A stretch of DNA of 64,000 nt, from NCBI RefSeq assembly GCF_004010195.1, contig NC_057759.1:2399199-2463198 (forward strand). The letters are read 5' to 3'. Positions 1 through 64,000 of the stretch are shown piece after piece. The notes under the pieces were generated by a model. It did no database searches and was not told the origin of the DNA. It was given only the letters and a program-made list of their open reading frames with translations. The position numbers and the translations under genes are program-made. The number at the start of each line of letters is the position of its first letter. Positions within the stretch are counted from its first letter, which is position 1. This DNA comes from Chiloscyllium plagiosum. Lineage: Eukaryota.

Positions 1-789
1 TCCTTTCCTCAGCCATCGGCGATCCTCCCAGTGTGGAGCAGCTCCAGCATGATAAAATAATGCCGTCCTTGTCTTCGCAGTTGTCAGCCATCCGTATCCC
101 TTCACCAGCCGCCCGCCACCTCGCAACATTCTCCACTTTAGACACACCCTCTGGCTTGGTGTGGGAGGGGAACATTAAAAAGTTCGCAGTTGACCAGCCC
201 GTTGACTAGCAAGATGCCTCACTGGGAGGGAGCATCTCTCCTGTCCCCCTCCATTCCCCAAAAAACACCATTCTGACTCTCGGCAATGGAGCATGTTGAC
301 ATAGTCCACACTCCCTCAGTGTTTTTTTCTTTCCGTGAGTCCCTATGCCATTTTAACTTCAGGTTCTGCCCCCTCATGTCCCGTACTAGATGGCAGTTAT
401 TGGCTCCCTCGTGCCCCATGTCACTGTTTGCAGCTGCATCAGGGTAAAAACTCTTTAAGAGGGAGGAACGAAAGGGCCGACTCCGGATCTGGCCAAACGA
501 AATAATTATAATATTAATATAAAATACACACAGATTCAGAGAGGTGGAAGTGAACGAGAAAGTATTCAGAAGCACATCAAGACCAAAGGCCACTCTCCCG
601 AAGGACCTTTGTCCCAGACACAAACTGTTGACTCCTGTTTTTCTCTCTCTCTCTCTCTCCAACCCCTCGCTCTCTCTCTCTCTTCTTCTCTCTGTGTCAG
701 CCCTCCATCCCCCCACCCTCCACTCCCGCACAGATGCTGACAGGCGTGAAGCAGAATATGGTCCTTGGGGGTGCGTCCTAGTTCTGGAT

Positions 790-2560
790 CTTATTAAGGT
801 TCGGTTGGCAGATGAATGACAGCGTGGGCAAGTGTGGGAGGTTATGCAATTGGGTGAGAAGAATAGAGGCTTAGCTTGTTTTCTAAATGGAGAAAGGTTT
901 CGGAAATCCGAAGTACAAAGGGACTTCGGAGTCCAAGTTCAGAATTCAGGAAAATGACAATGTTTTCAAGGCGAATACTGAGATAAAGGCTATTAGACAC
1001 GATGGGTTTGAGAATAATAAAGAGGAGGAGTTAGCAGTTCTGGAAAGTGTAAACATAGATAAGTGTCCTCGGCCAGATGGGATTTGTTCTAGGATTCTCT
1101 GAGAAGCAAGGGAAGTAATTGCAGAGACTTTGGGTTTAAGATTTATGTCGTCATTGTCAACAGGAATAGTGCCAAAAGACTGGTGGATTACAAATGTTAT
1201 CTCCTTATTCAAGGAGGGGAGTTGAGACAACTCTGAGCTGAAAAGTGTGAGGTGATTCACTTTTGAAAGAGTAACAGCAATGCAAAGTAATGACCTAATG
1301 GTAAGACTCTTGGTAGTGTAGAAAAGCTGAGAGATCTCAGTGTCCATTTACATAGATCCCTGAAAGTTGTGACTCATTTTGTTAGGATTGTTAAGAAGGC
1401 GTATGGTGTGTTAGCTTTTATTTGTAGAAAGATTGAGTTTATATTACAGCTTTATAAAACTCTGGTGCTACCGCACTTGGATTATTGTGTATAGTTCTGG
1501 TCGCTGCAATGTGGGAAGAATGTGGCGAATGTACCCAGCATCTCCTGTTGTTTGGCCAAGTTAGGAATCTATCTGTGTTTCAGCAGGCAGGATGCTGCTG
1601 CAAAACACACTCAGGGCAGGCACATCACGGGGTTACATGCAGAGGATGTGCCCCTTGACATCTTCTGTTGGTGTTAGATACAGAGGAGAGATCTGTACCA
1701 TCAAACAGTCCGAGGTCAGTGACAACTGTGGTTAGATAGAGAGTAAAGCTCCTCTACACTGAACCCAGCAAACACTCTCAGGATAGGTAAAACATTTCTG
1801 AGACAGAGTAAAGCTGCTTCGATGATGTGCCAATCAGAAATGTAAAGGGAAGGTATAATCTCACTGTAAAGCATCTCCTTCTGACACCACTATTCCGACA
1901 CGCAGACACATTCGAACTGGACTGTTTTAAACATTATCACAAAGGACAGATCTACTCCACAAATTCAAAAAGAGGTTCTTTGCTGTATTCTCTTCGTTCT
2001 GTTCTGATTCTCGACCAAATTCTTGATCAGCAACTATACAGGAGTACACGAAGGTTTACCAGACTGAATCCTGGGATGGCAGTACTAATGTATGATGAGA
2101 GATTGAGTTGGTTGAGATTGCTTTCACTGGAGATTTGAAGAATGAAGGGAATCTCGTTAAAAAAAACCGATATAAACATAACAGGACTAGATAGGTCAGA
2201 AACAGGAAGGATGTTCACGATGGTATGAGGGAGGGGAAGTCTGGTTTTTGGGCGTGTAGAAGATTCCAGAATCAGGCATGATAGTTTTATAATTAGGGGT
2301 AAACGTTTCAGCACTGAGACGAGGAGAAATAGCCTCACTTGGAAAGTGTTGGGCCGGTTGAATTCACATATAGGAATTGAGGCCAAAATATTAGGTTTCC
2401 AAGAAGGACGTATGCATAATGTTTGCAGTTGAAGGGATCAAGGGATATTAGGGGAAAGGGCAGGATTAGGGTATTAGGTGAATAATCAGCCATGATCACA
2501 TTGAATGAAGCGGACTCGAGGGTTCAAATTGCCTTTCACTGCTTCTGTCTTCTGTGTTTC
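790..2560 (+). mobile_element. CR1/HER1 LINE fragments (several, interrupted)
   Basis: DKCPRPDGI, RFTRLNPGM...ERL motifs and a 3' UTR. Confidence 0.8.
1600..1830 (+). repeat. Degenerate tandem repeat, about 3 copies
   Basis: Recurrent ttagatacagagtaaagct...ctctacactg...caaacactc unit. Confidence 0.6.
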
Positions 2561-2792
2561 TATTTACCCATATCCCTACATTTACCCCTTACCTAACACT
2601 ATGGACAATTTAGCATGGCCAATTCACTTGACATGCACATCTTTGGACTGTGGAAGGAAACCGGAGCACCCGGAGGAAACCCACGCAGACACGGGAAGAA
2701 CGTGCAAACTCCACACAGTCAGTCGCCTGAGACGGGAATTGAACCCGGGTCTCTGGCGCTGTGAGGCAGCAGTGCTAACCACCGTGCCGCCC
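2560..2792 (-). mobile_element. HE1 (V-SINE) tRNA-derived SINE
   Basis: On the minus strand: ggcggcacggtggttagcactgctgcctcacagcgcc...gggttcaattccc (A/B boxes) plus the V-domain gtggagtttgcacgttct. Confidence 0.9.
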
Positions 2793-2799
2793 ATGAGTT

Positions 2800-3112
2800 A
2801 ATTAATTGACAGTGCATTGCACGCCCTTACCACTCTCTGAGAAAAGAACCTGCCTCTGATATCTGTCTTAAAACTATCACCCCCGAAGTTGTAAGTATGG
2901 CCCCTCGTACAACCTGATGTCATCATCTTAGGAAAAAGACTCTCATTGTCTACTCTATCTAATCCTCTGATCATCTTGTATGTCTTTATCAACTCCACTC
3001 TTAGCCTTCTTCTCTCCAATGAGAACAGACCCAAGTCTCTCAGCCTTTCCTCATAAGACCTTCCCTCCAGACCAAGCAACATCCTGGTAAATCTCCTCGG
3101 CACCTTTTCCAT
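2800..3112 (-). mobile_element. CR1 LINE fragment
   Basis: RRFTRMLLGLEGRSYEERL... Confidence 0.85.
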
Positions 3113-5500
3113 CCATCGTATGGACCATCCAGCCTCCTCAGGAACACGAGGGGGGAGGGGTTTGCTTTTAAATCAACAACTTGTGGTGCAAAGACATTGT
3201 AAACCAGGGCAGCTATTGCTCCCCAAACCTTGATTTCAACACAATCAAATGCCGCCCTTGTTATCTACCACGGAAATGTACCGTTGTTGTACTAACTGTT
3301 GTGTACATACCGCCACAAGCAAAGGTTGAGGAAGCTCTGGACATGCTGCCTTTCAACACGAACACCTTAGGAATGGAACACCCCGAGGCCCTTTTTTTTG
3401 CAACTGGCGATTTCAATCAAACCAATCTAAGGAAACTGTTGCCCAAATACGGCCAAAACGTTACCTGCCCCACCAGGGGCCCGAGCATTTTTGACCACCG
3501 CTATACCACTGTGAAAGATGCCTACCGCTTCATCCCCAGCCCTCATTTCCGTCTCCCAGCTTACAGGGAAACGCTCAAGCGGGAGTCCAGCGCAGATACA
3601 GGTCCAGTAATGGTGGGAAGAGACAGAAAGCCAACTCAGGTGCTATCTGGAATTGGCTGATTTGGCCATGTTCAACAGTCTGCAGGTGGCTTGGACGCAA
3701 TGCCACCACCGTCACAGACTTTACCAGCAAATGTGTAGAGGACTGCATACAGAGGAGGTCAATACGAGTGTTCCCCAACACGATAACCTGGATGAGTCAG
3801 GACATACAGAACCTGCTAAAAATCAGGTGTGAGGCTTTCAGAGCTGGAGACCTATTCAAAGATAAAGAATCCAAGTTTTTCCTTCGCATAGCCATTAGGA
3901 CAGCCAAGGAGCAATACAGATTCAAACTAGAGACACAGACAGACATCCGGAGACTATGACAAGGACTGAATGACATCACAGGTTATAAGAAGAGACAGTG
4001 CAAGGTAGCAGGCGATGACACATCCCTGCCAGATAGTTCCTACGCCTTCTATGCTCGCTTTGAGCAGAATTTCGGAGGAGATGTAACACCTATTCCGACA
4101 TGTCCTGACGAACATATCCCAAAAGTCACTGCATCAGGAGTCAGGTCAGTTTTCTTTCGTGTGAATCTAAGGAAAGCAATCGTACCTAATGAAGTAACAG
4201 TCCGTTCACTCAAAGTTTGTGCATATCAAATTGTGGAGATCTTCTCGGACATCTTCAAACTCTCCCTGCAGTAGGCCATTAGCCCTGCTTGTTTCAAGAG
4301 GGTCAACATCATCCCTAAGCCTAAGAAGGCTCATGCAGCATGTCTCAATGACTACTGCACAGTGGTCCAAATTTCCATGATCATGAAGTGCTTTGAAATG
4401 CTGGTAATGACAGAAATCAACTCCAGACTCCACACTACTCTCGACCTGCTCCAATGTGTCTACTAGACCAACAGATCCACATCAAATTCCATATCACTTG
4501 CCCTTCACCTCTCCCTGGAACATCTTGACACCAAGAACAGTTATGTAAATATCCTAATTATTGACTCCACCTCACCCTTCGACACTACTATCCCCTGGAG
4601 ACTGATTACTAAACTTCATGATCTCAGACTAACCCCCACTTTATGCAAGTGGAGCTTCAGTTTCCTTACACATAGGCCACAATCAGTGAAAATTGGGGAC
4701 TATATTTCATCCTCATTAACACTCAGCACTGGAGACCCTCAGGGGTACGTAGTTAGCACTCTACTGTACTCACTGTATACCCAAAACTACGTTGCCAGAT
4801 ACCAGACTAGTGTCATTTACAAGTTTGCTGATGCCACCATCATAGTCGGTTACATCTCACATGGCAATGAAATAGAATATAGACGGGAGGTGGAAGACAT
4901 TGAAAAATAGTGCACTGAAAACAACCTAGTTCTTAATGCCAGCAAAACCAAGGGACTCATTATTGACTTTCTGTTTTGTTAGGATTGTTAAGAAGGCGTA
5001 TGGTGTGTTAGCTTTAAGGAATATGTCAACCCCATCAACCCCTAGTATAGCAGCTGTACTCTTCAAGGTCAGAGACGGTTACAGAGAGTGGTGAACTCGG
5101 CCCGGACAATCACAAAGCCAACCTCCCATCTATAGAATCCCATCTATAGAATCTCTAGCACGCCCACTATCAAGGAAAGGCCACCAGCATTCTCGAAAAT
5201 CCATCCCACTCTGACAATGCTTTTCTAAAACCTTCAGAATCGGGGAGAAGGTACAAAGGCCTGATTGCATGCATCAGCCGGTTTCGAAACAGTTTATACT
5301 CTACTGTTGTTAGAATATTGAATAGACTCATATACTCTTAGCATTCACCTGTACCTGTATTACTATTTTTGCCGCTGTTTACCTATTATTTATTTATGTA
5401 TGGTATTTAACTATGTGATCTGCCTGCATTGCTCACAAGACAAAGCTTTTCACTGTGCCTCGTTACACGTGACAATAAATTTAATTCAATTAAGTTCAGT
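3113..5500 (+). mobile_element. Rex1/Babar-type LINE, decayed (APE and RT)
   Basis: IKCRPCYLPR...VVYIPPQA...GDFNQ endonuclease; TGDPQG...LLYSLYT...KFAD RT; caataaa...attcaatt tail. Confidence 0.85.
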
Positions 5501-7003
5501 TCCAATGCTTCCATATTCTTCCTGTAATGGGGCGACCACAACTGTACACAATGGACAAAGGGATAATGTAACTTTCATAACAGCAGCCAGTCCAGGCGGT
5601 AGGCAGCCAGGGATAGAACTATTGTCCACAAATGAAATAAATGCCAACCAATGATTGCGTTGGGTTCCAGTTCAAAAGGTTCCAATCCCGTAATATAAAT
5701 CCCAGATTAATTCCTTAAATCCTGTACAACTTCAAAATTAACTTCCCAACTCCAAGAAGGCAAGTGAGCTAAACACGTCAGAACCACCCTATCAATATGT
5801 GATGCCGACTTCAGACGTTTACATACCTTCAGTCTATCTGTTCTACAATACTTCTGAAAGCCCAAAAGCTGAATTGTATATGTCTTATTTTGTTGGTTTT
5901 ATCAGAATGCAACATCTCACATCTTCCAAATTTGACTCAAGCTGCCACTCTTCTGTCTATTGAGAGAATTGATCCAAAGTCTATTTCTAATCATAGATGA
6001 CCCTCTTAACTTTCCACAATACCAATAGGTTTGGTGTCATCTGCAGCGTTACTTACTATGTTTTCTATATTTCATCAAAATAACTCATAAAGCATAAACT
6101 GAGTGGACCCAGCGCCCATCACGGCGGAACAGCACTGGTCAATGGCCTTCAGTCCAAAAACAAAAGTCTATATTGTTCAGAAAAAAAAAAATCTGCATTT
6201 TGGGAATAACATTCACAATAAATCAGGATTTGGGCAATTGCATACCGTGCCCTTTTAAACTACTAGCTCACATACCTTCCTTCCAGTAGGAAGATTGTGT
6301 TTCTTTCAGTAATTATGCGCTTCCAGTGAGAGTTTGTTTACATTGTAACCCACTGCTTCAATCAACTACAAGGTTAGATCGAATATACTGTGGAGAAGTG
6401 AGTGAACTACATCATGGATGGTAGATATTAGTGTCTCTGAAAAAAAAAAGCAGGATTTTCTTCGTAATGTTCTGCAGCAAACGATCTCATTTATCAGCAA
6501 TCACAGGAGCAATTGATTTTGTAAACTCGTAACATGGGAAAATAAAATGGTGAATTCGAGTGTTCACAATGCACGTTGCGTTGTTGTCAGTAATTTATCT
6601 GGTGCCAAATGCACACTGTTGTACATGTGTAGTTTTCAAAATTAAGAGATTTGTTTTCAAAATTAATTGAGGGAATTGGTCTTCCGACGACATGTGTTGC
6701 AGTTCCGTGACCACACACCAGAAGGAGTCAGACAATTAATTGACACAGGGAAAATAAAATTTTGACCTTAAAAATATGATATAACAATAAGCTCCCATGC
6801 GAATACGTTTTTTTTTTACGGGGGGGGGGGGGTGTGGAGTGTCCTGATCAGGGGGGCTTTCTTATCAAGAAGTCCTTTTTGATGATCAACAAAGAACGAG
6901 AAATCCCGATCAGGCAAATGGAAGACGGATCATCAGAAGTGATGGAAGATCAAAGAACGAGTCCCGTAATGAGACGATCATGAGAACACAGGATTTCGAA
7001 ACA

Positions 7004-7263
7004 GAATCAAAAGTAGATTTCGAAAATTTAAATATGACAAGTTGGCTCAAGCGTAATGGGTCGAAGACAGGCAAATGGACTGGAAAAACATATCAGGCAC
7101 ACTTGAATGGAGGATCGGGATTCATGGGCAGAATTCTGCCCATCAAGCCCGATCCTCCATTGAATTGTGGCTGATACGTTTTTCCAGTCCATTTGCCTGT
7201 CTTCGACCCATTACGCTTGAGCCGACTTGCCATATGTAAAGTTTCGAAATCTACTTTTCATTC
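7004..7263. repeat. 260-bp spacerless palindrome
   Basis: 130-bp arms centred on GAA|TTC (7133/7134); 11 mismatches counted by hand, no indels. Confidence 0.95.
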
Positions 7264-7804
7264 AGACAGTTGCTAAGAAATTCACAAACACTGAAGCATT
7301 TACTTCAACTGTATTGCATACAGTAAAGAAAAATGATCCTCAAGTCAGCAAGTTAAGTCTTAAAATGCAGTCTGGTCCTTATCAAATCACTGGTGGAGTT
7401 TACCTATCATTTCAACCAATGATTTCTGCATTTAGTTCTGCTGACAGTTTGATTCTTAAGCAGTGTTTTTCTCTGAAGTTCTGCGCCTGAAGTATCCTGG
7501 AATTGAATTCTCATACAAGTTTCTAATCTTCAAGATTAAAGCATAAAATTATTGATGATCCTTTAGTTCACTTCATTGACTAATCATCTGGAGGTATCAC
7601 GTCGACAGCTTGCTTTCATATCAGAAGTAGATCCCTTGTTACCTGTTACATTTAGTATTAAATATCTATTGAAGCGCAGATTTTGTTGCAATGAAACCTC
7701 AGGGCTTTCCTTCTGCAGGCAATCTTATTTAACTGTTTGATATGAGGCAGCATGCTAAAAAACATTGTTACTTACTCTCTCACAGGAAGGAGCGTTTTTT
7801 TGTT

Positions 7805-10800
7805 GTTTCCCATAAGTAGCCAATTACTACTCTCACCATATGTATTAATTCCTTTTTAAAAATGAAAACAATCTATCTTAGTTTTAAAAAATTTGAAGAA
7901 GCATCAACTACTTCAATGGGCAAGGAATCCCATAGATTTAAAACCCTCTGGGTGGACAAGTTCCTTCTGAACTCAGCCCTCATTGAGGCTTTGCACTATT
8001 ATCCCAATTTTACCTGCCAGTGGAAACCTCCTCTCTACTTCAATGTAATTGACTCCCTTCATAATTTTATATATTTCGATAATATCCTCCCCAGTCTTCC
8101 AAATTCCAGTAATTCTAATGACATTCTACTCGTTTTCTCCTCATAAGTTAACCCACCCAACTCCAGAATCAACCGAGTAAACCTCCTCTGTATTCCGTCT
8201 GGTACCAGTACATAATTTTTCAACTAAGGAGATCAAAACTTCACGCAGTGCTCCAGGTATGGTGTCAACAACACCCTGCACAGCTGCAACATAACCGCTC
8301 TTTTTTAAAAAATCAAAACTTTAGCAATGAAGGATAAATTTCCATTTACCTTCCTGGTTCCTTGTTGTCCCTGCAGAACAACCCTCCGTGACTCATGCAC
8401 AAGGACACTCACGTCCCCCTGTATTGCAGCATGTTGCAACATTTTACCTTCTATGTAATAATCTACTTTACGGTTACTCTGAACAAAATGGATTAATTCA
8501 CGTTTATTAACATGTATCATATCAGCCAGTCCTTTGCCCCCTCACATAAAGCATCTATGTTCCTCTGCAATGTTTCACAGTCCTCTGCACACTTTGGAGT
8601 ACTACTGACCTTAGTATTATCTGCAAACTCTCACGCAAGACTCGTTGTCCCCAACTCCAAATCGTCTGTATACATTGTAGGTAATTGCGGGATCAGCACT
8701 GATCCCTGAGGCACACCACTAGTTACTGATTTATCCCCATTCCTTGTTTTCTGTTCGTCAACCAATCTTCTATCCACGTTATTACTTTACCCTTAACGCC
8801 ATGCACCTTTATCCTATGCAACAGCTTATCTTATCTTTTGTCTATCACCTTATCGACGCCTTATCGTACATCACATCCACTGGGTTCCCATTGTCCAAAT
8901 TGTTTTTAATATCTTCACAGAATTACAAAAGATTTGTTTGCATGACCTGCCTTTCATCAATCCACGCTGTGTCTGCCAACTTGACAATTTCTATCTAGAT
9001 GCCTTCTTCCTTCATAATAGACTGAAAAATCTCCCACACTACAGAGGTTAAGCTAATCAGTCTATAATTTTCCAACTTTTGTCTAACTCCACTTTTAAAC
9101 AGTAGCATCACATTTGCTGTCTTCCAATCTGCTGGAACTGTCCCAGACTCCAGCGAATTTTGGAAAATTACCACAAGTGCACTTACTATTTATCCCGCCA
9201 TCTCCTTTAGTATTCTGGGATGCATTCCATCAGGGCCAGTGGGCCTGTCTATTCTCAGCTCCGTTAGCTTGCCCAACACTACCTCTTCCATTGTACTGAT
9301 TGTTTCAATGTCCTTAACTAACTTCGTCTCTTTGTTCATTACTGGCATGTTAGTAGTGTCCTCCACTGTGAAGACTGATACAAAATGCCTATAAAGTCCT
9401 GCGGCCAATTCATCATATCGCATAACTAAATGCCCCTTCTCATCCTATAAAACACCAATGTTTGCATTAGCCACTGCTTTTCGTATTATATATTTATAGC
9501 AACTTTTGCTATCTGTCTTTAGACCCTTTGCTTGTATTTTTTAAATGTTCTATCTTACTTTTCATTATAGGTCATTTTGTGGTTTTCTGTTGACATTTAA
9601 TAACATACCAATCTTCTAGTTCTGCTATTCTTGGCCACTTCCTACGCCTTCTCTTACAATATGATAGCCTTTCTTATTTCGTTAGGCACCAATTGCAAAT
9701 TATATCTTTTCTTTCAGTCCTTCCTTTCCAGTGGAATATACTTTTCCTGGGCACTTTGAAAAATTACTTAGAAAGTCCTCCAGTGCTAAAAAAAACTTTG
9801 TTTCCAGTGTACTTTCGTCAATGCTCCCACATTCTATTGTTTAATACAGGAGCCTGGCGTTGGATTTTATCTTCACACGCTCCATTATATTCTAAATTCA
9901 ACCATATTGTGATCGCTCCTTCCAAACAGATCCTTAACTATGAGATCATTCATTATTCCTGGCTTATTATACAGGACCAGATCTAAGATAGCTTTCTCCC
10001 TCGTCAGCTCCATTACATACTCTTCAATGTTTATCGCGGATACAACCAACAAACTCAACCTCAAGGCTACCCTGGACTAGCTGGTTCGAACAAACATGCA
10101 AATTAAAATCTCCAATGATAATTGACATGTCATTTTTTTAGAGGCATGGGTTATTTCTTTGTTTATTTCCTGCCCCACTGTGATGTTATTATTTGGTGGC
10201 CTATAGACTACGCCTATCAGTGACCTTTCCGTCTTAGAATTTCTAATTTCTTCCCAAATGGAGTCAGCCTTATTCTCCATAGAACCAATATAATCTCTGA
10301 GAACCACCGTGATGTAGTCATCGAATATCATAGCTACACCACCTTCCTTACCTTCCTGCCTGTCCTTCTGAATACCACTGGATATTAAAATCCCAATCGT
10401 GTCCATCCTCTAACCATTAGTACTCAATGGCTACTAAATCATTGTCGTTCACAATGATTTGTGCCATTAACTCATAGACCTCATTATGAATGCGACAAGC
10501 ATTCAAGTAAAGTGTCTTTATGTTAGTTTTCATACTCTCATGACTTACAGCATCGCTCACAATTTTCTGAATTATCTTTTTTTAATTCTTCCATAGTCTG
10601 CTTTGTACTTAAACCCTCCTGCCTACATGCTAACCTGCTGCTTACCTACGGTGTTTACCATCATAGTTCCTGTCGGTTTCCCTTTCCTCCGCTCCTCCTC
10701 CCCCCCACCGACTCACTAGTACGACGTCCTAGTGACCACATTGATTCTTTTCTCTATAACAATTGTTCCACGTCGGTTCAGGTGGAGACCATCCCATCAG

Positions 10801-11460
10801 TATCATTCCACTGGTTCCAAAACTAATGCCAATGCCCTATGAAACAAATCCCATCTTTCTGACACCACTCCCTTGGACACATATTTACTTCCCCAAATTT
10901 CTTATCCCTAAGCCATTTTGCCCGTGGCTCTGGTAGTAATCTGGAGATTATGACCCGTAAGGACCAGTTCTTACTTTCGTTCCTTCTGATTTGTAATCCC
11001 TAAATAGATCCTTCTTACTGGCCTTGCCTACGTTGTTTTTCCCAGTTTGGGTAACAACAACGTGATGACCACCCTCCTGCTCTAATATCTTTTCAAGCCA
11101 GTCAGAGATGTCCTGCACACTGGCACTAGCAGGCAGCTCACCATGTGCGTCCCTGATGCAGAAAGTAAAGGATACTATCTATCCCCCAATTATGGAATCA
11201 ACCATAATAGCACTTATCTTTTTGCTCATGCCTCCCGGATGGACTTCCACACCATGGGGTTGTGGTCAGCTGGCTCATCCTGTCCGACGCCCCTTTTCTC
11301 ATCCACACAGGGAGCGAGCATATCATACCTGTTGGACAAGGTCTAGAATTGAGGCTCCTCCATACCTAACCTCAGGATCACCCTAGATGTATCACCTGCA
11401 ATCACACCCTGTTGTCGCTGATCACTAACTGAACTTCAATTACTTATTATGCCAGGTGTG
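7805..11460 (-). mobile_element. Long decayed CR1 LINE (ORF1 esterase region, APE, RT)
   Basis: GGVAM...GVVYRPP endonuclease; GPDGMHPRILKE; RT C-terminus. Confidence 0.85.
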
Positions 11461-11469
11461 CCAATATAC

Positions 11470-12810
11470 CGTTAAGGAGGGAACTGTAGGGTTTTGACCC
11501 AGCGACTGTGAATGAACAGTGACATATTTCCAAGTCAGAATGGTCTTTGTATTGCTGGGGAACCTGAAAGAGGTGATGTTCACATTATCTGCTGCCCGTG
11601 CCCTCCTGAATGAAAATGTTTGTGGTTTTGGAACATCTGAGAATATTCAGAGAATTTCTGAATTGCTTATTGTCGATCGTATATCTGCTCCTGCAGAGCG
11701 TTGTTTGGTGATCGGTTAGAGGTACATGGATGTCGTTCCAATAAAGCGGGCATCCTTCCTTCAGGACAGTTTTAAGCTTCTTTAGTGTTGGAGCTGCACC
11801 ATGAAGCAGAGTAGTAATCGTCCATCTGACTCCTGTATTGTGCCTAGTAGGTGATGGGCAGGTGGGAATCAGGAGGTAAGTTAGTCTTGCAGTATTCCTG
11901 TCTTCTGACTTGCTCTTATTCACTGTGTTTATTTGGCTACTCCTTTTCAGTTTTTATCCAATGGAAGTCACCAATTTGTTGATAATTGGGTTTTCAGTTT
12001 TCTTAACACCATTGAATGTAAAGCAGCTATGGTTAGATTTTCTCTTGTTGGTGATAGGCATTTGTACAGCGCGAATGTTACTTATCACTTGTCAGCCGAA
12101 GCCTGGACGTTGCTCAAATCGTGTTGCATTTGCACATGCATATCTTCAGTATCTAACGAGTCGTGAACGGTTCTGAACATTCTGTAATCATTGTAAAACA
12201 TCCACACTTACGATCTTATGATTGAGGGAAGGGCAATGACGAAGCAGTTGAAGATTTATTTCCCTTTAGTCAATCATGAGATGAGGGCATCGCTTTTACA
12301 TCCCTTATTGCCCATATGGCAATTAATTTTCAACCACATTGCTATGAGTCTGGAGTCACATGTCGACCAGACCGGGTTGGTAGTTTACTTCCATCAAGGA
12401 TATTAATTAATTAAATGTTTTATTTTCCTCAATAAAAAGACAGTCGATTCATGGTCATTAGATTCTTAGTTCCAGATTTTTATTGGATGCAATTTTCACC
12501 ATCTGTTGTGGTGGGTTCCAACCCAGGTCCTCAAGATATTGTTTGGGTTTTGCAGTAAACATTCTATCGATCATACCACTGGGACATCATTCTGCATTGT
12601 TGGGCTTGGACACTACTGTGAGGACATCCTGCAGAGATATCGTGTGCCTGAGATGACCTACCTGCAGCAACCATAATCAACTTCCTATGTGCTAAGTATG
12701 ACTCAAACTATCGAGAGTTTTCTCCACGATACCCATTTATTCCAGTTTTGCTAAGACGTTTTGATGCCATACTCGATCGAATGCAGATGGCTGTCACTCA
12801 CCTCACCCCA
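11470..12810 (-). mobile_element. Non-LTR retrotransposon fragments (RTE-X-like)
   Basis: Reverse-complement similarity to 25690-26830; the clade is recalled from memory. Confidence 0.55.
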
Positions 12811-14340
12811 CATTCGGCATTGAACTTGCTGTTTGAAGTGACTACTTTCTGCAAGTAAAATCTTAAAAGTTTCAGCAGGGCAATCATTTGTATTTGTTAC
12901 ATACCAGTTACAAAGCAAATATTCAGGCAATTCTGTTCATGCATCTTCGAATCATTATTTTGATAAGCATGGATAATGAAGTCTAATTTTCTGTGCACAT
13001 TCTTTTATTTGTTGCTTAGCACGTTATTCCAGACAATTCTTCAATACATAAACAGTTTTTAAAGATATGAAGTTTATTGTATTACACACATCCTCTTTAT
13101 TCACTATTTCAAATGTGATAATAGATCAGAGTATAGCATTTTGGTTCATATCCAAGCAGAGTTGCTACACAAAATATATTTTGAAAACTCACAGTTTATT
13201 TATGAGTTACAGATCTGCGCAAACGATAATGGATCAATGAGTGACAGAAAATGATCACCAAATTAAACACAAAGGTAATAATCATGGAAGAAGTCATAAA
13301 CGTGCTCGAATAATAAAAATGCTAGAAATGGCAATAAATGTTACTGTGAATGAACACTGCGTTCTATTTTAAACATAATCATGTCTTAACATAACTAATT
13401 CCCATTTCCTGCGTTGCATGTATTTCAGTAGCCAAAGACGAAACACGGTAGTAGTAAATCCCAATGTTCACAAGCTAATAATAACAACAAAATATGAAAA
13501 ACAGATTAACATGTTCTGATACGCATATGTGCAATGTAACCAGAAGCTTCTTCGTGGATGCAGGTGGGTCACAATAGTAAGTCAGACACCATTCTCTTCT
13601 ACACGGTGAAGAACGCAGATGTCTATGTATTAAAGCAGCCCTTGAGCACGGCAATTTGCAGTTTGCATACTGGTTAATATGACAATAATGTATACTACTA
13701 TAAATAACCAAATGTTAATGCACGCTGATCAAAATTATCCAGAGATGCGTGCACCCACAACTTCATTCTTTAATATTACTTGGATAAAGGAAGGATACTT
13801 ATTTTCATTAACAATCGCACAGAATTTCAGATCACACCCCCAATTGCATCATAAGAGACGTAAAGCCCTGTAGATGTCCTATAGTGAAGGAAGGAATCAA
13901 AGCAGTGATAGTTACGAGAAGCATGGTTAATGCATGCATGAATGCCTTCTTCTTTAATCGATATAGGTTGTTCTGAAACTCTCAGGGATTCAGTTATGAA
14001 CATCGTTTCCAGAACCTTCCCCTAACGTTTGAAACAAATCGTTCAAGATGTTGTTCAATCGAGAGATTTACATGGTCCCCATGGGGAAACAAAAACAATA
14101 GTTCAGACCTTCAATTTGAGATGCTGCAGTCCTTTACGTTTAAAAGGTTTCTACAGTTAATGGCCTGGACAGCAGTGTTATAAGTTTTCAAGCAAATCAA
14201 TGAACTTTTCAATTTAAAGGCATATTAGCTACAATGAATGATCACACTAAACTGAGCAATCAGATTGCCACTTCAAGTAAAATCTCGATGAGTTAAGATG
14301 ACTCATGAAAATAGAGACTGATGATGTATGTATTGGAAGA

Positions 14341-14665
14341 AATGGAATAGGTTTGGATTCTGGATTGCTTATATGTCCTGATAATAATCCGTTAACTGTT
14401 ACAAAGTTAAAAGATTTCAAGGGACCCAAAATACAATATGGGTGAGAGTTAAAATGGTTTTCCAATGCAGTAGAAAAGGAGGGAGAGTTTTGAGGACATC
14501 ACTTAAAGAATGACTACAGATCTAAATCTACTTTTGTTCTGATTCTGTCTGGACGACTGAAGAAACCAGATGCAGTTTTTATATCAGTGGGTAATGAGTT
14601 ATTTATCTGTACTCTCAAAGTTTCAAATACCACATGAGAAAATGCACTTAGAGTTGGTTGTGCAG
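14341..14665 (+). pseudogene. Decayed IgV-like exon (B7-H6/B7 family-like)
   Basis: Single frame with three TGA stops: ...ELKWFSNAVEKEGEF*GHHLKNDYRSKSTFVLILSGRLKKPDAVFISVGNELFICTLKVSNTT*ENALRVGCA. Ends at a phase-1 G|gtgagg donor; the 5' boundary is unclear. Confidence 0.35.
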
Positions 14666-15486
14666 GTGAGGAATTATACTGTTCAATACATCTTTAACAG
14701 AGAACAAAATGTGCAGTTCCACTGAATAATATATCACAGCTGCACACTTTGCACATTATTTGAGAAAGTCAACATTACAATTCAAGTTATCAACATTTAA
14801 GTATATCTGAATTCCAAAAGCAAAAAAAAGTTATCTGCCCGTATTTTGAATTTAAAAATTACGAAGTATAGATCTTCGAAAAATTGTACTGATCAATCTT
14901 CTTGCCAGTGGAATATTGCGTTCTGTAACTTCAAGATGATTATTGCTCCAAAAATATGTTCAGGCAGACACTCTTAATTTAGCAGACAAGAAAACAAATA
15001 AGTTTGTGTTCAAAACTTAGATTTATTCCTCTTCATTCTCCCTCTCTCTAACACGGGTTTGTCAAATTAAAAAGGCAATTGATTGACTTTGGAGTGCGGC
15101 TTTCGCTAAATTCCCTTTTTTGTCCCTCTCAATGTAGTGCAAAGTTCGTCGCACAACGCTGATACTCCAGGAGATGGGCCTTAGCCCTTCCTGTTGTTTA
15201 CTCCAGTGGTAGCACAAAATATTTGCAAATTCTGGCGTTTGCTCCCATCAATGCGCAAAACACTTCGGTTATGCCCTTATTTCCCTTGTGTTGATTTGCT
15301 TTATTGAATTTTCGTTTTTTTTTAAAAAAATACGCTGGGTTAATAAAAGACTAATGTAGGTGGACACAGGTCACCTTCATTAAAATATTGCACAAGTGCG
15401 CCAGGTTGGGATTGTCATAATCCACAACCCCCTCCCCCCGAACTGAATAGCATGCGTTTTCATCCTAAATTGGTCGCTAATTTGGA

Positions 15487-15754
15487 GACGCCGGTGTTGA
15501 ACTGGGGTGTACAAAGTTAAAAGTTGCACAACACCAGGTTATAGCCCAACAGGATTATTTGGACGAACTAGCTTTCGGAGCGCTGCTCCATCATCATATG
15601 GTTGTGGAGAATAAGATTGTAAGACACAGAAATACACTTTGTCTTACAATCTTATTCTCCACAACCACCTGATGAAGGAGCAGTGCTCTGAAAGCTACTG
15701 CTTCCAAATAAACCTGTTGGATTTTAACCTGGTGTTGTGTGATGTTTAACTTTG
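15487..15754. mobile_element. Fold-back Penelope pLTR pair
   Basis: Arms at 15512-15626 and 15640-15754; CTGATGA...GAAAGCTA core at 15669. Confidence 0.85.
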
Positions 15755-17896
15755 ATTGCTAAGTGGAATAGTCCATTTACTCCCATAATTTCTGAACGTG
15801 CCCAAAAGGACTGAGAATCTTTCTCTGCTTGAAAGCTATGACTTCAACGCTACAATTTCTCGTTGGTACTTAGGAATTGCAGCATTCAGCTCTTGTTCAG
15901 GCTGCGCATGATGCAATGCGTTAAGTTCAGCCTGGACATCATTGTCTTTGTCATCATGTTCTTCCGTATTAATTACTGACCCCTGAACCTGTCTTTGTGC
16001 TTTCTCTGCCTTCACTAAATTAACTTTGATAACTTGATATGGAAACTATATTATCCTTAGCGCCCACCTGTAATGATTAAAAAAGCACAGCTTTTAATTC
16101 TGTGATTTATTTTGGAAAATTCTTTCTTTCTGATCGTGAAGTATTTCATTTGGTGGACGTTGATCTTCTTCGAAAAGTAACCAACTGGCAGTTCAATCCC
16201 ATCCTTATGTTGCTGTTGGAGTACAGCTTCAGCTCTAATGTCACGAGCATCGACGGCGACTTCAAAATATTTTGAAAAGTTTGGTAAGACTTAAATTAGT
16301 TTGGTAGTGAATATTGATTTCAAATGGTCAAATGCCTCCTGACATTGTTCTGTCCATGGAAACGTTGAATTCTTCTTCTGCAAATCATTTAACGGTGCTA
16401 CTACACTACTAAAGTTTGGAACAAACTTCCGATAGTATCCGTTGAGTCCTAAGAATATAAGCACAATTTATCTTCGATGTTGGTCGTGGAGACTCCTCGA
16501 TTTTCTTCCTCTTTGCATTCTGAGGGGTTAAACTTCCATGACGATGTTATGGCCCAAGAGCCTCACCTCTGCTTTCGAAAATTCAATTTTATTTAAGTTT
16601 ATTACCAGTTTTGCTCACGTAGTCGTTCAGAGAACACTGCGAACTGTACCAGGTGATCTTTCTCGGACCTACTAAAGATCATTACATGGTCCACATAGAC
16701 TGAACAGTTTCTTAAACGAGCCATAACTCTGTACACGAGTCTTTGGAAAGTGGTGGTTGCATTCTTCGTTCCAAAGGGCATCACTTTAAAATGGTATAGC
16801 CCGTTTCGGGTTACAAACGCAGAATTTTGTTTCGCCATCTCTGATAAAGGTACCTGCCAGTTAGCCAAGCATTAAGTTCAACTTGATGATGTAAATGGCT
16901 TGTCCGTCTTTCTCGACACAGTCCTCCAATATAGGAATTGGATATGAGTCCGATTTTGTAACGGCACTGACCTTCCGATAATCCATGCAGAATTGTTAAG
17001 TCCCATCCGGTTTGGGAACTCAGACGATCACCCATCGCGCTGGCTTGGTTTGATGATGTCCTCGTCGAGCTTGGCCTCCATCTCCATATGGACCTGCCTA
17101 GCTTCGAAATGATGAAGCCAAAACGGGTGTTGTTTTATCAGTTCGGTATTCCCCACGTCTACTTCATATGCAATAGCATGAGTTATTCTCATCTGATTCT
17201 TTCATATCGCCTTATGCGGCAGTAACAATTTTTTTCAACTGCGTTCTATGCTCCTGAGATAGATAGCTTACTTATCTATCCCACTCCTCAAGGATTTCTT
17301 CATTTTTCAATCTCTTTTGAGGCGCATAAAAATACGTAATCATCTCGATTTGATTCCTCACTGTGGGGCAGTAACCAACAACTGATGTCCAGTTCTTTTT
17401 CTTTAGTTTAATACAGTTTCAAAATATTCACATGACATACTCGATACCTCTTTTTCTATCTGGCATCTTTACTAGATAATTCACCTGACTCAACATTTTC
17501 TCAATTTGATAGGGACCATTAAATCTGGCTTTGAAGGGATCTCCTATCACTAGTTATAGTACTAACACGTCATCCCCTCGGGAAAACATCTGAGTTCAGC
17601 GTTTTCATCAGCCATCTGCTTCCTTGTACACTGTTCCCTCTTTAGGTGCCGTTTAGCTAACTCACCAGTTCTATTTAATCTCTGCCTCACCTCCGATGCA
17701 TAATCGAAGTGTGAGATCTCCGATTGGTCCTGTCAATTTTTCTTTAAGTAATTTCAAACGGCCTCTCACATCATTACCAAATATTAGCTCAAAGTGAGTG
17801 AACTGAATAGATTTGTTTGGGGCATCTCAAATGTCAAACAATGCGAACGGGATACCTTTATTTCAATCATTCAGGTAATTGTGACAATATGCTCTC

Positions 17897-18104
17897 AGCT
17901 GAAAATGCGTTGCTGGAAAAGCGCAGCAGGTCAGGCAGCATCCAAAGAGCAGAAGAATCGACGTTTCGGGCATGAGACCTTCTTCAGGAGCTCATGCCCA
18001 AAACGTCGATTCTCCTGCTCTTTGGATGCTGCCTGACCTGCTGCGCTTTTCCAGCAACACATTTTCAGCTCTGATCTCTAGCATCTGCAGTCCTCACTTT
18101 CTCC
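17897..18104. mobile_element. Fold-back Penelope pLTR pair inside the Gmr1 integrase
   Basis: Inverted arms; TSD acaatatgctctc / acattatgctctc at 17884-17896 and 18105-18117. Confidence 0.9.
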
Positions 18105-19245
18105 ACATTATGCTCTCAACATGTACTCAAGGTCTGATGCAATCTTTCTAAAGCTCGGGAAGATACTCATTGGATTTAAAGTGCTGTGTACAATAGCTAT
18201 CCATAACCTTCTTATCGAACCTTGCAGTAAAATCTGACCCTTGGCCTGAATGAATCATTCTGGGGTAGCCTATACCATATGAAGAAAGCTACTAACTCGT
18301 CTACAACCTTCTTTGTCTTGATACTCCGGAAAAGAATTGCCTCGAGAAATCTGGTGGACACATCGATTATGGTTAACAAGTACTGGTTCCCAATTTGTTT
18401 TCTCAGGAGAGGACCTACATAATCAATTATAACCCGTGGGAAATATTTTTCAAATGCAGGAACAGAGAATAAAGGTAATGATTTTATTACCACATGTGGT
18501 TTAACTACCATTTGGTATGTCTGACACTCATGACAAAAAATAATTATATCCTTGTGCATTCCAGGGCAATAAAAACGTTTTGTACCTTTGCCTGAGTGTT
18601 TCATAACCCGACGTGACGTCCTAAAGGCAGTTCATGTGCCACCCGAAACACATGCTGACTGTATGCTCCTGACAACACAATCTGAGACACTTCGGCCCAT
18701 TTGTCACGTGCACTAACTTGCTGTGGCCTTCACTTCCGTCTTAGGATTCTACCTTTCAGATGATAACTCTACAGAATATTTTCTGCCTCATTTTCTGAGT
18801 GCACATCCACACATATATCTTTTATTGTCTTGTATTGTAGTTTGCAAATCACGTAGTCTTTCAGGACTAAACACTTGTGTCTGAACCTCTGCCTGTTCAG
18901 ATTTGTTCTCGATCATTACGTCAAACAAGATATCATCTAAAATTCAACTTTTTCATCTTTGTCTTTATTTTTCACTTTGTGATGTAACTTATGAGCGTGA
19001 GATCTGGTTACCAAAGAGTCTTGGAAAATACAAAAATATTTCTGTTTTAACCCTTAGTTTTCTTTGTCTTCCTGAGGCTTCTCCACAACAAGGGATATCA
19101 CTCCTCCCGTGGACCCGGCCAGATAATTTCGAAGAACAAACTGAATTCAGAGAACTGACATTCTGTCAATCACTCCTACTGTTACTTTCGCAGTCTTGAC
19201 TTGGCAATCAAACATGATCTTTCATAGGAGAACGCAAATTTCTAC

Positions 19246-19704
19246 GCGAAAGTGAGGACTGCAGATGCTGGAGATCAGAGTCTAGTTTACAGTGGTGTTG
19301 GAAAAGCACAGCAGGTCAGGCAGGATCCCAGAAATAGGAAAATCGATGTTTCAGGCAAAAGCACTTCATCAGGAATGAGGTAGGGAGCCTCCTCTCGCCC
19401 CACCTTGCCCAGTTCCAACCTGCCAGCTCAGCACTATCCACATGACCTGTCCTATATGCCAATCGTCCTTCCCATTTATCCGCTCCACCTCCTCTTTGAC
19501 CTATGACCTTCATCCCCACATCCATCTATTCATTGTACGTTTGGCTAACATCTCACCAGACCCACTCCCCTCCCATTAATCTCTCCACCCCAGAGACTCT
19601 ATGTCTTATTCCTGATGAAGGGCTATTGCCTGAAATGTCGATTTTCCTGCTCCTCGGATGCTGCCTGACCTGCTGTGCTTTCACAGCACCACTCAAATCG
19701 AAAC
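19246..19704. mobile_element. Penelope pLTR pair in inverted orientation
   Basis: Antisense pLTR at ~19250-19385 and sense pLTR with CTGATGA at 19612. Confidence 0.8.
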
Positions 19705-20403
19705 GATAAATTTCTGCCCATCTATCCCACAAATTGCCACACTTTCGTGTTACACATGAGGAAAAAAAGTGCACATTCGCTAATCGCTTACTATCAGAAA
19801 CTGGGTCGCCCTGAATCTCACAAAATTAAAACTTCTTGTCATTCTTCCCCTGTTCTTTTTGAGTAAACTTAACCCACAGAATCAAATTCTTTGTAGAGAT
19901 CAGATACAACCTCCATGTCCAGCCCCGCCATGGCTGTGCACTTGTCTGCAGCTCCTGGGCTTTTCTTGGATTCCCCTTTAAAACCGTCACTAATGACATT
20001 AGCTTAGCTTCTTTTACCACATCATTTCCCACACCCCTTTTCTTTAACGACCAGCACTGTGCCCTTCCGAAAATACCAGCACTGTTATTTTCTATGTCCC
20101 ACTCCATTACTGTGAAAACACCTGAAGCCTTTCACCTTCTGCCCACATGTTTAGGCTTTTTTTCTGTGGTAAAATCTTAGCAGTGCTCTCTACTTTTGGT
20201 TTGGTAGTGTAGGATCTCCCCTTCTTCCAGCTTCTATCCCTCACATGCTGAAAGTCTGGCTTGTTTTAGGCACCAACAAGTATTCATCTCCTAGGTCTGC
20301 TGCTCATCTCACTTCCTAAACTTTCTGTTCCTGTATATGAATTCTCACCAGCTCTGGAAGTGAGTTCTTAAACTCCTCCAGCAGAATAATTTCGCTGAGA
20401 GCC

Positions 20404-21351
20404 TGATGATACGAAGTTAGGTGGACATTGGCGATGATACGAAGTTAGGTGGACAGGCAGGTAGTACTGAGGAAGTGGGGAGCCTGCAGAAGGATCTAGA
20501 CAGTTTGGGAGAGTGGTCCAGGAAATGGCTGATGGAATTCAACGTGATCAAATGCGAGGTCTTGCACTTTGGCAAAAAGAATAAAAGCATAGACTACTTT
20601 CTAAACGGTGAGAAAATTCGTAAAGCCAAAGTAGAAAGGGATCTGGGAGTGCTAGTCGAGGATTCTCTAAAGGTAAACATGCAGGTTGAGTCCGTGATTA
20701 AGAAAGCAAATGCAGTGTTGTCACTTACCTCAAGAGGGTTGGAATATAAAAGCACCGTTGTGCTACTGAGACTTTATAAAGCTCTGGTTAGGCCCCATTT
20801 GGTGTACTCTGTCCAGTTTTTGTCCCCACACCTCAGGAATGACATACTGGCACTGGAACGTGTCCAGCGGAGATTCACATGGATGATCCCTGGAATGGTT
20901 GGTTTAACATACGAGGAACGGCTGAGGATCCTGGGATTGTATTCATTGGAGTTTAGAAGGTTAAGGGGAGACTTAATAGAAACTTACAAGATAATACATG
21001 GCTTGGAAAGGGTGGACGCTAGGAAATTGTTTCCGTTAGGCGAGGAGACTAGGACCCGTGGGCACAGCCTTAAAATTCGAGGGGGTCAATTCAGAACAGA
21101 AATGCGGAGGCACTTCTTCAGCCAGTGAGTGTTGGGCCTGTGAAATTCATTGCTGCGGAGTGCAGTGGAGGCCGGGACGCTAAATGTCTTCAAGGCAGAG
21201 ATTGATAGATTCTTGATGTCTCGAGGAATTAAGGGCTACGGGGAGATTGCGGGTAAGTGGAGTTGAAATGCCCATCAGCCATGATTGACTGGCGGAGTGG
21301 ACTCGATGGGTCGAATGGCCTTACTTCCACTCCTATGTCTTATGGTCTTAT
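20404..21351 (+). mobile_element. Relatively young 5'-truncated CR1/HER1 LINE inserted in the Gmr1 gag
   Basis: Open 235-aa RT C-terminus (DDTKLGG...RPHL...LERVQRRFT...RGDLIETYK) and a tatgtcttatggtcttat tail. Confidence 0.92.
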
Positions 21352-22628
21352 AGAAAGGTCATATCTGGTTTAAAAGCACACACCCAACCATCAAAATGAC
21401 TATTTTTAATTCTTTCGAACTCAACATAAGTCTGACTTGGTTCCTTCTTTGTGTTTCTGAACCGCTTTCTATATGTTCTGGTGCCAGCTCATAAGAACTT
21501 AAAATAGACTGATTAACCTCTTCATAATCTCTTGACACCTCATCCGATAATACCTCACTAACTCTGCCTCCCAGTTTAGTGTGAACTAGCATTACCCATA
21601 AATCTTTGTACAACTCCATATGCGTAGCCAATTTTTAAAATGAAGTAAAGAAGGCTTCGATATTTTGCTCATCAAAATATGGCAGAATTTTAACATATTT
21701 ATGTGTATCTGTTCTGGTTTAACCTTCAGTTGTAATTTTCATCCTGTTAACATGACTTGGCTGATTGAGTCGCAACTTCTCACGTTCAAATTTTCTCTAT
21801 TTTTGTTCAGCGAAGCACCTTTGTTCTCTCTATTCTCCTCCTCTATCTCTTCCTCTCTCTCTTTCTTCTCTCTCTCTCTTTCTTTCTACCTTCCTTGTGT
21901 CTCTCCATTTCTTCGTTCTTTCTTTGCTCCGCCAAGAACATTCTCTCTCTGTCTTTCCTCTCTCTCTTTCTCTCTTTCCCTCTGTTTAACTTCTGACTCC
22001 ATTTTATATAATTGTAATTTGAAATTTTCTACCTCTGTTGCACTTGTCGGTTTTCCTGATACACCTCAGTATTTGGGTAACTCCTTTACAATTTCAGCTT
22101 TAATTTTGTCCTTAGTTGAACACAAATCTAACGTATTTGTTAATTTTAAAAGTATGGCTTTTTTTCTTTCCTTCCTAACTTTCTTTGCAAATTTGAGAAT
22201 CATCTTCAAATCCCCGAACCTCTTTAGCAATTCTAAAAGCAACTTCTCTCATTTTGCTTTAATCAACCACACATCACTGAAAATAACCAAATTGTCTCAC
22301 CTATATTTTATTTAAAGATCTAAGACAGTAACCTGCAAGTGCTTATATCTGCTGGGATTTTTCGTACACCCAAATCTTTTCAAATCTGTCTAAACCAGTT
22401 CAAATCCTGAATGAGCCCCCAAACTCCTACGGCATGGGATTAACCCGCCTCCTTAGAGTAAACTAGTACAAAGGAAAAGATTTATCACGTGCAGTAATCT
22501 GTGGACATTCGAGTGGCCAACAAGTGTTTAAATTAAAAATTAACAATATTATTTATTAACGTATAGCAAAGAATAATTAACTAGCAACCACTCGCAACTT
22601 CTTCCTGTCATTTAACTTCCCTTAGTGT

Positions 22629-24530
22629 CATAGAGTCATAGAGTTGTACAGCATGGAAACAGACGCTTGGGCCCCAACTCGTCCATTGCAACGAGAGCTC
22701 CCAACCAATCTAGTCACACCTGCCAGCACCCAGCCCATGTCCCTCCAAACCCTTGCTATTCATAGACCCGTTCAGATGTCTTTTAAATGCTGCAATCTTA
22801 CTAGCTTCCATCACTTTCTCTGGCAGATCATTCCTTACATATACCATCCTCTGCATGAGAAAAATCCCCTTAGGTCTCTTTTATATCTTTCCCCTCTCAC
22901 CCTATATCTATGCTATCTAGTTCTGGACACCCCCACCCAGGAAAGAAAGTTTTTCTATTTATCCTATCCATGCACTTCACGATCTTATAAAGCATTATTA
23001 TGTCACTCCTTAGCCTCTGACGGTCCAAGGAAACAACCCCAGCCTGTTCATCCTCTCCCTATAGCACAAAATCCTCCACACCTGACAATATCCTTGTCGA
23101 TTTTTTCTCAACCCTTTCAAGTTTCAGACCCTCAGTCAAACAGGAAGGAGACCAGAATTACACGCAATATTCGAATGGTGACCTAATGCCCTGTACAGCT
23201 GCAACGTGACCTGCCAACGCCTGTACTCAATACTCTGCTCAATAAAGGAAAGCATACCAAACGCCTTCTTCACTAACCCATTTACCTGCATCTCCACTTT
23301 CAATGAGCTATGAATTTGCACTCCAAGTTCTCTTTGTTCAGCATCATTCCCTATGACCTTAGCATGAAGTGCATCAGTCCTGCTAAAATTTGCGTTCCCA
23401 AACTACAGCGCCTCGCATTCACCTGAATTAAACTCCACTTGCCATTTGTCAGCCCATTAGCCCATCTGATCATGATATCGTTCGATTTTAAGGCAACCGT
23501 CTTTGCTGCCCCCTACACGCCCAATTTTGATGTCATCTGCAAAAGTACTAACTGTACCTCTTATGATCACATCCAATGCATTTACGACGAAAGGTCGTGG
23601 ACCCAGCACCGATGCATATGGCAAAACCGTGGTCACAGGCCTCTAATCTGAAAAACAAACCTCCACCACCACCCTCTGTTTCCTACCTTTGAACCAGTTC
23701 TATATCCAAATGGCTAGTTCTCCCTGTGTTTCATGTGATCTAACCTTGCTAACCAGTCTCCCATGTGAACCTTGTCAAATGCCTTTCTGAAGTCCATGTA
23801 GATCACGTCCACCTCTTGGCCCTCATCAATCATCTTTGTTATATCTTCAAAAAACTCCATCATATTTGTGCGACATGAGTTCCTACGCATGTTGACTATC
23901 ATGAATTAGTCCTTGCCTTTCCAAATAAACGTACGTACTGTCCCTCAAGACTCACTCTAAAAAGCATGCTCACCACCGACGTCAGGCTCATTGCTCTCTA
24001 GTTCCCTGGCTTGTCGTTACCACACTTCTTAAACAGTGGCACCACGTTAGCCAACCTTCAGTCTTTCGGCATTTCACCTGTGACTACTGATGAAACGAAT
24101 ATCTAAACAAGGTGCCCAGCAATCAAAGCCCTCCCTTCCCACAGCGTTCTAGATTATACCTGATCAGGTCCTGGGAATGTTTCCACTTTCATATGTTTCA
24201 CGATAGCCAACATTTCCTCCTCAGCTATTTAAACATTTTTCAAGATGTAACCATCTATTTCCCTACATTCTATATCTTCCATGTCTTTTTTACAATAAAC
24301 ACTAATGCAAAATATATTTTTAGTATCTCTCCCATCTCCTGCGGCTCCACACAAAGTTGCCTTGCTGATATTTGAGGGGCCCTATTTTCTATCAAGTTAC
24401 CCTTTCGTTCTTAATGTATTTGTAAAAACTCTTTCCATTCTCCTTAACTCTATTTACCAAAGCTACCTCATGCCCGTTTTCCCTCCTGATTTCCCTATTA
24501 AGTATACTCCTACCGCCTTTACACTTTTCT
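22629..24530 (-). mobile_element. CR1/HER1 LINE (decayed) inserted in the probable Gmr1 LTR
   Basis: catagagtcatagag tail at the left end; VDVIYMDFRKAFDKV and other RT motifs on the minus strand. Confidence 0.88.
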
Positions 24531-25346
24531 ATAATAGTGGTCCCATAAACCTCTCCTCCCCACCTTCCCCTCCCCCCCCCCCCGATTAAGAATTACCAAA
24601 AATTCAAGTTTTCAAAACCACCCAGATATCAAATCTTCTCTTCATATCTTCTTAGGTCTTCTTTTCTTCTTTATAGCGATTTCTGATTCACAGTTTACAG
24701 ATCAATAAAGGTTACTTTTAAGAGAGCTATTTTACCGGCAGTCTTTTTATATGCTGTGGCTTTGCAGTTTTCCTCCCAACGTTCAATTTTCCCAGGTTTT
24801 TTGCCCCCAAGCATCGTATTGTGCCATTAGATTTTAAGATTGTTAATATACTAAATTCAAAATGGATTGGTGTTTGTTTTTTTGGGCTACAATTTAAGTT
24901 GATTGCCTAATTCAGTTATGTTATGTCTCCAGGCAACCTTTATCAGGTCTCCTCTCAACCTTCACTGCCTGGAAGAAAATAACAGAGCTTATCCAGCTTC
25001 TCTTCATCATTGAAATGCTCCATCCACGCAACATTTTGGGAAATCTCCTATACACTCTCTCCAGGACAATCGCATAGCTATTGGAAGAAGGAACAGTGCT
25101 CTGAAAGCTTGTGGTTTCACAAAACCTGTCGGACTATAATCCATTGTCATGTGATTTTTGACTTTGTCCTTCATCAAGGTTGGACACTGGCACTGCTCAC
25201 AGTGCTCGAGCTGTGTCCTCACCAATTTCCTACCCACCTACAAGACCACCTCAATGCTGTTAGAATCCAAACCAAAGATTTATTGACTGCAATGTTTTGT
25301 GTTCCAATCAGATATTGTTTCTAACTTTTGTCACATTTCTTTACAG

Positions 25347-25574
25347 TTTCTGATGAAACTCTAACTCTGGAAGCCAATTCGCAACATGCTCTGAGAGACA
25401 AGAAAATTGTCATGAACTGCCAGATCCCATCCCAGAATTTGAAATGGTGTGAGCTTTTCCAATGGTAATGGAATTTCGGGTTAATAAAGGAAAATGAAGA
25501 TTGTTCATTCGCAACAGAAAGTGCAGCGTATTCAGATGAGGCATCTTATCAAACTGAATTAAAAATTGACGTTA
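25347..25574 (+). pseudogene. Disabled Ig-domain exon (FcR D2-like), receptor gene 1
   Basis: tttctttacag acceptor, phase 1. Reads (V)SDETLTLEANSQHALRDKKIVMNCQIPSQNLKWCELFQW*WNFGLIKENEDCSFATESAAYSDEASYQTELKIDV. In-frame TAA at 25466-25468, second Cys missing after DxxxY, donor reads ggaagt instead of gtaagt. Confidence 0.6.
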
Positions 25575-25689
25575 GGAAGTCAGTTTTGAACCAGCTAAGC
25601 CTCACAGTATCAGGTTTGTCATTCCTTTGTCTAGTTAGTGCTATTGAATATATTGATGACTCTATACCGCCTCTTTGTAATCTGATTTG

Positions 25690-26830
25690 GGCAGTACTCT
25701 CCCAGCGATGGAGACTTAAGGACAGGAGGAAGGCTGCTTCATCAATGATCTTCCCTCTATCATAAAAATAGAAGTATGGATGTGCACTGATATTTGTGCA
25801 ATGTTCAGCACCATTCGCCATTCCTCAGATACTGAAGCAGTCCATTATCAAATGCAACAAGTTCTCGAAATTATCCAGGCTTGGGTTGACAAGTGACAAG
25901 TTACATTTATGCCACACAAAGCCACACAATGTCCATCAATAATAATGGCTTTTGACGATGGGCTTTAGCCCGAAATGTCGATTCTCCTGCTCCTTGGATG
26001 CTGCCAGATCTCCTGTGTTTTGCCAGCACCACACTCTCGACTCTGATCTCCAGCATCTGCAGTCTTCAATTTCTTCCATCAATAATAGCAGACAATACAA
26101 CCATCACCCCTTTACATTCAATGGTGCTACCATCACTGAGCTTCCTATGAAAATCATTCTGAGGTTTACCTTTGAGCAGAAACTCACCTGGACTCGTCAC
26201 ATAAACATAGTGGCTTAGAGAGCAAGTCAGATGCTGGGAATCCTGCAGCGAGTAACTCAATTCCTGACTCTCGAAAGCTTGTCCATCGTCTACAATGCAC
26301 AAGTCATAAGTGTGAAGGAATATTCGCCACTTGCCTCGATGGATGCAGCTGTAAAACACCCGATATGTTCAAAACAACCCATCATTCCGCAAAGCTACCC
26401 CCACTCAATTGGTGCCACATCCACAAACATCCACTACCTCCACTGCCAATGCTCAGTAGCAGCACTGTATGCATTCTACAAGATGCACTACAGATATTGA
26501 CCAAATATCCTCAGATATCACCTTCCAAACCCTGAATCACCTTGATCTAGATAGACAGCAGGTACATGCAAACAAAATCCATGCCAGTTCTTCTCCAAGA
26601 GAATCACCATCGTTACTTGGAAACATATCAATAGTCCCCCCAGTGTCACTGAGTCAAAATCCTGGAGTTCCTTCCTTAAGGGCATTGTGGATCTACATAC
26701 TACAGATTGCAGCGGTTACAAACGACAGCTCACCATCACATTCTGATGAGTGGCCAAGTAAGAACAGACAATTACGTAGTGGCTAACCAGCGATGCTCAT
26801 GTCCCATGTTTTGATGCAATTGCGCTGGGC
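25690..26830 (+). mobile_element. Non-LTR retrotransposon 3' part (RTE-X-like)
   Basis: LGILQRV...YNAQV..V.EYSPLA C-terminal motif. Confidence 0.6.
25945..26074 (+). mobile_element. Solo Penelope pLTR fragment
   Basis: Perfect 13-bp TSD tccatcaataata at 25932-25944 and 26075-26087. Confidence 0.85.
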
Positions 26831-29600
26831 GAGCCTATACCCTGGATTATGGCGTGTGCAGTTTGCGTCTCCTAATTTGAGGAAGGGTGTTCTAGCTATG
26901 AAGAAAAGACAGCTACGATGTCCCGGACTGATTTGTGCGATAATAGGGCTGACGGATGAAGAGACACTGGATTGTTTACGATGATGTTCACTGCGGTTTA
27001 GATGAATGAGAGGAGATCTGGTAGAGAACTGTAAAATTATAACAGGAGATATCAAATGAATATATTTGCATCAGATTCTACTGTTGAGGAAGAAACACTG
27101 ACCCGAGACCTCACGGAAGTAAAATTGAAGTTTTGAAAATAGTTGACATTTACAGAAGTGCTAGAAATGTTAAGAAATATAAAGGTACAGAAATGACCAA
27201 AACCTGATCAAATGCATCCAAGGATACTATGGGGAGTTAGCGAGGAAATTGAGAGGCTCATACACGGGCGAACTACCAGAGAACTGGACGACAGCTAACT
27301 TTGTGCCCTTGTTTGAAAATGGCTGTAAGTCGAAGCCGGGAATCTAAAGACCTGTGAGAATGATATCGAAGATTGGTAAGTTGTTGGAGGTAATTCTGTC
27401 AAAAATCACCTCCTTGAAGAGGCAAGGATTGATTTGGCAAATTTCCTCGTTTTGAGCGTGTTGTTGTCTTTTTAGACAGTAGGTCTGTGAAAGGCAATGT
27501 TCCGCCGGGATCGGTGCCGGGTCCACTTTGATTGCTATTTATATAAATGATTTCAGTGAGAATATAGAATCATGATTAGTAAGTTTGCAGGTGATATCAA
27601 AATTGTTGGACCATTCACAAGGTTATCTAAGATTTCCATGTGATCTCGATCAATTGCTTCAATTGACTGAGGAATAGCAAATAGAGTTTAATTTGAATAA
27701 ATGTGAGATATTGCATTTTGGTAATACAAACAAGAACAGGACTTATACAATTAATGGTAGGGTCCTTGGTTGTATTGAAAGACAGTGGAATTGCTAGGGG
27801 TTCAGGTTCATAATTCTTTCTAAATCTGAGTCACAACTGGATTTGATGGTTAAGAAGGCATTTAGCATGCTTGCATTCATTGTTCAAATCATTGAATATT
27901 GGATTTGGTATGTCATGTTGAAGTTGCATAAGACATTGCTGAGGCCTCTTCTGGAATACTGTGTGCGGTGCTGGTCTCCCTGTTATAGGAAGGATATTAT
28001 TAAATCTGAGCGGGTTCAGAAAAGATTTACCAGATGTTGCCGGAAATTTGTGGTTTGAGACATAAAAATAGTTTAGAAGGGCTGGGACCTTTTTCACTGG
28101 GGCAGAGGAGATTAAGGGGTAACCTTATTGAGGTTTCTAAAATCGCAATGGATGTAGGTAAGGTGGGTAGCCAAGTTCTTTTCCCTAGCGCTGGGAAGTT
28201 CATAACCAGAGGGCATATTTTTAAGGTGTGAGGACAAAGATTTACAAAGATATGAGGGGTAACTCTTTTACGCAAAGTGGTTAAGAACTGTGGAACTGTG
28301 GTTAAAGCGTGGAAAGAGCTGCCAGAGAAAGTCATAAATGCAGGTATCGTTGAAAGACATTTGCATAAGTTTATGAACATAAACAGGTTGGAGTAATATG
28401 GCACAATCGCAAGCAGGTGTGATTAAGTTAGTTTGGTGACACGGTCAGTGTAGACTGCTTGGTCCGAAGGGTCTGTTGCATCAATGGCTAACTACAATAA
28501 ATTTAAAAAAAGGATGTTCCTGATGTTCAAGGTACTGGGGGGAGTTCAATTCCAGGGCGTCCCAGTTTAAAGGATATGGCTAGGCCTGAGATGGGGAGAA
28601 ATGACTTCACACAAAGGGAGATGTCCATGTGTTGTCTATCAACACATTAATTCCTATTTTAATCGACAATTTGACATCACTTGCGTGCAGTGATGTTTCT
28701 TTTGAGGTGTGACATAAAATTGTTAGTCTCATTCGCATTTCTCTTGCTGAGCGTGCGCTCTTCTCTGTTTCCTGCGCTATTTTAATATTCTCTCTCCTTG
28801 CCTTTGACACTTATAGCTTCTTTTATATTTTGTGCCAATCCACATATTGTATCTGTACATCAGCTTCTCCTCATCTCCAGTCACATTTGATTTCATCTGA
28901 CGCAGAAAAGGTGTTCTAACTGATATTGTCTGATAGTTTATGAGAAGCAAACGAGCTGAATGGCCTCCTTCTGTTCCAATTTCTTCTGGTCCCCCATGGG
29001 TAAGAAGCAGTAAACTGTACTCAATATTCCAGGGAAGTTGAAAGCAAATTAGCGTGAAGTATGTATTGCAGTCTGCGAGCAATTCTGGGCCCCCTGCAAT
29101 AGGAAGGATGTTGCAGAATATCCAAGGGTTCTGAAAAGATTCAAAACACTGTTGCCTGGATTGGAGAGTTTGAGCAGTAAAGAGAGGTTGAATAGGCTGG
29201 GGTTATTTTCTCTGGAGCATTAGGGGTTGAGGGGTGACTTTTATAGAGCTTTATAAAATCAGCAGGGACATGGATTGGGTAAATAAACAACTTTTGTTTC
29301 CAAGGGGAGGGGAGTGAAAAACTCGATGGCTTGCATACGGTGAAAGAAGAAAGGATTCAAAAGGAAGCTTAAGAGCACCTTTTTTTTTTACCGCAGAGGA
29401 TGGTGCACGTATGAGAAGAACTGCGAAAAGAAGTGGTGCTGATGGGGGAACTTACAACTTGTCAAAAGCATCTGGATGGATATGTGAACAGGAAGGTTTA
29501 GACGGACATAGGCCAAATGCTGGCGAATGGGATGTCCAGTCAGCATGGACCAGATGTACTTACGGTCTGTTTCTGCGCTGTATAACTCTATGGGTTCTAG
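26830..29600 (+). mobile_element. Cluster of CR1 fragments
   Basis: Repeated RPLLEYCV..WSP..RKDI..ERVQKRFT motifs and 3' tails. Confidence 0.8.
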
Positions 29601-30154
29601 TCATTGGGAAGCCGGGAGTTGTTACATAGTCAAGGTAGGGAGGATGCACCTTGGAGGAATTCCCTTGGTGATGCGAAGTCTGAGGCACAGAATGTTTCAA
29701 TAGAATGGCCAGTGGAAGAGTGCATCATTCGGTATAATTTATGATGATAAATTATTTCTGGACGACGAATGAAGCAACTTTGGTTCAAGTTGAATGGGCT
29801 TAAGATACAACCGGATTGGAAAGAGGCAGAAAAGAGCATTTGATTTTCTTAGAATGATCTTAGAATTTCCCTGTGTTTCGGTCTCCATAGACAGCACCAG
29901 CCTTTGAGTCCCCGCGAACGCGTGTATTTGATATTTGTATACACCATAGAGTGTGGGCATCTCTGTCTGGGCCAGCATTCGTTGCCTATCTTTAGCTGTT
30001 CCCTTGAAACGGATTTTACGGAGTTCTGTTCGTAAATCACTGCAGTCCACTCACAACAGCTCCGTTTGTGGTCAGTGTGATCAACAAAATATTGAGAGTG
30101 GGGAGACTAATTGTTGGCCGTTAAGGGCTGATGTTCAGATTTTCACTGAATGGT

Positions 30155-30517
30155 GAGAGCTGGTCGTGTCGTTTCGTGGCTAGTTGGTGTTCATGGATGC
30201 AGATCGTTAGCTGTCTTCCTTCGTAGCCACACACGCAGATGACAAGCAACATGAGTTTGACTGGGACAACACTACTATTATAGGACAAGCCAAACAGAGA
30301 ACAGCCAGGGAATTCATAGAGGCATGGCACTCATCCACTGATTCAATCAACAAGCACATCAACCTGGACCCAATATACCGGCCACTGCAGTGGACAGCTG
30401 GGAATTGACAACCGGAAGCAGCAGAGACAAATCACTATAAATGCCACAGAAATGATCACAGAAGCGCTTCACAGGAGGCTCCCAAGCACTGAGGATGTCA
30501 CCTAGACAGGGGATGAA
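30155..30517 (+). mobile_element. Penelope-like fragment (second family) with a 5' inversion
   Basis: Minus-strand GRQLTICIHEHQLATKRHDQLS joined to plus-strand SFVATHADDKQHEFDWDNTTIIGQAKQRTAREFIEAWHS; CTGAGGA core at 30489. Confidence 0.8.
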
Positions 30518-30519
30518 GT

Positions 30520-31050
30520 GTAAGACTTCAGTTATGCCTCATTTGGAGGATTGTGTGCAGTTCTGGTCTCCCTATTAAAGGAAGAATGTGGAAGTTTTGG
30601 AAAGGGTGCAAACGAGGTTTACCAGGATGTTGCGTTTATTGGAGTGTATTAGCTATGAGGAGAGGTTGGACAAACTTGGTTTGTTTTCGCTAGGACATTG
30701 GAGGTTAGGGGGTGGTGGGGTGTATGATCGGAACAAAGTATACAAAATTATGAGAGGCATGGACAGAGCAAATAGTTGAAAATGTCCCAGGGTGAAAGTG
30801 TAAAATACTGGAGGATTGAGGACATAACTTTAAAATGAGAGGGGGAGAGTTTAAAGGAGATGTGAGACGAATGGATTACACAGAGACTGGAACTTGCTGC
30901 CAGGGGAGGTGACAGAAGCAGTTACGATACCAACGTTTGTGAGCAATTTAGACAGACACATGAACAGACAGGAATAGAGAGATATGGACCATGTGCAGAC
31001 AAGTCGGATCAGAGTAGAATAACAGCATGATCGTTCGCCAAAGGATTTGT
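30520..31050 (+). mobile_element. CR1 3' end
   Basis: LERVQTRFTRML...YEERLDKLGLFSL. Confidence 0.8.
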
Positions 31051-31363
31051 TCCTGTATTGCAAGGCTTTACTACCTCGAAATCCAGAGTCTTAGCTTGTT
31101 TTAGCTTGAAACCCGCCATGGCAGATGGTGGAATCTGAATTCAATTGAAAAGAGAATCTATGTGACTCCAGCCCCACAATCCTTAACTGCCCTCTGTGTA
31201 ATGTGGGATGGGCAATAAATGCTGGACTACCCAGTGACAACCATTTCCAATGTATGAATGAGATGAAAAAGGAAACGGAAATAGATTTGACTGTGAGGAC
31301 GTTCCTAGTGGAGTGTGCACTAGGAACTCCACCGAATTACCTGGCATTTATCTGTAATTTCAG

Positions 31364-31648
31364 GATTTCCAGTGTCAAAACTGGAATTAGTATTTCAACC
31401 TAGAAAGGAGCTTATCGAAAGAGACACAGGATCCTTAATCTGTTCAGTCTCCAAGGGTCCTCAGCTCATTTATTATCAATTTTACCAGGGCTCAAGCATG
31501 CAACTGTGCTGGGAGTTTTCCAACAGCACTGAGCTTGTTAACAACATTGGATCCATCAACAGAAGGGATGAAGAGCTTTACCATTGCTCTGTGAAAATTG
31601 AGGTGACAGGCCCTCAACACAGTGAAGACATAGAGATCACAGTGATAG
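31364..31648 (+). CDS. Ig-domain exon (FCRL/LITR/PECAM-type C2/I-set), receptor gene 1
   Basis: tttcag acceptor and G|gtaag donor; 285 nt, phase 1-1, open. Encodes (G)FPVSKLELVFQPRKELIERDTGSLICSVSKGPQLIYYQFYQG...DEELYHCSVKIEVTGPQHSEDIEITVI, with both Ig cysteines and a PVS...LxC...G..I.Y.FY pattern. Confidence 0.85.
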
Positions 31649-31766
31649 GTAAGATCATAAAGGCTCTCTCCCAAAGATTGACTGAACCTTCAGCTCATGG
31701 GATCATCTCAAAGTTGGTGCTTCCCCCTGAAGGCCACACTTTCGATTAAACCCTCCTATATTTGAT

Positions 31767-32860
31767 CATAATGGTATTCAGCACGGAAGCAGGATCTTTG
31801 GCCCAACTCATTCATGCCTGTTTCCCAAACTCAGCTAGTCTCATTTATGGACGTTTGGACATGTCCATATATACCTTTCTTATCCACGCTCCTGTCTAAA
31901 TATTCGATTTTTTAAAAATGTTGTCATGGTATCCGCTTTTACCACTTCCTCTAGCAGTTCGTTCCAGATTCACATTGCCTTCTGGGTGAAAACGTTTCTC
32001 CTGAACTCTCTTTTCAATCTTTCCCCCTCAGCTTAAAATTAAGTTTTCTCCTTTTTTTCTTTACTCCTCCCGTATTCTGGGAAAAAGGACCTGAACAATT
32101 ATTTTTTACTCTCATGATTTTATAAATCTCGATAAATTCAGCCCGCAGTCTCCTGTGCTCCAGTGAAAACATTCCCAATCTGTCCAGTCTCTCCTTATAA
32201 CTCAAAACTTCCAGTTTCAGCAACATTCTTTTAGTTGTTTTCTGCATCGTCTTAAATTTGACAATATCCTTCCTGCAGCAACACAGCTAGAATTATACGT
32301 AGTACTTCAAATGTGACCTTATCATTGCTAATATTAATTGTGTACCAACATCCCTGTAGATTGCCACTTCAATACAGAGGAGGATCCGGAGTTGAGGAGG
32401 TGGGCTTATGAGCAGATGCTGAGTAGATTGGGATTATATTCATTGGAATTCAGAATAATGAGGGGGGATCTTATTGAAACATATTAAAATATGAATGGGA
32501 TCGATTAAATAGAAATAGATTTTATATTTACACTGTTAGGTAACACTAGGAAAAGAGGGCATGGCCTCAAGATTCCAAGAAGCATGTTTAGAATTGAGCT
32601 GAAAAGGAAGTTCTTCACCCAGAGGGCTGTTAATCTGTGGAATTCCTTGCCCAGGGAAAGAGTTGATGCCACTTCAGTAATCGCTTTTAAAGTTAAGGTC
32701 GACACTTTTTTTACAAAAAAGAAAAGGAATTAAGGGATATGATGAAAATGTGGGTAAGTGGAGCTGAGTCCATGAAATGATTAACCATGATCTCATTCAG
32801 TGGTGGAGCAGACTGGAATGGTCAGATGACCTACCCCTGCTCCTAGTACTTATGTTCGAA
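31767..32860. mobile_element. Two CR1 3' ends (minus 31767-32330; plus 32380-32860)
   Basis: YKERLDRLGMFSLEHRRLR and related motifs. Confidence 0.8.
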
Positions 32861-33292
32861 TACAGAACATGCAAGCACCCCAATAGCACGCTCTCTAGCA
32901 TACTGTTGACCTCATCTTTCTGTCTGAATCCACAAAGGATTTACATAATTTCAAAATTAAGACACCTGCATTTAGACTTCTGTTATGTTTTAGATAAATG
33001 TGTAATTTTCATTTTAGAAAATGCAAGGTTGATTTGCGAGATTGTTACATGATTACAAAGCTAATTATTCGTCCAGGCATAATACTGTGAAGCCAGTAAA
33101 TGCTCGTGAGAACTCCACTTGGTAGTGTACTCGGAGAATACCTATGGGTCAGAATTTGAAAGCTCAAGACCCACTGCAGAATGTGCAAATTACTATAAAA
33201 AAAGACTGATTACAAAATGAAGTAAATTTTGAGTTTTCTTCATGGTAATGTCCCTGATTTACCAAGGTAACTCCTTTGTGCCTTCACCGCAG

Positions 33293-33412
33293 TTCATTAT
33301 TCCATTGAACAGCTATTTCGCCTGTGTCTTGTAGTCATTATTTTGCTTCTGCTCAAACTCCTTCCTGCGCTCAGATTGAGAAATAAATCCAAAGAACTGA
33401 AGAGTATAAAGG
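33293..33412 (+). CDS. Transmembrane exon with N-terminal Arg (activating type), receptor gene 1
   Basis: ccttcaccgcag acceptor and G|gtaaga donor; 120 nt, phase 1-1, open and in frame with 31364-31648. Encodes (V)HYSIEQLFRLCLVVIILLLLKLLPALRLRNKSKELKSIK. Confidence 0.7.
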
Positions 33413-33499
33413 GTAAGAACGGTGTTAAGATTCTATTAGTGATGACAGTTTAACCACCAGAATTTTCTCATTGCCCTTCATGATTTTATTAAAGTAAAA

Positions 33500-34160
33500 C
33501 ATTGCCAATTTAGAGACAATGCACATCTAAATCCTCCTTAAATGTGATGAGTTTCTGTTTCTCCCACCCTTACAGGTAGTGAGTTTCAGATTTCCCATCC
33601 CGTCTGGATGAAAAAGGTTTCCCTCACATTCTCTCCAAACATCCCGCCCCTTATCTTCAATGCCCCTCTCCTAGTCAATGATTCACCCCATCAAAAAGAA
33701 AATTCGTCTTCCGTTTATCCTATTTTTGCCACTTATCACTTTATACATCTTAATCAAGTGCCACTCTCTCAAATGCCTCTACTCTGATGAAAATAACCCC
33801 AGTCTGTCCAATCTCTCTCTATCAATAAAAGTGTCCCGCCCGCAAGGCAAACCTCCTAGAAAATCTCCCTTTCCACACTCGCCCATTGCTAACCTGTCCC
33901 TCCTCAAATGTGGATTCCAGAACTGCATATAATACTCTTGTTGTGTGGCATAAATGATGTTTTATACAGGTCCTGCATTATCCCAACCGTGTTTAATTCT
34001 CGGCTGTTTAAGGTAAATATCCCCATTAAACGTCTGAAATATTTCATCCTATTCTGATAACTTCAGGGACCAGTGGACATACACACCGATGTCCCTCTGA
34101 TCCTCGGTGCTTCCCAGGGGCCTGCTATCAATCATGTGCTCCCCTGCCTTGTCTGTTAAT
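33500..34160 (-). mobile_element. CR1 fragment
   Basis: Minus-strand RT C-terminus pattern (tgtggattccagaactgca). Confidence 0.7.
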
Positions 34161-34365
34161 ATTTTTTTCAGAGCATCTTACATGTGGCACACAGTCTGGT
34201 ACCACTGAACATTGGCTTGGAGGGCACGAATTGTTGAAGATGTGGATGGTTTTGCTCAGGATGCTGTCTATTGTTACGTTTCACTACATTTGAGAATTTT
34301 TAAAGACTATTTTAACATATTTGTAGTGCCAAGATGATCTCATGCTTGTACTTTCTCCATCTCAG

Positions 34366-34373
34366 TAAAATGA
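34366..34373 (+). CDS. Candidate terminal exon for the Arg-TM isoform (V-K-stop)
   Basis: ctttctccatctcag acceptor; the phase-1 join gives GTA AAA TGA. AATAAA at 34540-34545 and 34570-34575. Confidence 0.35.
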
Positions 34374-34815
34374 CGTGGTCTTCTGAAACGTTACAAGGAC
34401 CGCTGACAAAGTCACAGGAAATTTTGAACATTTTGGGCATCAATCTCAGACCTTTGAATGAGTGTTACTACATTGAATTGATGTCCTGTTTATGCCTATA
34501 TCTTAATTCCTTATAGGGAATCTAACCTTCTAGGATAAAAATAAATATTTTGGCATGTCACATGCAACTAATAAACAAATGTTTCCTTAGAACGTAGTTA
34601 ATTGTACGAGAGCTTTGTTCCAGGACGGTATTGAATGAAAAGCTTTTGTTTTCCAATGCGAACTGATGTGAGCAATTACTTTTTTTTAAACTTCTAAATG
34701 CTGCATTGACTGCTGAAGAATAACAATGCGTTCCAAATGTACAACTGGAGCGCCAGTGTATTGGTGGCTGCTGAATATCTCCTTGTTATGGTCTAACATG
34801 TTACCTAATGGTCAC

Positions 34816-35194
34816 GTTAGGGTGTAGGTTTGCTCGCTGAGCTGTAGGTTTGATATCCAGACGTTTCATTACCTGGCTAGGTAACATCATCAGTGGCGAC
34901 CTCCAAGTGAAGCGAAGTTGTTGTCTCCTGCTTTCTGTTTCTATCTTTCTCCTGGATGGGGTTCCTGGGGTTTGTGGTGATGTTGAATGTCATCACCACA
35001 AACCCCAGGAACCCCATCCAGGAGAAAGATATAAATAGAAAGCAGGAGACAACAGCTTCGCTTCACTTGGAGGTCGCCACTGATGATGTTACCTAGCTAG
35101 GTAATGAAACGTCTGGATATCAAAACTACAGCTCAGCGAGCAAACCTACACCCTAAACCTCAACCTGAGCTACAAACCTTCACAAACCTTGCTT
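34816..35194. mobile_element. Fold-back Penelope pLTR pair
   Basis: ~165-bp near-perfect inverted arms (34817-34981 and 34991-35156); atggtcac duplicated at 34808-34815 and 35195-35202. Confidence 0.85.
35077..35116 (+). ncRNA. Minimal type I hammerhead ribozyme motif in a Penelope pLTR
   Basis: CCA-CUGAUGA-(UGUUACCUAG/CUAGGUAAU stem II)-GAAA-C-GUC-UGG, with stem I CCA/UGG. Confidence 0.65.
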
Positions 35195-35354
35195 ATGGTC
35201 ACTGTTAATCCTGGACTGTTAATCAGTCTGATGTTGATAGGGTACGAAGTACCCTCGGATGGGTTAAGAGACCTGAAGGATTCCAGTTGTCCCTAATTGT
35301 TATTAGTACCTTCGTTTTGACTGGAAAGCAACAGTGCCCATTTTAACTCACCAA

Positions 35355-36110
35355 TTAACCCAATAAGGAAGACAAATGCAATGCGAGCATTCTTTTTAAG
35401 AGGGCTTGAATATGAGAGCAGATGAAATGCTGAGGCTGCATAATGCTCTAGTCAGACCACATTTGGAACATTGCAAGCATTGTTTGGACCCGTATCTAAG
35501 GAAGGATGTGCTGAAATTGGAGGGGGTCCAGAGGGGTTCGACAAGAGCGATACATTGTCATATAAGGAGCAGTTGAGGACATTGTGTCTGTACTAGATAG
35601 ATTTTAGAAGGATGCGGAGTTGAATCTGACTGAAGCCGAGAGAAAATTGTGAGGCCTGGATAGAATGGATATAGAGAAGTTAATTCCACTCGATGGAAAG
35701 ACTGTGACCTGAGAGGCACAACGGCCAAGAGAAGAGATGGCCGTTTAGGAATGAGATGAGGAGTTTCTTCAGCTAAAGGGTGGCGAATCCATAGAAACCA
35801 TTGCTGCAGAGGGCCAAGTCATCGCTTGTAATTAAAACACAGATGAATAAGGTGTCCAGTTGTAAGGTGATCGATGGTCTCAGGGAGAAGACAGGAGAAA
35901 GGAGTTGAGAAACATCGCATGGCAGAGTAGATGGATGGGTCGAATAGTCTACAACGTGGAGATGCTGGTTTTGGTCTGGACTGGATAATTCAGAAGTCAC
36001 GCTGCAAGTTATAGTCCAACAGGTTTATTTGAAATCACAGACTTTCGTAGAGCTGTTCTTTCTTCAGGTGAAGTCTGAATGGTCTAATTCTGCGCCTGTG
36101 TTTTATGGTC
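35355..36110 (+). mobile_element. CR1 3' end with a nested Penelope pLTR fragment (~35955-36075)
   Basis: gtcagaccacatttggaaca motif; tatagtccaacaggtttatttg pLTR. Confidence 0.75.
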
Positions 36111-36546
36111 TGACCGTCTGTGTGCGTGTTGTAACAGCAAACGGAAATGGCTAAATCGTTAAAGTCAAGGTACACTCCTTGGATCTTCAGATGATCTGAG
36201 TGGTGACCACATAATTTAGTTTAAGAGTTTTTGGTAGTACTACCTGTGCAAGAGATTGGAATCTGTGACTCCACACATGATAATGTTTGGATCAACACCA
36301 ATCTACAAAAGAATGATCCACAAAATGTCATGTTCTTGAAACTGTGAATTTTGATCCTATTTTACACTGAATACAATCTTTCCATTGTGTCAGACTGCCC
36401 TTGTCCTGTTTTGTTGCAATCTTACATGAAGGTTTAATATCACAAATTACTGATTCCACATTTCACATGTACTTTGGTCGAACTAGATTATTCACTTATT
36501 TCAGATGCACTGCTGAGGTTTCATTTTCTTTACTTTTGTCTTTCAG

Positions 36547-36644
36547 TTGACGTTGTAATTATCTGCAGGTTTTCGTTTTACTTTTAATGATCTTTCTTGT
36601 TTTTTTTCTGCTGATACACAAGAATGCAATGTTCCCATTAGCAG
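36547..36644 (+). pseudogene. Second, uncharged TM exon with an apparent 1-nt deletion
   Basis: Long pyrimidine tract plus tttcag acceptor and G|gtgaga donor; 98 nt (99 would be phase 1-1). (V)DVVI, then a frameshift into LQVFVLLLMIFLVFFLLIHKNAMFPLA. Confidence 0.5.
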
Positions 36645-36999
36645 GTGAGAAACTGTGAAATGGGAATAGATGGGTAAGGTTGCTTCAAGGACCCCCAACT
36701 GAATTGGTGTATTGCATTTGAGGGGAATATTTAATTGAAATACTTCCCAATCATTGGGTAGAGTTCTGCTATTGCTGGTTTGGAAAGTAATGTCAGAGGT
36801 AAACTGGGGAGTATCTGCATTGCATATACTGCAAAGTACTGACTTTTTGAATCAGTGATAGGATGAGTTCAGAGACATGTATTAAAAGGTCGAATGATTC
36901 TAATTGCAGGAATGTAATTGTTGTGAGCTGTTGCATTTTCAATGAGTTATGTGACCATTCACTGACTATCGAGGTCTGTGAAAGACTCAGTCACAAGGC

Positions 37000-39600
37000 A
37001 AGACTGGACATCCTGAAGGTTAGTTAAACGTGACTTGAGGGAAGGAAGTGTATCAAACTGTAACCAGATTCGCAGAAGAAACAAAAAAATATGCAGAAAG
37101 GCAAGCTGCGAGAGGGATACAAATAGATTACAGGGCGATTTATTTGGATAAGTCAGGATGCAAAAAGTTGGCAAATGAAGTATGGTGCGGATCAAATGTG
37201 AAATAATTTACAGATAGCAATGAACGTTGTATATGGCTCGCTTTTCCATTCACACACATACAGATGGCAATGTCTTATTGAGACGTAAAATTCGACAATA
37301 CCAACATGAAAGAATAATTACAAGGATTGTGCAGTGCATTATTATACTTGTGCTATCTCTGGACAGAACGGTTTGTGACATTTGTCCAACACCGGCTCTT
37401 CCAAGTCATTGCATGATTACATTTAGCCTTTATTGTATTTCTTCATAAAGTAATATTCGAGCCTATTATGGTACTCACCAGCACTGCCTGCATCACTACT
37501 TTTACGTTTTGGGTCACTTTCTGAACTGAATTAAGGGTTAAGCAGGCCAGCGTCGATACAGAAACAAAGCGGGTGAGTCAAGTACTGATCTCAAAGGGGC
37601 GAGAAGCTTGTACCACGTTACCTGGAATGGCGCAAAATCAGGATGAGGCCGGGGATGGCAAACCGTGGATAACTGAAACCACTGAAATCGGATTCGTGGA
37701 TACTGCGGTCGTCCTGTATTTTGGAAGGGAAAAGCATTAAATAACAAAACTTATTTAAATGGAGATAAAATGCAAGATGCTCCAACACAAAGAGATTTGA
37801 AGGGACTTGTGCATGAAACACAGAAGGCGAGCACACAGGGACAGCAGGTAATCAGGAATGGCCAATGGAATGCTGGTCCTCATTTGAACTGGCTTGGAGT
37901 ATAAAAGTAGGGAAGACTTACTGTTACTGTGCCAGGTGATGGTGAGACCATATCTGGAAAATTGGGAGCAGTCTTGATCCCCTTATTTCAGGAAAGATAT
38001 CAATTCACTGAAAGCAGTCCAGACAAGTTTCTTTAGCATAATCCCTGCCATGTAGGGATTGTTTTATGAGCAAATGCTGCAAAATTAGGTACTCTACGCA
38101 CTGGTATATAAGAGAATGAAAGATGATTTCATTGATATCAATAGGAGTTTGACAGGGTCAATGCTGAGAGGATGTTTTCCCCCCTCATGGGAGACTCCGC
38201 GACCAGATGGCACAATCTCAGAATAAAGGGGCACCAACTGAAGATTTATATGAGAAGGGATTTCTTCACTCAGAGAGTTATGGATCTTTGGAACTCCTTC
38301 TCACAGGGAGCTGTGCAGAAGCAAAATCCTTACATATATTGAAAACAGAGACAGATATATTTTTGACCAGTTGAAGATTCAAGGGAAAATGCAGAATATT
38401 AAATGAGCCATGCCCTTATTGAATGGTGGAACAGGCTGAAGTGATCGAATGCTGGAAATGTGTTGCTGGAAAAGCGCAGCATCCAGGGAACAGGAGAATC
38501 GACGTTTCGGGCATAAGCCCTTCTTCAGGAAGGGCTTATGCCCGAAGGGATCGAATGGTCTATTCCTGTTCCTGGTTCTTATGATCTTATTATGTGGTTT
38601 AAGTGTTGCAAATGAAAAAGTTAGAAGACCACAAACATACAGCCGGTGGGGCGAGGCCACACCTGCTATATTATGTGTGCAGTTTGGGTCGCCTTATCTG
38701 ATAAAGGATTTTGTGCCTATGGAGGGAAATGCAGCGAACGTTTCGCAGACAGATTCCTGAGACGGCAGGTGAAGAGAGAATGTATCAAGGAGGATTATAT
38801 TCACTGGAGATTAGAAGAATGACAAAGGGGTCTGATAGAAACCTATAAAATTCTAATAGGACTAGACAGGGTAGATGCAGGAAGGATATTCCTTATAGTG
38901 GAGGGGTCCAGAACAAGGGCGTCTGACTAAGGATACAGGGTCGGCAATTTAGGAATGTGCCAGGGAGAAATGTCTCTCCCCCACAGAGTGTTGAACATTG
39001 TTGTTTCATCCCAAGACATTGTGCTTTCAAGAAGAATAGAGCTTCTGTGTTTTAAGGGAAATGGAGCGGAGGGCAAAATGAGGAGATCGAGTCAATGATC
39101 AGCAACAAACACATCGAATGGGCAGAGAAAGCTTGATGGGCATAATAGCCTCCTCCGGCTCCTATATTCTACGTTTCTATGTTGAAGATAATTTGTCAGT
39201 GACAGTCAAAGAGAGTAAGCTGAACTATTGATGAAAGGTAACTCAATGGTTCCTTCAAGGGATCACAGTGAAATTCACCGTTGACATGATGGTCTCCTTG
39301 GAAGCAGCTCACAATTGAAGTAAATTGCTCTCCCGAGATTTTAGATTTTTAAATCTTGTATCCAGACAATGCAAAAGGGATGTCAGGAAGCACTTCTGCA
39401 CACAAAGGTTGGTGGTGGATTGGAACTTTCTTTCACAAACAGCAGTGGATGCCAGATCAGTTGTTAGTTTTAAATCTGAAAGAGAGAATTTTTCATTAAG
39501 TAAAGGTATAAAAGGGATAGGGACCAAAGGTAAGTCTACAGAATTAGCCCACAGATTCGTCACTCAATGGTGGACCAAGATTGAAGGGCTGAATGACCTA
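37000..39600 (+). mobile_element. Cluster of CR1 3' fragments
   Basis: Several RT C-terminus and 3' UTR copies. Confidence 0.75.
38452..38543 (-). mobile_element. Tiny Penelope pLTR insertion with terminal hairpin, in a CR1 tail
   Basis: TSD gaag(t/g)gatcgaatg at 38438-38451 and 38544-38557. Confidence 0.8.
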
Positions 39601-40059
39601 ATCTTAAAGTCTCCCGTCCAATCGTATCTGTCAGTGCAAGTGAGTGCATCTTATTCTTAGCCTCCATAAATGCATACTCATGTATTAGTGGATCAAGCCG
39701 GTGTGTGATAACCTGCATCACGTGACAGTGGATGAATTGTAACAAATCTTTCCTCAGTTAAGGGGAATTCTTTGAAGTATGCACTCATGGGAACATAGGG
39801 AGAGGAGTAGGCCATTCAGCCCATTGACACTGTTCCATCATTGATGTATCAAGCACATACTTATTTCCTGGACTTCAATTACAATTTAGGATACATGCCA
39901 GATTTCAGATTTACTTTCTGGTCAGTGCCTGTGCCAGCCAATACGTTGACAGTGCATTTCCTTTTGATAAAAGTACAAAACAAGTAAGCCCAGTTAAATC
40001 AGCCTCGCTATCACTGGATTCACAATGTAGTAAAATTAAGAAAACAATTTCTTTACCAA

Positions 40060-40665
40060 CGGTGCTCAGATGGAGGTGATCAAGAGCTTCAATGTTTTCA
40101 GAGTAAATACTGTCAATAATTTGTTCTCGTCTATCCACATTGTCATGATAATCAATAAAGCACATCAATGGCTTTACTGCCTTGTCCACAATGACTTTTC
40201 CAAATTTTGCTCGGTGCACCGTAGAGAGCATCCTATCTGGATGCATCACAATGTGTGGTATGGCTACCGCTTTGCTCAAGCCCACAGAATAAATTACAGA
40301 GAGTTGTGAACGCAGCCGAGTCCAAGATGGAAACTAACTTTTCACCCATTGACTCTGTCTACCCTTCCCACTGACTTGCGACAGCAACCAACACAATCAA
40401 AGCCCTACACACTATAGTTATTATCCTTCCATCCCCTTCCATCAGGCAGAAGACACAAACGTTTGAAAGCATATACCAATAGAATTAAGAACATCTTCTT
40501 CTCTGCTGTTATCACATTATCGAATGATCCTCTCTTTATCTGCACCTACTCTGTAGCGGTAACACTATATTCTGCATTCTGTTCGAGTACCCTGATATAC
40601 TTATATAAGATATGATTTGCCTGGTTAGCATGCAAACCAATACTTTTCACAATATCTCTGATTCA
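40060..40665 (+). mobile_element. Rex1/Babar LINE 3' end
   Basis: KAHQWLY-type C-terminus and a tail similar to 5230-5480. Confidence 0.7.
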
Positions 40666-40929
40666 ACACGTTGGCAGAGAAGTAGGGAGTGCATGGACTC
40701 CTATGCCTTGGCTTCTCCTCTCCATCCACAATTTTTTTTTCTTTGCGTTTTTTCATTCTTCCACTTTCTTCTCAATCTACCTATTGAAGAGAGCACTTAC
40801 ACAGGTAGCGGCTTGGTTGGGCTCCAGACCAGCGGAGGCATTTTCAGAGACAGCGTGGCTACAGAACCGGTCAGTCTGTGAAATCTGGAGCAGGACTCCC
40901 ACTTGAGAATGAACTAGGCATCACGTGGC

Positions 40930-41560
40930 GGCATAGTATATGCTGGAAGCCTGGTGCTGGATCCTCTCCACGGCATGGTGTAGGTTGGAAAGCTTGAAGG
41001 TCTGAAAGCCCAGAGCGAGACACTCTCGGCTGCATGGTGTGAACTGGGAATCATGGAGGGGGACACTGTCGGCGGCATGGTGTGGGATAGGAAGCCTGGA
41101 ATGGGACACCCCCAGTAGCAAGCGTGTGCTGGGGAACTCGGAGTGGAACACACTCGACTGCAATGCGTGGGTCAGTAAGCCAGGAGGGGGATACCCTTGG
41201 CTGCATGGTGCGGGCTGGGAAGCTCAAAGCGTAACACTCTAAGCTGTATGCTGTGTGCTGGGAAGCCAGGAGGGGCACATTCTTGGCTGCATGGTTTACG
41301 CTGGGAAGCCAGGAGGGGGACAGCCTCGGCTGCACGGTGTGGGGTGGAAAGCCCAGAGCTTGACACTCTCAGCTGTATGGTGGGCGCTGGGAAGCCAAGG
41401 AGGGGGACACTCTTGGCTGAATGGCACAGGCTGGAACACCAGGAGGGGAGACTCCTGGCTGCATGGTGTGGGTTAGAAAGCCAAAGGGGTCACTTTCAGC
41501 AGCATGGCGTGACTTGGGAAGCCCGCAGCGGGAGTCTGCTCGTGCTATGGTGTAGTTGCT
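40930..41560 (+). repeat. G-rich minisatellite, ~41-bp unit, roughly 15 degenerate copies
   Basis: Unit resembles ggctgcatggtgtgggctgggaagccaggagggggacactc. Confidence 0.9.
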
Positions 41561-42929
41561 GGAAAGAAGTATTTGGACTGTCATTTTTAAAGTTTAATTC
41601 AAAGTTAATATAAATGGGGCCTATTCATGGGTGACGGTGCAGATTGTCTCTATACTTTTATATTGAACACATTTAACATAAGTGAAATTCTAATAATAAA
41701 CCAAATAGAATAAAATCAATGATCCTCAAAATTGTCTGATTATTCCTAACTTTGTGTTAAACCAAGGGGGTGCTTATGGGATCCTGTCAACAATGGAACA
41801 GTTGAAGTTTAGTGTTTAAGTAATGCTTGGACATGTTAAGTATTTCCCCAGTGCAGAGCTATGACAATTCATCTATTCCTGAATTTTGAATGTGTCTTGA
41901 GGATAAAATATGTTTTGACTAAAGCTTAACAGTGGACAATTTGAATCATGTCTGGTATAGAGCATGTTACACTTGCCTTTATAAAACTATGAACTTTGGG
42001 TCCAGGCTATCCCCATAATATGATTGTGTGGGGGGCGGGGCGGGGGGGGGGGGGTGTCAGGTGTCGTCCATAACATGCCTTAAAACCATGCTTTCTTGAT
42101 GGCAGCGTCAACGTGGATAGCCCAGTCGAGATTGTTGGTGGTGTCTCCTTCCTGATTACCTGTTAGCCCTTTTGTGCCAGCTTTCTGTGTTTTACACACA
42201 ATCGCTGCCCAAATCCCTTTGTGTTGCAGCTTTCTGCAGTATCTCCCCATATGAATAATATTCAGTAATTTTGCTCGCCTTTCCAAAATGTACCACTTCA
42301 CAATCTCCCACAATATACCCCATTTGGCAATTCTTTGCCCACTTATTTAGTATTTCAATATCTCTCTGTAAGGTATTTGGATCGCTCTCACAACTTGCCT
42401 TTCCACATATTTTTTGTGTCATCTGCTAAGTAGGCTGCAGTCCGATTCACTCCCGTACATGAATTCACATTCATCTGACCTTTAGAATATCCAGAATATG
42501 GTTTAATATTTCATGGACATTGATAGTCACTGACTGGTAAGTCAAACCATTGAAAAACCAACAGTTCCCAATGATTGCCTTCTCATGCCTGGAATAGACA
42601 GTTACATTCAGAAAACAAAAGACTGGGGCAACTCACATGGCTGTCAGTCAAAAACGCCATGATGATTGGATGACTGATCTTAGATAAGTCGTGTTAAATG
42701 ATATCAAGAGACATATGGATGACTCTCCTATGACTCCTATCACTCTGCCTATAACTCAAATAAAAGGAGTGAGTGTACTTTTGTTTCTGGGGTATCAGGT
42801 TTAAAATTATGTTTCCAAAATAGTTGTTCATGATAAATTGGAAATTGTAACGAGCATTTGAAGGAAAATACATGAAAGAAAAACAGGCTTAGTGTATAAG
42901 CACAACAAAAACTGAACCGACACACCCAA

Positions 42930-44525
42930 CACAAACCTCCTCTGCTTGGCCATCAACAACTTTACTTTTAACTCCTATCATTTTCTTCACGTCAGACGGG
43001 TGGCCATGGTTACCCACATGGGCCCCAATTATGTCGGTTCTTCGCAGGATACAGGGAACAGTATTTGTTCCACCCCTATTCTGGATATTATCCACAACTG
43101 TATCTGATATATCGATGATATCATTAGTGCTGCTTCACTCTCTCATCTGGAATTGGAAAAGATAATCGTTTTCACTTCCCATTTCAACCCGACCTTCACT
43201 TTCACCTGGTCTAGCCTCACTTTCACTTCTCTTAATATTTCCTTGAAATCTCTGTTTCCATTTATGTGTATAGACTGGCCGCAAATATTCAGTATAAACG
43301 CACTGATTCCACAGCTACCTGGATTGTACATCCTCATACCCCGTTTCCTGTATAGATTTTATTCCATTCTCCTGGTTCCTCCACTTCCATCACTTATGTT
43401 TAGATGAGGCAAACTTTGAAAGAGAGCCCCTGAAATATCCACCGGCTTTCTCAATTGAGGATTTCTCAGTACCGTTGTAGATAAGGCTCTGAAGAATGTA
43501 TGACCCTCTCCTGCACATCCATTTTCACACCCTCTCTTCCTTACTGAAACATCAATAGAGATCCCTTGCCCTTATGTTACACCCCACCACCATCCACATC
43601 CACAAAATCGCCAGCTACCCTTTCTCCACCTCCAGCTAGATGCCACCATCTAGCACATATTCTTCTTCCCTCCCTTGCCCACATTTTACCGGGATTATTC
43701 CCTCTTGGATATCCTAGTCCACTGTTACTTCAGTAATAACAACGCCCTCGCCTCCCACAACTCCACAATACCTTCCCCTGCAACCTTCAAAGTTGTTACA
43801 CCTGCCCATTAACGTCTTCCCCCTCTGTATCCAAGGGACCAAACATACCTTCCAGCTGAAGCAGCACTTTGCCTGAACTTCTCACAATTTGGTCGACTGC
43901 ATTCACTGCTCACAATGTTATCTCCTCCACATTGGGGAAATGAAGCCTAACTGGCTGACTGCTTCGCAAGACATTTACGTTGTACCTTTTTAAAAAAGGC
44001 CCTAAGCTTCCATTATCTGCCAGTTTAACACACCATTCTGTTCCTTGCCCAGCAGTTTATCTCAGGCTGGCTGTAGTCTTCCAGCGAAGCTCAGCACAAG
44101 ATGAAAGAACAACACCTTATTTTTCACTTGGAGACAATACAATTCTCTGGAATCAATACTGTACTGAGTTCAATAATTTTAGGGTCTAAGCTCACCCATA
44201 TCCTCGCCCCTACTCCAATCACCAGGTTTGTTATCACGTGATCTGCCATTACACACTATCTATTGTCAGCTACTAACAGTCTCCATTAACAGGTATTAAC
44301 CCTTCTAACCAGATTGTTACGACTTCTTGTCAGTCCAACAGTCTTCTTTCTCTTTGGACTCTATCCCTACATAACGTTTACTCCTTTCCACCGCCACCAC
44401 CCGATCTTCCATAATTTCCGAGTTACTATGAGTTCTGAGGAAGGGTCACCGGACCTGAAACATAAACTCTGATTTCTCTTCTCAGATGCTGCTGAACATT
44501 TCCAGCTCTTTCTGTTTTTGTTAGT
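42930..44525 (+). mobile_element. Older Penelope-like element (RT, GIY-YIG and pLTR remnants)
   Basis: GVAMVTHMGP-like and YIDD RT motifs at ~43000-43120; CIHCSQC...IGE motif at ~43900; ctgagga...gaaac pLTR core at ~44435. Confidence 0.8.
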
Positions 44526-45319
44526 GTGCAAGCAGGCTGTTTTGACGAGCATTAAACTTGCCTTACCTTCAGAAAAGCTTGTTTGTAGCAACACAGGTTT
44601 GCCATCACCAAACAAAGAAGAAGGCTTGGGAACTTGTTCAGAATGACAATGCAGCATGCAATGTCAGATTCAGGACAGTGCATCAAAGACATCTCCCAGA
44701 TTTTTGGGATCCTTCTCTTTTGGAACCTTTCACCATTGGCCAGGGTTATGTGACTTGCAAGTTGGGCTCGAGCTCCAAGTGCGAGGAGTTACCCAAGCAT
44801 AAGACAAGGCGGGGAGACACACTTATTGAATATATGTATAACACTTTAAGTTCATAGATGTGTTCATTATTTTGCACATTTCTAAATTAGTCTGCATTAA
44901 TAAATCACGTCGCCGTGAAGGCCAATATACAGGTTGTTTTCTAAACTATCTGTTGTGTCTGCAATACGCATTTCTAGCGATTGGTGTATAAAGAACACTC
45001 TAGGTCTGGTTTAACATTCCTCTATCTTAGTTCACAGATAATCAGATGATGATCCACCTTCCTAATTTTGCTGCCAAACTGCCTTTCTGCTTTTTGTTGT
45101 CAAAAGCTACCCAGAATTTAAATAACAATCTGCCAGCAGGTACTTGACACAAATTATTTAAACAATGGACTACTGGGTGTTGATAAATTCGAGAGAGAAA
45201 ACAAACATGATCCAAAGAGCAAGATTAAGGAAATCACTCCACCTTTGACTGTATTGATCCTCAAAATTTGCCTTGGGACACAAAGAATCTTCCCATGCCA
45301 CATGATGCAATAGTCCCAT

Positions 45320-45617
45320 TCTAGATTAGAGTGGTGCTGGAAAAGCACAGCAGTTCAGGCAGCATCCAAGGAGCAGGAAAATCGACGTTTCGGGCAAAAG
45401 CCCTTCATCAGGAATAGAGGCAGAGTGCCTGCAGGATGGAGAGATAAGAAACGATCGTGAGCTTCCTGCAGGCACTCTGCCTCTATTCCTGATGAAGGGC
45501 TTTTGCCCGAAACGTCGATTTTCCTGCTCCTTGGATGCTGCTTGAACTGCTGTGCTTCTCCAGAACCACTCTAATCTAGAATCTAGTTTCCAGCATCTGC
45601 TTTTGTTTTTACCCTGT
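45320..45617. mobile_element. Fold-back Penelope pLTR pair
   Basis: ~118-bp inverted arms; TSD aatagtcccat at 45309-45319 and 45618-45628. Confidence 0.9.
45486..45519 (+). ncRNA. Minimal hammerhead motif in a Penelope pLTR
   Basis: CUGAUGA-A-GGGC-UUUU-GCCC-GAAA-C-GUC; stem I is only about 2 bp. Confidence 0.55.
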
Positions 45618-45663
45618 AATAGTCCCATCCACGTTGTGAACGCTCGGGGCAATGACAGTAATC

Positions 45664-45665
<2 letters not shown>

Positions 45666-45703
<38 letters not shown>

Positions 45704-45737
45704 TGTGTGTGAATGTGCGTATGTGTGTATGTGAGTG
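45666..45737 (+). repeat. (TG)n microsatellite
   Basis: Seen directly. Confidence 0.95.
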
Positions 45738-45833
45738 TACTGATCTTCACTTTCAGACAAAGCTAAGTTAAGTATCTCTCAAAACTTGGAGCTTGTGTTT
45801 GTGGATTTTCATCTTTTCTTTTTACTCTCTCAG

Positions 45834-45889
45834 ATGAAGGCAAGAGACAATGCCAACAAGGCCATTACTTAATTGTGGATATGCCATAA
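45834..45889 (+). CDS. Candidate last coding (cytoplasmic) exon of receptor gene 1
   Basis: Strong acceptor ttttctttttactctctcag; phase 1 gives (D)EGKRQCQQGHYLIVDMP*, containing YxxV. Confidence 0.45.
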
Positions 45890-47129
45890 ATTTTGAGATG
45901 TTGCATCCAGTGAGACATTCCCTCTGTCAGGGGTGACACGTGTGCAATGTTGTACTATGTCCTCCACTTTTATTTTATAAAGACAAGTTTCCAGTCACAG
46001 CTCTGGCTATTGCTCACTGCGGAATGAATGCAAATCCAAGAATCAGTGATACCCACACGTCAGAAATAGCAATATATTTTATTTCAGTGCATGTTTTAGT
46101 TTATATTTTGTTGCATTTGCAACACTGCTTACACAGATCTTCCAAACTAAAATCACTCCACTGGCTGTCCTGTGAGTGTAAAATAATGTTTTTGAAAAGA
46201 AAGAAGTAGCATGCAGATTCTTGCAGAGTTGTTCAGTATGGTTCAGACAGTCTGCGAGGAGAGAAGCGCTTGGAGAGGCTGCGAGCTTCAGGGCTGTTTC
46301 TTTTCTGGGAAGAATCCACACTTATCCCTTCTTGACACTAGGTGTTATGTGCAAACTTTAGCTGGAATTTCCGGTTCCATCACAACAACGGTGTAAGTAA
46401 CTGAGAAAATCATTTATATGTGTCTGTATTCTGACAGGGGTTAAGTGGGAAGCATTGTCAGATGGTGTAACATTTCAGTGCGTTACGTGATCGTTGTTTC
46501 AATGGAGTTGTTATCGAACTAGTGCCTTCGTTTTCCAAAAGCATTAAGATTTAGCATTTGAGATTTGATCTTGTTTTTACCTTTTAAACTTGAATGGAAC
46601 TAACTCCATTCTTAGCAATATTTTCAAAAACAAATCCTTTAATTTAATAAATAATTTATCTTTTCAACAATTGATAAGTATATGAAGGTAAGACAGTTCG
46701 TCGTGCATTTAAAAGAGGGCTCAAGAGTTACAGTGTTAATGGTATGGCACCATTTTGATGGATGTATACTCCATTATGTAAAACGATGTTAGAAGTTTAA
46801 GCAGCAAATGTCATATCCATCTATGTATTTTCACATGCACCACTTCTAGTGTTCGACTCCACCTTACTTGGAGTACAGGAGAAATTAAACAAAGTTGAGA
46901 ATACTGCTTTTCCAGGCCAGGAGTTACATTAAAATGTGTTGACGCCGCCGTTTACAAAAATAAATAGTTGTTAGATATCTTCACTGGGCATATTTGCTTT
47001 GACGAGGCTTGACTCAGTCGTTGCTAATCTTCAATCCCTTCCTGACACAAAGGATAGCTGGGGTCTAATCTCACATCTTTGGAATATTGAGTGCAATCCT
47101 TATCTCCCTCCTGAACGAAGAATGTTTTG

Positions 47130-48420
47130 AAAGTTGAAAGGGATCAAAAAAGGATTTACAAGATTGTTGTCAGGATTGAATAATTTGGGACTGTTTTCCT
47201 TGGAGCGTCTGAAGCTGAGGCACCTTATGTAGGTCATAAGGTTATCGGGCGCATGGATAGCATAAATAGACAAGTCTTTTCCCTGGGTGGGGAAAGCGGG
47301 GTGTCAGATCTAGAGGCCACAGGTTTAGGGTGAGAAAGGAAAGATCTAAAAGTTTCCTAATGGTCAACTTTTTCATTCAAAGAGTTTTGTGTGTATGGAA
47401 TGAGCCGGGCGAGAGAACTGGTGGAGGCTGGTGCAATTACAACATTTAAAAGGCATGGGTATATGAATAGAAAGGGTTTAGAGAGATATAGGTCAAGTGC
47501 TGGCAAATGGGACTGGTTTATGTTAGGATACCTGGTGGGCAGGGACAAGTTGGACTGAAGGGTCTACTTCGGTCCGTGCCACACATCTCTGTGTCTGTAT
47601 GGCTACATTTTAATGACTCCTGCATTAATTCAGAGAACACGTCTTGGAGCAGACAACTTTATAAACTGTAGATTTCAAGTATGTTCATTGTTAGGGAAGG
47701 AAAGTACTTGAGCGTATTTCTCAGACAAAAGAAACTGAAAGTGTTGTTTTCGCAACAGATGAATGCAGGAAGAGGAGTCGGCCATTCAATCCCTTGAAAC
47801 CTCCATCCGATTGAATATGATCATGGCCGATCCAGCATTTCAATACATTTTACATACTCCATTACCATAATACAGTTAACAAGTGTCAAACAAAACTCAT
47901 TCATCCACTACCTTAAAAATAAACAGAGATCCAGTGACGCTCGCCCCATGCGGGGACAGAGTTCAAAAGGATTATAATTCAAATGAACAAAAGAAAATAA
48001 ACCCTTAACTTGGACCTAAGTCCCAGTTATTGTAAAACTTTGCCTGGTTCACGATATCCCCAAACAGCAAATGTTAAACCCAAATCTACCATGTCCCTCA
48101 CTTTAACGATTGTGTTTCTGTATTTTCAAAGATATCATTGGTCATCTGTCCAGTCCGTCGATAGCACATGACCTGTTTGCCCACTCTCCCTTCATAGGAT
48201 TTTGTCCCCATTCCAGGGACAAATCTGTTGAATGTTCATGGCCCTCTCTCTACATGGAAATGACGTATTTCCTGAGATAAGAGACTCAAACTCACACTGT
48301 CCTGCAGGTGCGGTCTAACCAAAGTGTGGTGTGTTTGTAATAAGACAGCACTTGTCCTGTACTCAAATTCCCTTGTAACAAAGGCTAACATTCCATCATC
48401 CTTCCTCGATACGTAACCAG
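47130..48420. mobile_element. CR1 3' ends (plus 47130-47600; minus 47760-48420)
   Basis: TLVRPHLQ and 3' UTR motifs. Confidence 0.75.
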
Positions 48421-48649
48421 GCAATAAGCAAGCATCAGTGATTTTGGCAATAACAGTATAACTGTAATCATAGCTGTCTTTAATTGAGCTAGATATTTGA
48501 TAAAACAAAATGGTGCAATTTTTCAATGAGGGCTTGCTTGTACTTGCTTTTATTCATTTGAAGAGTGTGGGTTTCACTGGCAGGCCAGTATTTATTGCCC
48601 ATTCCTAGGTGTCCTTGTGAAGGTGGTGAGCCTCATTCTTGAAGAATGT

Positions 48650-48889
48650 CTGAGTGTGTGTGTGTGTATGCGCTTTCAGGTGTGAGTGTGTGTGTGTATG
48701 TGAGTATGTGCAAGTGTGTGCGTTCGTGTGCTTGAGAGAGAGAATCTATGTGAGAATCTGTGTGAATATGTGAGACAGTGTGTGTTTTTGTAAGTGTGTG
48801 CGTATATCTGTGCGTGAATCAGTATGCGTTTGTGTGTTTTTGTGTGTGTATGTGTGCGCGTTTGGGTGCTTGTGCGTGTGTGTGTGTGC

Positions 48890-48924
<35 letters not shown>
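48650..48924 (+). repeat. Degenerate (TG)n/(AG)n microsatellite
   Basis: Seen directly. Confidence 0.9.
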
Positions 48925-48926
<2 letters not shown>

Positions 48927-49609
48927 TTGCTTCTTTAAACTTGAGCAACCAGCTGGACAACAGGCTATTCTCAATTGCATATTTTGCAAGGAGAAATGAT
49001 GCATTAACAGTCTTGCCATGCAAAACTACTTCGTGGAAGTGTGACCATAACGTGACAGCGTTCTTCATGAAGATGAAGAGTCAAGTAGCAGAACTAGAAG
49101 TTAGGATCCTGAATCTAAATAAAGTGACGTATGATGAAAGAGGCACTGGATTGGCAAGAATGGATTGTGGACCCATACTAAAGTGGTTGATGGTGGATAG
49201 TGAATGGTTCATGTTTAAAGATTGTACTCATATGCGCCAACAGGCCGTTGTTGTTTCTACTGCTATGTGAACGCAAGACAGCACATGATGCCCAGTCGGC
49301 CTGAATGCAATTAGAGAACTCATCGATGGTATTCAGGAGACTGCACACTCTAGAAAATTCACCTACGGATGATTTGGAACAGGTACATTACCTTTAACCC
49401 CTACAGGTTAAGTGTACATCTTCAGTTCTGGTCTCTTATGAGAAGCAGCTAGTTCAGTTACCACTGATTGTACTAACAGCCTCAGACACAATCTTGATGA
49501 TGAAATTGGTTGAGAAAGATTCAATTTGATTGGCTCATCGTTTATAATTAGGAAATGGCTGTCTGAGTGATATTCTAATTAAATACTGGCAACGTTTTCA
49601 GTGCGCTTG

Positions 49610-49917
49610 TGGAATAGAATCCTTCCCACATTGAAACGCATTTGGCCCATCGAGTCACACTGAACATCCAAAGAGTATCCCAATTAGAACGATCCTTTAA
49701 CCCTGCACTTCCCATAGCTAACCCACCTACAGGGCATATAGCTTTGCCAATCAACCAAACCTGCATATCTTTGGAGTGTGGGTGGAAGTCAGAGCACCAG
49801 GAGGAAACCCATAGGGTCTTCATGGGGTCTCCATGGGGAGAATATGCAAACATCAGGTAGACAGCATGTCAGGGTGGAAAAAAACCTGATCCTTGGTGCT
49901 GTGAGTCACCATGCTGT
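49610..49917 (-). mobile_element. HE1 SINE, decayed
   Basis: Same V-domain and body as 2560-2792. Confidence 0.75.
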
Positions 49918-49979
49918 CCAGACTTTATAGACTGTCAAAGCGGCCAAAACATAATTCAATAATTCTGAAAAACCCATCA

Positions 49980-51330
49980 AATGCCGTTCGTCTTATGTGT
50001 AGAGGCAGATACCAGGCGAGTGGAAAATGAAGGAATCATCAAATTCCAGTTTGTGCAATGGGCAGGATTGGTCATGCCAATTATGAGGCACAACATGTCG
50101 ATTTGCCTTTGTGGGGATTTCAAAAAATAAACGGGTTTTCAGAGCTGGATGAATACCCAATCCCGCAAATATGCGCACTTATACGCAAAACTGGTAGGGC
50201 GCTGGACTTCACAATGCTGAACAGGAGACATGAATGCCTGTGATTGCAATTGGATAAGGATGCCCACAAGTATACTAAAATGACTATCCACAGGGTTTTA
50301 TATTCATATATGAGACAGCTTTTTGAGGTATCATCTGAGACTCCTACTTATATCTTTAGCCACAGCTCCCTGATTGGCCCACATTAATGGCCCAAATCAG
50401 GGATCTTTTGCTCAATGGCATCCACCTAATACTTGTTCCACTTGCTAAAATTTCCTAAAATCGAATTACTTTGGCATGTAAGTATATCTCCATACCCTCC
50501 ATCGTCTGGCAGAAAGACCAGTCCAAACATTGAAGGCAGACTTCAAGAAACAACCTACAGATTCACTCGATAACAATCTGTCCTGGTTTGTGTTCTATTA
50601 TTGGACCGTCTCGTAAGCAGCTACAGGGATAGCTCCAGCAGAGTTGCTAATGGAGAGAACTGTCCATATCAGGTAAAACCTGGTCTTACTGAGGGAGAGT
50701 TTGAAACGTCTTCTGGAACTCCACTGCTGGACATATGACGCCTCTAAGCGAGAGAGACTGTTTACGTTAGGGGACGACGCTTGGTGTTGAAACGAGGGGA
50801 ATGGTTCAACATGAGTAAGAGGCGTGATCCCGTGACGTACAAATTTGGGTAGGAGATGCAATTCTGAAGCACAGTGACCACATGAAAGCAGCAACTTCAG
50901 AAACGGGGCAGTAGCAAAACTTACCTCACACCCTCAGAATATCTAGCAAGGATGTCAGAGACCATGAATTCGCCCAGTCTGCCTATTCTCACAGACATCT
51001 TTCAGGACGAGATGAAGACGTATGTATCACAGCCTCAACGCTGTATCCAAGTGAGGAAGACGATGCATTTCTTCTGAAACGCTCCAGGTGCAAGAGGCTG
51101 GCTACCGTCTGGTATCCAAGGCAGAGTCAGAGGGACTGGACGCCCAAGGAGAAGGTACGGAAAAAGAACAGGCCTATGTCTCAGGACTGAGGGAAGGTAG
51201 GACACAGTGTTTGGAATGAGGTCAGCCAGGTGGTCCTGACAGAATATAAGTTCCCTGATTGGGACTGTTAACCTGTTCCGATCAGGGCGGCCTGGATGAC
51301 AGAGGGGCAGGGGTTCTATTTAATCTAGGA
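49980..51330 (+). mobile_element. Highly decayed second Gypsy relic (RT, integrase tail, LTR-like pieces)
   Basis: LWGFQ..N...LDEYPIPQI..L RT motif at ~50110-50180; ctccctgattgg...atcaggg LTR-like motif at ~50365 and ~51250. Confidence 0.55.
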
Positions 51331-51347
51331 TTCCGGGATTTTAATAG

Positions 51348-51493
51348 CAGCCTCTTAGAGTTATTTCACTCGCTTTCCGAGATTCATGCCCAAAGATACC
51401 CGGACCCCTCTGCACTGAATCAGCCTCTTAGAGTTATTTCACTTGCTTTCAGAGATTCATGCCCAAGGATATCCGGATCCCTCTGCACTGAAT
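51348..51493 (+). repeat. 73-bp tandem duplication
   Basis: 51348-51420 versus 51421-51493, 5 mismatches. Confidence 0.95.
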
Positions 51494-51814
51494 CACTCTG
51501 AAATTTCTCCTCATTCAGATAATAAGTTGCCTTTATTCTCAGGAGAAGTGTTATTACCACTGTTGAACTTAATTCCTAAGTTGCCTTCCACTTATATATC
51601 AGACACGATAAGCAGCCAAGCCTCCAATCTGTTATATGAAATGTTCATGAAAACTCATTGGTTCTTCAGTTTCTCTTTCTGACACATAATTTCACTTCCT
51701 CAATCCCACTCTTCCCCCTCTGTACTCCACTGAACATGACATTTACAAAGTGGGAACCTGTTACCCCACAGCGGCCTCTCCTGAAAATGGTGCCAGCACT
51801 CGTGCTGTTTGCAG

Positions 51815-51830
51815 TGGCCACCAGGGAGCG
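51815..51830 (+). promoter_or_regulatory. CTCF-like site
   Basis: TGGCCACCAGGGAGCG closely matches the CTCF core and lies in non-repeat sequence between the two receptor genes. Confidence 0.4.
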
Positions 51831-52899
51831 GGACTGACTAGAATATTGCTTGGAAACAGCATCGAAACAGCAATGCAGCTAATCCGTCTGTCACTGCAAT
51901 TCCCTTTTCTCTTTCAGAATCAAACAAAATATGCACTTACCTTTCTGAGAGACTGTCAATGGGAAAATCAGCACAGTACAGGCAGTCGACTCTGTAAGGA
52001 CGGAAGGTTTGTATGCAGTTACAGCAAGTAATCAGGAACGCTCGTAGGATATTCTGCTTCATTGTGACGAGAATTGAATGTAAGAGTGGGGCGGTTTTGC
52101 TTCAATTAGACAGGGGGCTGGCGTTTCCGCATCTGTAGTACTCTGCAGAATTGTTCACCGTCCTAGTAATGGATGCAGGAGGTTCGTAACACACAACAGC
52201 TGCTATTTCTGTTCTTATAACCTGTAAAGTTAACTCTGTTCTGTCTCTGTTCACAAATGCTGCCAGCCTTGCTGAGTTTCTCTATTACTTTCTGTGCGTT
52301 TAACGTGTAACGTTAATTCTCTTGCTCTCTCTCCACAGATGCTGTCCGACCTGCTGAGTTTTCCAGCACTTCCACTGCTTGTTTCAGATCTCCATCATCC
52401 GACAGTTTTTGTTAATGGATACTGCAATTCTGATCATAGCATTCCTGATGCCATATTGACCAGTTGTAAGTAAAAATACTGTGTGCCGTAAAATAAGTCG
52501 AGATGGGTCAGTGGCACAGTATACAGATGGAAATATCAGATTAATACTTTTTAGACTCTATCCAAAAATTATGACATGCAAATTTGTGCTGCCACAATGT
52601 TATTTTCCGAATCGCAAGTGCGAGCACGAGCAATACGAAACAGAAGTGCCAGAAAGAGAGTTAGCGTAACAGATCACAAACACATAAAGTGCTGGAGAAA
52701 CTCAGCAGATCTCAGTGTAAACATGGATAACGAGGGAGACAGTCTGCCCAGTCAAAGAAAAAAGAGGGATCATGTGTTTGGAGGCAGAATGTGTAGGTGT
52801 GATTCTAAATGAGCATTTGGCATTCATTCAGTAAAAGGATATCAAGGAGATAGTGAGATTTGTGTGGAGCATACTAATATGCTACAGCATATTAATTAT

Positions 52900-54500
52900 T
52901 AGTGGAGACCAAGAAAGAAGAGATGGTGGGTCTCTTAAAGAGCATTAAGGTGGCTACGTCCTAAGGGCCCTACGGTACCTACTCCAAAGTCCGATGGTAT
53001 CTACTCTAGGTTATTGAGAGAGGCAAGAGAGGGAATTTTCTGGGGCCTTGACTAAGATCTTTGAATCCTCGCTAGCCAATGGAGAGATGCTGGCGAACTG
53101 GCAAGTACCTAACGTTGTCCCTTTGTTCAACAAAGAAATTAAGGATAATGCAGGAAACTGTAGATCAGTAAAACTCACATCAGTGGTTTGGAAACTGTTG
53201 GAGAGAGTTCCAAGCAAGAGGATGTGTGCACATTTGGAAAAGCATGGCATAATCAGTGACAGTCAGTATGGGTTTGTGCGGGCCATCTCATGTCTTACTA
53301 ACTTGATTGAATTTTTTTTAAGATGGTGACGAAGGTGATATATGACGTTTGAACTGTGGGTATTATTTACATAACTTTTACTAAAACTTCCATCAATGTC
53401 CTTCTTGGTTGGCTCATCCAGAAGATTAAGATCCACAGTGACTAGTTTGCGTTGATTCAGAATTGGCTTGCCCAAAGAAGACAGATGGTAGTTGTGGAAG
53501 GGTAGTTTTCAGGCTGGTGGTCCGTGACTAGTGGTGTTACAGAGGGATCTGACTCAGGATCACTGCTGTTTGTGATTACATAAATGACTTAGTTGAAAGT
53601 GTAGATGGGTGGATCATTAAGTTTTCAGATGACACAAAGATGGATGGAGTTTTGGATAGTGTAGAAGGCTGTTATAGGATACAGCCGGATATAGATCAGT
53701 TGCAGTTTTGGGCAGTGAAATGGCAGATGGAGTGGAATCCATGCAAATGTGAGGTGCTACACTTCGGGAGATCAAATGTTAAGGAAAATCATTCAGTTAA
53801 TCGTCCAGCACTGAGGTACAGAGGGATCTCGCGTTTCCAGTCTCGCTAAAAGTAGCCTTGCAAGTAGATAGGATGGTAAAGAAGGCGTTGTCATGCTTGC
53901 CTTTATTGAATGGATAATTGAGTACAAGAGTCAGGGTTTAATATTGCAGCTTCATAAGACCGTGGTTTGTTCTTACTTAGAGCATTGTGTTTAATTTTAT
54001 TCGTAATGTTTCAGGAAGGATGTGGCGGATTTGAAAGGATACAGAAGAGTGTTACCAGGATGCTGGCTGGATTTGAGGGAATTAAATATAATGAGAGTTC
54101 GGAAAAATTTGGATTGTTTTCTCTTGAGTGGCGCAGGCTGAGGGGAAATTTAATCGAACTATAGAAAGGGGTGACGGTTGGAATCTTTTTTCACAGAGTT
54201 AAAATTTCTGATACTGGAGGCATACTTTTGGGGGGGTCCATTAAAAGTACATGTGAGGGGCGAGTTGTTTTTACACAGCGAGTGATAGTGTCTGGAACGT
54301 ACTGCCAGGGATGGAGGCTGAGGCAGGCACATTAAGGGCATTTAAGGGAATTTTTGATAAGCATTTGAGAATTCAAGGAATGGAGTGACATGGACCAAGA
54401 GCCAACATGAGGGATCAGTTTCATTTGGTGTTCTGCTTGACATAACATCGGGGGCAGAGGATCCTGTAGCTGCGCTGTGTTGTTTTATGTTCTCTGCTAC
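52900..54500 (+). mobile_element. CR1 LINE RT region to 3' end
   Basis: WQVPNVVPLFNK...SQYGFV..SCLTNLIEFF; KCEVLHFGR. Confidence 0.88.
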
Positions 54501-55309
54501 TGGTTAAAAACACTGAAATTTCCGGAAAAACTCAAAGTGAAACAGAGTTAACATTTCGACTCCAGTGACCCATCTTCAGAACTGAATGGGATTGGAAAAA
54601 TGGTGTTTGTGATACAGTCAAGAGAGGAGGCGTGAATGGAAAAGTGTCTGCTGGTGCAAAGGTCAAAGGGGTTGTTAATTCTGGTGAAAGAGGAAAAGAG
54701 CTATAAAATGGATAGATATTAAGGTGGGGGGAAAAGAGAGTCATTCTGTCTTGGTGGGTTGCACGACTTTCTTTGCTTTCACTTTCTCCAGCGATTTCTA
54801 TTTTAATCACGGATGCTACTGGTTTAACGGCAGAAAGAGACGTGGCAATATATCATCGTCATAACAGCTGCAGAGGTGTATTCAGTCCCAGTGCCTGCTG
54901 TTAAACTCCGATAAAGCTCATTCCAAAGACCGTGTAGGTTTGGTGTGGGGTTTCCTCCTTGGAGAGGAGTTGGGTCAGGATAGGGGTGCATATGCGTGCC
55001 ATGAATCGGGTAAAATTTCCTCTCTCTCTCTCTGTCTCGAAGATGATGGTCAGAAATAAGTTGGCTGTGGCTTATCTCTGGTCCTGCAAGAAGCAAAGAC
55101 TTTGGGCAAAGGAACGGGTTCAGGTTCTCTTAGCAGTGTGCCACAATCTGCTTCAAGATTCCTAGTGACCAGGTTAGAGTCTGATCCTGGACAGCTACGT
55201 GGACTGGAGTCATAAAGTTTGACAGGGCGGAAGCAGGCCCTTTGTCGGAACCCATCCATCCCAGCCAGGTTTCCCAAATTGAACGAGGTTTTGCCTGCAT
55301 TTGGTGCAT

Positions 55310-55545
55310 ATCTGTTTCTCTCTCTACACAGATGCTGTCAGACCTGCTGAGTTTCTCCAGGACTCCCTGTGTCAATAACCTGTAACATTAACTCTGTTTC
55401 CCTCTCTCTCACATTCTCCACACAGGCACCGAGACCTGTTGAGATTTTCCAGGACTTCCTGTGTTCATAACTCTAACATTAACTTTGTTTCTCCCTCTCT
55501 CTTCACACAAATGCTGCCAGACCTGCTGAATTTCTGCAGCAATTC
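55310..55545 (+). repeat. Three tandem copies of a Penelope pLTR sub-segment
   Basis: taacattaactctgtttc..cacagatgctg.cagacctgctgagtttctccag unit; two more copies at ~52205-52400. Confidence 0.7.
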
Positions 55546-55659
55546 TTATTTTACTTTTCTAACGAGAGCACTGCTGTTCCAAAAGCATTGCTAGGAAGGA
55601 CAGATTGGCCCTGGGGGAGTAGAAATTGGATTGGCAAGAATTGGACCTGGATTTTAGGG

Positions 55660-56080
55660 ATTAAATACTGAGGCGATCTTACACAGATTAGGCCTGATTT
55701 TTTCCAGGATTTGGACGGTTAATGGGTGATCTGATCGAAGATATTGACAGGAAAAGACATGGTGGATAAGGAGAAGCTATGTCCACTTTATGGGGAAATT
55801 GTGAGGGCATAGTCTGAGACTTAGGACTGGACCATTGAGGAGAGATGTTATGAAGCACTTCCACATCACAAAGGCTGGGAGAGATTTTTAACTCTTTTCC
55901 AGAAACGGCAGTGGATGATGGAGCAGTTGTGAAATTTCAATCCGAGATCGATCAATGTTTGTTTAACAGCAATATGAAGGTGATAGGGGCCAAAGGCAGT
56001 TATATGGAGATAAGCCACAGATCAGCCATTAAATAGCAAAATAGGCTCGTGAGGCTGAATGACCTACTGCTGTTCCTGTG
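55660..56080 (+). mobile_element. CR1 3' end
   Basis: 3' UTR ggctgaatgacctactgctgttcct. Confidence 0.7.
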
Positions 56081-56159
56081 AAAGCAATTGACTAACTGGA
56101 AATGTGAGCACAGTATGGAGCGAGCAACCTCTTTTTCTTGTTACTGTCTCCTGTTACAG

Positions 56160-56277
56160 GTAAATGTGAGTGAGCAAAGGCATTGCTGTAGCAGGCACCA
56201 GGTCATTCTGAGTTGGAAACTGCTGTGCCATCAAACCGCGTCGGAAATATCGCAGATCTCCGTGCTTCTGATCCTCT
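56160..56277 (+). CDS. Leader (signal peptide S1-like) exon of receptor gene 2
   Basis: ctcctgttacag acceptor and T|gtaagt donor (phase 1). The last 31 nt (56247-56277) read ATA-SQISVLLIL and join in frame to the Ig exon at 62726. Confidence 0.5.
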
Positions 56278-56356
56278 GTAAGTGTGTGTGATGGAGGAAC
56301 TTTATCCCTGACAAACCTGCTTTGTTCTCCGGTCACGGGAGGTTATATTCTGCAGC

Positions 56357-56452
56357 AGATAACCACACACTTCCTTCTCAGTTCCTGGAAAGAAGGAATT
56401 GATTACTGTGGCTAACAAAAAAAACCAAGGTTGGCAGAAAGCGGAAATGAAA
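56357..56452 (+). promoter_or_regulatory. Haematopoietic TF motif cluster just downstream of the leader exon
   Basis: AGATAA 56357, AACCACA 56361, CACTTCCT 56368, TTCCTGGAA 56382, GGAAATGAAA 56443. Confidence 0.5.
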
Positions 56453-56719
56453 GGAATTGTGAGCTTGGATGATAGCGTTTCCCGAGAGAGGGAGAGAGAG
56501 AGAGAGAGAGAGAAAGAACGAGCATTTCAGGTTATTGTCCTTTGTACAATATTATTCAATCTTCTCTGAAATGGATGCAAGTTACACACACACGTACACT
56601 ATGGTCAGAAAATTTCAGGAGAATTTCAGAATACCGCAAAGGAATGGAAACGCGATTACTTTTCATCAACAATAAGACATTTAGCAGGCTGTCACCTTGG
56701 GATCTGGAGAGTTTCAGTG

Positions 56720-57120
56720 ATGGAGCGAGATTGGACAGAGATGGATTGTTTTCCTTAGAGCAGAGGAGATTGAGAAGTGGGGTGGGAGGTTGTGGTGGGA
56801 TATGAAGTATGAAATGATAAGGGGGTAGAGAGGGTAGACAAGAAAAATGCCTTTCCCTTTGATGGTGAAATCAATAGCGAGGGTGCGGGTTTCGGACGGG
56901 ATGAATAGATGGAAGGTAAGGGGGAGGAGGTGTAGATGGGATCTGAGGCAAAAATGAGGGTGATGGAGAATCACTGCCTGTAAGGGTCCTTCAATGTGCA
57001 CTTGCGAAACCAATGTGCCAATGCTGGGAAAATGGGACGACAGTATAGTCAGGTGATTGTTTCTGACTGGCACAGATTTGATGGGCCGAAAGGTATTTTC
57101 TGCGCTGTCGACCTCTTTGG
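56720..57120 (+). mobile_element. CR1 3' end
   Basis: GLFSLEQRRLR. Confidence 0.7.
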
Positions 57121-58289
57121 CTCCGAACCTAGACTGATGACGGTCCTAGCTCTTTTGTGAAATGACGTTAAACAAAGCGAAATTTATGTAAGAGCCTTCA
57201 GATTTCAGATATGTTCTGAAAACAGCTCTGCTGTTATTGTTGCCTTTTGTCTCTGAGCTAGAAACCTTAGTGTGGAGGTCATTGATGGGTATTGACCGAC
57301 TTTGAGGGTATTCTAAGAATTTCTCCAAGGCAAGAAACGCAAAACCATGTGAACTGGATTCCTTTTGCAATAATCTTCCCAAACATAATTTATTTTTTAG
57401 AAACCTAAAATTATGTGATCCTTTATTCTTTTAAGAAAAGTCACATAGGGAACCTGAGCATAGAGAAAACAGGAGGGGAAAACGAGAGGAAAAATAATAG
57501 AAATATACAAACCAAAATTTCTGGTTGTACGAGACAAGGGCGAGAAACCAAAAGGGTCATAATGCAATTCATATCAATTCATATTGCTGCCTCCACATCA
57601 ACGGGACTGAACAGTCAACAGTTTCCATTGAGTTACAGACAGGACATGTGCTGTTTCTCTGTTGCTGCTCCACTTACATTGCTTTGACATTGTCTTTACG
57701 ATGCCGTTTCTAGGACACTGATGGAAATAATGACAATTGCATTTCAATTCCTTTCTGTTTTCCGTGAACGTTGCTCTCCATGGGAAAACTACAAATTTCT
57801 TGAATTATCGTTTGGAAACATGAAGCCGTGCCGTGCATATCTTTTGAGCGACCTTTCCCAAACATGCAACAACTGGAACTTGACCCCGTCTTTGTCGTCT
57901 GGAATTGTGATCATTTTGGCAGAGAGAGCAGAGATCAGTGTATTATTTAAATGGTGATAAACTGCAGAGAGCTGCAAAACAATAGAGACTTGTTTGAGAA
58001 TTTAGGCTGTTTGACAGAACTTGTGCATGAAACACAGAAAGCTGTTTTTGTATCGCATAGTCTTACCAGATCATAGGAACCTGCTCTCTCGTTGGAGAGG
58101 ACCTACTATTGGCGATTTAACACGAGGGTTAGCAGAAATCAGACGAGGGAAGAGGTTGAGAAGGAACATCCTTCATAGTAAACTCAAACTGGGAATTGAA
58201 CCCACGTTTCTGGCACCACACTGGTCTTTAAACCAAAAACCCAGCCAACTGAGATAAATGGTATCGCACAGAAAGCTCGCACGCACGTT

Positions 58290-60500
58290 AATCAGGATGG
58301 GAGAAGAAAATGCAAATCCTAATTTAAAGAGGGTTGGAGTATAAGAATAGGGAAGTCTTTCTGCAACTAAACAAGGTGCTGCGGAGACCACACCTGGAGC
58401 ACTTTGAGCAGTTTTGCTCCCCTTATATAAGGAAAAAGAGAATTTCGCTAGAGGCAGTTCAATGAAGGTTTACTGGGATGATCTCTAGTACGAAGGATTC
58501 GCATATAGACAAAGACTAAATAGATTGGACTCTACTCACAGGAGTTTGGAAGAATGTGAGGTGATCTCACTGAAACATATAGAGGATCAATTCTGAGACG
58601 AGGATGCCCCCTCATGAGACAGTCTAGGAGCAGAGGACATAGTCTCAGAATAAATTGTCACTAATTAAAGACTGACATGGGGAGGAATTTCTTCTCTCAC
58701 AGGGTTGTGAGCCTTTCGAACTCCTTGTCACAGAGAAGGTGGTAGTGAGTGCCTTGTTGAATTACTGCGGTTCCAGTGCTCTAGATCGGGTTAAAATGCG
58801 TTTGGAGAAGGAATTCCAGGAATTTGTTTCAATGACACTGAATGTACAGCCAATTTTCCAAGTCGGGATGGCGAATGGCTCGGACGGGATGGTGTTCCCA
58901 CGTATCTGCTGCCCTTGGCTTTCTGAATGCGAATGTTGATTAGTTTGGGAGGTGGTGTTTGAGGAGCTATTGCGAATTTCTCCAGTGGATCTTATAGATC
59001 GTAGACGCTGCTGCTACTCTTAAAGATCAAGGATTTTTCTTTGCGTTTATCACCAGGAGATGGGGGAGATACTGAATGATTATTGTGAGTCAGTTTTGCT
59101 ATTGAGAAAAAAATAAAGCCAGGAGAATACGGAGCAATAAATTCAGATGTTTCTAAACCAGTTCACATCACAGAAGAGGATGTTCGAGAGGTCTTAGAGA
59201 ATACAAAGGTGGATAAATCTCCTGAACCTGATTCAATGTATGGCAAAGTGTTATGGAAAATACAGAGGTTAATTATAAGGCATCTTGCAGAAATATTTCC
59301 ATCATCTATGACGATGGGTCAGGTGCCTGATGTATGGAGGGTGGCTAATGCTGTACCTTCCTTTAAGACAATTTGTAAGGAGAAACTGAGTAACTGTATA
59401 CTTGTGAATCTGCCTGCAGTTGTGGCTAAATTGTTACAGGCGATTCTAGTAGAAAGGATATGTGTTCATTTCGAGAGGCATCAATTGATTAGGGATCATC
59501 AGCAAAGTTTTGTGTGAGAAAAATATCGTCACAAACTTGCCTGAGTTTTCTGAAGGTCTATCAAACAGACTGATGAGGACAGTGCAGTTGATGTTGTTTA
59601 TTTTCATGTCAGTAAGCCTTTGACAAGGTTCAGTATGGTAGAATAATTAGCAAAGTTACGTCATATAAGATTCAGGGTGAGCTTCCCAGCTGGATACAGT
59701 TATCTTTCCAGAAGAAGATAGAGTGTCATGATAGAAAGTTGCTTTTCAGACTGGAGGCATGTCACCAGCGGCGTTCCGCACGGATCGGTTCCGGGTCCTC
59801 TTTTGTTTATCATTTATATGAATGGTTTGGATGAGAAAATGGAATAATTAGCACGTTTGTAGATGACAATAAAAGTGCGGCTTAGTCGAAGTGAATAAGG
59901 TTTTCAAAGATTACAAACGAATCTTGAATAATTGAGTCAATGGGCTGAAAAATGGCAGATATGGGGGACAGATTTACAGACTCGGAGGCACCTTTTTAAG
60001 GTGAAAGGAGAGAGCTTGAAAAAAGACATAAGAGGCTACCTTTTACCCACGGAGTTTTTTTTTTTACTCTGAGATGAACTTCCCGAGGAAGTTATAGCTG
60101 TGGGTGTAATTATGTTAAAAAGACATTTGGATTAATACATTATTCGGAAATGTTTGGAGGGATATGGGCCAGGAGCAGGCCGGAGGGACTTGTTTAGTTT
60201 GGGATTATATTCGGCATAGATTGGTTGGACTGAAGGGTGTATTTACATGCTGTAAGACCCTATGACTTTATACTGAGTACCGCTGATGGAGGGAGTGGAT
60301 ATTTAGATATTTAAATGTGGTGCCCATCAAATGTGCCAATCTTGTCCCTGAATGCATGGAGCTTTTGGAGTACTGATGGATCTGCAGAAATTCAGGAAAA
60401 TGGGAAGTATTCCATCACACACCTCAGTTGTGCCTTTTCCATGGTGGACAGGCTTTTGGGGAGAATCAGGAGGTGAGTTACTCGCTGCAGTGCTGCTGCT
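58290..60500. mobile_element. CR1 fragments (plus) interleaved with RTE-X-like fragments (minus)
   Basis: DKSPEPD..WRVANAVP RT motifs in 59209-59517 and 3' tails. Confidence 0.75.
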
Positions 60501-60508
60501 TAATAGTG

Positions 60509-61624
60509 GAGAAAGTGAGGACTTCAGATGCGGGAGATCAGAGCTGAAAATGTGTTGCAGGAAAAGTGCAGCAGGTCAGGCAGCATCCAAGGAACATGAG
60601 AATCGACGTTTCGGGCATGAGCCCTTCTTCAGGAATGAGGAAAGCGTGTCCAGCAGGCTAAGATAAAAGGTAGGCAGGAGGGACTTGGGGGAGGGGCGTT
60701 GGAAATGCGATCGGTGGAAGGAGGTCAAGGTGAGGGTGATAGGCCGGAGTGGGAGCGGAGAGGTCAGGAAGAAGATTGCAGGTAAGGAAGGCGGTGCTGA
60801 GTTCGAGGGATTTGACTGAGACAAGGTGGGGGGAGGAGAAATGAGGAAACTGGAGAACTCTAAAGACCACTCCCTCCGTGACTCCCTCGTCAGGTCCACT
60901 CCCGGCACCTTCCCCTGCAACCGCAAGAAATGCAAAACTTGCGCCCACACCTCCCCCCTTGCTTCCCTCCAAGGCCCCAAGGGATCCTTCCATATCCACC
61001 ACAAATTCACCTGCACATCCACACACATCATTTATTGCATCCGCTGCACCCGATGTGGCCTCCTCTATATTGGGGAGACAGGCCGCCTACTTGTGGAACG
61101 TTTCAGAGAACACCTCTGGGACACCCGGACCAACCAACCCAACCAACCCGTGGCTCAACTCTTCAACTCCCCCTCCCACTCCACCAAGGACATGCAGGTC
61201 CTTAGACTCCTCCATCGCCAGACCATAGCAACACGAAGGTTGGGGGAAGAACGCCTCATCTTCCGCCGAGGAACCCTCCAACCACAAGGGATGAACTCAG
61301 ATTTCTCCGTTTTCCTCATTTCCCCTCTCCCCAACTTGTCTCACTCAAATCCCTCGAACTCCGCACGACCTTTCTAAACTGCAATCTTCTTCCTGACCTC
61401 TCCGCCCACACCCACACTCCGGCCTATCACCCTCACCTTAACCTCCTTCCACCGATCGCATTTCCAACGCCCCTCCCCCAAGTCCCTCCTCCCTACCTTT
61501 TACCTTAGCCTGCTGGACACACTTTCCTCATTCCTGAAGAAGGGCTCATGCCTGAAACGTCGATTCTCCTGCTCCTTGCATGCTGCCTGACCTTCTGCGC
61601 TTTTCCAGCAACACATTTTCAGCT
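60509..61624 (+). mobile_element. Penelope-like element: inverted pLTR, GIY-YIG endonuclease 3' part, pLTR
   Basis: ORF FTCTSTHIIYCIRCTRCGLLYIGETGRLLVERFREH; ~320-bp inverted arms; TSD gctgctgcttaatagtg at 60492-60508 and 61622-61638. Confidence 0.93.
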
Positions 61625-61674
61625 GCTGCTTAATAGTGCTAGCGTCCTGGCTTCGATATTTCCCCTTGGGCTAT

Positions 61675-61900
61675 TGTCTGTCTGGAATCTCCTTCGGGTG
61701 CTCCGGCTCCTTCCACAATTCAAAGATGGTTAGGTTAGGTAAATTAGCCATGCTAAATTGCCTAAAGTGTTCAGAGATGCGTAATTTTGGTGCTATAGTC
61801 AGGGGTAAATATAGGGGAATAGGGTAGGGGAATGTGTGGGATACCTACCGCAGTTTAGTTTGGAATTATTGGCCCAAATGGCCTGATTCCACATTATACA
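61675..61900 (+). mobile_element. HE1 SINE, 5'-truncated
   Basis: tccttcgggtgctccggctccttccaca...taaattgcc body. Confidence 0.7.
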
Positions 61901-62029
61901 CGATGATAATCGGTACAGTTAAAACTTCCAAGCAGTAAATTAACTGATGTCTGTCAGTTATCGGCCCTTTGAAAACGAAACATACCAAGCTAATGGTTCG
62001 CCTCACAGTAATAATGCATCAAATATGCG

Positions 62030-62525
62030 GCCGAACTTGGATTATTGCATCCAATTCTAGTCACATTATTACAGGAGGAATGCAGAAGCTCTGGAAAGGG
62101 TTCAGAGGACATTTACTAGGATGATGCCTGGTATGGAGGGAAGGTCTTTTGAAGGCAGGCTAAGGGAGTGGAGACTCTTTTCGTTAGAGGGAAACAGATT
62201 GAGAGATAACTTAATTGAGACATGTAAGATAATCAGAGGGTTATATAGGGTCAACGGATGATGGCTAGCACGAGGGACATAGCTTTAAAGTGATGTGTGG
62301 CAGATGTACGACAGATGTCATAGGTAGTATCTTTACTCAGAGAGTAGTAGGAGCGTGGAACTCCCCGCTGCAACAGTAGTAAACCCGCCGACATTAAGTG
62401 CATCAAAATGGTCATTGGATAAACATATGGATGAAAATGGAATATTGTTGGATTGATGGGCTTCAGGTTGATTCCACAGCTCAGCACGATATCAAGGGCT
62501 AATGTTGTATACGCTATGCTCTATG
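62030..62525 (+). mobile_element. CR1 3' end
   Basis: gaaagggttcagaggacatttactaggatg and 3' tail. Confidence 0.75.
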
Positions 62526-62725
62526 CAATCCAGGATTAGGTGCCACCAAAATTCATCAAGCTCAAACCTTTTTGTCTTGACTGCATCGTTTGATCATTAG
62601 CCAATTTGAACTGGAGCTCTGCACATTGGGATACTGAGGTTGAACTGTGCGTTGTATTTATAGCAGTGAGAGTTCAAAATATATAATGATTGGATCAGTC
62701 TTTCCGCTTCTATCTCTTTCTTCAG

Positions 62726-62971
62726 GTTTTGGAAGGCCCGTGTTTTACATATACCCAACAAGTAGGTTTGTGAAAGAAGGAGAGACTTTAAAATTGGAAT
62801 GTGGGGCAGATAAAGGAAGAGTTGTTTATTGTTGCAAAAATGAAGAGCAATTCACTCAAACACAGAGCAATGCTAATGAAATACTCGTGAACAGTGAAAT
62901 TGCTGGATCTTATTCCTGCATAAGACATTATGAATGTCTCAAGAGTGCATCTGTTGTAATTGTCATCATTT
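62726..62971 (+). CDS. Ig-domain exon (FcR D1-like), receptor gene 2; gene continues beyond the window
   Basis: tctctttcttcag acceptor and T|gtaagt donor; 246 nt, phase 1-1, open. Encodes FGRPVFYIYPTSRFVKEGETLKLEC...IAGSYSCIRHYECLKSASVVIVII. Confidence 0.85.
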
Positions 62972-63671
62972 GTAAGTGAACTTTTTTAAAAATTCCTTCA
63001 CAGGACGATGGTGTCACTGGCTAGGCCAGTATTTATTGCGCATCCCGAGAGCAGATAAGAGTCAACCACTTTGCTGTGTAGTCCAGCTTGACTCTGATTT
63101 AAACTGAAAATACTGCATGGAAGTCGAGTGCGCATTGATGTAATGATTTTTCTGATCCCCCAGATAACTTTCAGCCAAACACACATGTTTTAGCATGAAT
63201 CAGTTAAGTAAGGTTAGGTATCTGAAATGGGAGTTTGTAATTTCACATGAGGAGAGGTTGAGTAGATTGGGCTTGCAATATTCGTGCTTAGAAGAATGAG
63301 AGGCCACTTATTGAAAGTCCTTAGAAGGACCTGACAGGGGAGATGAGGAGAGACGTGGTTTCCCCTTACCATGGAGAGTCTGGAACCAGAAGGGCATCGT
63401 CTCAGAATGATGGGGATGCACAGATGAGGAGGAATTTCTTCTCTCGAAAGGCATTAAATCTATGGAATTCATTACTGCAGAAGGCTTTCGATGCTGGGCC
63501 ATTCACACCTGTCACCCTCTGTGTCAAACAATCCTGAAATTACCCTCTACGTCTCCTGCCTTTCATTTTAACGTCATGCCCACCCCCCGTGTTATTTCCC
63601 TTCAACTACAGGGAACACCTGCTACCCATCTCCCACTGTCCATACGCTTCATAATCTTACGCATCTATATC

Positions 63672-63970
63672 AGGTGGCATGGTGGCTTAGTGGTTAGCAC
63701 TGCTGCCTCATAGCGTCAGGGACCCGGCTTTGATTCAATTGACAAGCGACTGAATTTGTGGAGTTTGCACATTCTCCCTTTACCTGCGTGGGTTTCTTTT
63801 GGATGCTCAGGTTTGCTTCCCCAAGCCAAAAACTGCGCCGTTTGGGTGCATCAGTCCGGGGTAAATGTGGAGTTATAGGGGAATAGATTTGGGCAGGTTA
63901 CTCTTCGGAGGGTCATTATGGAATTGTTGGGCTGAAGGTCCTTTTCCCACACATTAGGATTCCATGATTC
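63672..63970 (+). mobile_element. HE1 SINE
   Basis: ggtggcatggtggcttagtggttagcactgctgcctca head plus V-domain. Confidence 0.85.
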
Positions 63971-64000
63971 CCTCTCAGCCTTCTCTACTTCAAAGTGAAC

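Follow-up and report, generated by a model that had tools for sequence, protein, structure and literature searches.

The 64-kb stretch of shark DNA analyzed here (the window) raises the question of whether the immunoglobulin (Ig) exons scattered along it belong to the Fc receptor-like (FCRL) family and whether they form working genes. A 2014 survey of sharks came up with no homologue of FCRL, of the FcR-gamma chain, or of the LRC (PMC4016189), and a 2026 review, which describes cartilaginous fish as without FCRLs, asks how Fc-dependent phagocytosis works there (PMC13337447). Our answer is that two damaged gene copies are present, the 3' part of one (copy 1) and the 5' part of another (copy 2), and that both are likely dead by-products of tandem duplication in an FCRL-related leukocyte receptor family of sharks and rays.

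Exons and candidate exons in the window

The exons and candidate exons are the following.

25347-25613, plus strand: Ig exon A of gene copy 1, D1/D2-like (type A of the family), 267 nt, AG/GT
31364-31648, plus strand: Ig exon B of gene copy 1, D4/D5/PECAM D5-6-like (type B of the family), 285 nt, AG/GT, open frame
33293-33412, plus strand: candidate transmembrane (TM) exon, phase 1-1, 120 nt, AG/GT
36547-36644, plus strand: doubtful second TM-like segment, 98 nt, good splice sites
45835-45888, plus strand: candidate tail exon, strong acceptor, 17 codons to the stop, one YxxV; beyond the read-covered stretch
56247-56277, plus strand: first leader exon remnant, gene copy 2, 31 nt followed by GTAAGT, starting with ATA
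62726-62971, plus strand: Ig exon C of gene copy 2, N-terminal, in the D1 position (type C of the family), 246 nt, AG/GT, open frame

The lengths of exons A, B, and C and of the candidate TM exon are all divisible by 3, with AG/GT ends, and each Ig domain is encoded by one phase 1-1 exon, as expected for the FCRL/FcR family. With profiles of the family described below, exons A, B, and C scored 77, 101, and 82 bits, respectively, while the top domain-profile score in the reversed window was 8 bits. Identity to carpet-shark proteins was 50 to 57% for exon A (tblastn), 67 to 76% for exon B (13 proteins), and 42 to 58% for exon C (N-terminal domains). Exon B also matched Pfam Ig_2 (E = 3e-6), and its best PDB match was FCRL5 (E = 1.8e-8). 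With the family leader profile, no site in the window scored higher than the leader exon remnant (29.0 versus 23.6), which reached 9.1 bits compared to 0.5 bits in the reversed control, and the DNA upstream of it (56033-56149) matches the N terminus of model P0010 too.

A first-pass annotation had proposed a plus-strand exon order in which the three phase-1 Ig exons, the 31-nt leader, and one TM exon stood, and the protein motifs it quoted do exist in the sequence. Its second TM exon and its tail exon went unconfirmed, neither having a match to family profiles. In the 98-nt segment, whose length is not a multiple of 3, the hydrophobic run lies in another frame; depth there was single-copy, with no indel listed (DNA runs X1 and X2). 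The family tail profile gave nothing above the reversed control in the 64-kb window, position 45835-45888 included, and the profiles for the V, R, Q, and E domains and for the family TM did no better. No convincing second leader mini-exon was seen between 56278 and 62725. We discarded an E-type match at 39997 (7.8 bits) as chance and, as TM exons, hydrophobic stretches at 38554 (adjoining a SINE) and at 21814, 45640, and 48830 (simple repeats). No other host gene was recognized among the open reading frames of the window.

A receptor family of sharks and rays

Annotated relatives of the window exons, with the automatic label "Fc receptor-like" or "PECAM-like," occur in ten species of sharks and two of rays. 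Models P0001-P0023, P0025, P0026, and P0028 come from carpet sharks (Chiloscyllium, Hemiscyllium, Stegostoma, and Rhincodon); the other carriers are Heterodontus, Scyliorhinus, Heptranchias, Carcharodon, Cetorhinus, and Mustelus and the rays Hemitrygon and Narcine. The family can hardly be called hidden, as it had been, given that related sharks already have automatic gene models. Several members within one species lie on equally sized contigs, which fits clustering.

The annotated relatives are type I membrane proteins in which Ig exons of seven types (C, A, V, R, Q, B, and E) are reshuffled, followed by an uncharged TM and an ITIM-consensus tail, the consensus being present in 32 of the 33 TM-bearing records. 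By recruiting SH2 phosphatases, such proteins would restrain the activation of leukocytes, and they may bind antibody Fc via N-terminal domains whose predicted fold is FcgRI/FCRL5-like.

The window copies share with these relatives the types of exon and their order (leader, C, A ... B), at 42 to 76% identity. In the domain phylogeny that the first-pass annotation had called for, each window exon was sister to the matching domain of P0012 (support, 99 to 100). Unlike the relatives, the window copies are broken and lack V, R, Q, and E exons, the uncharged TM, and the ITIM tail. Conversely, the arginine-bearing TM-like exon after copy 1 is absent from the 33 TM-bearing records.

We found no literature describing this family, subscription journals being mostly outside our coverage. 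A 2021 Immunogenetics paper on LITR/FCRL synteny may include sharks. At least 4 matches in the supplement of PMC11372145 are from bony fish.

Relationship to FCRL, FcgRI, and PECAM1

Profile searches, scores of whole proteins, the order of domains, and the predicted fold place FCRL5, FcgRI, and turtle and paddlefish FCRL closest to the family; PECAM1 is a near rival, which single-domain trees did not set apart. The earlier proposal of an FCRL-related multigene family in cartilaginous fish is thus supported by profile, whole-protein, PDB, and fold comparisons. Profile A1 retrieved FCRL5 (7e-86), FcgRI (about 1e-25), and FCRL4 (2e-18) from the PDB; PECAM1, LILR, KIR, and CD22 were not among the 60 of its 125 matches that were listed. 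Thirteen of 14 shark and ray proteins had their top score against an FCRL-labeled bony-vertebrate protein, and with 12 of the 14 queries P0114, a cyprinid "FCRL5" that we take to be LITR-like, fell in the bottom half of the ranking. The model of P0025 (pTM, 0.59; mammalian FCRLs in the folding alignment may bias it) reached query TM-scores of 0.50 to 0.60 with FcgRI and FCRL5 versus 0.26 to 0.29 with LILR/PirB, KIR, and CD22. With LILRB2, PirB, and KIR3DL1, it scored 0.26 to 0.28 at an rmsd of 16 to 18 Å, and the LRC-type arrangement was not found.

Like tetrapod FCRL1-6/FcgRI and the FCRL of turtle, gar, and paddlefish, the family has phase-1 single-domain exons, a 31-nt first leader exon, and ITIM-consensus tails. 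Its V, R/Q, B, E order appears to parallel FCRL D2, D3, D4/5, D6, as in turtle and gar, and its predicted D1-D3 arrangement resembles that of FcgRI and FCRL5. However, identity is just about 25 to 30%, the two N-terminal types (C and A) are without a clear one-to-one FCRL counterpart, and the second leader exon, as inferred from protein lengths, is about 30 nt versus 21 in FCRL. A signal peptide on two exons of 30 and 21 bp is described for mammals and a fraction of the Xenopus receptors (XFLs) in PMC2413239, which also gives CD2/SLAM genes, IGSF9, DUSP23, and TAGLN2 as linked to FCRL/FcR.

The domain labels first given to the window exons held in part. Type C takes the D1 position in proteins matching FcgRI and FCRL5 (the predicted model of C-V-R proteins matches D1-D3 of both) but is not closest to D1 by profile score. 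Exon A is D1-like or D2-like (32 versus 31 bits; CD22-like, 30), and B scores with D4, D5, and PECAM1 D5/D6 and not with D3. In searches for solved relatives, the C and A types alone retrieved phage or bacterial Ig-like proteins first and FcgRs next, weakly.

Alternatively, the family might be an expansion in sharks and rays that started from PECAM1, a single conserved gene, or from an ancestor shared by FCRL and PECAM1, rather than FCRL proper, in which case the window would hold the pseudogenes of that expansion. Several models are automatically named PECAM-like, PECAM1 has an ITIM tail, and its membrane-proximal domains resemble type B, for which PECAM d6 (50.6) exceeds FCRL D4 (45.6) and D5 (44.0). 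Whole-protein scores are nearly equal for some members (for P0012, frog PECAM1 186 versus 189 bits); among the 14 family proteins, frog PECAM1 took first place for one and, trailing by 3 bits, second place for another, and a shark family member is in turn the best match of frog PECAM1. Against this origin, the highest scores of V, R, Q, and E are those with FCRL D2 (36.5), D3 (56.5), D3 (51.0), and D6 (64.8), in turtle and gar FCRL order, compared to best PECAM scores of 31.6, 41.5, 43.0, and 42.0; the D-labels of the reference proteins are our own assignments, based in part on tree grouping. In trees containing no LILR sequence, V grouped with D2 (98/94) and E with D6 (100/99) in one; V+D2 was lost in a smaller tree, while E joined turtle D6 in all three. 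AU tests, which had no power, rejected none of five groupings (p = 0.27 to 0.50), V with PECAM d1 having a p of 0.50. PDB sequence and fold searches were led by FcgRI and FCRL5, and the N-terminal fold and most domain types fit FCRL/FcgR better than PECAM1. We consider descent from PECAM1 or such an ancestor improbable and retain the relationship to FCRL.

Lesions in the two gene copies

Both gene copies are probably pseudogenes. Exon A has an in-frame TAA at 25466, and its second Cys is replaced by Thr; in exon C, the core Trp of the C strand is replaced by Cys; and the leader of copy 2 begins with ATA where relatives have Met, with no in-frame ATG ahead of the donor at 56160. The first-pass annotation mentioned none of these lesions, and the two working genes that it implied are not borne out, given damage in every recognizable family exon, missing exon types, and the lack of spliced reads. 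At family columns conserved at 90% or more, exon A was changed in 5 of 10 (maximum among 24 family domains, 5), exon B in 7 of 28 (31 domains; maximum, 6), and exon C in 4 of 15, including W to C (14 domains; maximum, 4), the family medians being 0 to 1. Between exon B and paralogous contigs of organism A, eight differences were listed, five of them silent and three giving the family-consensus residue.

In RNA run X5, the junction check yielded no exon-exon joints among 1949 placed reads, excluding the 3' end of the locus; this is a weak test, as the reads sampled about 2% of a single-cell polyA run from an unspecified tissue. A search for RNA runs containing positions 31000-33600 gave none. 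Open frames and intact splice sites persist in exons B, TM, and C, and a product skipping exon A is therefore possible.

If the lesions were assembly errors, both genes could be intact, and the TAA at 25466 and the ATA at 56247 are indeed known from the assembly alone. However, the lesions are many, mainly substitutions, and spread across four exons, which argues against such errors. Contigs of two runs were about 99.4% identical to the stretch where listed, with no indel listed in the out-of-frame TM-like segment, and the absence of entire exon types from the window argues against intact genes. We regard assembly error as very improbable and favor genuine decay. Tandem duplication within the FCRL-related family would have given the two copies, which would later have decayed. 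They would have arisen at the DNA level, because the intron flanking exon B matches the read-through model of a relative. The XFL family is likewise large and tandemly arranged, has undergone exon shuffling, and may include gene fragments or pseudogenes (PMC2413239).

A candidate activating-type TM exon

Its sequence suggests that the candidate TM exon may encode an activating-type membrane anchor. The residues Y-S-I-E-Q-L-F-R-L precede a hydrophobic stretch that itself contains Arg and Lys, and the Q-x-x-R motif resembles the N-x-x-R that activating frog FcR-like receptors carry toward the N-terminal end of the TM. This exon is the sole TM-like phase 1-1 candidate in the 64 kb, compared to 1 in total over 60 shuffled windows. 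It tops an ungapped profile of frog NxxR TMs (19.7 versus 15.5 for the next and 15.2 for the reversed control), and its four best pairwise z-scores (2.3 to 3.1) are all with frog NxxR TMs. A post hoc regular expression for the motif, which we do not count as evidence, gave 1 match and 0 in 100 shuffles. A contig of run X1 crosses the exon without gaps and is the sole covering contig, at 88% likeness.

On these grounds, copy 1 could be a live or recently lost activating receptor: with exon A skipped and B joined to the arginine-bearing TM exon, it would give a short-tailed protein working with an FcR-gamma-type ITAM adaptor, like TM1-type XFL. B lies 1.6 kb from the TM exon, and both are open and compatible in phase. 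Xenopus NxxR TMs share an exon with a short tail, the TM1 class that the window exon resembles, and associate with FcR-gamma (PMC2413239); read unspliced, the window exon reaches a stop 13 codons past the donor, which yields a similar short tail. However, the motif is QxxR instead of NxxR, with an additional Lys in the helix, and HMMER profiles of frog and family TMs did not detect the exon (0.8 bits or less). None of the 33 annotated TMs from sharks or rays has the motif, and whereas activating and inhibitory XFL genes are about equal in number (PMC2413239), the shark and ray TMs retrieved are all uncharged. No protein homologue was found among 33 candidates, nor a usable ESM Atlas match, although these blanks are weak. 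The exon also resembles the uncharged TM of P0083 (same L-L-P register; z = 1.5), and the Arg could thus be a decay mutation. Moreover, no leader lies upstream of copy 1 within the window, and exon B is decaying too. We find an activating copy 1 unlikely and hold to a dead remnant. Somewhat less doubtful, though still unlikely, is a broader claim: that true FCRL genes exist in sharks and rays, together with a past or present activating form whose TM carries an arginine of the XFL/LILRA type.

Significance

The window copies, probably dead, contribute little alone. The FCRL-related family of sharks and rays bears on the published absence and offers proteins to test for IgM, IgW, and IgNAR binding; once defined, it would place the origin of the family as early as the first jawed vertebrates. 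With an activating-type TM, paired signaling would be added. If sharks and rays do have true FCRLs and an activating arginine TM, paired inhibitory and activating Fc-receptor-like signaling would go back to the last ancestor shared by all jawed vertebrates. Candidates could then be drawn from the family for the Fc receptor that was functionally described for shark IgM in 1988, in a paper titled "Fc receptor for shark IgM" (cited in PMC6795676).

Exons that fit the last part of one gene and the first part of the next

Six-frame translation of the window revealed three Ig-like segments, all on the + strand; the remaining frames were mostly repeat-derived and include what we take to be CR1/L2-type reverse transcriptase pieces. 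The Ig exons (A, B, and C) are phase 1, have AG/GT ends, and have lengths divisible by three. They were scored with domain profiles from elasmobranch relatives, none of which exceeded 8 bits on the reversed window.

Exons found in the window
25347-25613, + strand: Ig exon A, 77 bits
31364-31648, + strand: Ig exon B, 101 bits
33293-33412, + strand: TM-type exon, the sole such candidate in 64 kb
56247-56277, + strand: leader-type exon, 31 nt
62726-62971, + strand: Ig exon C, 82 bits

Sixty shuffled windows gave one TM-type candidate in total. Lying in the order A, B, TM, leader, C, these exons fit the 3' part of one gene followed by the 5' part of a second. The phase-1 Ig exons in gene-like order and the leader exon claimed by the first-pass annotation were thus recovered. 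Its TM exons were borne out at 33293-33412 but not at 36547-36644, a TM-like segment of 98 nt that is out of frame. For its tail exon there is a candidate at 45835 with a strong acceptor; a profile search showed it to be unlike family tails, and it could not be confirmed.

The window probably holds two pseudogenes

As assembled, exon A carries an in-frame TAA at 25466, and its second Cys is replaced by Thr. In exon C the C-strand Trp is Cys, and the leader exon, as assembled, starts with ATA where relatives have Met. At family columns at least 90% conserved, A departs at 5/10, B at 7/28, and C at 4/15, compared with medians of 0 to 1 and maxima of 5, 6, and 4 when 24, 31, and 14 distinct family domains, respectively, were left out one at a time. 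No profile match to V, R, Q, or E domains, the family TM, or the family tail was obtained anywhere in the 64 kb; at least one of V/R/Q lies between A and the last B in 17 of the 19 relatives having A somewhere upstream of the last B. We consider that the window probably holds two pseudogenes made of real exons.

Contigs of two organism A runs were ~99.4% identical to 25300-37700 over the pieces listed, with no indel among the differences listed for the out-of-frame segment 36547-36644. Additional contigs covered the 3' half of B, and their summed depth (175 to 1476, versus 10 to 33 on unique pieces), although no measure of copy number, suggests that exon B has many paralogues. Eight differences from exon B were listed for these contigs, five of them silent. 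The other three (N to S, E to G, and I to N) restore the family-consensus residue, and the corresponding changes are therefore private to the window copy.

Of RNA run X5, about 2% was read, and 95% of the 1949 reads placed continued into unlike sequence. Depth was zero in the bins of exon A and the second TM-like segment, and it did not exceed 0.1 in the bins for the TM exon and for the 3' half of B. The proposed check by spliced reads gave a weak negative: none of the 15 joints listed (617 more exist) connected two exons. Run X6 placed zero reads on the stretch.

Several repeats were also observed: a degenerate tandem array at 41019-41483 (43-bp unit, about 11 copies, higher-order period of 129 bp); an inverted repeat at 45320-45590, formed by two head-to-head copies of a common SINE-like element, with a (TG)n run immediately downstream; broken minus-strand frames at 16600-18630 resembling retrotransposon integrase and reverse transcriptase, presumably of Gypsy type; and, between SINE-like copies, a frame at 60820-61374 with a GIY-YIG-like motif, presumably Penelope-like.

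The exons belong to a shark and ray family

Searching with exon B returned 13 carpet-shark proteins (of 88 candidates) with 67 to 76% identity. Profile searches added members in Carcharodon, Cetorhinus, Heterodontus, Scyliorhinus, Heptranchias, Mustelus, and the rays Hemitrygon and Narcine; one of the listings ran to 150 proteins, of which 30 were resolved by name, and none of the members named came from a chimaera. The domain order is C-A-V-R-Q-B-E, seven types that are shuffled between members. A TM was present in 33 of 46 named records, which include isoforms, so that counts are not independent; of these 33, 32 carried one or more ITIM consensus motifs, and an N/QxxR motif was absent from all. 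Several members from the same species sit on contigs of equal length, which fits a cluster. The intron sequence 3' of exon B resembles the read-through end of P0004, an automatic model, which points to a DNA-level origin of the window copies by duplication. Separately, the non-coding flanks 56033-56149 and 25187-25330 match the odd N termini of P0010 and P0002, suggesting that these automatic models may start in promoter or intron sequence.

The family is very likely closer to FCRL than to PECAM1

Against the PDB, the family profile matched FCRL5 (7e-86), FcgRI (about 1e-25), and FCRL4 (2e-18) above generic Ig proteins among the best 60 of 125 matches, and exon B alone matched FCRL5 first. The profiles for V, R, Q, and E had their highest scores with FCRL D2, D3, D3, and D6, respectively, the D1-D6 labels being our own assignment. 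The proposed equivalences of A with D2 and B with D3-5 held in part: A scored best with D2, D1, and CD22-like domains, and B almost equally with PECAM1 d6, D4, and D5. For C, proposed as D1, the profile scores singled out no FCRL domain type.

A mixture-model tree of 91 domains joined V with D2 (98/94) and R/Q with D3 (86/82, one long PECAM branch included), placed C and A within the D1/D2 group (86/94), and enclosed turtle D6 in E (100/99). Of these groupings, a 44-domain tree retained E with D6 alone. In AU tests, all five groupings examined, including V with PECAM d1, went unrejected. Shark E groups with the D6-type domain that lies next to the membrane in FCRLs of turtle, gar, and paddlefish (P0029, P0139, P0030, and P0100), and this is the steadiest link found from sharks to bony vertebrates.

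In whole-protein BLAST the best match was FCRL-labelled for 13 of 14 queries from sharks or rays, and frog PECAM1 followed closely; the reference proteins had been fetched with the shark profile itself and bear automatic names. The relative P0025, which has three domains, was modelled with AlphaFold2 (pLDDT 85.8, pTM 0.59; input alignment including mammalian FCRLs). Along its full three-domain length the model matched FcgRI and FCRL5 with a query TM-score of 0.50 to 0.60 and an rmsd of 5.5 to 7.4 A, compared with 0.26 to 0.29 and 16 to 19 A for LILR/PirB, KIR3DL1, and CD22. Taken from sequence and predicted fold, it is very likely that the family is FCRL-related, as the first-pass annotation had proposed, and nearer FCRL than PECAM1.

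A possible activating-type TM exon

The TM exon encodes Y-S-I-E-Q-L-F-R-L ahead of its hydrophobic run, and frog relatives, three of them named, have Y-T/M-x-Q-N-I-I/F-R-L. The frog motif is that of the NxxR class, which in Xenopus pairs with FcR-gamma and has a short tail encoded by the same exon (PMC2413239); the window has Q for N (QxxR). With an ungapped frog TM profile, the exon was the top site (19.7, versus 15.5 for the next and 15.2 in the reversed control), and its four best pairwise z-scores were all with frog TMs. It aligns as well with the uncharged TM of P0083, went undetected by HMMER profiles of frog and family TMs over the window, had no homologue in database searches, and is covered by a single contig only. 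An activating-type, charged TM is possible, a lead and not a result.

Four frog proteins automatically named hemicentin-, titin-, or sialoadhesin-like (P0063, P0071, P0062, and P0066) had high family-profile scores. Because two of them have NxxR TMs and domains mostly grouping with FCRL D1-D3, they look like mislabelled XFL-type receptors.

Origin and significance

The analysis shows how the exons are built, which lesions they carry, that they belong to the family, and what architecture and tyrosine motifs the relatives have. Beyond this, we propose that tandem duplication in a birth-and-death mode left the two relics in the window. FCRL-type receptors inhibit through ITIMs and SH2 phosphatases, and live relatives would signal likewise; Ig binding by family members is possible, judging from the modelled fold.

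PMC4016189 reports that FCRL, FcR-gamma, and LRC homologues were not found in sharks, and PMC13337447 states that cartilaginous fish are without FCRLs. PMC11372145 describes bamboo shark B cells with fcgr1a-like, fcrl3, and fcrl5, genes that may or may not be this family, and a 1988 paper on a shark IgM Fc receptor appears among the citations of PMC6795676. Term searches within PMC4536121 and PMC5192425 yielded nothing further, and the literature searched, mostly outside subscription journals, held no earlier description of the family. The family exists already in automatic annotation, yet reviews deny it. The main weight of our findings lies in this contradiction at the family level, together with the possible activating TM.

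What the first reader, a model, noticed from the sequence alone, without database searches (positions are those of the whole stretch)
33293..45889. One receptor gene with two alternative TM/tail modules (Arg-type activating versus uncharged with Tyr tail)
Seen: after the last Ig exon comes TM-A (HYSIEQLFRLCLVVIILLLL), then a V-K-stop exon with two AATAAA signals. Further on are TM-B (LQVFVLLLMIFLVFFLLIHK) and a tail exon ending HYLIVDMP*. Known: the Y-x-x-x-N-L-x-R TM start of LILRA/OSCAR/GPVI-type receptors pairs with FcR-gamma; here it is QxxR. Inference: the ancestral gene could make paired receptors from one ectodomain by alternative splicing/polyadenylation. TM-B needs a 1-nt correction, and YLIV is not a canonical ITIM because the -2 residue is G.
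Basis: partly seen in the sequence, partly recalled or inferred. Interest (0 to 1): 0.72.

Follow-up and report, generated by a model that had tools for sequence, protein, structure and literature searches.

The report
Decayed shark activating-type Fc-like receptor
This is a broken shark gene of the Fc-receptor-like family whose first membrane exon carries an arginine anchor like that of activating immune receptors, a type likely present but unannotated in sharks, while the second, frameshifted membrane exon is likely an orphan remnant and not an on/off splicing switch.

Summary
The exons, coordinates and splice sites are as described. The locus is a decayed carpet-shark FCRL gene: one Ig exon has a stop and a lost Cys, most domains are missing, and no leader was found.

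TM-A is real. It sits in register with the NxxR activating anchors of bichir and frog FCRLs, and a second genomic copy shows in two DNA runs. None of 69 shark or ray FCRL proteins with a TM has this type.

The 'paired switch' reading is unsupported. TM-B's frameshift is real in two samples, and TM-B is single-copy at ≥82% identity. TM-B and its tail are unrelated to the family's inhibitory TM and ITIM exons. 'Uncharged' depends on where the break is put: 18 of 39 placements keep an Arg before the helix. No splice junction was seen. TM-B is still unlikely to be chance (3 of 140 block shuffles).

The value lies in the hint of activating FCRLs in cartilaginous fish.

The parts
25347..25613 (+). 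Broken Ig exon (family domain type 'Ig2'), phase 1-1; in-frame TAA at 25466 and second Ig cysteine lost
   Evidence: (77-residue-scale HMM hit, 70.9 bits vs control max 3.4)
31364..31648 (+). Open C2-type Ig exon ('Ig6'), FCRL-like; last Ig exon of the gene
   Evidence: Pfam Ig_2, E 3e-6; best PDB hit FCRL5, E 1.8e-8; 67-76% identity to carpet-shark FCRL models
33293..33412 (+). TM-A: Arg-type (TM1/NxxR-like, here QxxR) transmembrane exon with basic juxtamembrane stretch; open, phase 1-1
   Evidence: second genomic copy seen as contig joints 33060>33133 and 33162>33297
33413..33493 (+). Alternative end of TM-A by read-through of the donor: stop at 33451-33453, ATTAAA at 33488 (candidate only)
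34366..34575 (+). Candidate terminal exon (V-K-stop; AATAAA at 34540 and 34570); weak acceptor, single-copy, use unproven
36547..36644 (+). TM-B: 98-nt exon-like unit with strong splice sites and a hydrophobic frame anchored on the donor; one base short of a phase 1-1 exon; single-copy; no homologue found
45834..45889 (+). Candidate last coding exon (17 codons then stop in phase 1; one Tyr, not an ITIM); AATAAA-type hexamers at 46646 and 46884; link to TM-B unproven
   Evidence: no homologue
56247..56277 (+). First leader exon of the next family gene; start codon position reads ATA (context, not part of the finding)
   Evidence: score 30.1 vs next best 14.1
62726..62971 (+). First Ig exon of the next family gene (context)

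Best explanation
The locus is a decayed Fc-receptor-like gene of a carpet shark whose one open membrane exon, TM-A, carries an arginine anchor and likely made it an activating receptor; TM-B and the far tail exon are likely an orphan remnant of a separate, lost unit, not a second splice option of this gene. How it would have worked: ligand bound the C2 Ig domains (inferred). The Arg at the outer end of the helix would pair with the acidic residue of an ITAM adaptor dimer of the FcR-gamma or CD3-zeta kind (inferred from Xenopus XFL TM1, where this was tested, PMC2413239). A short basic tail carried no signal of its own (shown for the V-K-stop and the read-through endings). The gene would have arisen in the usual paired-receptor way, by joining an ectodomain of an ITIM-bearing paralogue lineage to a TM1-type exon (inferred: its nearest Ig6 neighbour, the gene of XP_043539735, has the inhibitory module in other isoforms). 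It then lost exons and gained a stop (shown). Activating and inhibitory forms come from separate genes of the cluster (inferred).
For: FCRL-type Ig domains, inside a 100/98-supported carpet-shark clade of 23 of 44 rows. Decay: stop and lost Cys in Ig2, four family domain types not found as exons of their own, no leader for this gene. End branch 0.22 against 0.11 for its sister row. Of the 23 listed differences from paralogue contigs, 15 are non-synonymous and 8 synonymous, near the neutral share of 0.28 synonymous; the list is partial. TM-A is in register with two bony-vertebrate TM1 anchors, and a second copy with its upstream intron shows in X2 and X7. The depth excess of X2 in bin 33130-33312 equals 46 nt, exactly the two pieces implied by the joint. 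The family's inhibitory TM and three tail exons score at background in the window. TM-B is single-copy, frameshifted in 2 of 2 DNA runs laid, and has no RNA-guess contig in X15, a run that does hold paralogue Ig6 contigs. In Xenopus the two TM types lie in separate, intermingled genes as modelled (PMC2413239, passages and section 5).
Against: TM-B lies only 3.1 kb behind TM-A, on the same strand, with better splice sites than TM-A. One added base would make it a 99-nt phase 1-1 exon, the length I infer from protein sequences for the family's inhibitory TM exon. No remnant Ig exon of a separate gene was found between or near them: the only candidate, near 39997, scores 4.0 bits against a control maximum of 4.9. 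No intact shark protein with TM-A was found (0 of 25 candidates; 0 of 146). TM-A has Q for the conserved N, and it shows weak similarity to the inhibitory TM start (p 0.04-0.5 at a shift of +1 for most rows). The Xenopus study used TM exons as gene delimiters, so it could not have seen two-TM genes.
Confidence: 0.55

Rival explanations
1. One reading: the ancestral gene chose between TM-A (activating, proximal polyA) and an uncharged TM-B with a Tyr tail by alternative splicing and polyadenylation, giving paired receptors from one ectodomain.
For: Order, strand and phases fit. TM-B is beyond the shuffle null. The layout with a proximal polyA exon before a downstream acceptor is what alternative last exons look like (general knowledge). 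No Ig remnant lies between the modules.
Against: No junction seen. TM-B is broken and single-copy. It is not homologous to the family's inhibitory TM or tails. The tail Tyr fails the ITIM pattern (Gly at -2). Lack of charge holds for only 18 of 39 break placements, plus 3 with a distant Arg.
Confidence: 0.12
2. TM-B was a second membrane exon of this gene but also Arg-bearing (base lost in or after the T run at 36570-36573), so the gene had two activating-type or same-sign anchors and no on/off pair.
For: 10 of 14 break placements inside homopolymer runs keep the Arg right before the hydrophobic run; slippage in runs is a common indel route (general knowledge).
Against: This reading does not align with the TM1 anchors (p 0.76 and 0.92). 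The Arg is two codons nearer the exon start than in TM-A. No homologue was found.
Confidence: 0.1
3. TM-B and the tail are chance: a T-rich tract next to a polypyrimidine acceptor that happens to end at a good donor, and an unrelated strong acceptor 9 kb on.
For: No protein or DNA homologue. A frame correction is needed. Only one Lys follows the helix, a weak stop-transfer signal. Stronger acceptors occur in this window at sites with no sign of a coding exon (for example 33576).
Against: The filter fires in only 3 of 140 block shuffles and 0 of 130 other null strands, and TM-B lies beside a real TM exon; thresholds were post hoc.
Confidence: 0.15
4. TM-B is a 5' exon (UTR plus signal peptide) of a downstream transcript: an ATG at 36587 opens 19 codons to the phase-1 donor with no correction needed.
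For: The frame from ATG 36587 to donor 36645 is open and starts hydrophobic. The next gene's own leader has lost its ATG.
Against: Family leaders are split into two short exons (PMC2413239 section 5). The start context is weak, Pro lies at -3 of the likely cleavage site (general knowledge), and the next Ig exon is 26 kb away.
Confidence: 0.08

Closest known systems
Xenopus FcR-like receptors (XFL), TM1 class (Guselnikov et al. 2008, PMC2413239; passages and section 5 read)
   Same: FcR-type C2 Ig exons in phase 1, an Arg anchor at the start of the TM, a very short tail, and a cluster of mixed genes and fragments. XFL TM1 was shown to associate with FcR-gamma.
   Different: QxxR instead of NxxR. 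TM-A has a usable donor, whereas Xenopus TM1 and tail share one exon. This copy is broken. Adaptor binding is untested.
Carpet-shark RefSeq FCRL/PECAM-like models (e.g. XP_072422740, XP_043539735, XP_043539665, XP_048379848)
   Same: Ig6 67-76% identical, same domain types and flanking intron sequence.
   Different: All 69 TM-bearing shark or ray sequences retrieved (of 95, isoforms counted) lack the TM1-type anchor; the carpet-shark ones share one uncharged-core TM, mostly with an ITIM tail. In 46 of 50 matches Ig6 is followed by a further Ig domain, which this gene lacks.
Mammalian FcR-gamma-coupled LRC receptors LILRA2, PIR-A, NKp46, GPVI, OSCAR, Fc-alpha-R (as listed in PMC2413239)
   Same: Arg-type TM start, short tail.
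   Different: Their ectodomains are KIR/LILR-type; here the best solved relative is FCRL5. I did not align their sequences.
Teleost LITRs (PMC4810170, passages read)
   Same: Fish FCRL-related paired family; the stimulatory IpLITR 2.6b has a charged TM and short tail and binds FcR-gamma and CD3-zeta-like adaptors.
   Different: Its charge is a Lys, and neutralising it did not stop adaptor binding, so charge alone does not fix function.
Splice-based signal switching in paired-receptor families, e.g. horse CEACAM1 paralogues (PMC5856374, passages read); NKp30 and 2B4 tail isoforms (recalled, no call)
   Same: Alternative splicing at the TM or tail changes signalling.
   Different: Those alter or drop one TM or tail.

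Membership tests
FcR/FCRL-like family (XFL, shark FCRL models) | C2 Ig domains of the FcR-like subtypes | tested here: met
FcR/FCRL-like family (XFL, shark FCRL models) | One phase 1-1 exon per domain | tested here: met
FcR/FCRL-like family (XFL, shark FCRL models) | Signal peptide split over two short exons | tested here: inconclusive
   No leader found for this gene in the window; the next gene has a 31-nt first leader exon, its second not found
FcR/FCRL-like family (XFL, shark FCRL models) | Linkage to CD2/SLAM, IGSF9, DUSP23 genes | not testable with these tools
   No genome held
Activating TM1 class (NxxR) | Arg at the N-terminal end of the TM, in register from the exon start | tested here: met
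   TM-A at shift 0 with Polypterus XP_039598086 and Leptodactylus XP_075139685
Activating TM1 class (NxxR) | Asn three residues before the Arg | tested here: not met
   Gln in TM-A, a conservative change; whether it is decay or the shark form is unknown
Activating TM1 class (NxxR) | Short tail without Tyr motifs | tested here: met
   V-K-stop and read-through endings have no Tyr; which ending is used is unknown
Activating TM1 class (NxxR) | Association with FcR-gamma | not tested
Inhibitory TM2/ITIM class (for TM-B and tail) | Uncharged TM | tested here: inconclusive
   Depends on break placement
Inhibitory TM2/ITIM class (for TM-B and tail) | ITIM (I/L/V/S-x-Y-x-x-L/V/I) in the tail | tested here: not met
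   Gly at -2, single Tyr
Inhibitory TM2/ITIM class (for TM-B and tail) | Homology to the family's own TM and tail exons | tested here: not met
   HMMs of 12-24 sequences give background only; blastp
One-gene paired receptor by alternative TM exons | Both Ig-to-TM junctions in transcripts | tested here: inconclusive
   None among the 15 joints shown of 242; little RNA coverage
One-gene paired receptor by alternative TM exons | Both modules intact or conserved together in paralogues | tested here: not met
   TM-B broken and single-copy while TM-A has a second copy

The most novel reading that the evidence does not exclude
The ancestor of this locus was a shark FCRL gene with two alternative last modules, an Arg-type activating anchor and a different anchor with a Tyr-bearing tail, so that one ectodomain could be wired to opposite signals by splice and polyA choice; an intact orthologue survives in another shark.
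Probability: 0.12. Interest if true: 0.65.

Novelty: new member of a known kind. Interest (0 to 1): 0.34.

Why it matters
The switch itself is unproven and sits in a dead gene. What stands is TM-A.

A 2014 survey (PMC4016189) and a 2026 review (PMC13337447) state that cartilaginous fishes lack FcR-like molecules; the 2014 survey says the same of the FcR-gamma chain. Yet RefSeq names many shark FCRL models, and a 2024 single-cell paper lists fcrl3 and fcrl5 in bamboo-shark B cells (PMC11372145). None of the TM-bearing shark models I retrieved has an activating anchor.

An Arg-type anchor spliced in phase behind an FCRL domain, with a second genomic copy, suggests that sharks also have the activating half of the pair. 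That would date the NxxR-type adaptor-coupling anchor to before the shark/bony-fish split. It points to a concrete gene to look for and a direct co-expression test.

Tried and rejected
No whole genome is held for this window, so the decisive TBLASTN for paralogues could not be run.

Expression. No RNA holder was listed among 24 runs; this is no evidence either way. X9 (single-cell RNA, about 2 in 100 of the run read) had no reads on any exon bin, but also none from paralogues on Ig6, so it lacks a positive control. The tail exon at 45834 and the Ig2 stop were outside the stretch laid, so neither was checked in reads. X15 (RNA only by guess) shows depth 1.56 in the TM-A bin. That would fit a 31-39 nt piece of a paralogue transcript, but the piece is not listed, so I do not count it.

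Homologue searches for the TM exons were blank: word search with TM-A, PDB, ESM Atlas, Pfam. All are weak for 28-39 residue hydrophobic queries.

Rejected ideas. (1) Assembly error as cause of the frameshift. (2) A decayed Ig7 exon near 39997: background score. (3) TM-B as a copy of the family's first leader exon: the L-Q-V-F-V-L-L likeness exists, but there is no donor at the family position and no DNA alignment. (4) TM-B as a diverged family inhibitory TM: best p values of 0.002-0.02 in 4 of 45 comparisons, at differing shifts and break placements. (5) The 'strict' null was set at rounded scores, missed TM-B itself, and is not used. Splice scores come from rough frequency tables of my own recall, not a shark-trained model.

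No complex prediction was run.

Literature. Ten searches showed no listing on shark activating FCRLs or two-TM-exon receptor genes. The library lacks most subscription journals, and no supplements were opened. Skate MDIR paired receptors and later LITR/FCRL synteny papers are recalled only. Earlier scan notes: nothing near, nothing by sequence, nothing by words; one search showed 8 of 32 notes on other genes.
Full report
WHAT THE LOCUS IS. A scan for open phase 1-1 exons of Ig size found one in the whole window, 31364-31648. It is a C2 Ig domain (Pfam Ig_2), and its best solved relative is FCRL5 (E 1.8e-8). Its 13 database hits are Chiloscyllium, Hemiscyllium and Stegostoma models named FCRL or PECAM-like, at 67-76% identity. 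In a tree of 44 such domains it falls in a carpet-shark clade of 23 rows (support 100/98), next to XP_043539735, on a longer branch (0.22 against 0.11). Domain HMMs built from the retrieved shark and ray proteins find just three Ig exons in the window: 25347-25613, 31364-31648 and 62726-62971. The first has a TAA at 25466 and has lost its second cysteine. The third belongs to the next gene, whose leader at 56247 reads ATA where paralogues have Met. For the gene in question no leader was found, and domain types Ig3, 4, 5 and 7 have no exon of their own. Of 23 listed differences between its Ig6 and the paralogue contigs of run X15, 15 are non-synonymous, close to neutral expectation. Only 40 of 343 difference rows were shown, and immune receptors can also evolve fast under selection. 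The gene is best read as a pseudogene.

THE OBSERVATION. TM-A is open and phase 1-1. TM-B is 98 nt, one short of symmetry. Contigs of two DNA runs from different samples and studies span TM-B without a gap, so the lesion is in the animal and not in the assembly. A filter for splice-flanked hydrophobic segments picks out exactly TM-A and TM-B on the + strand and nothing on the - strand. It fires in 3 of 140 block shuffles, 0 of 70 local shuffles and 0 of 60 Markov strands. The thresholds were chosen with the exons in view, so these rates flatter the result; TM-B is still probably a true relic and not noise.

TM-A. From the exon start it reads H-Y-S-I-E-Q-L-F-R-L. Among 146 retrieved proteins a TM1-like pattern hit two, a Polypterus model (XP_039598086) and a Leptodactylus FCRL (XP_075139685). 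TM-A aligns to both at shift 0 (shuffle p 0.0005 and 0.008), and to 13 shark inhibitory TMs only weakly (p 0.04-0.53). The pattern used to pick the two favours this outcome. Guselnikov et al. [quoted passage not shown] In one search a second contig in both DNA runs matches the intron before TM-A and the start of the exon: joint 33162>33297 at depth 3.4 in X2 and 31.7 in X7, and joint 33060>33133 in X7. Depth arithmetic for X2 gives 46 nt in the first bin, exactly the two implied pieces, and about 111 nt in the next, which would carry the match past the donor (inference). So the genome holds at least one more TM-A-type exon. Its sequence was not shown, so I cannot say it keeps the Arg or is intact. 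None of the 69 TM-bearing sequences among 95 shark or ray FCRL proteins (isoforms counted) has this anchor. How TM-A ends is open. The V-K-stop exon has a weak acceptor (2.9) and no second copy. A stronger acceptor sits at 33576 in a repeat. Read-through of the donor gives a stop at 33451 and ATTAAA at 33488.

TM-B AND TAIL. The family has a well-defined inhibitory module: a TM exon starting A-R-S-Y-S and three tail exons with two to four ITIM-like motifs. HMMs of these four exons score only background in the window. TM-B and the 45834 exon match nothing among 146 proteins beyond hydrophobic noise. In both DNA runs, laid at 82% identity, depth over TM-B is essentially that of the locus's own contig, while Ig6 draws several paralogue contigs (depth 32-45 against about 10 in X2). 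The acceptor frame reads D-V-V-I-I-C-R-F and runs into a T4 run at 36570-36573. Of 39 placements that open the frame, 18 keep this Arg directly before the hydrophobic run, 18 have none, and 3 have a distant one. Of the 14 inside homopolymer runs, 10 keep it. Neither reading aligns with the TM1 anchors. The tail has one Tyr with Gly at -2 and lies 9.2 kb away. Nothing ties it to TM-B rather than to TM-A, since all junctions are phase 1. No exon junction is among the 15 joints shown of 242; the tail exon was outside the stretch laid.

MECHANISM. Shown: FCRL-type ectodomain remnants, an open Arg-bearing TM exon, short Tyr-free endings, gene decay, and a fixed-looking frameshift in a single-copy TM-B. 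Inferred: the ancestral product was an activating receptor that borrowed an ITAM adaptor through the Arg. Its inhibitory partners were separate genes of the cluster with near-identical ectodomains. It arose by joining such an ectodomain to a TM1-type exon. TM-B with its tail is debris of another unit in a cluster that turns over by deletion and duplication. The weak point is that no Ig remnant of that other unit was found, which keeps the dual-module model alive at about one in eight. The catfish LITR work (PMC4810170, passages) also warns that TM charge alone does not decide adaptor binding.

COMPARISON AND NOVELTY. By domain type and exon phase the gene is an FCRL-family member; synteny and ligand are untested. 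TM-A works like the XFL TM1 class but has Q for N, so the NxxR motif is only half met. TM-B fails the tests for the family's inhibitory class. Akula et al. 2014 (PMC4016189, passages) found no FcRL or FcR-gamma in sharks, and a 2026 review repeats the absence of FcR-like molecules (PMC13337447, passages). RefSeq names and a 2024 single-cell paper (PMC11372145, one passage) already show shark FCRL-like genes, so the family is not new. An activating-type anchor in it did not appear in my ten literature searches, in a library that lacks most subscription journals; supplements were not read. I rate this a new member of a known kind. Horse CEACAM paralogues (PMC5856374, passages) show that exon-based predictions of signalling type in such families often fail when cDNAs are cloned.

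VERDICT. Observation partly confirmed, interpretation half right: TM-A yes, splice switch unsupported. Interest 0.34, carried by the hint of activating FCRLs in cartilaginous fish and a named candidate for the intact gene (XP_043539665). The dual-module case has probability 0.12 and interest 0.65 if true.

Noticed in passing
window 56247-56277 and 62726-62971: The next FCRL-family gene has ATA at its start-codon position and Cys in place of the conserved Ig Trp region (V-Y-C-C-K-N against V-Y-W-Y-K-N in paralogues); probably also decaying. Its second leader exon was not found.
   Followed up: partly
P0004 (XP_043539665) against window 31649-31743: This RefSeq model ends by reading from Ig6 into an intron homologous to the window's and has no TM; a candidate for an unannotated intact TM-A-type gene.
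   Followed up: no
P0002, P0073, P0074 against window 25187-25346; P0009 and P0010 against 56033-56780: The N-termini of several RefSeq models match intron or repeat sequence of the window, so those annotated starts are likely artefacts; the first also shows intron-level kinship with this gene.
   Followed up: no
window about 36476-36520: A second X2 contig (depth 6.7) matches about 45 nt just upstream of the TM-B acceptor and then continues into repeat sequence; it may mark a related locus that lost or never had TM-B.
   Followed up: no
window 32950-33350: The second TM-A-like contig has depth 3.4 against 7 in X2 but 31.7 against 13.5 in X7, which may mean copy-number differences between individuals (contig depth is a poor measure).
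   Followed up: no
window 41019-41483: Degenerate tandem array of a 43-nt unit, about 11 copies, 66% matches, with a 129-nt higher-order period.
   Followed up: no
window 34817-35156, 45318-45582, 7004-7263, 15512-15754, 17897-18070, 60542-61624: Several near-perfect long hairpins (92-97% arms for most), apparently head-to-head pairs of short high-copy repeats; the first draws very high depth in all runs.
   Followed up: no
P0049 (XP_039598086, Polypterus): One gene model carries an internal NxxR-type TM at residue 398 and a second uncharged TM with Tyr motifs near 961, probably two neighbouring genes fused by annotation.
   Followed up: no
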